Assembly (NCBI RefSeq): GCF_001194135.2
Contig: NC_068986.1
Location: 40,696,957-40,733,699, forward strand
DNA length: 36,743 nucleotides
Direction of reading: 5' to 3'
Origin: Octopus bimaculoides
Lineage: Eukaryota
In this document: positions 1 through 36,743 of the stretch, piece after piece
How positions within the stretch are numbered: position 1 is the stretch's first letter
Layout of the letters: each line of letters begins with the position of its first letter
Notes under the pieces: generated by a model
What the model saw: the letters and a program-made list of their open reading frames with translations, nothing else
What the model was told of the DNA's origin: nothing
Database searches by the model: none
Program-made: the position numbers and the translations under genes

Positions 1-196
1 AAATTATAAAATTTCAATGAGTTCACTCCCCTGAATCTACAAGCACATTTCATCAAATGTGATAGGATTTATAGAATCGATTTTTAAATTTGTTTTTCTT
101 ATATTTTTGTGTAAATTTATGGTGAAGTTTTAAAGCAAAATATGCATAAATGTATTTTGATTTCATTGTTTCTTTTTAAAAAAAATTCTATTTCAG

Positions 197-294
197 ATGA
201 TGAAGCTAAGCCTATAGAAGAAAAAATGAACAAAATGGGACCTGGAGAAGCATATTATATCAACTGTAATTTACGTGATGAAGCACAAATCAAA
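197..294 (+). CDS. HSD17B14: copy A exon 3 (98 nt) [32 protein letters not shown]
   Basis: tttcag acceptor, gtaagg donor; 97/98 identical to copy B exon 3. Confidence 0.92.
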
Positions 295-1946
295 GTAAGG
301 GAGAATAATGTTTTATGAGCTGATGAAAGACTACCACATGCACGGAACATTAAAAGCCTAAAATAGGATATATAGAGAAGGAGAAAATATTATCTTGTTT
401 CAGTCATTTCACTGTAGCCAAGCTGGGGCACTGCATTGAAAGGTTTAGTTGAACAAATTGCCTCCAGAACATATTTTTTGTAAGTTGGGTGCTTATCCCA
501 GCAGTGTCTTTTACCGGATCGCTAAGTTGCGGGGGATGTATTTACAACAACACTGGTTATGAAGCTGTGCTATGGAATACACACACACACGCACGCACAC
601 ATGCACGCACGTGCGCGCGCATGCATGGGTGCTAGTATAGTATGCTGTCTACCACGGTATCAAGCTATCTACTTTATCTTTCAGCTATTTCAGAGATAAA
701 ACACTTCGTGCATTATAAAGGAATTACACAAATAAGAAATATTGAATCTTATATTATTTCGTTGGCACGTCGGGGGTTCCAGTTGATCCAATCAACGGAA
801 CAGCCTGCTCGTGAAATTAACGTGCAAGTGGCTGAGCACTCCACAGACACGTGTACCCTTAACGTAGTTCTCGGGGATATTCAGCGTGACACAGTGTGAC
901 AAGGCTGACCCTTTGAATTACAGGCACAACAGAAACAGGAAGTAAGAGTGAGAGAAAGTTGTGGTGGAAGAGTACAGCAGGGTTCGCCACCATCCCCTGC
1001 CGGAGCCTCGTGGAGCTTTCAGGTGTTTTCGCTCAATAAACACTCACAACGCCCAGTCTGGGAATCGAAACTGTGATCCTGTGACCGCGAGTCCGCTGCC
1101 CTAAGCAGTGGGCCATTGCGCCGCCACAATCTACCTTATCTTTCAACTATTTCAGAAATAAAACACTTCGTACATTATAAAGTAATTACACAAATAAGAA
1201 ATATTGAATCTTATATTATTTTATATGATAAAGAAATTACACAGATAAATCAAGACAATCCATTTTAACGATAAACACTTCTTATGTCATTAAGGAACAA
1301 TACAAATAAATCATGTGTGTCTTTCCTCATAAGGTAGATAACCCTGGCTGTACTGTTTGACACCGTAGTAGACCGCTGCTGTATACTAGCACCCATGCAT
1401 GCATGCGTGTTATGGGCTTCTTTCGGAATCTGTCTACTAAAATCACTCATAAAGCTAGGGTTGACGCAGGACTATTGTAGAAGCCATTTGACCAAAGTGC
1501 TGTGCAGTGGGATTGAACCCAAAACTACATGTTTGAGAAGCAAGCTTCTTAACCACACACCCACACCTGCACCTAGATGATTTTTTCTTTCTTTTTCTGG
1601 CATGGAAGGGAGAGAACTCCTTTCATGATTGAGCAATGTGAATGGGTAAACATACACAAATATTTTTTTTTATTGACATAAGAAAAGAGATTTGTCTGCA
1701 AATTAAATGAATTTTAGAAGCTATGATAAATGACAGTGAAGAGGCTAAAACACCTAATAGAGGACATCACAGATAAAAGCCAAACCATATAACAATTGGA
1801 TCCAAAGCAGAAAGACAAACTTGCCTGGAATATCCCAGAGCATAAAACTACCTGCAGTGTTGCTGAGTAAGAGACCTGAAGTAAAATTAATTTGCTATCA
1901 CTGGTGTAAATTCCTTTTGGACAGTTGAAGCAGGGAAAGAAACACG

Positions 1947-2016
<70 letters not shown>

Positions 2017-2771
2017 NNNNNNNNNNNNNNNNNNNNNNNNNNNNNNNNNNNNNNNNNNNNNNNNNNNNNNNNNNNNNNNNNNNNNNNNNNNNNNNNNNNN
2101 NNNNNNNNNNNNNNNNNNNNNNNNNNNNNNNNNNNNNNNNNNNNNNNNNNNNNNNNNNNNNNNNNNNNNNNNNNNNNNNNNNNNNNNNNNNNNNNNNNNN
2201 NNNNNNNNNNNNNNNNNNNNNNNNNNNNNNNNNNNNNNNNNNNNNNNNNNNNNNNNNNNNNNNNNNNNNNNNNNNNNNNNNNNNNNNNNNNNNNNNNNNN
2301 NNNNNNNNNNNNNNNNNNNNNNNNNNNNNNNNNNNNNNNNNNNNNNNNNNNNNNNNNNNNNNNNNNNNNNNNNNNNNNNNNNNNNNNNNNNNNNNNNNNN
2401 NNNNNNNNNNNNNNNNNNNNNNNNNNNNNNNNNNNNNNNNNNNNNNNNNNNNNNNNNNNNNNNNNNNNNNNNNNNNNNNNNNNNNNNNNNNNNNNNNNNN
2501 NNNNNNNNNNNNNNNNNNNNNNNNNNNNNNNNNNNNNNNNNNNAGGGTAAAAACCAAAAACAAAATCAAGAGATTTGGTGGATAAAATTTGAAGAAAAGC
2601 AACAAAAATTCAATAGGTTATAGCAGTACGTACGTTTTGTACAAACTTCATTTATTCATGTTCATGTTCTCACTACATGAATAAATGAAGTTTGTACGAA
2701 ATGTACGTACTGCTATAACCTATTGAATTTTTGTTGCTTTTCCTCAAATATATATATATATATATATATTC

Positions 2772-2804
<33 letters not shown>

Positions 2805-5800
2805 ATGTATGTATGTATATATATAGGTATTTATATTATGGTTTAATATTCTTGATCTTTTCTCTCTTGCCAGAACATGATTGAAAAGGTGGTTGAGAAG
2901 TATGGCACCATAGACTGTTTAATCAACAATGCTGGCTACCGTAAGTTAACATCACTCTTAGACTTTTTTTTTCCAAATTATTTATATTACAAACCAATAA
3001 GGGTGCCTCTATGAGGTCTCATGACTTACGAGAAAGAGCAGACAATTCTTTGATTACATCTTGTTACCACCAGTCATCACATTTTGACAACTTCTTGTTG
3101 CCACAGTAATAACATCTTGAAGTATTTTTCACTGTAATATTGGGATACCAAATGATTTATAACAAATGGATTTTTTTTCCAGATCCAGGATGTGCTGCCA
3201 TTGAAGATGTTACAGTTGAAAGCTTTAATAAGCTTCTTCAAGTAAATTTAATTGCTGTATTCCTTACATGCAAGGTGATTTTCCTCATTACTTAATTTCT
3301 GTATTCTTCTCTTATAAATCATCGTTATTGTTTCATTTCTTTACATCCTGTCTTAATTTTTCTATGTTAAATACCTTCCGCTATAAGCAAACAGCGTTAT
3401 CTTTTTTATTTATTTATTTTTCACAACACTCATTGGAAATCCATTGTACACATCCATGCCAGTGCATTCATTTTTCCTGGGGACATTAACAGATGCTTTT
3501 AGTGTCCTGTCACACTCACAGCTCAATTATACATTGCCTTTCATGAAAATTAACACTTCTCTATCAATGCACTCTATGACCATGTCTCATTACCAAACAT
3601 CATCATAGTTTTTATGAATGATCTATAGGGTTTATTTTTCTTACATACAGAGATATCTTCTGCTGGCAACAGAAGAAACAACTCCCAAGATTTCAACTTT
3701 TTTCTTACTCTATATAACTCACTTTAACACTCATTAGATCTACAGAACATAAACTACCAGGAACTATCGCATGAGTCGTTTTAGAAGTGTTAGCAGTTCA
3801 TGGACTTCATTCATGGAATTTTCCCTACTGCCAATGACACCTGTACATCTATGAAATCTGAAGACTTCTCTGGAAACACCCATGAAGAATTGTTGACCTT
3901 TCTGAGAGAGTATGGTTGATTGCAATAAATTGATTTCTGTCCCCTTAAAAGCATTTAACAGTTCTCCTAGTTTTGTAACCATACTTAAACTATATCATGT
4001 AATACATTTATCAAAAACAATGCAACTATAAGATTCAAGAACAAAAAGGAGTTCATAGTTGATGTATTTATGAATGATGAATTCAATATTTTCAATATAC
4101 TCGATTACAGGCCCACAATGCAATGCAAATACTATTAATCAAGCAGAAACAAACTGTTTTCCAGCTTGCCAGCCCTGATCAAACCATCCAACCCATGCCA
4201 GCATGGAAAATAGGCATTGAATAATGACGAAGATACATCTGACTCCGTGTGTGTGTGTGTGTATCTTGTTTCTGTCATCAGACTGCAGCCATGCTGGAGC
4301 ACCTTCTTGAAGAGTTTAGTTGAGCAAATTGAGTACGTTACTTATTTTTTTAAAGTTGGTACCTATTCTACCAGTCACTTTTCCAAACTGCTAAGTTATG
4401 AGAATATAAACAAACCGATACCAGTTATCAAGTAGTGCTGATGGACAAACATACATGTATGTGTGTGTGCGTGTGTCCACACACATGATGGACTTCTTTC
4501 AGTTTCCATCTATCAAATCCACTCACAAGGCTTTGGTTCACCCAGAGCCTAAGACTACGGTAGAAGACACTTACCCATGTCACACAGTTGGATTGAACGT
4601 GGAATCCTACGGTTGAGAAGCAAACTTCTTACCACAGAGCCACAGCCGTGCCCATATCAATTTTAGAACCTTATTGATTTTGCATCAGAGGAGTCTACAT
4701 TACTTAACCAATCCTTTGTTAATTCCAAATCCCTTAGTTTACTTTTTTTAACAAAACTCATTACATATTTCTCTACACTTATATCATAAACATTTTCAGT
4801 TTTCTGTGTTTTCTAGCCTTATATAGATCTGATTTTTTAAACTTTTTTTTCTTATTTCTTATTTAGTATGCCCTTCCCCACATACGCCTTGCCAAAGGTA
4901 ACATCATTAATATTGCTAGTGTGGTGTCTTACCTTGGCCAGAAAGACTCCATCCCTTATACAGCATCAAAAGTAAGTAGTGTCATATATTTTATTTTTTA
5001 TTCTTCTTCAAAAATCGAATACAGACACAATACTGTCTTTCCAGGCATTTATAAACCAGAACCTCTAAATAATCACATTATAATTCTGCTTGTCTTTCTG
5101 TTAGAAAGTTAGCATATGCATTATGCTCTTTACTTTTGCTACTGCTTTTGCTTGGATCAAGTTACCGTATGAGTTATTGGTAAAGACCTATCAATCCACG
5201 ACTTAAATAGAGAGTTGTGTAATGAACTTTAAGGAAAATTTTATTTTGTAACTTATTGCATTTGTGAATCATTAGTTTGCTCATGTTTTATATTGGTAGT
5301 TTTGCGTGGATGACTATAATGGATTATTATATACCACATATATTTCTGTGCTGTATATTTAGTTTAGCATATCTGTACCATATATTCATATTTACTTTAG
5401 AATTGTATGAGGAGTGTGTCCAAGTGAATGTATATATTTGTTTATATAAGAAAATCATATATATAAATTATTGCATTCATATTTGATAAACCAAGTCAAT
5501 TGTTGCTTTTCATTTGATCCTCTCTGATCATAAACAGTTGATAATGACAGGGGTGATGCTTGAATAGAAATCGGTCTAGTGAAACAATTTTTCACCAAGA
5601 GACTACTGCAGGAAGTGTTGTAGAGGTTGTCTACTCCATGAAATATCCAAGGCTCCAGCTAGGCCATTCTAATTTACAAGAAGGAACTTTAAATTCTTGC
5701 AACCACCAGACTAGTTCCCTGATACCTTGCAAAGTACACTATAAATGAACTCGTTGTATTTACACTAATGTACAAGAGTCTGTATTTCATTTAATTATGT

Positions 5801-8800
5801 GTGGACCAAAGTGACCACCCATGATTCAGAAAAGTCTGTAACCTGAAAAGGCTTTGGAACCAAAGGTTCCTGAAAATGGATATCGTATCTACATTTATCA
5901 AATCATACTACGTTTTTGATAAGCTCCACATTAATACTAACCAAGTAAACCTATGATAAAAACCATTCCAGCCATGACCATTCTGCCTTTCTTTAAGGTT
6001 TAAAGGAGTCTGACATTACATTCTCTTATGTATCCTTATCTTCAAACAGTAGTGTGGAATATGAGAGGTTTAGCTGCTCATTCTAACAGCTTTAGTGATC
6101 ATATAGAAACTCCCCCATTGGCTCAGCCACTAATAAATATGTACCAGTTTATTTTTAGCATATTTTCCAGTTTCATTCTTATATTGAGAATACAACAAGC
6201 CTTCCATATTGGTCACTCAACCTGCAAGAAATACCAGCCAAATTTCCTTCTTGAAAGAATGATATATTGGAAAATATATTTGATACACAAAATAGTAATG
6301 GTCCCTCCATTTCTATAAGTAATTTGTGAGTTTGGGTTGCTCTTTTTAGCAGGTCAATCAACCGTACTGGATCATTTGATCAACAATGTATTATTCTACT
6401 GCTGTATTAATATAAGCAATACAAAATTTATCAACGAGTTCAGAATTGATAAAATAATTTCATATTACCTATTTTTTTCTGTTTTGTAAAACATTACATT
6501 CTTAATGACTTCCTACTTCACTCATTGTCACCTGATGTATTTGCCATGTATATGTATGTACACCTTGGCCTGTGACTGAACTCAATATACCATTATTTCA
6601 AGCAGTTTTCATACTCTTATCAGCTTTATTATATCCTCATACTCTAGATCAGACTATCTCAGTCATATCAACTTTGTGACACAATGAAAGTCAAATAAGA
6701 AATTAAGGTCAAATTTTGAATAGAAACTTTGTCATTCTTTAACATGTTTATCATTTATATTTTGCTGGCAGGGTGCTGTTGCAAGCATGTCAAAGGCATT
6801 GGCTATCAGTGAAGCTAAACATGGTGTTCGAGTGAATACGTGAGTAAAATTCTCTCTAAATATGAAACCCATTTCTGCAATTGTTGCTTCTTAGAGACAT
6901 TAGCAAACTTTTTGAGAGGTACCACTGAAAATTTGGCTTCAATCTAATAATAGTAATAATGGGTTTATTTATACGGTGCTCAGGTGTTCTACAGCTCATC
7001 AAAAAATGGTAGAAGAGTGGACAAAAAGCAGCAATAAGTCCAGTAAGAAAGGCAGCAATGAGAACCAAAAGTGCATCCATAGAAAAGCGGATAAAAACTA
7101 CAAGAAGTACAGAAAATCAAGCAGTAAAAGTGTCATAAACAGTGTATAAGCATTTCAGGAGTATTGTTGGCAAATTTCTGGAATCATGGAATTTTTTAGA
7201 GATGCTCTGTTTTGACAGCTAATATGAGTACATTATTCCGTGCTTTAATAATTCTGAGCAAGAAAAAACTGTTTCTATAAGCCATGAGTGCTACTCTGCT
7301 TTTTGGTTTTATAAGCTTGTTTATGGGTAGTAAAGTTAAAAAATTGGATAAAGATGGTGGTAATCTTATGAGCTTCTACAGAGTCACTTGCAAGATGTTG
7401 AAACTTTAGTGTGTCAATACCCAGAGAAGCAAGATGTTCAAGATATGATAAGGGGCTGACAGAGGGTATTTGTCTGGTTATACATCTCTGGACAGCTTCT
7501 AGTAGAATGATATTCTGGACACGATGTCAATTATGGACAAGTGATGCAAACTATAAGTGTGGATGTACTCAAATCATATATAGGTTTAAATAAATAGCAA
7601 ATGAGCAGCTGACAAAGGTCTTACTCGGTGATGCTATGATATCTTCAGCCTTTTTGATTATTTTGGAAATGTAGTTTATCTAACAAATTGTTATTGACAA
7701 ACATACCTAAATTATGTTCAGTAGCAGACCATAGCAATGCAACATGTGCAATTAACTACTGCATATCAGAATATGCTGTATGTCCTCAGTCTGACAGAAG
7801 TATGATACAACTGGAAAAGCAGATCACACAATGTCATTCGACTGTTTATATGCATACCATAAATCTGCTCAATAAAAACTGACTTGCAGTGCTGTCTTAA
7901 GGTATGGACAAGCAGGGTAGTTATCCAGGAGCGCCCATGACACTGGGGTCTAATGCTACTTTATGTTGTAGTTTGTTGTCAATAACTACAATGACCATAG
8001 TTCATTGCTTTGCTTACAGACCCATAATACAGTCAAGATGTCCCTGATGACCTAAGTTTTTGGTAATTAAACAGTCTCATTATAAAATATGAATTGTTTA
8101 CATTAGTGTTTCCCAGCCTATTTTTTCCCCAGGCTCCACTTATTGTAGATGCCAGTACATTCATTTCTCCTGGGGACATGTTGTGGCTTGCTGTCAATAA
8201 ATACAATGACCATAGTGCATTACTTTGCTTGCAGACCCATAATGCAGTTAAGATGTCCTAGATGACCTAAGTTACAGAATAACTAATTGAATTGTACAAA
8301 CTTTATATCAAGCATTTACAATTATCTGAAATTTGGTGACACATTTGAAGTATGTTGAATTTCCTCGAAACTAAAATAGAATCCAGTAGCCATACGTTCT
8401 AATAATGGTAGTGAATAAAAAGACCACTTATCTCATACACAAAAAGAAAAAAAATTACTCTTAAGTAGCTACATGCAAGTCTTTTTCTAGTATCTTAATG
8501 ATCCAGTTCACTGAATGCAATACTTTGGAGACAAAACCTACAGTTGCTTCTAGAGTAAATATGTATGAGGTTGTGCTGAAAAGTTCCTGGCTTTGGATAA
8601 AAAAAATACAAGAGGGTCAGTTAATTAGGATTTTATTAAACATATTCCCATCTCAGATTCATATGCCTGTTGTAGCAGTGCTTCAGTTTTTCTAAGCCTT
8701 GTAAAAGAACTCAGAAGGTTGGGTCTCTAACCAGGCCTTTCACGAAATCCTTAAAGCCAGGAACTTTTCAGCACTACCTCATAACTATTTTCATTTGAGA

Positions 8801-11800
8801 TAAAATAAAAGTAAGGGTGTTATTGAAGTATTGTAAAGATATATAAATAGTTAATTTAAATATTCAAAGGCATATATATCATTATCATCATCATCGTCGT
8901 CGTTTAACATCTGCTTTCCATGCTAGCATGGGTTGGACGATTTGACTGAGGACTGGTGAAACCAAATAGCTACACCAGGCTCCAATCTGATTTGGCAGAG
9001 TTTCTACAGCTGGATGCCCTTCCTAACGCCAACCACTCAGAGAGTGTAGTGGGTGCTTTTATGTGCCACCGGCATGAAGGCCAGTCAGGCGGTACTGGCA
9101 ACGGCCACGCTCAAAATGGTGTATTTTATGTGTCACCTGCACATAAAATACACCGTATATATATATATATATNNNNNNNNNNNNNNNNNNNNNNNNNNNN
9201 NNNNNNNNNNNNNNNNNNNNNNNNNNNNNNNNNNNNNNNNNNNNNNNNNNNNNNNNNNNNNNNNNNNNNNNNNNNNNNNNNNNNNNNNNNNNNNNNNNNN
9301 TATATATATAGGCATATACATGTGAGTGTAATAAGAAATTGGCTTCTCAATCACATGGTTCCTGTTTCTGTCCCACAACATAGCACCTTGTACAAGTATC
9401 TTCTATTATACTTACAGGCCGACAAAAAACTTGTGAGAGGATTTGATTGACAGAAACTGGAAGAAGCCCATCATATATATAAATATATGCCTGTATCTAT
9501 GTGTGTGTGCCTTTGTGTTTGTCCGTTACCACTGCTTGACAACTAATGTTGGTTTGTTTACATCCTCGTAACATAGCAATTCAGTGTAAGAGACTGATAA
9601 AATAAATACTAGGCTTTAAAATTAGATACTGGGATTGATTCCTTTGACTAAAACCCTTCAAGGCGGTGCCCCAAAAGATCCACACTGAATGACTGAAACA
9701 AGAATAAGTTAAGATATATATGGCTGATGTAGGCAACCCTTCCTTCTGTCTATCACAAAAACAACCAACAAGTGGAATGACCCAATGGTACTATGAGGTT
9801 AAAGTAGGTCCACATGACAAGATATACAATAGTTCATTGATGTTAGGAGTGGGGAGAAGAGAACAGTTTGTAATGAATTGGTGCTCTTGCCTGTGTGTCT
9901 GAAATTGCTTCTTCCTTGCACATGTTACAAAGTTAATGCTGGTTGTTGTACAACAAAGATCAGAGATGTGGCTTACAATGACTTAGGAAAATACTTTCAA
10001 AATTTTTTGTCTTTTTAGAATTTCTCCTGGAGCCATATGGACACCTCTGTGGGAAGAAGTAATGTCCAAGGCAGAGAATCCAGAAGAATTTTACAATGAT
10101 GGAGTGTCTTACCAGGTGAGAAATATTTCACAAATGTGTTTGGCTGTAAGGTTATGAAACATCTTTCCCAATCTCTTGATTTAGAGTTCAGCCTTTCCAT
10201 ATGGTACATTGGGGAAGTGTTTTCTCTTAAATTCCCAGACCAACTAAAGCTTTGTGAATGGATTTGGCAAACAGAAACTGAAAGAAGCTCATCATGTGTG
10301 TATGTTTGTATCTCCTTGACATTGCATGATAGTTATAAACGCTGCTCACACAGTAGCACACAGTATTGACTTATAAAAAACGTTTAATATACTTTATAGT
10401 ATACGCCATATGTAAACAAACAAGTTTGTTTTTCGAAGCGCCGAAATGTATGGTAGAACAAGTAGAAAGATAAATTTTATTCAACGCATAGATACTGAAC
10501 AGTATCAATATAAAGGATAAAATTCTTTTTTCGTTTTAAAAGCAGAAAAATTTGTCGGCAGCTAGCCATGATGACCGGACTCACATCCCTCTAATATCCG
10601 GTTAGAATGTTTTACCATTTAAGCTAAACCGCCTGACCGCCAAATTCTTCTGCAATTTAAGAAGATATAGAATCATCTAGGAATGCTAGATGTCGTATAG
10701 GTTACGCCATATGTAAACAAACAAGTTTGTTTTTACATCCCGACAAGTCATTAATAAATGATTTTCAATGCCATACAAGCTGTATTATGCATTTCCAATG
10801 TTATGTGAGAGCATGTCTGACCATGGGATGATATCACCCTGCTTGGAAATAGGTGAGGGTTAGTGACAGGAAGGGCACCCAGCTGTAAAAAATCTGATGA
10901 GATTGGTGCCATTAATGTCCCTCTCAGACTTTGTTGCAAGTCAACACCTGCAGAAAAGAACAGAGCAAGGAGGAAGGTCCAAAGAGCTGATGCATGGGAA
11001 GGAAGAACTGCATGTAGTAGTTAACATGAGACTTCCTGGCATATGGATGCAACAGTAAGTGATGAAATTAAAGAGGTGAGCAAGTCAAGAATCCCTGAGT
11101 GGAAATGGCATGAGCCCAGCCAGCACTGAGCAGCAGTGAACATTATAGATGAGTTCAAAAAGCAGTGGAAAAACCATGATGATGATAGTAAAGCTCACTT
11201 TGCAACCATGTGGTTTCAGGTTTAGTCCCACTGCATGGCACTATGAGCAAGTGTCTTCTACTACAGCCCAAAGAAGACCAATACCTTCTGACTATTGGTA
11301 TTGGTTTATTTACATCTCTGCAACTTTAAAAATATGTACTGCAATTGATATGTTTAACCATGGGATACCTCTTACTCCATTCTCTTTTGTGTGTGGTTTG
11401 TTTGTACAAACGGTAAAGCTATAATCCTCTCCTGAATACTTTATTGATGTTTCATAACTGTAAAATAGACAAAATTGAAATAAACAAACAAAAGATATCT
11501 TTATTGTATGGAAACTATATTGACAAGGACACATTATGTGAGGGACCCTGATGTTAGTGTGTGTAACATACATAGATAGACACACATGTATATAAATACA
11601 TATATTATGCCCCCTAGCGTCTGTTACTACCACCATTTCTGACATTGATTTAATGATGTTTGCACAAGTGTGTAAATATTCTCTAGCACTGCTTGTTGCC
11701 AATTATCTCAGTCCTTTGTTATCTCCTCTATGAGGATCAGCATCCAGAGTTCAGTCTTCTTGGGTCTCCATTTCCACAGATTTCAACTTTGAATACTTTT

Positions 11801-14800
11801 GTAGTAAGCTATTTTAATGGCCACATCATAGCACTGTTGTACTATGGCATTCTCCAGCCGATCAGGGCTGGGCATATATGAATATCAAAGGCAGTTCTCT
11901 GTCCATGAAGTGAAGTGGGAGTTTTTAATGTTATCAGATAGATGCCAGATGAGCAACATTTCTCTTGGAACAGCCTCATTGTTTTTCACACCAACTTCAC
12001 ACCTCTAACTCTAAATGTCTAGCCACTCTCAGCTTGCTACATCATGAACAGCCTATTTCACTTATGCCCACTTCACTCCATGAAATTCTTGATGATATCG
12101 GCCCACTACTCTGGTCTTGTTAGGAACAGTAGATTTTTATTTAAGCTAGCTCCATTTCTGTGAGCTTATGATGATTTCCAGCTGAACCTATTTTTCAAAC
12201 ATATGTAGAAATGCTTTCTCTGACTGATGCACACACTCCCTGGTTATGCTCTTATTACTTGTTAGCTTTTGTGATAATTTAATAAATTACATTATTTGTT
12301 TAAAAATTGCCTTCTGATATTCCATTACACAGCTTCTCAAAAGCTCACTCACAGGACTTTTCTATGAAAACTTTCATACTAGAAATTGGTGACCACACTC
12401 ACTAAACTTTTCTTCAGATATCTGTCATCATCTATATGTACCACATGCCTGTACTAGTGCATTCTTTCTTGTACTCTGCAAATTTTTTTGCTTGCTGTCA
12501 CTGATTTCCAAATTTGATATATTGATGTTGTAGTAACGCCTGCGCATGCATAGTCTTACGCATGCTTAGAATTAAACAAGCAAGCGTTTCCCGCTCAATT
12601 CATTCTCTTTCTCGCTGGCCAGCGATTGAGCATGTACGTGTGAGCAAGCTGTCTCTACATCTTTCGGACTTACACAAGACAGCTCGCTCACAACTACAGA
12701 ACAACGTCCCCACAACTATGCTCATACACACACATCACCAATTGTAAAGATATGTATGTTTACCACCTGAATAAATGTTGTTTAAGTTGTTTAGTCTGGA
12801 GTTCAGCGTTCCGTTATATTCTTAATTTTATAGTAGGAAGTCAGGTATACAATCTAAAGATGTATAACCCACTTTCCTATAATGTAATTTTTCATGCTGA
12901 ATCCAAATTTGAGATTCATTTATTCCTGAGAAAAAATTCAGAAAAATCTTACAGCAGTTCAAAGTTTGATCATTTTTAGTCAATCAAAAAACATGAATCA
13001 GAAGCTGGCATTTTTTGCATGATAGTTGTCTGTCACAAAAGGATTGACAGCAGCAACAAAATGAGAGCAAAATGTTATGAAAGTTTTAATGAGCTTTAAT
13101 GAATAAAGTCTTGAGAAATATTCCAGCTTCTTCATATTATGTCTCTCTTTACACAACTTGTTTTTAGCTACAACACCCTTGTCTCCAAAGTAAGAAGCTG
13201 CATCCTCTTGGTATCCATTTTCTCCATCAAACATGAAAGGTTACAAGATTTTGCAGTGGTAATACTGTATTTAGATATAGAATTGTAATGTGGAAAATGT
13301 CCAGGAAAACAGGTCAAATTATGAAAATGAGGTACAAAGAATTAAGGTTGGAAAATATGTGAGCAAACAAGGTAGACTATGGCTTTGCTTGTTGTTATGG
13401 AAACAGACTCCAGTGTGAGGTTTATGGTCATGTGTATTATGGTGGTTTTTGATGGGCTAAAATTACCCCAAATTTGCAAACTTTAAAAGCTTTTTAAAAC
13501 TTTTTATTTATTAATTTATGACCAAAATTTATTTCATTGTCATAATTAGTATACGAAACTAAATTGGTATAAACAAATTTTAAAACAACTGGAACAAAAT
13601 TGAACAAATAAGGAAATCTGTGACAGCAACCAAAAAGATTCTACTCTACATTTGATTCCTATCATACTGAATCAGCTTATTTAAATGCTGTCATTTATAT
13701 ATACAGACATTACATGTCCAGTGTGTGAAGGTGCATGGCTCAGTGGTTAGAGTGTCGAGCTTACAATCGCGAGGTTGTGAGTTTGAATCCTGAACCGGGC
13801 TGTGTGTTGTGGTCTTGAGCAAGACACTTTATTTCATGTTGCTCCAGTTCACTCATCTGTAGAAATGAGTTGCGACGTCACAGGTGTCAAGCTGTATGGC
13901 GTTTGCCTTTCCCTTGGATAACATCGGTGGCATAGAGAGGGAAAGCTGGTATGCATGGGCGCCTGATGGTCTTCCAGAAACAACCTTGCCCGAACTTGTG
14001 CCAGGGAGGGTAACTTTCTAGGTGCAATCCCATGGTCACTCGTGACCGAAAGAGGTCTCAGCAACATGTCCAGTAATAGCATAGACCTTCAATGACTTTT
14101 TACCACTGTTCTGAACTCTGGGCTGTTCTTTCTGCTTCTTTCCAGTTGGAATGTTAAATCATCATCATCATCATCATCATTTACCATCTGCTTTCCATGC
14201 TGGCATGGTTTGGATGGTTTGACATGGAGCTGGCTAGGAGGGAGCTGTCCAGACTCCAAATGCCTTTTGTGGCATGGTTTCTATGTCTGGCTGCCCTTCC
14301 TAACACCAGTCACTTAACAGAGTATGCTGGGTCCTTTTTACATGCCTCCAGCATGGGTGCGTTCATACAGCACCAGCACGGGTGCTTTTTAAGTGACACT
14401 CACACCTAAAAGGACAATCCTGTATGTGTGGAAGACAGTGATTTTACTTAGCTTGATATGTCTTATCAAGTACAGCGAATCCCCACACCTCCTGGTCCCT
14501 TGTCATTTCCTCATTGAGGCCCAGCATCCAAAGATCCTTTCTCAGCACTTTGTCCCATGTCTGCCTGGGTTTACCCCCTCCACAGGTACCTTCCGCAGGT
14601 ACCCTCCACAGCTAGAGCTTGACACTCCTTTATGCAGATGTCCTCTGTCCACCTACAAACAACTAATAATTATTGTTTATTAAGAACAACTTCCATTAAT
14701 TAAATATTTATGTTTTTTGTTTGCAGGTTATGGGTCGTATGGGAACACCTTCAGAGATTAGTACAGCATGTCTTTACCTAGCAGCAGATGGCACATTTTG

Positions 14801-14876
14801 TACTGGTATGGATATGAATGTTTCTGGAGGAATAGATATTTCTGTTGGCAGCAAGAGTGAAGTTACTCCATCTTAA
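197..14876 (+). CDS. HSD17B14: HSD17B14-like short-chain dehydrogenase/reductase, copy A (5'-partial; coding exons 3-9)
   Basis: Manual splice: join(197-294,2874-2940,3183-3274,4867-4971,6772-6839,10019-10115,14727-14876) = 677 nt. All introns GT-AG, phases consistent, TAA at 14874-14876. Motifs: [37 protein letters not shown]. The match to HSD17B14 is from my recall of the human protein; no search was run. Confidence 0.93.
624..1397. mobile_element. hAT-like non-autonomous TIR element (about 45-bp TIRs beginning CATGGGTGCTAGTATA)
   Basis: 624-665 is the reverse complement of about 1357-1397. Flanks CGCGCATG (616-623) and CATGCATG (1398-1405) are consistent with a CpG-decayed 8-bp TSD. Confidence 0.6.
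760..1127 (-). mobile_element. tRNA-derived SINE (family 2)
   Basis: Minus-strand head with A-box-like TGGCCCACTG and B-box-like GTTTCGATTCC; related partial copy at 34660-34837. Confidence 0.8.
1945..2016. repeat. (CA)n microsatellite running into an assembly gap
   Basis: Seen directly. Confidence 0.99.
2587..2749. repeat. Near-perfect palindrome: 75-bp arms, 13-nt loop
   Basis: 2587-2661 vs reverse complement of 2675-2749: 3 mismatches. Confidence 0.95.
2749..2825. repeat. Compound microsatellite (TA)n-(GAT)n-(TATG)n
   Basis: Seen directly. Confidence 0.95.
2874..2940 (+). CDS. HSD17B14: copy A exon 4 (67 nt) [22 protein letters not shown]
   Basis: ttgccag / gtaagt; SDR NNAG motif. Confidence 0.95.
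3183..3274 (+). CDS. HSD17B14: copy A exon 5 (92 nt) [31 protein letters not shown]
   Basis: ttttccag / gtgatt; carries the alpha4 Asn (VNL). Confidence 0.93.
4266..4650 (-). mobile_element. SINE family 1, diverged full-length copy
   Basis: Reverse-complement similarity to 17355-17728 along its length. Confidence 0.8.
4867..4971 (+). CDS. HSD17B14: copy A exon 6 (105 nt) [35 protein letters not shown]
   Basis: atttag / gtaagt; catalytic Ser and YxxxK. Confidence 0.95.
6772..6839 (+). CDS. HSD17B14: copy A exon 7 (68 nt) [23 protein letters not shown]
   Basis: tggcag / gtgagt; GVRVN motif. Confidence 0.95.
7887..8046. mobile_element. Short TIR element (CAGTGCTGTCTTAA...TCAAGATGTCCCTG), hAT-like MITE
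   Basis: Imperfect 14-bp terminal inverted repeats; 3' part duplicated at about 8178-8273. TSD not clear. Confidence 0.5.
8566..8781. mobile_element. Tc1/mariner-type MITE (216 bp)
   Basis: 29-bp TIR TGAGGTTGTGCTGAAAAGTTCCTGGCTTT with 1 mismatch; TA on both sides (8564-8565, 8782-8783). Confidence 0.88.
8884..9150 (-). mobile_element. (GAT)n-tailed retroposon 3' end (RTE-LINE-like or partner SINE)
   Basis: (CAT)n on + followed by a conserved body; further copies at about 14160-14400, 18710-19115 and 24655-24897. Confidence 0.7.
9320..9708 (+). mobile_element. SINE family 1, diverged copy
   Basis: Collinear with 17355-17728. Confidence 0.8.
10019..10115 (+). CDS. HSD17B14: copy A exon 8 (97 nt) [32 protein letters not shown]
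   Basis: tttttag / gtgaga; PG motif followed by the lid helices. Confidence 0.94.
10402..10734. repeat. Pair of perfect 32-bp direct repeats 301 bp apart
   Basis: TACGCCATATGTAAACAAACAAGTTTGTTTTT at 10402-10433 and 10703-10734. Confidence 0.95.
12529..12858 (+). mobile_element. Candidate solo LTR (330 bp)
   Basis: Begins TGTAG and ends CTAAA (one change from CTACA); GATGT on both sides (12524-12528, 12859-12863); AATAAA at 12770-12775; CpG-richer than the flanks. Confidence 0.5.
13728..14058 (+). mobile_element. tRNA-derived SINE (family 3)
   Basis: A box TGGCTCAGTGG and B-box-like GTTTGAATCC, followed by a non-tRNA body (TTGAGCAAGACACTT...). Confidence 0.78.
14160..14400 (-). mobile_element. 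(GAT)n-tailed retroposon 3' end
   Basis: Similar to 8884-9150. Confidence 0.65.
14727..14876 (+). CDS. HSD17B14: copy A exon 9 (150 nt) [49 protein letters not shown]
   Basis: tttgcag acceptor; GRMG and TG..VSGG motifs; TAA stop. Confidence 0.95.
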   Translation, partial: VMGRMGTPSEISTACLYLAADGTFCTGMDMNVSGGIDISVGSKSEVTPS

Positions 14877-15042
14877 GGAACTCAGAATAATGGAGAACAA
14901 AATGAAAAGAAGGAAAAGGAAAATAAATTTATGCTGTTAGATAATTGATATTTTCCAAATTTGGGATTAATATTTTTCTACAATAACTTGAATAATTTTT
15001 GAAAATATATCATATTTGCTTGTAATTTAAAGTGTTTTCAAG

Positions 15043-15061
15043 TCAATAAAGACTTTATTGA
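15043..15061 (+). terminator. Putative polyadenylation signal of copy A within a palindrome (TCAATAAAG A CTTTATTGA)
   Basis: AATAAA at 15045-15050, about 170 nt after the stop; conserved in copy B. Confidence 0.6.
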
Positions 15062-15403
15062 TTTTGTCAGTTGGAAATTTTCTGTAGCAATTACATAGTT
15101 AATTAGCTTAATGATTCTGAGAATGGCATGACTTTCATATCATCTCATTTTTTTATCAAAGCTAAGACGTTCTAAATAAGAAATCACAAAGGTCTGTTTT
15201 TGAAAAAGAGATTTTGTAATATTCACGCCTTGTTGTCAAAAGTTATGAATGAACTCACTTCATTCTCATATCTTTCTCAAAATATATAAATGAAGTGTTT
15301 GCACTAACTCAGAATTGAAACCTGACTGGAATTTCAACTTGCTGATAGCTAATCTGCTGCTGTGCACTATTCTTCATATAGGTCAGTATTAATACTTGCA
15401 GGA

Positions 15404-16143
15404 TTCCACTGAGGTTGTCTTTGACTTTCATCCTTTTAGGGTTAATGAAATAAGTATTAGTTGAGCACTTTATTTGATATAATTGACTTAAACCTTCCCC
15501 TGACACTGCTGGTCTTGTGCCAAAAAGTTGAAACCAATATCAATACTTGCAGGTATGTCTGTATGATTAAAAATTTCACTTTACAAGTCCATGTGGTTTT
15601 GTGTTCAGTTCCATTGCTTGGCACTTTGGCCAAGTGTCTTCAATGCTAACGATGCTATTGTACACCAATAATGAGATCAGCATTGTTTTAACGTCCACTC
15701 TTCCATGCTCACATGGATCACATGGAATATTGCTGAGATGGATTTTTCTACAGTTGGATTCCCTTCCTCTTACCAACCATCAAATTTTCAAGTCAGGTAA
15801 AAATGCTGGTGGGGTTGAGCTTGTCTTTCATCCTTTTGGTCTCAATGAAATAAGTGTCAGTTAAGTACTGGTGTTGGCATAATCGACTTAAATCCTCCTC
15901 TCACATTGCTGGCCTAGTGCCAAAATTTGGAACTAATATCAATACTTGCAGGTATGTCTGTATGGTTAAGAAGTTCACATTACAAATTCCATTGCACATG
16001 ACCTTACCCAAGTATCTTCAATGCTAACTGCGCTATGTCCACTTTTCTATGCTCATATGGATCAAATGGAATATTGTTGAGGTGGATTTTATTACAGCTG
16101 GATGCTCTTCCTCTTACCAACTGTCACATTTCCAAGTCAGGTA
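15404..16143. repeat. Imperfect tandem duplication of a composite repeat block (about 400-bp unit)
   Basis: Shared junctions, e.g. AATATCAATACTTGCAGGTATGTCTGTATG near 15536 and 15935; AAGTCAGGTA at 15790 and 16134. Confidence 0.75.
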
Positions 16144-17354
16144 GCATTTTCCCATGACCAGACATGTTTTGACAGAAAACTGGAAATGGAGGACACTTCT
16201 GGCATGAAGGTGTCTCTCATTTATGATTATTGCATGAAGTTAGAGCAAGGAGACAGTAACACACGCACATGTACACAGACATACACACACATACATATAT
16301 ACATGTATGTTGAAAAATATATTGGTATAAATTTGTATGAATATATACATATGTACATGTACAAATATATGCATATATATGTGCGTGTGTGTATGTGTGT
16401 CTCAGTGTGTGTGCAAATACCCCCCACATGACAGGTTTCTTTCAGTTTCCATCAATGAAATTCAGTTATAAAGGCTTTGGTCAGCTCAGGGCTATAGTAG
16501 AAAATATTTACCCATGGTACCACACTGAAACCATGTAGTTGGGCTGTTGACGTCTTACCATATGACCACTAAAATTAAATCAGTGTGCATATGTGTCTTT
16601 CAAATAGTATCAAAATTAAAATTAAATCAACCATTTTGTTTGGTGTATAGCAAAAGATCCACTGAAAAGAGGAATTGATTTTTTTAAAAAACCTCAAATT
16701 CATATTGTGATATTTAAAACGTTGCAATGATGTAAGCAACGCTACTGATTTTTTAAGGTTAACCCTGTGTAACACGATTTTTGACCTTAAGTAGCAACTG
16801 TTATTTCCTGTTACGTTTATTCAAACCCCAAAGAATCCCTCTCAACACATGGCTATGATGCTCCCCCACCACTCTTGCTCATGATCAGAGATGCATATAT
16901 TGTCAGCCATTAAGGGACATGCTCAAGAGAATAAGGTCAGGCAACTGACAAGCAAATCTGTGGTATTGAATAGAATATTTGTTATAATGATATTTCTGCT
17001 TCAGTAACTCAGCATTGAATCTGTGTGAAACGTAATGGAAAATAGGTCAGTTTCAAAACATTGGTGTTCAGGTCACAAAAGCAAAGTTTGAAGGGAATAG
17101 TGGTAATTTCCTTCAATTTCTAGAAAAATGCAAATAGGTTGAACGACACAAAAAAAAAAAAGAGAAAAATTTGTTACATGGTCTACTCTTACATGTTATG
17201 AAGAAGACAAAAGTTTAAATTTATTGTTGCAAAAATCGTGCATTATAAATGGCACCATATAGGACATCAAGTTACCATCTGGCTCATATGTAATGTTAAA
17301 ATATAATACACCTTATATATATTTGCTGTAGCATGTCTAAGTCATGAATTAGAA

Positions 17355-17728
17355 TGGTGTGGTAAGTAGCTTGCTTACCAACCACATGGTTCCGGGTTCA
17401 GTACTTCTGCGTGGCACCTTGGGCAAGTGTCTTCCACTATAGCCTCGGGCCAACCAAAGCCTTGTGAGTGGATTTAGTAGACGGAAACTGAAAGAAGCCC
17501 GTCGTATATATGTATATATATATGTGTGTGTTTGTCCCCCCAACATCGCTTGACAACCGATGCTGGTGTGTTTACGTCCCCGTAACTTAGCGGTTCGGCA
17601 AAAGAGACTGATAGAATAAGTACTAGGCTTACAAAGAATAAGTCCTGGGGTCGATTTGTTCGACTAAAGGCAGTGCTCCAGCATGGCCGCAGTCAAATGA
17701 CTGAAACAAGTAAAAGAGTAAAAGAGTA
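17355..17728 (+). mobile_element. SINE family 1, best-preserved copy
   Basis: tRNA-like head (GTGTGGTAAG...GGTTCAGT), central (TA/TG)n, tail ending in a GTAAAAGA repeat; many homologs in the window. Confidence 0.85.
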
Positions 17729-18497
17729 TGAATTTTTTGGTGGTGTTCTTGTTGGATTAGTCTAGTCTGTAATATTAATATTTCAACATGTGGTGCTTGT
17801 TGTTTAGCCCCAGGTCAGCCTGAGTCAAGCAGACATATGATCAAAAGCATTCTAGCCATAATCATTCTCTATGATGCCAGTGTCGCGTAACTGGTACTTA
17901 TGTCGGTGGCACGTAAAAAGCACCCTTTGAGTGTTGGACGATATGTTGTGCTTGAAAAGATCTATCAAACCAAGTACAATCGTAGTCATGGAAGATGCCA
18001 GTGTTGCATACCTGGCACGTAAAAAGCAGCCATGGAACTTTGGACCTCACAAGGGCAGTGAAAAGTGACCGAGACCTTAAGCAATATACATGCTTGAGAA
18101 GACCTGTCAAGCCAATATTTGTAAATTGAATGAATACAGTTATGTACCTACAATCTGATGTACTTCTTATACATACACAGAAGCATGCACGTTGATAGCA
18201 AACGACAAATCCAAACACAAAAACAGCAAAGGGACAGGAGTCCAATGAATATCATTAGTCTGAATTTGGAAAAAGGAAGGGAGTTAATCACACTTGTTTG
18301 GAATCTAAGGGAGGTAATCATGCCTGTTGTCCAGACTTAATTTATCGGTATTAACACGGGTTTCAGTCATCCTTCGATAAATTTTCACATCTTTTTTCAC
18401 GCAGTACCGGACCAAATATCCGGAAAGCTTGTGAGCAGAGGTTGTCCGGATGCGTGCATTCACCAATTTGTTAGAGACATTCTATATATATATATGC

Positions 18498-18544
<47 letters not shown>

Positions 18545-18709
18545 AGTTTGGCAAAAGAGACCGATAGAATAAGTACTAGGCTTACAAAGAATAAGTCTGG
18601 GGGTCGATTTGTTTGACTAAAGGCANNNNNNNNNNNNNNNNNNNNNNNNNNNNNNNNNNNNNNNNNNNNNNNNNNNNNNNNNNNNNNNNNNNNNNNNNNN
18701 NNNNNNNNN

Positions 18710-19115
18710 GATTTGACTGAGGACTGGTGGACCAGGAGCCGACACCAGGCTCCAATCTGATTTGGCATGGTATCTACAGCTGGATGCCCTTCCTAACGCC
18801 AACCACTCCGAGAGTGTAGTGGGTACTTTTACGTGCCACCGGCACAAGGGCCAGTCAGGCGGTACTGGCGACGGCCACGCTCGAAATGGTGTATTTTACG
18901 TGCCACCTGCACAGGAGCGAGTCCATCGGCACTGGCAACGATCTTGCTTGAATGTCTTTTCACGTGCCAGGGAGGCGACGTTGGTAACAATCAACAACCA
19001 CGCTCGAAATAGTGTATTTTATGTGTCACCTGCATAGGGGCCAGTCCATCGGCACTGGCAACAATCTCGCTTGAATGTCTTTTCACATGCCAGGAAGGCG
19101 ATGTTGGTAGCGATC
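18710..19115 (-). mobile_element. (GAT)n-tailed retroposon fragment with an internal about 123-bp tandem unit
   Basis: Near-identical to 8940-9150; units at about 18872-18992 and 18995-19115. Confidence 0.7.
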
Positions 19116-19557
19116 ATGCTGGTGATAGACCCCAGTATGCAACTGGTACTTAATTTATCAACCTCAAAAGTATGAAAGGCAAAGTCGACCTCAGCGGAAT
19201 TTGAAGGTATTAATATTAATTTCTTAAATGAAGTGAGGTGCATAGCAGCAGTTTAGCTTTCAACAAGTTGAAATTCCAGTCAGGTTTCAATTCTGAGTTG
19301 GTGCACACTCTTCATTTACATATCTTAGGAAAGATATGTAAATGAAGTGAGTTCATTCGTGACTGTTGGCAACAAGGTATGAATGTTACAAACCCCACTT
19401 TTTTTTTTCCAAAATGTAGACCATTTTTATATAATTCTATTCAGGAAGTCTCGAGCTTCAGTGAAAAATAAGATGATGTGAAATTCATGCTATTCTCAGA
19501 ATCATTAAGCTAATTAACTGTGTAATGACTACAAAAAATTTCCAACAGACAGAAAAG

Positions 19558-19574
19558 CAATAAAGTCTTTATTG
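19558..19574 (-). terminator. Putative polyadenylation signal of copy B within a palindrome (CAATAAAG n CTTTATTG)
   Basis: Minus-strand AATAAA at 19573-19568, homologous to the copy A site. Confidence 0.6.
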
Positions 19575-19734
19575 ACATTAAAACACTATGATGTATTTTC
19601 AAAAATGCACATACAAAAGTATTTATGCTATTGTTGAAAAATATAAATCCCAAATTTGGAAAATATCAATTATTTAACAGCATAATATATTTTTTCTTTT
19701 TCCTTTCTATTTTTTCTCCATTATTTTGCGTTCC

Positions 19735-19884
19735 TTAAGATGGAGTAACTTCACTCTTGCTGCCAACAGAAATATCTACTCCTCCAGAAACATTCATATC
19801 CATACCAGTACAATATGTGCCATCAGCTGCTAGGTAAAGACATGCTGTACTAATCTCTGAAGGTGTTCCCATACGACCCATAAC
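19735..19884 (-). CDS. HSD17B14: copy B exon 9 (150 nt)
   Basis: Mirror of 14727-14876; F>Y, I>V and one synonymous change; TAA at 19737-19735. Confidence 0.95.
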   Translation of the reverse strand, partial: VMGRMGTPSEISTACLYLAADGTYCTGMDMNVSGGVDISVGSKSEVTPS

Positions 19885-21792
19885 CTGCAAAGAAAGAAGA
19901 GAAGCATGTGATTAATGGAAGTTGTTCTAAATTATATGTAGTCATTAGTTGCTAATAAGCGAATGATTTTTGAGACAATAAACATTCCAACTGGAGAGAA
20001 GCAGAAAGGACAGCCCAGAGTTGATAACAACAGTGAAAAATCATTGAAGGGAGAGACAGACTTAAGAAGAAGAAAAAACTGGTGTAAATTGAGGAAGATT
20101 TGGTTGCTACTTCTAGCAATGGAACAATCACATAGTAGCTACCTCATACACTCAAATTAGCATACATTTTTCTGTACTGCTTGAAATTAAAAAAAAATTT
20201 TTTTAGAGGAAGATGTTTAGTTTTCAATACCAGACAATGAATAGTAATCTTGGATTTCAACCCATTGGTAAGCGAGATCCAAAGGAAGACAATGGCTAGA
20301 TTTGAACTTATCTACTCATAGATACAAATGCACTAGAGAGAGAAAATGACATAGGAAGAATGAAACTGGTGTAAATCGAGGAAGATTTGGCTGCCATGTA
20401 ATAGTATCTACCCATAGATACATAGATTACATAGCATTTGTTTTAAGTAAATGAAACAACAAAAACTATTATAGCTTACATATAAGATTAAATAATATGA
20501 GAAGGTACCCAAAAGTAATTGGAAATGTTCTCTGTGAAACAAACCCATTGTAGTTCAGGCTTCTGCAGCTAGAAGCCACTTGATGCGACCCTCAGGCATC
20601 AGTCTACCAACTGGTGTCATTGGGTGAAATTGTACTGCCACATGGTGCATTTTTATTTTGTAGTGCTTCTTCCCTATTTGTCGATTTTTGTGATGGCTGA
20701 AATGAAGGAACAGCATGCTTCCATGAAATTCTGCAGGTGTTGACTTGCAACAAAGTTCAAGAAGAACATCAATGACACCAATCTAATCAGGTTTTCTACA
20801 GCTGGGTGCCCTTCTTGTCACTAAACCTCAGCTGTTTCCAAGCATCATCCCATGGTCAGACATGTTCTCACAGAATATTGGAAATGCATAATATAGCTTG
20901 TATGATATTGAGAATCATTTGTAACTATCATGCAGTATCAAGGAGATACAAATATACACACATCATGGGCTTCTTCCAGTTTCTACTTACCAAATCCATT
21001 CACAAGGCTTTGGTTGGTTCGGGGTTTTAAATGAAAACACTTGCTAAAGGTGCAACATAGTAGGATTGAACCCTCATTCATGCAGTTAGGAGATAATCTT
21101 AACTTCACAACCAAGCATATTTGTGAAATATTTCTCACCTGGGAAGATACTCCTTCATTGTAAATTTTTTCTGGATTCTCTGCATTTCTCTTTAATTCTG
21201 CCCACAAAGGTGTCCATATAGCTCCAGGAGAAATTCTAAAATGGCAAAAAATTAAAGTATCAAATATCATGACAAATATCAAGTATCATACAAATTGTTT
21301 TGTAACTTAAAGTATGTAAAGATAATTTATTTTGTTGTATTTAGTAATAAATAATGTACTTACATGTTTGCAACAATACAAAAATCCCTAAAACGATGCA
21401 GAAATTAAGTTACATCCTCAGGTGAAAGAAAAATCCGAAAGTCTCAACATAACATTTCAGAAAGAAACAGTTTCACACTCTCACAGGTAAGAGCAGAAAC
21501 TCGTTACAAATAGTTCTCTTCACTCCACTTCTAACTTCACTGAAATATGCTATATTTTGTCACAGGGCACCTACAAAGGGGAATTATCCAAACTCCAAAG
21601 AATTCCTCTCAACACATAGCTATGATGCTCTCCCACTACTTCTGTTCATGAACAAAGATGCACATATCGTCAGTCATTAAGGAACATGCTCAACTGGTTA
21701 TGGTCAAACAACTGACAAACAAATGTGTGGTATTGAGCAGAATATTTGCTGTAGCCCATCTTTTATACCAAGACAAAACATGTACAACAATT

Positions 21793-21823
<31 letters not shown>

Positions 21824-24285
21824 TCATTATTTAAGACGTCACACAGTATCCAATATCATGATGTTGTTGACTGAAGATGTGCCTAGCAGGGGTCTGTACT
21901 GTCTGTCAAGTCACAACAAGGACCTCAGACAGACAGTACTTTATGCAATATGCATGCAATTCCAAGTAATGCTGATTTTTGCAATACACCTATATTGTAA
22001 GTATCTCTAAAGTTTCCAGATGTTTTTTCAGCTTGGGTGGTATTGAACTTAATGTTCTAATGACAACAGAGACAACCTTTATGTTTGACTCTTGTAGCTG
22101 CCACACATTAGTGATCTCAATTCTCAGGTTTTCATATTTATCAGTCTTTCCTCTTTCTTTCATGATGAAATGTTGATGTCCTGGCACTGCCGTCAATTAT
22201 TAGGCACTCCTGTTTGTTGCTCCTAAAGGCTACTATATTTGGCCTTTGGTGCTCTAACACCTTGTCTGTCTGGAAGTCAAAGTCCCAGAGGATTTTTGCC
22301 TTCCCTTTTTCATCCATTACCTTTTCCAGTGTACTTTGGTATGAAGCACCCATTACCTTGTATCCATACTTGCGGCATAGTAGCCAGTGAAGGTTTTGGG
22401 CTATCTTGTCATGTCTGTGCTTGTACTCTTTCTGTGCAAGACTTTCACAAGCACTAACAATGTGAGTCACGCTTCCAACCCTCTTCCCACACATTTTTTA
22501 GAGGTTTGTTGCACTTCTGTGGTATATATCCCTTTTCACTGAGTTGGTATTCAATGCCTGGTCCTGGGCAGCGGTGATTAGGCTTTCAGTTTTCTTTTTT
22601 AGGTCACATTTGTTGAACCACCTCCATGATACTTCCTGGTCTTTTAATTTGTTAGTTTCACTGTGGAACTGACCATGTAATTCCATGCGGAGTAAGGTTT
22701 CTTCTCTCTCGTTGGCTGTTCATGATCAGAATTCATGAGCATTCTCAAGTTATCTTTGGTAATTCCTTCAGCATTAGCAGCATACTGTAGCAAGTCTTGT
22801 TTGCTGTTTACCAAATATTCTACCATGTTTCTTCTTTCACTGTTGATGCACTCCCATATGCTAATCAGTTCACATCCACCTTTATCCCTCTTCCTGTAGA
22901 GCCTGTGTACAATCGCCTTAGGGTGGAGGGCAATATGCATTGTCATTGTCTTTCAGGTAGTGCGATCGAGTTGGTTAATCTCCACTTGTGTCCATTTCAA
23001 GATGGGTACACTGTAGCAGACTACAGCAACAGTTCATATGTTGATGGCAGTCACAAGGTTCCTTGAGTTTAGTTTTGATTTCAAGAGAAGTTTGAGGCAC
23101 TTCAAATATGCAGTGATGACCTTGTCTTTCATTTCTCTGAGCAAGATATTGTCCAGTTCCAGGATCCCAAGGTACTTGTACCCATCATCATCTGGGTCTT
23201 CCATTCTCTCTCCATTTGGCAATTCTATGCCCTTATTGAAGCCAAATTTTGTTTGCTGCCTCTCAAAAAGGTTGGTTAGAGAGCTAAGAAGCAACAATTG
23301 CAATAATCGGTTTCATATTTGGAAAGAATTTTACTCACGTATTCACTCGAACACCATGTTTAGCTTCACTGATAGCCAACGTCTTTGACATGCTTGCAAC
23401 AGCACCCTACCAACAAAACATAAATGATAAATATGTGAAAGAATGGTAATGGTTTACATATTACACAACATCTTCAGTGCTGCTTTTTTATATTCTCAAT
23501 GTTTTCCCCTAAATTTTAAGTATTTTTTTCTATATATTTTGTGCTGTTTGTATATTTTTCTATATTTTCTCTAAGTGTTGCAGTGCATTTGTGCCTTGTA
23601 ATGGATATCTAGATGTGTAATGGATTTTTAAAACTATAATTCAAGGTTTTAGAAAATCAATACTTGTGCATGAACCTCTTGAAAAACATGTTATATATTT
23701 TTTTAATATTGAAGTTTAATTAATTAAACAAGGTAACCAATAGCTTTCTATATTTTCCTATCTGTTAACTTTAGAACACTCTTTATTAAACTTTCTCTTC
23801 AAAATGTGACATTAATTTTTTTAATTGTTTTTCAGGTGTCACAAAGTTGATACGATTGAGATAGTCTGATCTAGAGTATGCGGATATAATAAAGTCAATA
23901 AAAGTATGGAAACTGAGTTCAGTCACAGGCCAAGGTGTACATACATATACATGACAAAAATGTCAGTTGACAATAAAATGAGTCTGAAGTGGGGATGATT
24001 GACCTTCTAGAAAGAGCAACCAACACTCACAAATTACCCATAGAAATGGAGGGGCTATTACCAGCAGAATTGTTAACACACTGGACAAAATGCTAAGCAG
24101 TATTTCTTCCAGTTTTCCATGTTCTGAGTTCAAATTCCAACAAGGTCAACTTTGCTTTCATCCTTTTAGGATCAATAATATAAGTACCAGTTGTGCACTA
24201 GGGTTGATGTAATCGATGTTCCCCCACTCCCCTGAAATTGCTGGCCTTGTGCCAAAATTTGATTCCAATATTAATATATTTTATG

Positions 24286-24330
<45 letters not shown>

Positions 24331-27300
24331 CCACACACACACACATATATATATACATATGTATATATATATATATATATATATACACATACAAAATTGA
24401 GGATAAAACCATTTAAAGCCAGCGAGTAATAAAACCACACAGGTAACAAATAATACTAATATATTATAATATAAATATAATTATATTAAAGGGTGCAGAT
24501 AAACCCTACCAATACCCTAGAAATAGACACCAAGTATATATGATTTTCCTACAGAAATAAATGTATATATTCACTTAAATACATTTTTGGTATACTTGTA
24601 AAGTAAATATGAATATATGGTATAGATATGCTAAACTAAATATATGGTACGGTGCTATTGCTAGTGCAATGTAAAAGTGGTTATGTCAGTGCCACATAAA
24701 AGCACTCATGCCAGTGCCTCATAAAAACACCCAGGACACTATAGAGTGGTTGGCATTAGAAAGCTCATCCAGCCAAGGAAACCATGCCAAAACAGACCAA
24801 TGGAGCCTGGGCAGTTCTCCAGCTGGCCACTTCCTGTCAAACTGTCCAACCCATACCAGTATGGAGAATGGATGCTAAAAGATGATGATGATGATGTTGC
24901 TACAGATACACTTAAACTAAAAATTGTGGTATATCATAATTATCCATTATAGTCATCAACTCGAAGCTACCACTACAAAATTTAGTTAGAAAAATGAGCA
25001 AACTAACAATTTACGAATGCAATAACTTAAATATTTTCTTTAAATGTCATTTAATGTTCATTAAACATCTGTCTATATATGTCCTGGATTGATAGGTCTT
25101 TAGCAATAACTCATATGGTAACTTATCCAAGCAAGAGCAGTATCAAATGGGAAGAATATAATGCATGTGCTAACTTTCTAACAGAGTGAGAAGTAGAGTT
25201 ATAATGTGATTATTTAGAGGTTCTGGACCATTGGTGTACAGAAAGGCAGTGTTGTATCTGTATTCAATTTTTGAAGAAGAATAAAAAATAAAATGTATGA
25301 CACTACTTACTTTTGATGCTGTATAAGGGATGGAGTCTTTCTGGCCAAGGTAAGTCACCACACTAGCAATATTAATAATATTACCTTTGGCAAGGCGTAT
25401 GTAGGGAAGGGCATACTAGATTTAAAAAAAAAAAAATGAAAAATGAAAAATTGGATCTATATAGGGCTAAAATATTCATAATATAGATGTAGAAAAAATT
25501 GTAATGACTTTTGTAAGAAAAATAAAGATATTTTGAATAAACGAGTGATTGGTCAAGTGATGTAAACTCCTCTGATGAGAACCTAATGAGGTTTGAAAGT
25601 TGATATAGGTACAGGTGTGGCTGTGTGGTAAGAAGTTTGTTTCTCAACTACAGGGTTCCAGGTTCAGTCTGTGTGGCACTTTGGGAATCTTCTACTAAAG
25701 TTCTGAGGCTCTGAGTGACTCAAAGCCTTGTGAATAGATTTGATAGATGGAAACTGACAAAAGCCCATCAAGTGCATACTTGTGTGTGCATGTTTCAAAG
25801 AGTGCAGTTCGATTATAACAGTTATTTTTACAATGGAAGTGACAAAGGAGCATATTTGGCATATTTTGCTTTATGAGTTCAATAAAAGCAACAACACAAC
25901 GGAAAGTGTGAGTAATATTAATGCAGTATATAGGGATCAGACAATAAGCGTAAGCCAGAGTCAGTGGTGGTCTCAGAAATTCTGAGCCAGAAAATACAGC
26001 CTAGAAGATGAGCCTCATCCTGGAAGATCTGTAGAGCTCGATGAGGATGTCCTGCAAACCCTAGTGGAACAAAATCTCATTGTAATTGTTGAGGAACTAG
26101 CAGAGGAGCTTGGATTTTGTCATTCAACCATTCATAGACACCTGCATGCCATCAGAAAAGTCAGCAAATTGGGTCAATGGGTTCCTCACAAACTTCTGAG
26201 TCTAATCACCCACAGAGAGTGAATGTGTGCTCTTCTTTCCTGTCACTTCTCATGAATTAACCTTTTTTGGACCGAATAAAGATTGGTGACGAGAAATGGG
26301 TTCTCTATAAAAATGTTAAGCACTGAAGATAGTCGGTTGGGACAGGAGAAACACTGGTACCCCAGGCTAAAGAAGGTCTTCACCCACATAGGGTGTTATC
26401 TGTTTGGTGGGATATGAAAGGTTTAGTCCACTTCAAACTTTTTAACCCAAACCAAATGATAACAAAGGAGATCTGCTGCAAGCAGCTTGTGTGGCGTAAG
26501 TCAGTGCTAGAAGAAAAGTGATCATCTTCAGTTTCAAGACGAAAGGAGTTGTTCCATCAGGATAATGCTTGGCCACATACAGTAAGGACAACATTCTAAA
26601 GGCTGGAGCAGTTTGAATGGGAAACGATGCTCCACCAACCATATTTGCCAGACATTGTCCCATCTGATTATCATTTATTCTGTAGTCTTCAAAATCATTT
26701 GAATGGAAAAAATATGAATTCTGTAGATGAGGTCAGAACAGTACTGGAGGGGTATTTTTCATCACGGACAAGTGAATTTTGAAAGAGGGACCTTGCAAGT
26801 CTACCAGATAGATGGAAGAGCATTGTAGAAAATGAGGGAGTGTATATTCTAGATTAAAAAAGAACTTTGTTTATCTTAATTTTGAAAAATAAAAGAAGTA
26901 TAAAAAAAACGCATTATTTATGGGATGACCCAGTATGTATACACACACACACACACACACACGTGTGTATATGTTTGTCTCTCACCACCATTTGACAACT
27001 GGTGTTGGCTTGTTTATGTTCCCATAACCTAGCAGTTTGGCAAAAGAGACTAATAGAATAAGTATCAGCTTTAAAAAAATAAATAAATACTGTGGCTGAT
27101 CTGTTGAATTAAACCTTCCAAGGAAATTTTCCAGCATGGCTGCAGTCTAATGATTGAAACAATATATGTATGTCATTATTCAGCTTTATTTCAAGATTTC
27201 TTGCTAATAGAGAAAGAGTTGGTTTCTGACCTAGATCCAAGGCTCATTCATTGGGATTTCAACAACATCAGTGTATTTTGTTTGTTTGTTCGTTCATTTG

Positions 27301-30300
27301 TGCATGTGTGTGCATGCGCACAAAACACACATTCAAAAGTCATATAATTATGTGTGTCATTGAGATGTGGCAAAGAGTGAAAAAGGAATTGTTTGATGCT
27401 GTTGATATTGTATGAAGCGTAGTGTAGTTACATAAGAAAAATTAGTTTTGCTTGTATTTTGTTTTTGTCAATTCAGACCATACCATGAAGTCAGTGGGTT
27501 GCTGCATTTTTGTAATATGGCTTGGAAATAAAGGCACTTTCTTTGAATCTATCTGCACCTTCCAACCATTAGCAACCAGCAGAAGTCTGGGTATTGATAT
27601 TCCTTTGCTTATTCTCTTGTATTGTCTTTTCTCACTCTCCTTCTACAAAATAAGAGTTTGCAAATTTTTGTGAGGATCTTCATTACATTGCATTTCTTTT
27701 TCTGCCAGCAAAAATATGCAAGACTTCATTATGGTGCTAGGTATATTCTTCTTAAGCCCTTTGCTCCCTATCAAGGATAGGGCTTTTTTTTTCCTGCTCT
27801 TGACTCTGGGCTGTCTTATCAATTTCTTACCTTTCCTAGGTTTTCTTGGCTTTGAATTGTCATTGATGCTTCTGTAACTCTGCTTGTTTCCTGGTAGAGG
27901 TATTGGCCTTATGCAAACACTCTGAGAACAGGTGGTTCATATTAGTCTGGCCTCTATCCTTTGATCTGCCCAGCATAGGAGGCCCTACCAAGAATGATGA
28001 ATGTATTGGCATGGACATGTGTGATGGATCTCCAATGAATGTTGTAGAAAAAAAGGGAATGCCATTTGCTTATAGTGGAAGGTATATAACATAGAAAAAT
28101 TAAGACATGATGGAAAGAAATGATTATAACAATAACAATGATTTATAAGAGAAGAATAAATGAGGTAATGAGGAAACTAACCTTGCATGTGAGGAACACA
28201 GCAATTAAATTTACTTGAAGAAGTTCATTAAAGCATTCAACTGTAACATCTTCAATGACAGCATATCCTGGATCTGAAAAAAAAATTACTCGCTAAAAAT
28301 CATTCACTATACCAGTGGTTCCCAAACTTTTTAGAGACGCGGCCCACTATTTATGACACCAGTTTATGGCGACCCACTTAACTCTACTGGGTAAAAACAT
28401 TAATGAAAGAAACAAATTTATTTCAGATTACATTTTCATTGAGGCCTGTGAGAAGGCCTCATTTATATTAAATGTGAAAAAAAAAATGTTTTATAACTGT
28501 TTCAATGTCTCCATACCCTATGGGCAGGTATTAACTCTAATACAAAACCTCGAAGCAGTAACTGTTATCGGCTCGATCAGTGTTGTACTGCGCCTAGTTA
28601 AAGTTCTTTATAAATAGGTAAAAACAGACTTTTCCTTTTTACGATTACATATGAATAAATAACTTGAGAAAATGACCACCTCTGATTTGTTAAGTTCGTG
28701 AAAAAAGCCTACTGCTTGATAAAACAACCAGTCTGGTATTGAAAACATGAGTCTTGAACTATCTCGATAGACAGCAGTTAATCAAAGCTAATGCGTAATT
28801 TTATAACTTTTTGCGACTCACTAGGATTCCATTTGCGACCCATCAGTGGGTCGCGACTCATAGTTTGGGAACCACTGCACTATACCAATATTACAGTGAA
28901 AAATATTTCAAGATGTTATTACCATGGTAACAAAGAGTGTTAAGATGTCATGACTTTGGTGATAACAAAATGTAATCAAACATTGTCTGCTCTTTCTTAT
29001 AAGTCATGCAGCCTCATAGAGACACCCTCATTGGTTTGTTATATAAATAATTTTTTAAAAAAAATGTCTAGGAGTGATATTAACTTACGGTAGCCAGCAT
29101 TGTTGATTAAACAGTCTATGGTGCCGTACTTCTCAACCACCTTATCAATCATGTTCTGGCAAAAGAGAAAAGGTGAAGAATATTAAACCATGATACAAAT
29201 ACCTACACAAACACATACACACACTGCCTGAACAGCAAGTTTGATAAGATGATGATGACATATATATGTGTGTTTGTGTGTGTGTGTGTGTGTGTGTATT
29301 TATATATATATATAAATACACACATATATACTTACAATATATAGGTAGGTATATATTAATTTAAGTGTACAGTATTACATATCCATTATAGCCGGTCTTA
29401 CCTTTCGGTTTTGCATTAGTGGGTTCAACAGAGTGTTAGGTAACAATCTGATCAATGGCTACTTCTGATGGGCACAGGGTTACATAATTGGGCTGTTACC
29501 TAACACTCCACAGAACCCTAGTGTGAAACCGATTGGTAAGATTGGCTGTAACGGATATATAATACTATTCACTTTGATTAATATACCTGTTCTACTGACA
29601 GTTATACAGGGGTTGGACAAAATAATGGAAACACCTAGCATCATAGCATCATAATTTTGAAATATCTATAAAACCGTCAAAAGCTTGTTTATTTTTATGT
29701 TTTTTGATTTATTATTAGTGTTGCTTAATATATTTTGCTAAAATTGCTGTTTCTTTTCAGATATCATCAGAAAAAGGTAATTAAAATTCATTAAAATGAC
29801 AGATCTATTGGACTTTCAAAGAGGTCAAATTGTTGGTGCTCGTATGGCAGGTGCTAGCGTAACAAAAACAGCCGAAATGTTTGGTGTATCAAGAAGTACT
29901 GTCTCGAAAGTAATGACAGCCTTTGAGAAAGAGGGAAAAACCTCCTCNNNNNNNNNNNNNNNNNNNNNNNNNNNNNNNNNNNNNNNNNNNNNNNNNNNNN
30001 NNNNNNNNNNNNNNNNNNNNNNNNNNNNNNNNNNNNNNNNNNNNNNNNNNNNNNNNNNNNNNNNNNNNNNNNNNNNNNNNNNNNNNNNNNNNNNNNNNNN
30101 NNNNNNNNNNNNNNNNNNNNNNNNNNNNNNNNNNNNNNNNNTACAGCTCCCAAAATTACTGCAGAGCTTCATGACGACCTCGAGAACCCCGTTTCCACAA
30201 AAACTGTTTGCCCGGAGCTGCACAAAGCCAAATTTCATAGGAGTGCTGCAATCAGAAAACCACTACTTTCAAAAAAAAAATGTTGCAAAGCATTTAAAGT

Positions 30301-33300
30301 GGAGTAAAAACCTACAGAATTGGTCACTAGAGCAATGGAAGAATGTTATTTTCTTGGACAAGTCATCCTTTACCTTATTTCCAACCACCAGCCGAGTATA
30401 CGTGTGTAGACAGCCAAAAGAAGCATTTGACCCAGACTGCCTTCTTCCAGCTGTTAAACATGGAGGAGGATCTGCGATGATCTGGGAGGGCTATATCTTG
30501 GAAATCTGCCAGCTCAATGATTTCCCTTCATGGCAGAATTAATAGTCAAGACTATTTAAGCATTTTATCTGATCAAATTCAAATTCAAGGTGTTATACCC
30601 AATAACTGGTATAGCAGTATCTCTGTCAACAGCTCCAAGAACAAAAGAAATGCACTTCAGAGAGACAACTATAGAAGCATCAAATTGTTGTACTAGGTTA
30701 TGAAAGAGTCATTTAGAAACTGACTATGCTTAGATAAGATTGACTTTGGGCCAATGCCATCTTCCTAGTGAAACAATAGCAAGAGAATTACTTTGCTAGG
30801 TTTAAGTCCCCGATGTTATTGTTGTTGTTGTTGATGATGATGATGATGATGATAATTCATTAATCTAGAGAAGACCTTATGAAATATAAAGCATTATACT
30901 TCCTTACTTTGATTTGTGCTTCATCACGTAAATTACAGTTGATATAATATGCTTCTCCAGGTCCCATTTGGTTCATTTTTTCTTCTATAGGCTTAGCTTC
31001 ATCATCTGAAATAGAATTTTTTGTTAAAAAGAAACAAAAATCAACTCAAAATATATTTATGTATATTTTGATTTAAAACTTTATCATTAAAGTATACAAA
31101 AGTATAAGAAAAACAAATTAAAAAAGTTGTTCAATAAATTCTATCACATTTGCTGAATTTTGTTTGTAAAATAGAATATAATATATTGATATAATTTCAA
31201 CAACATTTACACACATACACACCACCACCTATGTGTATAATTACGTGTTTGTGTATGTATATATATATTTATTGATATTTTTAGAAATGAAGAAAATTTC
31301 AAATGCAGGAGAATAGTTGTGAAAACAGCTTTAGAAAATCTGGTAAGAATACACCTATAGACAGGGTAAAAGTGGCCAACAGCCACTACCGACAATTGAA
31401 TTCTGTACTGCATAAATTCTATTTGAGCCCTCTGTACCATTGAGCTGAATGATCCATGATAACAGATACTGTCTTTTATAATGCTAAATAAGTATCTTTT
31501 GGAATGTGAGAACATTCCAGAAGGTGTATTTTTAACCAATTTCCTAAAGCTGTTTTCACAGCTAGTCTCCTGCATTCAAAGTTTTCTTTATCTCTTAAAG
31601 TACCAATTCACCCTTTGCTTCAATGTTTGTTTATAAAAATATTCTCATATTTGTTGATAATTTACACAACAGGCATATATATTCCTTTCTGCTATTGGCA
31701 CAAGGCCTGAAATTTTGGAGGAGGGGGGCTAGTCAGTTACATCAACTCCAGTGCCTAGCTGGTATTTATTTTATTACCCTCGAAAGGAGTAAAAGGCAAA
31801 GTCAACCTCTATGGAATTTGGACTTAGAAGGTAAAGACAGAGGAAATGCTGCTAAGCATTTTGCTCGATGTCCTAAAGATGCTGCCTGATCACTGTATTG
31901 TAACGCAGGAGATGTATTAACTCATTGCCTCCCATAATTCTATTAACTGGAATTTTTTTTATGAAACTTTGATTTCTAGCATAAAACAGCCTTAGAAACA
32001 TGCTGGAATGATCAAAATAACATTTTAAATAGAAATAAGCGAGATATTGGGTGAAAAATTAGCAAATCTCATTTGAATATCAGAGAAATATACCTAGTAG
32101 ATATAGCAAAAAGGTCAGATATGTGTAAATATTGACAGATAATTATGAAATTTGTAATTTTTAAATGATCTCATATGAGATCACTTAACACTATACTTTG
32201 TTGAGGTCATAAAAATTTATGAACATTCCAGAGGATGTAGAAGAATTATTTTTTGAAACTGGATCATGATGTACATATAAGACTATTAATAACAGCATGT
32301 TGAAAACCCCCTTTTGGATAGACAGAGTCAAAGGCCACCATTGGGATTTGGACGTACATCTCCTGTAGACATGACAGACATTCTTCTTGTCAAAATGATC
32401 CTTTGAAATTTTCTATCCAGTTTAGTAATTTTAATCAAAGCGATCTGTTGAAAGTCTTCTTGTATCAAAGTGATCCTTTGAAATTCTCTGTCCGATTTAG
32501 TAATTTTATTCTCACCAATAAGAATTGTATGTTGTTGAGGTCATAAGATTTATAGACATTCAAGAAAATGTGGAGTAATTCCTTTTTGAAATTGGATTTC
32601 AAACTTTGGTACAAGGCCACCAATTTTGGCACAAGGCTGCATTTGAACTCAGAATATAAAAACATTTTGCCTGGTGTGCTAACAATTCTGCCAGCTTGCC
32701 ACCTTTATAAAGCTATTAATATTGGCTTGTAAAAATTTGGTTGAAAAACTGCTTTGGAAAGAAAAATTATAAGCCATACCATGGATGTCACAAAAGGCAA
32801 CTTTTGAACCATTTTTTACTGCAAGAAAAAAAAAAGAAAAGAGAGTTATGAAAATATCATACTAGCTTAAATAACAGAAAATGGTTAATAATTAGAGTAA
32901 ATATTTCCCATGTTCATTAAGTTTTTTTGTTAATTGAAATACCTGACATGAAGGTATCCTAGTTTACTTTGTTTCACTGCTCTGTCATTCAACATAATTT
33001 CAATTGAATAAAAGCCTTCAAGGAATATACAGATATTTCCAGGATGGAAACCCAAGCAAAACTAAAGAACCCTTATTTACATTATTTACATTTGACGGAT
33101 ATTTGTCCTCATCTTGTTTGTTGGTAATACAACATTTCGGCTGATATACCCTCCAGCCTTCATAGGGTGTCTTGGGGAAATTTCAAACTTGGGTTCTCAT
33201 TCCTAAGGTATTTTTCGATGTTATCATTATTATTATTATTATATTATTATTCAGGTCACTGCCTGGAATCGAACTCGGAATCTTGGGGTTAGTAGCCTAT

Positions 33301-36300
33301 GCTCTTAACCACTATGCTCATAGGTATATGGCGTAGTGGTAAGTCTATTATTTCAACCCCCAGTGCTCAACTGGTACTTATGTTTTCAACCCCAAAAGGT
33401 TGAAAGGAAAAATCAACCTCGACAGAATTTGAACTCAAAACGTAAAAATGGACGAAATGCAGTTGAGCATTTTGTCCGGCGCAGTAACAATTCTGCCAGG
33501 TCGCTGCCTTCAATTAAAACAATAATCAGTTTGCAAGTCATCATTTGAGTTCTTGTTGTTCACCTTGCAAATAACAAATTATTATCAGTTGACATATACC
33601 AATAGCTTTTGTTAAAAGATGTGAAAAAAAAAAAAAAAAGTGAAAAAAAATAAAGACTCCTCAATATGTTCCAAGGAATGCTATTGAACGTTTTCACAAC
33701 CTCACACAGAATTACATAAACTACATGTGGTTTTCAAACTGTGCCATCCTAATTCCCCCATATCCTTTCTACTATGGGCACAAGACCTGAAATTGTGCAG
33801 AAGGGGGCTAGTCGGATCCTTGGGGTTTGACGGGCAACATTTGTTTTCTTAACGAAACACTTTCAAACTTGGGACACTGGTAGAATGTGTCATATAAAAC
33901 AACTTCTTCTCTTAACCTTCTTAACAAAAAATTGTACATCGCAAGTTATTTCATGTTAAAGTTGTCGTATTTCTGTAATTTCAACCAATCACTGACGTCT
34001 ATTGAGGTGAAAACAATTAATGCCGTAACGGTGTCATGGGATCTTTTCCCTTGAATAAAATTAGTCTCGTTGTTTGTCAACAANNNNNNNNNNNNNNNNN
34101 NNNNNNNNNNNNNNNNNNNNNNNNNNNNNNNNNNNNNNNNNNNNNNNNNNNNNNNNNNNNNNNNNNNNNNNNNNNNNNNNNNNNNNNNNNNNNNNNNNNN
34201 NNNNNNNNNNNNNNNNNNNNNNNNNNNNNNNNNNNNTGTTGTTGACAAACAACGAGACTAATTTTATTCAAGGGAAAAGATCCCATGACACCGTTACGGC
34301 ATTAATTGTTTTCACCTCAATAGACGTCAGTGATTGGTTGAAATTACCGAAATACGACAATTTTTTTACATAAAATAACTTCGAATACAGAATTTTTTAT
34401 CTGTTCTATACCACAAAATATACAAATATTCGAAGTTTGAAAGTGTTTCGGTACCAAAAACACTACAAAAAAAAATGTTGCCTGTCAAACCCCAAAGATC
34501 CGGCTAGTCAATTACATCACCACCGATACCAAACTGGTATATGTTTCATCAACCCCTAAAGGATGAAAGGCAAAGTCGACCTTGGTGGAATTTGAACTCA
34601 GGACTTAAAGATGAATGAAATGCCACAATCATTTCCCACGTACCAGCCCAGTCACACTATAGTTGATGTTAATCTGGCACACCGTTGGCTACAACGATGA
34701 GGGTTCCAGTTGATCCGATTAACAGAACAGCTTCCTCGTGAAATTAATCTGCAAGCGGTTGAGTACTCCTCAGGTACGTGTACTCTTAACGTAGTTCTCA
34801 GGGAAATTCAGCGTGACAGAGAGTATGACGAGGCTGGGGATCTTGTTAAAAACGGGGCACCAGTATTTTCTTAACGAAACACTTTGAAACTTGGGACACT
34901 GGTAGAATGTGTCATATAAAACATCTTTTTCTCTTAGTCTTCTTAAGAAAAATTATTATATTGCAACTTATTTCATGTTAAAGTTGTCGTATTTCTGTAA
35001 TTTCAACCAATGACTGACGTCCATTCAGCCGAATACAGTAAGTGCTGACTACGTAAACAAACGATTCTCAAACGATTCTGGCTGTGATAAAATTATTATT
35101 TCCTTGTCAAAAAATGGCTGAAGCATATTGGCAGTAGCTAATAAACCTTTCTATTATAGGCACAAGGCCTGGTTTNNNNNNNNNNNNNNNNNNNNNNNNN
35201 NNNNNNNNNNNNNNNNNNNNNNNNNNNNNNNNNNNNNNNNNNNNNNNNNNNNNNNNNNNNNNNNNNNNNNNNNNNNNNNNNNNNNNNNNNNNNNNNNNNN
35301 NNNNNNNNNNNNNNNNNNNNNNNNNNNNNNNNNNNNNNNNNNNNNNNNNNNNNNNNNNNNNNNNNNNNNNNNNNNNNNNNNNNNNNNNNNNNNNNNNNNN
35401 NNNNNNNNNNNNNNNNNNNNNNNNNNNNNNNNNNNNNNNNNNNNNNNNNNNNNNNNNNNNNNNNNNNNNNNNNNNNNNNNNNNNNNNNNNNNNNNNNNNN
35501 NNNNNNNNNNNNNNNNNNNNNNNNNNNNNNNNNNNNNNNNNNNNNNNNNNNNNNNNNNNNNNNNNNNNNNNNNNNNNNNNNNNNNNNNNNNNNNNNNNNN
35601 NNNNNNNNNNNNNNNNNNNNNNNNNNNNNNNNNNAAATAAAGTATTTTGCTTAAGGTCACAACGCGTCGCCCAGGATCGAACTCACGGCCTTACTATCAT
35701 GAGCCCAATATACTAACCACTAAACCACGCACCTTCACAGTTGATGTTAAACGACGCTGCTAACTGCATAACACAGTTTCTTAATATTTTTTTCGACCTC
35801 GTCTCTCCTAACATTCTGAATGTAGGAGCAACCATTCTGTTGATAAAAAAATCGGACCTATTCATTTTTTAAACAAAAAAATGGTGAGATATGCATTAAA
35901 GACCCCCCTCCTCCCCCAAAAAAACATGTAGTTAGGCAATTACCACCTCACTGGAATTTATGAAATTATAATTTTTATCTCAATATATAAACTCATAATG
36001 CAGTAATCAGGCTCATATTTGGGGATAATGCATCGGTAACTGTGCACAGAAAAGTAAACAATAAGAGAAGAGAGAAAAAAACAAACAAACTCCAGAAAGT
36101 TTTCTCTATTTTCAAACCGCTAAGAGTATTATGGAATGTGTCAGTCACCTCCCTTGCTCAGAAGCGAAGCATTGAGTTGTTGAAATGTGGAACGTTTATT
36201 GATGGCACTGTTCCAAGGTGAGAGTATCTCGTGATGCATTATTAAATAGTACTTGTTAGAATGAACTGTTATATAACTAACTTATACAATGTTCTTACAG

Positions 36301-36578
36301 CTTGTTTTTACAAAAAACTATAGAGAGCAATGAAAGAGAAGAGAAATCCAAGCTTCCGAATTTTTGCAATACTCAACACGCTAAAGTTTTGAGATAAATA
36401 GATAGAGTGAGAAAGGGAGAGAGATAGATAGATAGATAGAGAGAGAGAGATGATGATGAAGAAGAAATTAATTTAAACAAATACAGTTACCGAATGTTTC
36501 AACACATCCTTTCCCAATTCCACGAGCACCACCAGTGATAATGACAACTTTGTCCTTATATCGGAGAGACGAGGCCAT
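19735..36578 (-). CDS. HSD17B14: HSD17B14-like short-chain dehydrogenase/reductase, copy B (complete, 9 exons, 267 aa)
   Basis: complement(join(19735-19884,21139-21235,23339-23406,25311-25415,28182-28273,29089-29155,30908-31005,32780-32818,36491-36578)) = 804 nt. All introns GT-AG. Starts [22 protein letters not shown] (TGxxxGIG) and has an acidic Asp40 at the end of beta2, the established NAD(H)-preference signature. Also NNAG, Ser146, Tyr159 and Lys163. Confidence 0.95.
20498..20734 (+). mobile_element. Mariner 5'-end fragment
   Basis: TA followed by TGAGAAGGTACCCAAAAGT (TIR-like); ATG at 20693 gives [14 protein letters not shown], resembling a mariner N-terminus. Confidence 0.5.
21139..21235 (-). 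CDS. HSD17B14: copy B exon 8 (97 nt) [32 protein letters not shown]
   Basis: Mirror of 10019-10115; 14 nt differences, 9 amino-acid changes. Visible in ORF track entry 20983..21282. Confidence 0.94.
21790..23234 (-). mobile_element. 5'-truncated, decayed R4/Dong-like non-LTR retrotransposon (restriction-like endonuclease type)
   Basis: Frameshifted ORF pieces: [15 protein letters not shown] (RT end), [23 protein letters not shown] (zinc knuckle), RHDK, ILWDF..TD..HQRPNIV..CLIID (endonuclease), LQKSALLG. Stop at about 21925; (TAA)n tail at 21790-21832. Confidence 0.88.
23339..23406 (-). CDS. HSD17B14: copy B exon 7 (68 nt) [23 protein letters not shown]
   Basis: Mirror of 6772-6839; GCA>ACG (A>T172). 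Confidence 0.95.
25311..25415 (-). CDS. HSD17B14: copy B exon 6 (105 nt) [35 protein letters not shown]
   Basis: Mirror of 4867-4971; 2 amino-acid changes, 2 synonymous. Confidence 0.95.
25612..25790 (+). mobile_element. SINE family 1, 5' half
   Basis: GGCTGTGTGGTAAGAAGTTTG head; matches 17355 onward. Confidence 0.75.
25795..26935 (+). mobile_element. Decayed mariner (DD34D) transposon with right TIR
   Basis: [19 protein letters not shown] start (25834), [31 protein letters not shown], with stops and frameshifts; ends GGGATGACCCAG-TA. Left TIR not seen. Confidence 0.92.
28182..28273 (-). CDS. HSD17B14: copy B exon 5 (92 nt) [31 protein letters not shown]
   Basis: Mirror of 3183-3274; 4 amino-acid changes, 2 synonymous; gttagt donor. 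Confidence 0.93.
28313..28877. mobile_element. hAT (Charlie-like) non-autonomous element, 565 bp
   Basis: Perfect 16-bp TIR CAGTGGTTCCCAAACT; perfect 8-bp TSD CACTATAC (28305-28312, 28878-28885); absent from the copy A intron. Confidence 0.95.
29089..29155 (-). CDS. HSD17B14: copy B exon 4 (67 nt)
   Basis: Mirror of 2874-2940; E>D79 plus one synonymous change. Confidence 0.95.
29607..30580 (+). mobile_element. Tc1-like transposon, 3'-truncated
   Basis: TA + CAGGGGTTGGACAAAATAATGGAAACACC left end; [55 protein letters not shown]; gap at 29948-30141. Confidence 0.9.
30585..30800 (+). mobile_element. RTE-like LINE reverse transcriptase fragment
   Basis: [21 protein letters not shown] and AIFLVKQ*QENY resemble RT domains 0-2. 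Confidence 0.7.
30908..31005 (-). CDS. HSD17B14: copy B exon 3 (98 nt)
   Basis: Mirror of 197-294; one change (K>Q55). Confidence 0.93.
31680..31890 (+). repeat. Abundant interspersed repeat (GGCACAAGGCCTGAAATTTT family)
   Basis: Further copies at about 15404-15540, 15815-15935, 19125-19205, 24080-24265, 32600-32705, 33345-33510 and 33765-34640. Class not determined. Confidence 0.75.
32780..32818 (-). CDS. HSD17B14: copy B exon 2 (39 nt) [13 protein letters not shown]
   Basis: Long polypyrimidine tract + ttgcag acceptor, gtatgg donor; phase 1/1 bridges exons 1 and 3 exactly. Confidence 0.92.
33075..33320 (-). mobile_element. tRNA-derived SINE (family 4) with internal (AAT)n
   Basis: Minus-strand head GCATAGTGGTTAAGAGC...GTTCGATTCC (A and B boxes). 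Confidence 0.7.
33814..34501. mobile_element. Foldback-like TIR element with 8-bp TSD
   Basis: 29-bp TIR GGATC(C/T)TTGGGGTTTGAC(G/A)GGCAACATTT; TSD GGCTAGTC (33806-33813, 34502-34509); inner arms 33962-34083 and 34239-34360 differ at 1 of 122; central gap. Confidence 0.88.
34838..35140. mobile_element. Left part of a sibling of the 33814 element
   Basis: Starts GGATCTT; about 34866-35025 matches 33843-34002; interrupts a family-2 SINE. Confidence 0.7.
36491..36578 (-). CDS. HSD17B14: copy B exon 1 (88 nt) [29 protein letters not shown]
   Basis: ATG at 36578-36576; gtaact donor; glycine-rich Rossmann motif. Confidence 0.94.
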
Positions 36579-36659
36579 GACTACAGATATCGCTTTCGCT
36601 TACGAAAATGAATTCAACAAGTTCTGGTTGTCTTTTTGTGGCAAGCTTTGTAAAACAGG

Positions 36660-36696
36660 CTCCACCCATATACAAATGTAACGACATAATTGGCTG
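36660..36696 (-). promoter_or_regulatory. Candidate proximal promoter of copy B (CCAAT box and GT box)
   Basis: Minus-strand AGCCAAT at about 36695-36689 and GGGTGGAG at 36667-36660, 80-115 nt upstream of the ATG. Motif match only. Confidence 0.35.
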
Positions 36697-36703
36697 GTCC
36701 CTA

Positions 36704-36710
36704 ATATGCA

Positions 36711-36743
<33 letters not shown>
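36704..36743. repeat. (TA)n microsatellite
   Basis: Seen directly. Confidence 0.98.

What the first reader, a model, noticed from the sequence alone, without database searches (positions are those of the whole stretch)
197..36578. Tail-to-tail inverted duplication giving two intact HSD17B14 genes
Seen: seven exons mirrored with identical lengths (98, 67, 92, 105, 68, 97, 150 nt), about 95% nt identity, no stops or frameshifts, intact splice sites, and stops 4.86 kb apart. 3' flank homology continues to about 15395 and 19210. Intron TE content differs completely, so both frames stayed open through multiple insertions, which suggests both are functional. HSD17B14 is single-copy in human as far as I recall. 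Caveat: the relative orientation spans the N-gap at 18626-18709.
Basis: partly seen in the sequence, partly recalled or inferred. Interest (0 to 1): 0.72.

Follow-up and report, generated by a model that had tools for sequence, protein, structure and literature searches.

The report
Inverted pair of octopus HSD17B14 genes
Two tail-to-tail copies of a short-chain dehydrogenase gene (HSD17B14 type) in the Octopus bimaculoides genome are real, old paralogs that Octopus vulgaris also carries; this is an ordinary, already annotated gene-family expansion, and the one notable feature is that the exons, but not the introns, have been kept alike by gene conversion.

Summary
Seven exons of 98, 67, 92, 105, 68, 97 and 150 nt are mirrored. 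They share 644/677 nt (95.1%), have AG/GT at every splice junction and no stop codons, and the two stops lie 4,858 nt apart.

The window is Octopus bimaculoides CM046606.1. Both copies are already RefSeq genes. Copy B (minus strand) is complete: 9 exons, 267 aa, identical to XP_014781126.1. Copy A has exons 3-9 in the window and exon 2 about 5.2 kb upstream, beyond a 4,773-N gap. Exon 1, which carries the [10 protein letters not shown] cofactor motif, is not in the assembly. The sequence matching O. vulgaris copy A stops at the edge of a 100-N gap.

A gap-free O. vulgaris locus has the same order, C→ B→ ←A, with three intact 267-aa genes. Non-coding DNA is about 89% identical between orthologs and about 80% between paralogs. 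The duplication therefore predates the species split and is neither a haplotig nor a scaffolding artefact.

Between paralogs, synonymous sites are far more alike than introns. Exons show site patterns O=9, S=8; intron flanks show O=320, S=2. This points to exon-restricted gene conversion.

Five of the six N gaps are bracketed by colinear O. vulgaris sequence. At the spacer gap, a 1.5-kb segment is inverted relative to O. vulgaris.

Low interest.

The parts
197..294 (+). Copy A exon 3 (98 nt). Exons 1-2 lie upstream of the window.
   Evidence: AG/GT boundaries and 97/98 nt identical to copy B. Matches XP_052824417.1.
2874..2940 (+). Copy A exon 4 (67 nt, NNAG motif).
   Evidence: 65/67 identical to B.
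3183..3274 (+). Copy A exon 5 (92 nt).
   Evidence: 85/92 identical to B.
4867..4971 (+). Copy A exon 6 (105 nt; catalytic Ser and the Y-x-x-x-K motif).
   Evidence: 101/105 identical to B. Aligned to human Ser141/Tyr154/Lys158.
6772..6839 (+). Copy A exon 7 (68 nt).
   Evidence: 66/68 identical to B.
10019..10115 (+). Copy A exon 8 (97 nt; predicted substrate-loop region). It is the most diverged exon and carries the A-specific signature EEVM.
   Evidence: 83/97 identical to B. The signature is shared with O. vulgaris A.
14727..14876 (+). Copy A exon 9 with stop codon (150 nt).
   Evidence: 147/150 identical to B. Four 'species-pattern' sites.
14877..15463 (+). Copy A 3' flank that is still homologous to the copy B 3' flank (the outer end of the duplicated arm). 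The distal part is SINE-like.
   Evidence: 14660-15463 matches 19951-19140 at 82%.
15464..19139 (.). Spacer between the inverted arms. It contains the N gap 18626-18709. It also contains a segment, 17036-18522, that is inverted relative to O. vulgaris, and a multi-copy element at 17357-17727 with a target-site duplication.
19140..19734 (-). Copy B 3' flank homologous to the copy A 3' flank.
19735..19884 (-). Copy B exon 9 with stop codon.
21139..21235 (-). Copy B exon 8 (B-specific signature AELKRN).
23339..23406 (-). Copy B exon 7.
25311..25415 (-). Copy B exon 6.
28182..28273 (-). Copy B exon 5.
29089..29155 (-). Copy B exon 4.
30908..31005 (-). Copy B exon 3.
32780..32818 (-). Copy B exon 2 (39 nt, [13 protein letters not shown]).
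   Evidence: AG/GT boundaries.
36491..36578 (-). Copy B exon 1 coding part (ATG at 36578; [10 protein letters not shown] cofactor motif).
   Evidence: The nine exons together translate to XP_014781126.1 (267 aa) exactly.

Best explanation
The window holds two true paralogs of an HSD17B14-type classical short-chain dehydrogenase in Octopus bimaculoides. They are arranged tail to tail as an inverted duplication. The shared arms run from roughly 80 nt upstream of the ATG (seen in O. vulgaris and in copy B) to about 590 nt past the stop, and a spacer of about 3.7 kb lies between them.

The pair belongs to a three-gene cluster, C→ B→ ←A. On the proteins sampled here, the cluster formed after the split from the Argonauta lineage and before the O. 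bimaculoides / O. vulgaris split. Both members have been retained in both species as 9-exon genes encoding 267 aa. The one unverified piece is exon 1 of O. bimaculoides copy A.

Since the duplication, the introns have diverged freely and gained different insertions. The coding exons have been repeatedly homogenised by short-tract gene conversion between the inverted copies. That is why the exons look about 95% identical while the introns are about 80% identical.

Exon 8 has escaped homogenisation most. By analogy with other SDRs it should encode the substrate-binding loop, and it carries paralog-specific residues conserved in both species. This is the best hint of functional divergence.

The proteins keep the SDR catalytic Ser-Tyr-Lys, the NNAG motif and (in copy B and both O. 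vulgaris copies) the TGxxxGxG motif. They are most likely NAD+-dependent oxidoreductases. Following the mammalian ortholog, they may be L-fucose or other sugar dehydrogenases rather than steroid dehydrogenases.

Shown here: anatomy, orthology, synteny, the age of the duplication relative to the species split, and the contrast between exons and introns. Inferred: gene conversion as the mechanism, enzymatic activity, and the function of both copies.
For: Anatomy and identity:
- Mirrored exons with intact splice sites and open frames.
- Copy B equals XP_014781126.1, and copy A exons 2-9 equal XP_052824417.1 residues 53-290.
- The best solved structure is human HSD17B14 at E=7e-61, against 1e-36 for the next family. 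The alignment shows Ser141/Tyr154/Lys158 conserved.
- Pfam adh_short and adh_short_C2 match.

Evidence that the duplication is real and old:
- The O. vulgaris OX597819.1 stretch (108 kb, 0 N) has C(+), B(+) and A(-), each with 9 AG/GT exons and 267 aa. The B and A stops are 6.1 kb apart.
- Colinear non-coding identity is 89.5% for ObA-OvA over 11.8 kb and 89.3% for ObB-OvB over 11.0 kb. It is 80.1% for ObA-ObB and 77.6% for OvA-OvB over about 3.5-4.2 kb.
- The window is colinear with O. vulgaris A and B across five of the six N gaps.
- In a neighbour-joining protein tree, the A+B clade, the C pair and the six Octopus genes versus Argonauta each have 100% bootstrap support.

Evidence for gene conversion:
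- Fourfold-degenerate sites differ between paralogs at 5/98 and 9/115. Alignable non-coding DNA differs at p=0.163 and 0.168 (Fisher p=0.002 and 0.01).
- Orthologs show no such gap: 8/97 and 5/116 against 0.075 and 0.071.
- Site patterns in exons 2-9 are orthology 9, species 8, cross 1. In the ±150-nt intron flanks they are 320, 2 and 5 (Fisher p=2.6e-10).
- Species-pattern sites outnumber cross-pattern sites 8 to 1 (p=0.02).
- Five species-pattern sites cluster in the last ~25 nt of the coding sequence and the first bases of the 3' UTR.

Evidence for constraint:
- dN/dS is 0.47 for ObA-OvA (p=0.046) and 0.37 for ObB-OvB (p=0.006).
- dN to the outgroup C is equal for A (0.142) and B (0.140).
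- Paralog-specific residues 198-203 (EEVM.. versus AELKRN) are conserved in both species.

Function of the mammalian ortholog: human HSD17B14 is an L-fucose dehydrogenase, 359-fold more efficient on L-fucose than on estradiol (PMC11293516).
Against: - Exon 1 of O. bimaculoides copy A was not found anywhere in the 17.9 kb upstream. The RefSeq protein for A therefore lacks the cofactor-binding glycine motif, so A could be truncated in this species.
- dN/dS of 0.4-0.6 is only moderate constraint, and the A-lineage test is borderline (p=0.046).
- Gene conversion could keep A open without selection acting on A.
- No expression data could be consulted.
- The exons are short (39-150 nt) and flanked by diverged introns, which makes them poor substrates for classical conversion. 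The mechanism is inferred from patterns and was not observed.
- The orientation of A and B across the 84-N gap is not read through in this assembly. The spacer differs from O. vulgaris by a 1.5-kb inversion, so the local assembly of the spacer is not fully trustworthy.
- Only one Argonauta protein was available for dating.
Confidence: 0.8

Rival explanations
1. Assembly artefact: the two copies are uncollapsed haplotypes, or a contig was placed twice or misoriented by scaffolding across the N gaps, so there is really one gene.
For: The assembly is gap-rich: six N runs in the window, and a 4,773-N gap immediately upstream of it. The junction between the copies crosses an unread gap. The spacer contains a segment that is inverted relative to O. 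vulgaris.
Against: The copies differ at 16-20% of alignable non-coding positions and share only about 3.5 kb of about 11-15 kb of intron. That is far beyond allelic variation. Each copy has its own ortholog at about 89% identity in a gap-free O. vulgaris sequence with the same tail-to-tail order and the same upstream neighbour C. A single O. bimaculoides contig (9301-18625) links the 3' end of A to spacer DNA that lies next to the 3' end of B in O. vulgaris.
Confidence: 0.02
2. Copy A is a 5'-truncated or otherwise dead gene in O. bimaculoides. Its downstream exons look intact only because gene conversion from the functional copy B keeps overwriting them.
For: Exon 1 is absent from the assembled upstream sequence. 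The contig just before the 100-N gap ends in a CT microsatellite preceded by sequence unlike exon 1. The RefSeq model has to borrow an N-terminus from antisense intron-like DNA. Exon-biased conversion is demonstrated. ObA exon 9 is 3 nt from ObB but 13 nt from OvA.
Against: Homology to intron 1 of O. vulgaris A (89%) and to intron 1 of copy B runs right up to the edge of the 100-N gap. The expected position of exon 1, about 760 nt further on in O. vulgaris, falls in unsequenced gaps. Exon 2 is intact with AG/GT. The O. vulgaris A ortholog is complete. A-specific residues in exon 8 are conserved in both species and have not been overwritten by B. dN to outgroup C is not elevated in A.
Confidence: 0.12
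3. No gene conversion took place. The high exon identity reflects purifying selection alone on two old paralogs, including constraint on synonymous sites in short exons.
For: High identity stops within about 20 nt of the exon borders, as selection on coding and splice signals would predict. dN/dS is below 1.
Against: In orthologs, fourfold sites diverge as fast as introns, so synonymous sites are not constrained. In paralogs they are 2-3 times less diverged than introns. Exons have 8 species-pattern sites against 1 cross-pattern site and only 9 orthology sites, while the flanks have 320 orthology sites. The protein tree cannot recover A-A orthology, with 11% bootstrap support.
Confidence: 0.1
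4. Independent, recent duplications occurred in each species, which would explain why some coding sites group by species.
For: There are eight species-pattern coding sites. O. vulgaris A and B differ at 1/88 nt in exon 1. The C-terminal tails are species-specific: SKSEVTPS in O. bimaculoides and SKNEVALS in O. vulgaris.
Against: Introns and flanks group overwhelmingly by ortholog (320 sites to 2). About 11-12 kb is colinear between orthologs against about 3.5 kb between paralogs. The arm endpoints, gene order and orientation are the same in both species.
Confidence: 0.02

Closest known systems
Human HSD17B14 (DHRS10; PDB 1YDE, 5HS6 and others), now identified as L-fucose dehydrogenase
   Same: It is the best solved-structure match, at E about 1e-60 and about 50% identity over residues 54-258. 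Ser141/Tyr154/Lys158, NNAG and the PG motif are conserved. Animal proteins named HSD17B14 or L-fucose dehydrogenase dominate the homolog list. The length is about the same (267 versus 270 aa).
   Different: I recall the gene as single-copy in human; this was not tested here. The octopus has a cluster of three genes. Substrate preference is untested in any mollusc. The region encoded by exon 8 differs between the octopus paralogs and from human.
RefSeq/GenBank gene models XP_014781126.1, XP_052824417.1 and XP_014781128.1 (O. bimaculoides); CAI9724549.1 and CAI9724548.1 (O. vulgaris)
   Same: These are the same genes. B matches its model at 100%, and A exons 2-9 match at 100%.
   Different: The model for A has a spurious N-terminus. 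The O. vulgaris 485-aa model fuses C with B, skipping C exon 9 and B exon 1, although both exons exist in the DNA.
Inverted paralog pairs and palindromes with arm-to-arm gene conversion (for example the Drosophila Hsp70 inverted pair and primate Y-chromosome palindromes; recalled from memory, not tested here)
   Same: Two arms lie in inverted orientation around a short spacer. The paralogs are more alike than their age predicts. The spacer orientation differs between related species.
   Different: Here homogenisation is confined to short exons, and the arms as a whole are only about 80% identical. In Y palindromes the whole arms stay above 99.9% identical. The arms here are interrupted by different insertions.

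Membership tests
Classical short-chain dehydrogenase/reductase (SDR; Pfam adh_short / adh_short_C2) | The domain matches above the Pfam gathering score over the full profile. | tested here: met
   P0001 (B): PF00106 at 175.7 bits over profile positions 1-192 of 195, and PF13561 at 188.5 bits. P0002 (the model of A): PF00106 at 147.8 bits, covering only positions 19-192.
Classical short-chain dehydrogenase/reductase (SDR) | N-terminal glycine-rich cofactor motif TGxxxGxG. | tested here: inconclusive
   Present in copy B ([10 protein letters not shown], exon 1 at 36578-36491) and in all three O. vulgaris genes. Not found for O. bimaculoides copy A, whose exon 1 is expected in unsequenced gaps.
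Classical short-chain dehydrogenase/reductase (SDR) | Catalytic Ser, the Tyr-x-x-x-Lys motif, and the NNAG motif. | tested here: met
   Both copies have NNAG (exon 4), IAS and YTASK (exon 6). These align to human Ser141, Tyr154 and Lys158.
HSD17B14 orthology group | Closest relatives across animals are HSD17B14, clearly separated from other SDR families. | tested here: met
   The PDB search gives nine HSD17B14 sequences at E about 1e-59 to 1e-61, and the next family at 1e-36. The protein search gives animal hits named HSD17B14 or L-fucose dehydrogenase at 45-55% identity. No formal reciprocal search or tree against other HSD17B or DHRS families was made.
HSD17B14 orthology group | Enzymatic activity: NAD+-dependent oxidation of L-fucose, with weak 17-beta-steroid oxidation. 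| not testable with these tools
   The activity is known only for the mammalian enzymes (PMC11293516). The bacterial L-fucose dehydrogenase model NF052481 scores 161 bits, below its cut-off of 300.
Inverted (tail-to-tail) segmental duplication | Two colinear homologous arms on opposite strands, beyond what chance would give. | tested here: met
   Thirteen colinear minus-strand blocks run from 38-316/31168-30886 to 14660-15463/19951-19140, with E-values down to 0.0.
Inverted (tail-to-tail) segmental duplication | The orientation is read through without gaps. | tested here: inconclusive
   The O. bimaculoides junction crosses the N gap 18626-18709. The same arrangement is read without any N in O. 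vulgaris. The spacer is not colinear between the two species.
Concerted evolution by gene conversion | Paralogs within a species are more alike than expected from the age of the duplication, with gene-tree conflict between segments. | tested here: met
   Fourfold sites versus introns. Site patterns in exons versus flanks, Fisher p=2.6e-10. Exon 9: ObA-ObB differ at 3 nt and ObA-OvA at 13 nt. No dedicated tract-detection program was run.

The most novel reading that the evidence does not exclude
The inverted pair may be a small, recombinationally active palindrome. In this reading, conversion is targeted to all coding exons except the substrate-loop exon, where selection keeps two specificities apart, for example two different sugar or steroid substrates. 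The spacer would flip between species as a by-product. A more exotic variant is that exon-only homogenisation is templated by spliced RNA or cDNA in short patches. That variant would explain the sharp exon borders, but it predicts intron loss, which is not seen.
Probability: 0.12. Interest if true: 0.5.

Novelty: new member of a known kind. Interest (0 to 1): 0.25.

Why it matters
This finding has little weight on its own. Lineage-specific duplication of a metabolic SDR gene is common, and both genes are already in RefSeq.

It has three modest uses:
- It corrects two public gene models. The O. bimaculoides copy A model has a spurious N-terminus, and one O. vulgaris model fuses genes C and B.
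- It gives a clean, small example of exon-restricted concerted evolution in an inverted gene pair in a cephalopod, with one exon escaping homogenisation.
- Mammalian HSD17B14 has been re-identified as L-fucose dehydrogenase. A three-gene octopus cluster with a variable substrate loop is therefore a reasonable place to ask what these enzymes oxidise in molluscs. It also warns against reading the 'HSD17B14' label as evidence of steroid metabolism in octopus.

Tried and rejected
- I looked for exon 1 of copy A in 17.9 kb upstream. I used tblastn with three proteins, blastn with the copy B 5' region, and a 35-nt pattern allowing 3 mismatches. None found it.
- A weak tblastn hit in intron 8 of copy A (11224-11364, 32% identity, E=0.004) translates to nothing SDR-like. 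I judged it a chance match.
- The repeat finder pair I3 (33958-34160 / 34162-34364, '98% complementary') is mostly N paired with N across the gap. A real but weaker foldback (33808-34083 / 34507-34239, 78%) surrounds it.
- NCBIfam is a bacterial library and gave no family above its cut-off.
- Literature: no paper holds both 'HSD17B14' and 'Octopus bimaculoides'. Two other searches timed out.
- One tree script was lost and rerun.
- I first misread L002.fa as holding a single record. It also holds L003 and L004, and I redid the affected comparison with separate databases.
- My first two placements of exon 2 were off by one or two bases. I fixed them from the AG/GT signals.
- I ran no further search on finding a transcript of copy A. 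The first search and the cluster listing showed no transcript-derived octopus member.
Full report
**1. What is in the window**

The window has 36,743 nt, 36% G+C and six N runs. A self-comparison on the minus strand gives 13 colinear blocks. They run from 38-316 / 31168-30886 to 14660-15463 / 19951-19140, at 78-89% identity.

Inside these blocks lie seven exon pairs with identical lengths: 98, 67, 92, 105, 68, 97 and 150 nt. Every acceptor is AG and every donor is GT. There are no stops or frameshifts. Per-exon identity is 99, 97, 92, 96, 97, 86 and 98%, giving 644/677 nt and 205/225 aa overall. The stop codons end at 14876 and begin at 19735, so they are 4,858 nt apart.

Three small corrections apply. 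The 3' arm homology reaches 15463/19140. About 3.5 kb of intron and flank is still alignable between the copies. Copy B also has exon 1 (36578-36491) and exon 2 (32818-32780) in the window.

**2. Source and annotation**

A protein search identifies the source as Octopus bimaculoides chromosome CM046606.1. Both genes are already annotated. Copy B is identical to XP_014781126.1 (267 aa). Copy A is XP_052824417.1 (290 aa).

The best solved structure is human HSD17B14, at E=7e-61. The next SDR family scores 1e-36. Human Ser141, Tyr154 and Lys158 align to conserved residues in the octopus proteins. Pfam gives adh_short and adh_short_C2.

Human HSD17B14 has been shown to be an L-fucose dehydrogenase. 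It is 359-fold more efficient on L-fucose than on estradiol (PMC11293516). The name should therefore not be read as evidence of steroid metabolism.

**3. The 5' end of copy A**

I fetched the region upstream of the window as L001, where window position = L001 position − 22,693. The window starts immediately after a 4,773-N gap.

Exon 2 of copy A lies at L001 17487-17525 with AG/GT boundaries. Exon 1 was not found by any method.

Homology to intron 1 of the O. vulgaris A ortholog (89%; L001 16904-17741 against L002 10849-11666) runs exactly to the edge of a 100-N gap at L001 16804-16903. The weaker homology to intron 1 of copy B stops at the same edge. In O. vulgaris, exon 1 lies about 760 nt beyond that point. 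In O. bimaculoides it is therefore expected inside the gaps at L001 16122-16347 or 16804-16903.

The first 52 residues of the RefSeq model come from L001 10957-11121. That stretch is the antisense of an intron-8-like sequence, and a sister copy sits in the window at 13290-13148. The model consequently lacks the glycine-rich cofactor motif. 'Intact' is thus shown for exons 2-9 of copy A but remains open for exon 1.

**4. Independent test in a second species**

I joined two overlapping O. vulgaris loci (OX597819.1) into 108,070 nt with no N. This stretch carries three complete genes, each with 9 exons and 267 aa:
- C on the plus strand (exon 1 at 12177, exon 9 at 49548-49697).
- B on the plus strand (57003-73209).
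- A on the minus strand (98070-79309).

B and A lie tail to tail with their stops 6.1 kb apart. In O. bimaculoides the third gene (XP_014781128.1) lies 13.9 kb upstream of B on the same strand. The order C→ B→ ←A is therefore conserved.

Colinear non-coding identity is 89.5% for ObA-OvA (11.8 kb) and 89.3% for ObB-OvB (11.0 kb). For all four A-B comparisons it is 78-80% over only 3.5-4.2 kb. The duplication thus predates the split of the two species. This excludes haplotigs, a doubly placed contig, and independent recent duplications.

A neighbour-joining protein tree puts all six Octopus genes together, apart from the single Argonauta protein, with 100% bootstrap support. A+B and the C pair each also have 100% support.

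**5. The N gaps**

The gaps at 2017-2543 and 9173-9300 lie in introns of A. The gaps at 29948-30141, 34084-34236 and 35176-35634 lie in introns of B. Each is bracketed by sequence that is colinear with the O. vulgaris ortholog, and no exon lies in the matching O. vulgaris intervals.

The gap at 18626-18709 lies in the spacer. There, window 17036-18522 matches O. vulgaris 74140-75238 in the opposite orientation to its surroundings. This segment sits on the same contig as exon 9 of copy A. It carries a multi-copy element of about 370 nt with a target-site duplication (ATGAATT), so it does not look like a simple chimera. It is either a real inversion of the spacer between the inverted arms or a local misassembly. 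In either case, one O. bimaculoides contig links the 3' end of A to DNA that lies next to the 3' end of B in O. vulgaris.

**6. How the pair evolves**

By the Nei-Gojobori method, ObA-ObB gives dS=0.085, dN=0.044 and ω=0.51. ObA-OvA gives ω=0.47 and ObB-OvB gives ω=0.37. In both ortholog pairs non-synonymous change is significantly rarer than synonymous change (p=0.046 and 0.006). dN to gene C is the same for A and B.

The notable point is that paralog dS (0.085-0.087) is no larger than ortholog dS (0.089-0.101), even though the introns say the paralogs are more than twice as old. Fourfold sites differ at 5/98 and 9/115 between paralogs, against 16.3% and 16.8% in alignable non-coding DNA (Fisher p=0.002 and 0.01). 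Orthologs show no such difference.

I classified variable sites among the four genes. 'Orthology' sites group A with A and B with B. 'Species' sites group the two copies within each species. 'Cross' sites group ObA with OvB. Exons 2-9 have 9 orthology, 8 species and 1 cross site. The ±150-nt intron flanks have 320, 2 and 5 (Fisher p=2.6e-10). Some flank alignments include non-homologous insertions, which inflates the count of 320. The BLAST-aligned blocks give the same direction.

Five species-pattern sites cluster in the last ~25 nt of the coding sequence and the first bases of the 3' UTR. In O. vulgaris, exon 1 differs between A and B at 1/88 nt, but differs from O. bimaculoides B at 8-9/88 nt.

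The simplest explanation is repeated short-tract gene conversion confined to the exons. The introns, broken up by different insertions, have diverged too far to take part.

Exon 8 is the least homogenised, with 14/97 differences and 4 orthology sites. It carries paralog-specific residues conserved in both species: 198-203 EEVM(S/N)(K/N) in A and AELKRN in B. From what is generally known of SDR structures, this stretch after the PG motif belongs to the substrate-binding loop. Divergence in substrate preference is therefore a reasonable inference, but it is untested.

**7. Verdict**

It is also ordinary: an old, already annotated, lineage-specific expansion of a metabolic SDR gene.

This analysis adds four things:
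- The pair is part of a conserved three-gene cluster.
- The 95% exon identity reflects concerted evolution rather than youth.
- The intactness of O. bimaculoides copy A cannot be shown, because exon 1 falls in assembly gaps.
- Two public gene models are wrong.

The argument 'open frames despite intron turnover imply function' is weakened by the evidence for conversion. The conserved A-specific residues and the intact O. vulgaris ortholog still favour two working genes.

Noticed in passing
Outside the window: L004 10001-43340 (CM046606.1 40747455-40780794, minus strand), 13.9 kb beyond window position 36578: A third HSD17B14-type gene, C (XP_014781128.1), has 9 exons and 267 aa and is about 74% identical to B. 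It lies upstream of B on the same strand. O. vulgaris has the same neighbour, so the locus is a three-gene cluster, C→ B→ ←A.
   Followed up: yes
Outside the window: L001 9160-11541 (exon-9-like part at L001 10070-9927, minus strand): A lone exon-9-like fragment (VMGHMGTPSDIG...[18 protein letters not shown], with SGG changed to SEE) sits inside a 2.4-kb inverted copy of an A-type 3' end, about 7 kb upstream of copy A exon 2. No other exons accompany it. No counterpart was found within 10 kb beyond O. vulgaris A. It is probably a pseudogene fragment.
   Followed up: partly
Window 13290-13148 (minus strand) and L001 10957-11121: The N-terminal 52 residues of the RefSeq protein for copy A (XP_052824417.1) are encoded by L001 10957-11121. 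That stretch is the antisense of intron-8-like DNA inside the fragment described above. The window holds an 83-86% similar copy in intron 8 of copy A. This 5' end of the model is most likely a prediction artefact caused by exon 1 lying in a gap.
   Followed up: partly
O. vulgaris locus, L003 10001-73209: The O. vulgaris protein CAI9724548.1 (485 aa) is a fusion model of C exons 1-8 with B exons 2-9. The skipped exons, C exon 9 (49548-49697) and B exon 1 (57003-57090), are both present and intact in the DNA.
   Followed up: yes
Window 17036-18522: This spacer segment is inverted relative to O. vulgaris (74140-75238). It may be a real flip of the spacer between the inverted arms or a local misassembly next to the N gap at 18626-18709.
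   Followed up: partly
Window 17357-17727: A multi-copy element of about 370 nt is inserted in the spacer and flanked by the direct repeat ATGAATT. It is absent at that site in O. vulgaris. Many 85-95% similar copies occur across both species' loci.
   Followed up: partly
Window 33808-34507: A foldback (arms 33808-34083 and 34507-34239, 78% complementary) surrounds the N gap 34084-34236 in intron 1 of copy B. The whole ~690 nt is absent from the O. vulgaris ortholog. It is either a foldback-type insertion or an assembly artefact.
   Followed up: no
Window ~15300-15490 and ~19140-19300: The outer ends of the two arms lie inside a SINE-like element that has many copies in the locus, for example at 33340-33510. 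A repeat may therefore have been involved in the original inverted duplication, or it may simply have been part of the duplicated unit.
   Followed up: no
Window 36579-36743 and O. vulgaris upstream regions: Similarity between A and B upstream of the ATG reaches only about 80 nt: a shared 5' UTR and a GGGTGGAGC...TTTCACAAA box. A CCAAT-like box conserved in both B orthologs is missing in O. vulgaris A. The paralogs may be regulated differently.
   Followed up: partly
Window 32780-32818: RefSeq isoform X2 of copy B (XP_014781127.1, 254 aa) skips the 39-nt exon 2 in frame. This removes [13 protein letters not shown], part of the dinucleotide-binding fold.
   Followed up: no
Window 18875-19116; 1942-2016; 18483-18542; 36704-36743: There is a 123-nt unit repeated twice next to the 3' flank of copy B. 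Dinucleotide microsatellites, (AC)n and (TA)n, sit at or near contig ends and the window end, which is typical of assembly break points.
   Followed up: no

What the first reader, a model, noticed from the sequence alone, without database searches (positions are those of the whole stretch)
10019..21235. Paralog divergence is concentrated in the SDR substrate-binding lid (exon 8)
Seen: A = LWEEVMSKAENPEEFYNDGVSYQ vs B = [23 protein letters not shown]. That is 9 amino-acid changes in 32 codons (11 of the 14 nt differences fall in amino-acid-changing codons; 3 codons are synonymous). The other six shared exons together have only 11 changes. Net side-chain charge of the exon shifts from -5 (A) to -1 (B). 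The catalytic Ser/Tyr/Lys and the His98/Gln153 pair are identical. Known: in SDRs the segment after the PG motif forms the flexible lid over the substrate, and human HSD17B14 has been re-assigned as an L-fucose dehydrogenase in addition to weak steroid activity. Inference: the two copies may be diverging toward different substrates.
Basis: partly seen in the sequence, partly recalled or inferred. Interest (0 to 1): 0.85.

Follow-up and report, generated by a model that had tools for sequence, protein, structure and literature searches.

The report
Octopus HSD17B14 twin genes, divergent lid
Two tail-to-tail copies of an octopus sugar/steroid dehydrogenase gene really do differ most in the exon for the flap over the active site. 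Most of that contrast is ordinary: the flap evolves fast in the whole enzyme family, and gene conversion has erased older differences from the other exons. Only one old six-residue run in one copy hints at a change of function.

Summary
The window is Octopus bimaculoides and holds two convergent HSD17B14-like (L-fucose-dehydrogenase-like) SDR genes: A on the + strand (XP_052824417) and B on the - strand (XP_014781126). Exon 8 differs at 14 of 97 nt and 9 of 32 codons; the other six shared exons differ at 19 of 580 nt and 11 residues. The net charge of the exon goes from -5 to -1. The catalytic Ser, Tyr and Lys, and His98 and Gln153, are identical.

The N gap (18626-18709) lies in a repeat-rich spacer between the two stop codons and touches no reading frame.

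The same gene pair exists in O. vulgaris, so the duplication predates that split. Introns differ by about 15% between A and B, against about 7% between orthologues. Three things explain the pattern:
- Residues 197-218 are the most variable stretch of the whole family, and exon-8 dN/dS is 0.78.
- The other exons have been homogenised by short gene-conversion tracts. Their dS is 0.07, and paralogues share species-specific states.
- A run of replacements at residues 198-203 (EEVM[S/N][K/N] to AELKRN) arose on the B lineage before the species split.

Four of the nine changes are O. bimaculoides-specific. A branch test for selection is not significant (p about 0.10). Substrate divergence is plausible but unproven.

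The parts
197..14876 (+). Gene A (HSD17B14-like, XP_052824417), exons 3-9 within the window: 197-294, 2874-2940, 3183-3274, 4867-4971, 6772-6839, 10019-10115 (exon 8), 14727-14876 (includes the stop). Exon 2 lies upstream of the window. Exon 1 was not found in the assembly.
   Evidence: conserved exon lengths, AG/GT sites and an open frame. The translation equals residues 54-290 of P0002.
19735..36578 (-). Gene B (HSD17B14-like, XP_014781126), exons 1-9: 36491-36578 (ATG), 32780-32818, 30908-31005, 29089-29155, 28182-28273, 25311-25415, 23339-23406, 21139-21235 (exon 8), 19735-19884 (includes the stop).
   Evidence: the 804-nt ORF translates exactly to P0001 (267 aa).
10019..10115 (+). Exon 8 of A: PG motif plus lid (residues 187-218, [32 protein letters not shown]).
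21139..21235 (-). Exon 8 of B: PG motif plus lid ([32 protein letters not shown]).
10053..10070 (+). Codons 198-203 of A (EEVMSK), the second half of the first lid helix (alphaFG1 in SDR nomenclature). This is close to the ancestral state.
21184..21201 (-). Codons 198-203 of B (AELKRN). This is the derived run, identical at 18 of 18 nt in O. vulgaris B. It is the only statistically robust cluster.
14877..19734 (.). Intergenic spacer between the two stop codons. It is repeat-rich, and part of it (17036-18516) is inverted relative to O. vulgaris.
18626..18709 (.). Assembly gap inside the spacer, non-coding, flanked by repeat copies.
14679..15463 (+). 3' arm of the inverted duplication (exon 9 plus its flank). 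It pairs with 19140-19932 at 83% identity; exon 9 within it is 98% identical.

Best explanation
A and B are a conserved, tail-to-tail pair of HSD17B14-like (L-fucose-dehydrogenase-like) classical SDR genes. They arose by inverted duplication well before the O. bimaculoides/O. vulgaris split.

Short gene-conversion tracts centred on exons, up to about 150 nt where measured, have repeatedly homogenised most coding exons between the copies. In exon 1 this also involves the third paralogue, C. The introns have kept diverging.

Exon 8 has kept its old divergence and now differs as much as the introns do. It encodes the two lid helices, which are the least constrained part of this enzyme family. Its nine differences come from two layers:
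- An old run of replacements at residues 198-203 in the first lid helix, derived almost entirely on the B lineage. These remove one acidic and add two basic side chains next to the invariant Trp197.
- Four recent O. bimaculoides-specific changes in the second helix: K209E and E213D in A, F210I and Y217S in B.

Shown: the gene models, the age and layout of the duplication, the conversion mosaic, the polarity and age of each lid change, and the near-neutral exon-wide rate.

Inferred: that the B-specific run alters lid electrostatics and hence substrate preference or kinetics, and that selection or local mismatch density keeps conversion out of exon 8.
For: Identity of the genes:
- Best hits are O. 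bimaculoides HSD17B14 models, followed by metazoan HSD17B14/L-fucose dehydrogenase proteins.
- The best solved structure by sequence is human HSD17B14, E=5e-74. The Foldseek top hits are the same protein, TM 0.89-0.96.

Age of the duplication:
- The same C, B and inverted A layout, with nine exons of identical length, is present in O. vulgaris.
- Intron informative sites: 1571 support orthology, 16 group by species, 10 show the third pattern.
- Intron divergence between A and B is 0.147-0.158, against 0.062-0.072 between orthologues.

Gene conversion:
- dS of the non-lid exons between A and B is 0.070-0.089, about the same as between orthologues (0.061-0.107). There are 9 synonymous differences where 19.8 are expected from the introns (p=0.006).
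- In those exons there are 5 orthology-type against 7 species-type informative sites. The contrast with the introns gives Fisher p=3.5e-11.
- Paralogues share species-specific derived states at codons 98, 105, 157, 187, 262, 265 and 266. In exon 1, O. vulgaris A, B and C share Q8 and V14, while O. bimaculoides B and C share K8 and I14.
- O. vulgaris A and B are identical at 87 of 88 nt in exon 1, plus about 35 nt upstream and 25 nt downstream, and then diverge.
- Flanking introns carry fixed A-versus-B differences to within about 10-20 nt of the exons.

The lid is a hot spot:
- Residues 197-218 are the top-ranked 21-residue entropy window among 118 homologues.
- Exon-8 dN/dS is 0.39-1.8 in orthologue pairs and 0.78 between A and B. 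Maximum-likelihood omega is 0.45 for exon 8 and 0.31 for the rest.

The B-lineage run:
- The codon table with outgroups C and Argonauta polarises the changes.
- Maximum likelihood puts all pre-speciation exon-8 change on the B stem: 0.207 substitutions per codon there, 0 on the A stem, and 0.027 on the B stem for the rest of the gene.
- Clustering gives p=0.0006-0.002.
- Lys201 is unique in the family.
Against: - No test shows positive selection. The two-ratio test on the B stem gives 2dlnL=2.69 (p about 0.10), and exon-wide dN/dS is below 1.
- The later conservation of AELKRN in both B genes is not informative. Only about 0.9 changes are expected there under neutrality, so seeing none means little.
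- A run of 6-7 nt changes within 17 nt could come from a multi-nucleotide mutation event rather than from selection.
- Exon 2 also kept two old synonymous A-versus-B differences, so escape from conversion is not unique to exon 8 and could be chance.
- Only two octopus species and one outgroup were available.
- There are no expression or activity data.
- Gene A's first coding exon, which carries the Rossmann glycine motif, is missing from the O. bimaculoides assembly.
Confidence: 0.6

Rival explanations
1. One reading: positive selection for different substrates has driven divergence across the whole lid exon. On this view B, or both copies, is neofunctionalising, and selection actively keeps gene conversion out of exon 8.
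For: - All radical differences fixed in both species lie at 198-202. The other fixed differences are conservative: E/D at 79, A/V at 103, S or A against T at 149, I/V at 254.
- The B stem carries only nonsynonymous change in exon 8, so omega runs to its upper bound.
- Lys201 is unprecedented at a position that is always small or aliphatic.
- The charge shift is kept in both species: A is -5 or -4, B is -1.
- After the early burst B is the slower-evolving copy, with 6 and 3 lineage-specific replacements against 9 and 8 in A.
- Rat versus human HSD17B14 shows that few changes can switch sugar specificity (PMC11293516).
Against: - The likelihood-ratio test is not significant (p about 0.10).
- Exon-wide dN/dS is 0.78, and exon divergence equals intron divergence.
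- 4 of the 9 changes are recent and split between both copies.
- The lid is the family's most variable region, and it also evolves fast between orthologues, with exon-8 dN/dS above 1 in the A and C orthologue pairs.
- After scan and rate correction the exon-level excess is marginal (p=0.026-0.067).
Confidence: 0.25
2. Purely neutral mosaic. The lid is weakly constrained, a multi-nucleotide mutation hit the first lid helix of B, and conversion happened to miss exon 8. The two enzymes would then be functionally equivalent.
For: - dN/dS is close to 1 in many exon-8 comparisons.
- Exon-8 divergence matches the introns.
- Positions 198-205 have no family consensus.
- Exon 2 also escaped conversion.
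- No selection test is significant.
Against: - The clustering of fixed differences is strong even with entropy-weighted sampling (p at most 0.002).
- Position 201 is not free in the family: it is only I, A, S, T, V or L in 117 sequences, yet B has Lys.
- Both copies are kept intact, with dN/dS 0.37-0.49 outside the lid, in two species.
Confidence: 0.3
3. Relaxed constraint because copy A is decaying in O. bimaculoides. Its exon 1, which carries TGGxxGIG, is absent from the assembly, and the RefSeq model has an aberrant N-terminus.
For: - No exon-1 homologue was found in the 17.5 kb upstream of A's exon 2.
- The N-terminus of XP_052824417 is built from a start codon antisense to a pseudo-exon and from a repeat-like exon.
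- ObiA has the longest exon-8 terminal branch (0.231) and an exon-8 dN/dS of 1.8 against OvuA.
Against: - Exons 2-9 of A are intact, with all splice sites present.
- dN/dS outside the lid is 0.37 against OvuA.
- O. vulgaris A has a complete exon 1.
- Four N runs lie in the upstream region where exon 1 could be hidden.
- The older half of the lid divergence is on the B lineage, not on A.
Confidence: 0.1
4. Assembly artefact: the two copies are mis-assembled alleles, or a false inverted duplication around the gaps.
For: There are six N runs in the window. The scan's program also flagged a gap inside the span of the finding.
Against: - The gap-free O. vulgaris chromosome has the same inverted pair, with lids that match by orthology.
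- A and B introns differ by about 15%, far above allelic levels.
- All gaps fall in introns or in the spacer.
Confidence: 0.02

Closest known systems
Human HSD17B14 (DHRS10/retSDR3), now identified as L-fucose dehydrogenase (PDB 5HS6, 5EN4, 1YDE; PMC11293516)
   Same: - Same fold: TM 0.89-0.96, rmsd 1.3-1.5 A, 42-43% identity. Sequence match E=5e-74.
- Shares NNAG, Ser-Tyr-Lys, His98 (human 93), Gln153 (human 148), the PG motif and the invariant Trp197 (human 192).
- The lid is the same helix-turn-helix after PG.
   Different: - The octopus has three paralogues (C, B, A) rather than one gene.
- A and B replace the near-invariant Asn191 (114 of 117 homologues) with Ala.
- The lid sequences are unrelated beyond Trp197 and Pro207.
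- Human Tyr253 of the C-terminal tail aligns with Ser in the octopus proteins.
- The activity of the octopus enzymes is untested.
Rat versus human HSD17B14 (PMC11293516)
   Same: These are very similar sequences with different sugar specificity. The authors conclude that few changes shape substrate specificity.
   Different: They are orthologues in different species, not paralogues, and the responsible residues are not mapped. That paper makes no claim about the lid.
Concerted evolution of duplicated genes with islands that stay divergent, for example primate L/M opsins, where tuning sites persist despite conversion. This comparison is from general knowledge and was not tested here.
   Same: Paralogue exons are homogenised within species, while a short functionally placed segment keeps old, fixed differences.
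   Different: Here the conversion is confined to short tracts around exons and the introns are not homogenised. Selection on the retained island has not been demonstrated.

Membership tests
Classical short-chain dehydrogenase/reductase (Pfam adh_short / adh_short_C2) | N-terminal Rossmann glycine motif TGxxxGxG | tested here: inconclusive
   B has T15-G-G-A-R-G20-I-G22. A's exon 1 lies outside the window and was not found in the assembly upstream of it. O. vulgaris A has the motif.
Classical short-chain dehydrogenase/reductase (Pfam adh_short / adh_short_C2) | NNAG motif, catalytic Ser-Tyr-x-x-x-Lys and PG motif | tested here: met
   N93-N94-A95-G96, S146, Y159, K163 and P189-G190 are present in A and B. 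Precomputed Pfam hits are PF00106, PF13561 and PF23441.
HSD17B14 / animal L-fucose dehydrogenase orthogroup | Closest sequence and structure relatives are HSD17B14 | tested here: met
   The top named homologues are HSD17B14/L-fucose dehydrogenase across metazoans. The best PDB match is 6gbt/5hs6 at E=5e-74. The first 35 Foldseek matches are all human HSD17B14.
HSD17B14 / animal L-fucose dehydrogenase orthogroup | Family-invariant pocket residues (His98, Gln153, Trp197, Asn191 in octopus numbering) | tested here: inconclusive
   H98, Q153 and W197 are conserved in A and B. Asn191 (114 of 117 homologues) is Ala in both A and B of both species, whereas C and Argonauta keep Asn.
HSD17B14 / animal L-fucose dehydrogenase orthogroup | [quoted passage not shown] | not testable with these tools
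   This needs an enzyme assay. The bacterial NCBIfam model FucosDh scores 161 bits (A 133.5), below its cutoff of 300. It is a bacterial equivalog model, so that result is not decisive.
Paralogues under concerted evolution (interlocus gene conversion) | Exons group by species or show paralogue dS no greater than orthologue dS, while introns group by orthology | tested here: met
   Introns give 1571, 16 and 10 informative sites (orthology, species, third pattern); non-lid exons give 5, 7 and 1. dS of the non-lid exons is 0.070-0.089 between A and B and 0.061-0.107 between orthologues, while intron divergence is 0.15 against 0.07. Conversion tracts are seen in exon 1 and at the 3' end of exon 9.
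Positively selected (neofunctionalised) duplicate | dN/dS significantly above 1, or above background, on the post-duplication branch | tested here: not met
   Exon-8 dN/dS between A and B is 0.78. The B-stem two-ratio test gives 2dlnL=2.69, which is not significant.

The most novel reading that the evidence does not exclude
Copy B has acquired a new substrate class. The Lys201/Arg202 pair, together with the loss of Glu198 beside Trp197 in the first lid helix, suggests an anionic or more polar ligand such as a sugar acid or uronate. On this reading selection preserves this six-residue island against the exon-centred gene conversion that homogenises the rest of the A/B/C cluster. The shared Asn191-to-Ala change would mark A and B together as having already left the ancestral L-fucose-type specificity that C retains.
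Probability: 0.2. Interest if true: 0.5.

Novelty: new member of a known kind. Interest (0 to 1): 0.3.

Why it matters
If the B-specific lid run changes specificity, the octopus cluster would be a compact natural experiment. Three HSD17B14-type enzymes are kept more than 90% alike by gene conversion, with specificity differences confined to a few lid residues. That would help map what determines sugar versus steroid specificity in an enzyme whose physiological substrate was only recently reassigned.

As it stands, the finding is a well-behaved example of two common things: substrate-loop divergence between enzyme duplicates, and concerted evolution of exons. It is also a caution against reading contrasts between exons as evidence of selection.

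Tried and rejected
- Looked for a donor that could have templated the B-specific run (26-mer, up to 3 mismatches). Only the site itself matched in the window.
- Considered a compensated frameshift or micro-inversion to explain EEVMNK to AELKRN. By inspection, the nucleotide alignment fits only point substitutions.
- Searched for more cephalopod sequences. Only O. bimaculoides, O. vulgaris (hidden inside 90% clusters) and Argonauta hians were available, and no transcript-derived copies, so expression could not be assessed.
- Searched for open papers describing the HSD17B14 lid or pocket residues. None were held, so statements about which lid residues face the pocket rest on helix periodicity and general SDR knowledge.
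- Global MAFFT intron alignments overstate A-to-B distances (0.18-0.53). I replaced them with collinear blastn blocks.
- Rfam, tRNA and long-ORF scans of the region found nothing.
- The bacterial NCBIfam L-fucose dehydrogenase model scored below its cutoff.
- No octopus HSD17B14 literature was found.
Full report
**What is in the window.** The window is from Octopus bimaculoides chromosome CM046606. A self-comparison shows a large inverted duplication: 38-15463 on the + strand pairs with 31168-19140 on the - strand. Each arm carries an HSD17B14-like short-chain dehydrogenase gene, and the two genes lie tail to tail.
- Gene A (+ strand, XP_052824417) contributes exons 3-9 to the window: 197-294, 2874-2940, 3183-3274, 4867-4971, 6772-6839, 10019-10115 and 14727-14876.
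- Gene B (- strand, XP_014781126) is complete: 36491-36578, 32780-32818, 30908-31005, 29089-29155, 28182-28273, 25311-25415, 23339-23406, 21139-21235 and 19735-19884.
- All exons have AG/GT boundaries. B translates exactly to the 267-residue RefSeq protein.
- A third paralogue, C (XP_014781128), lies beyond the window, upstream of B.

**Check of the observation.**
- Exon 8 differs at 14 of 97 nt and 9 of 32 codons. The other six shared exons differ at 19 of 580 nt and 11 residues.
- 11 of the 14 differences are in replaced codons and 3 codons are synonymous.
- Exon charge is -5 in A and -1 in B. Ser146, Tyr159, Lys163, His98 and Gln153 are identical.
- Simple Fisher tests are significant (p=4.6e-4 and 5e-5).
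- Once I allow for having scanned the whole protein and for family-wide rate differences, the exon-level excess is marginal (p=0.026-0.067).
- The run of five differences at residues 198-203 remains unusual (p=0.004-0.025).

**The assembly gap.** N run 18626-18709 lies between the two stop codons (A's ends at 14876; B's is at 19735-19737). That places it about 1.0 kb 3' of B and 3.75 kb 3' of A. It is flanked by copies of repeats found elsewhere in the window and is crossed only by spurious ORFs. The other five N runs are in introns. The gap-free O. vulgaris orthologues have the same nine exons. The gap therefore has no bearing on reading frames or on the finding.

**Family assignment.**
- The best homologues are metazoan HSD17B14/L-fucose dehydrogenase proteins.
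- The best solved structure by sequence is human HSD17B14 (E=5e-74).
- An AlphaFold model of B (pLDDT 92.7) superposes on human HSD17B14 at TM 0.89-0.96.
- Exon 8 encodes the PG motif, then helix 195-202, a turn, and helix 207-216. Confidence there is 85-87, against 97-99 in the core. This is the SDR lid.
- The reassignment of HSD17B14 as L-fucose dehydrogenase is confirmed. So is the observation that the very similar rat enzyme lacks this activity (PMC11293516).

**Age of the duplication.** O. vulgaris has the same arrangement: C, then B, then A inverted, each with nine exons of identical length and intact frames.
- In four-way intron alignments, 1571 informative sites group A with A and B with B. 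Only 16 group by species.
- In collinear blastn blocks, introns differ by 0.147-0.158 between A and B, and by 0.062-0.072 between orthologues.
- The duplication is therefore roughly twice as old as the species split.

**Why the other exons look so alike.**
- Outside exon 8, synonymous divergence between A and B is only 0.070 (O. bimaculoides) and 0.089 (O. vulgaris). That is no greater than between orthologues (0.061-0.107) and about half the intron value. There are 9 synonymous differences where 19.8 are expected (p=0.006).
- Orthologue dS matches orthologue intron divergence, so synonymous constraint is not the cause.
- Informative sites in those exons are 5 orthology-type against 7 species-type, in stark contrast to the introns (Fisher p=3.5e-11).
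- Paralogues share species-specific derived states: codons 98, 105, 157 and 187, and a tract at 262-266 (S/T/P in O. bimaculoides against N/A/L in O. vulgaris).
- In exon 1 the three O. vulgaris copies share Q8 and V14. O. bimaculoides B and C share K8 and I14.
- O. vulgaris A and B are identical at 87 of 88 nt in exon 1, plus about 35 nt 5' and 25 nt 3', and then diverge.
- Flanking introns carry fixed A-versus-B differences to within 10-20 nt of the exons.
- This is concerted evolution by short gene-conversion tracts centred on exons.
- Exon 8 is the exception. Its total divergence (14.4%) equals the intron level, and its dS is 0.196. The small exon 2 also keeps two old synonymous differences.

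**The lid is a hot spot everywhere.**
- Among 118 homologues, residues 197-218 are the most variable 21-residue window of the protein. Positions 198-205 and 209-213 have no majority residue.
- Exon-8 dN/dS is 0.78 between A and B, and 1.8, 0.39 and 1.45 in the three orthologue pairs.
- Exon 8 holds 26%, 19% and 15% of the amino-acid differences in those orthologue pairs, against 41% for A versus B (p=0.049).
- Maximum-likelihood omega is 0.45 for exon 8 and 0.31 for the rest.

**Anatomy of the nine differences.** With C and Argonauta as outgroups:
- Residues 198, 200, 201, 202 and 203 differ because of old change. The B lineage went from roughly E-E-V-T-N-K to A-E-L-K-R-N. The 18 nucleotides are identical in both B orthologues.
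- A changed only T201M on its stem. ObiA later changed N202S.
- The other four differences are specific to O. bimaculoides: K209E and E213D in A, F210I and Y217S in B. O. vulgaris A and B are identical across 204-218.
- Of the eight A-versus-B differences fixed in both species, four lie at 198-202, and these are the only radical ones (p=0.0006-0.002 for such clustering).
- Lys201 of B is absent from all 117 homologues. That position is always I, A, S, T, V or L.
- By helix periodicity, residues 200 and 201 face the same side as the invariant Trp197. This is an inference.

**Tests for selection.** I implemented a GY94-type model on exon 8. It places all pre-speciation change on the B stem: 0.207 substitutions per codon, against 0 on the A stem and 0.027 on the B stem for the rest of the gene. 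Omega on the B stem runs to its upper bound, but the gain in likelihood is not significant (2dlnL=2.69, p about 0.10). The later conservation of AELKRN has no statistical weight, because fewer than one change is expected there under neutrality. A multi-nucleotide mutation event cannot be excluded.

**Caveat on gene A.**
- A's exon 1, which carries the glycine motif, was not found in the 17.5 kb upstream of exon 2. That region holds four N runs.
- The RefSeq N-terminus is built from a start codon antisense to a pseudo-exon and from a repeat-derived exon.
- Exons 2-9 are intact, and dN/dS outside the lid is 0.37 against the O. vulgaris orthologue, which has a normal exon 1.
- Decay of A is therefore unlikely but not excluded.

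**Verdict.**
- The exon-wide contrast mainly reflects a weakly constrained lid together with gene conversion of the other exons.
- The one feature that stands out statistically and biologically is the old, B-lineage-specific, charge-changing run at residues 198-203.
- Whether it changes substrate use needs enzyme assays and more octopod genomes.
- Interest is modest. This is a new instance of known phenomena in already annotated genes.

Noticed in passing
window 10031-10033 (A) and 21221-21223 (B); codon 191: The near-invariant Asn after the PG motif (N in 114 of 117 homologues) is Ala in both A and B of both octopus species. Paralogue C and Argonauta keep Asn. C instead has Trp193 changed to Leu. 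The A/B pair as a whole may therefore have left the ancestral specificity.
   Followed up: partly
window 17036-18516, against L001 33931-32833: The central part of the spacer between the two genes aligns to O. vulgaris in reverse orientation (92.5% and 88.7% identity), while both flanking arms align directly. This fits a flip of the spacer by recombination between the inverted arms, or a complex rearrangement. In O. bimaculoides the block lies in the same contig as A's exons 8-9.
   Followed up: partly
L003 9921-10070 (- strand), about 12.7 kb upstream of window position 1: A lone exon-9-like fragment, 88% identical to B's exon 9. It has TG instead of the AG acceptor, and SGG is changed to SEE. 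It is probably the relic of a fourth copy. No counterpart was seen upstream of O. vulgaris A.
   Followed up: partly
L003 10001-10021 and 10957-11115; copy at window about 13154-13296 (- strand): The odd 53-residue N-terminus of RefSeq XP_052824417 (gene A) starts antisense to that pseudo-exon and continues in an exon that has an 80%-identical copy inside A's intron 8. It therefore looks repeat-derived, and the annotated 5' end of gene A is doubtful.
   Followed up: partly
L001/L002 exon 1 (O. vulgaris A, B, C); window 36491-36578: Exon 1 shows three-way concerted evolution. All O. vulgaris copies share Q8 and V14, while O. bimaculoides B and C share K8 and I14. The O. vulgaris A/B tract is about 150 nt and includes about 35 nt of 5' UTR and 25 nt of intron.
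   Followed up: yes
window 8939-9143 and 18710-18913; 17593-17672 and 18546-18625: Two of the assembly gaps (9173-9300 and 18626-18709) lie beside copies of the same interspersed repeats. The gaps look like repeat-induced assembly breaks.
   Followed up: no
window 28274-29088 (B intron 4): B's intron 4 is 815 nt, against 224-246 nt in A and in both O. vulgaris genes. This is an O. bimaculoides-specific insertion. A's intron 8 is 4.6 kb against 1.25 kb in B, in both species.
   Followed up: no
window 32780-32818 (B exon 2): RefSeq isoform X2 of B (254 aa) skips the 39-nt exon 2. That removes 13 residues ([13 protein letters not shown]), corresponding to strand beta2 of the Rossmann fold, so this isoform is probably non-functional.
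   Followed up: no
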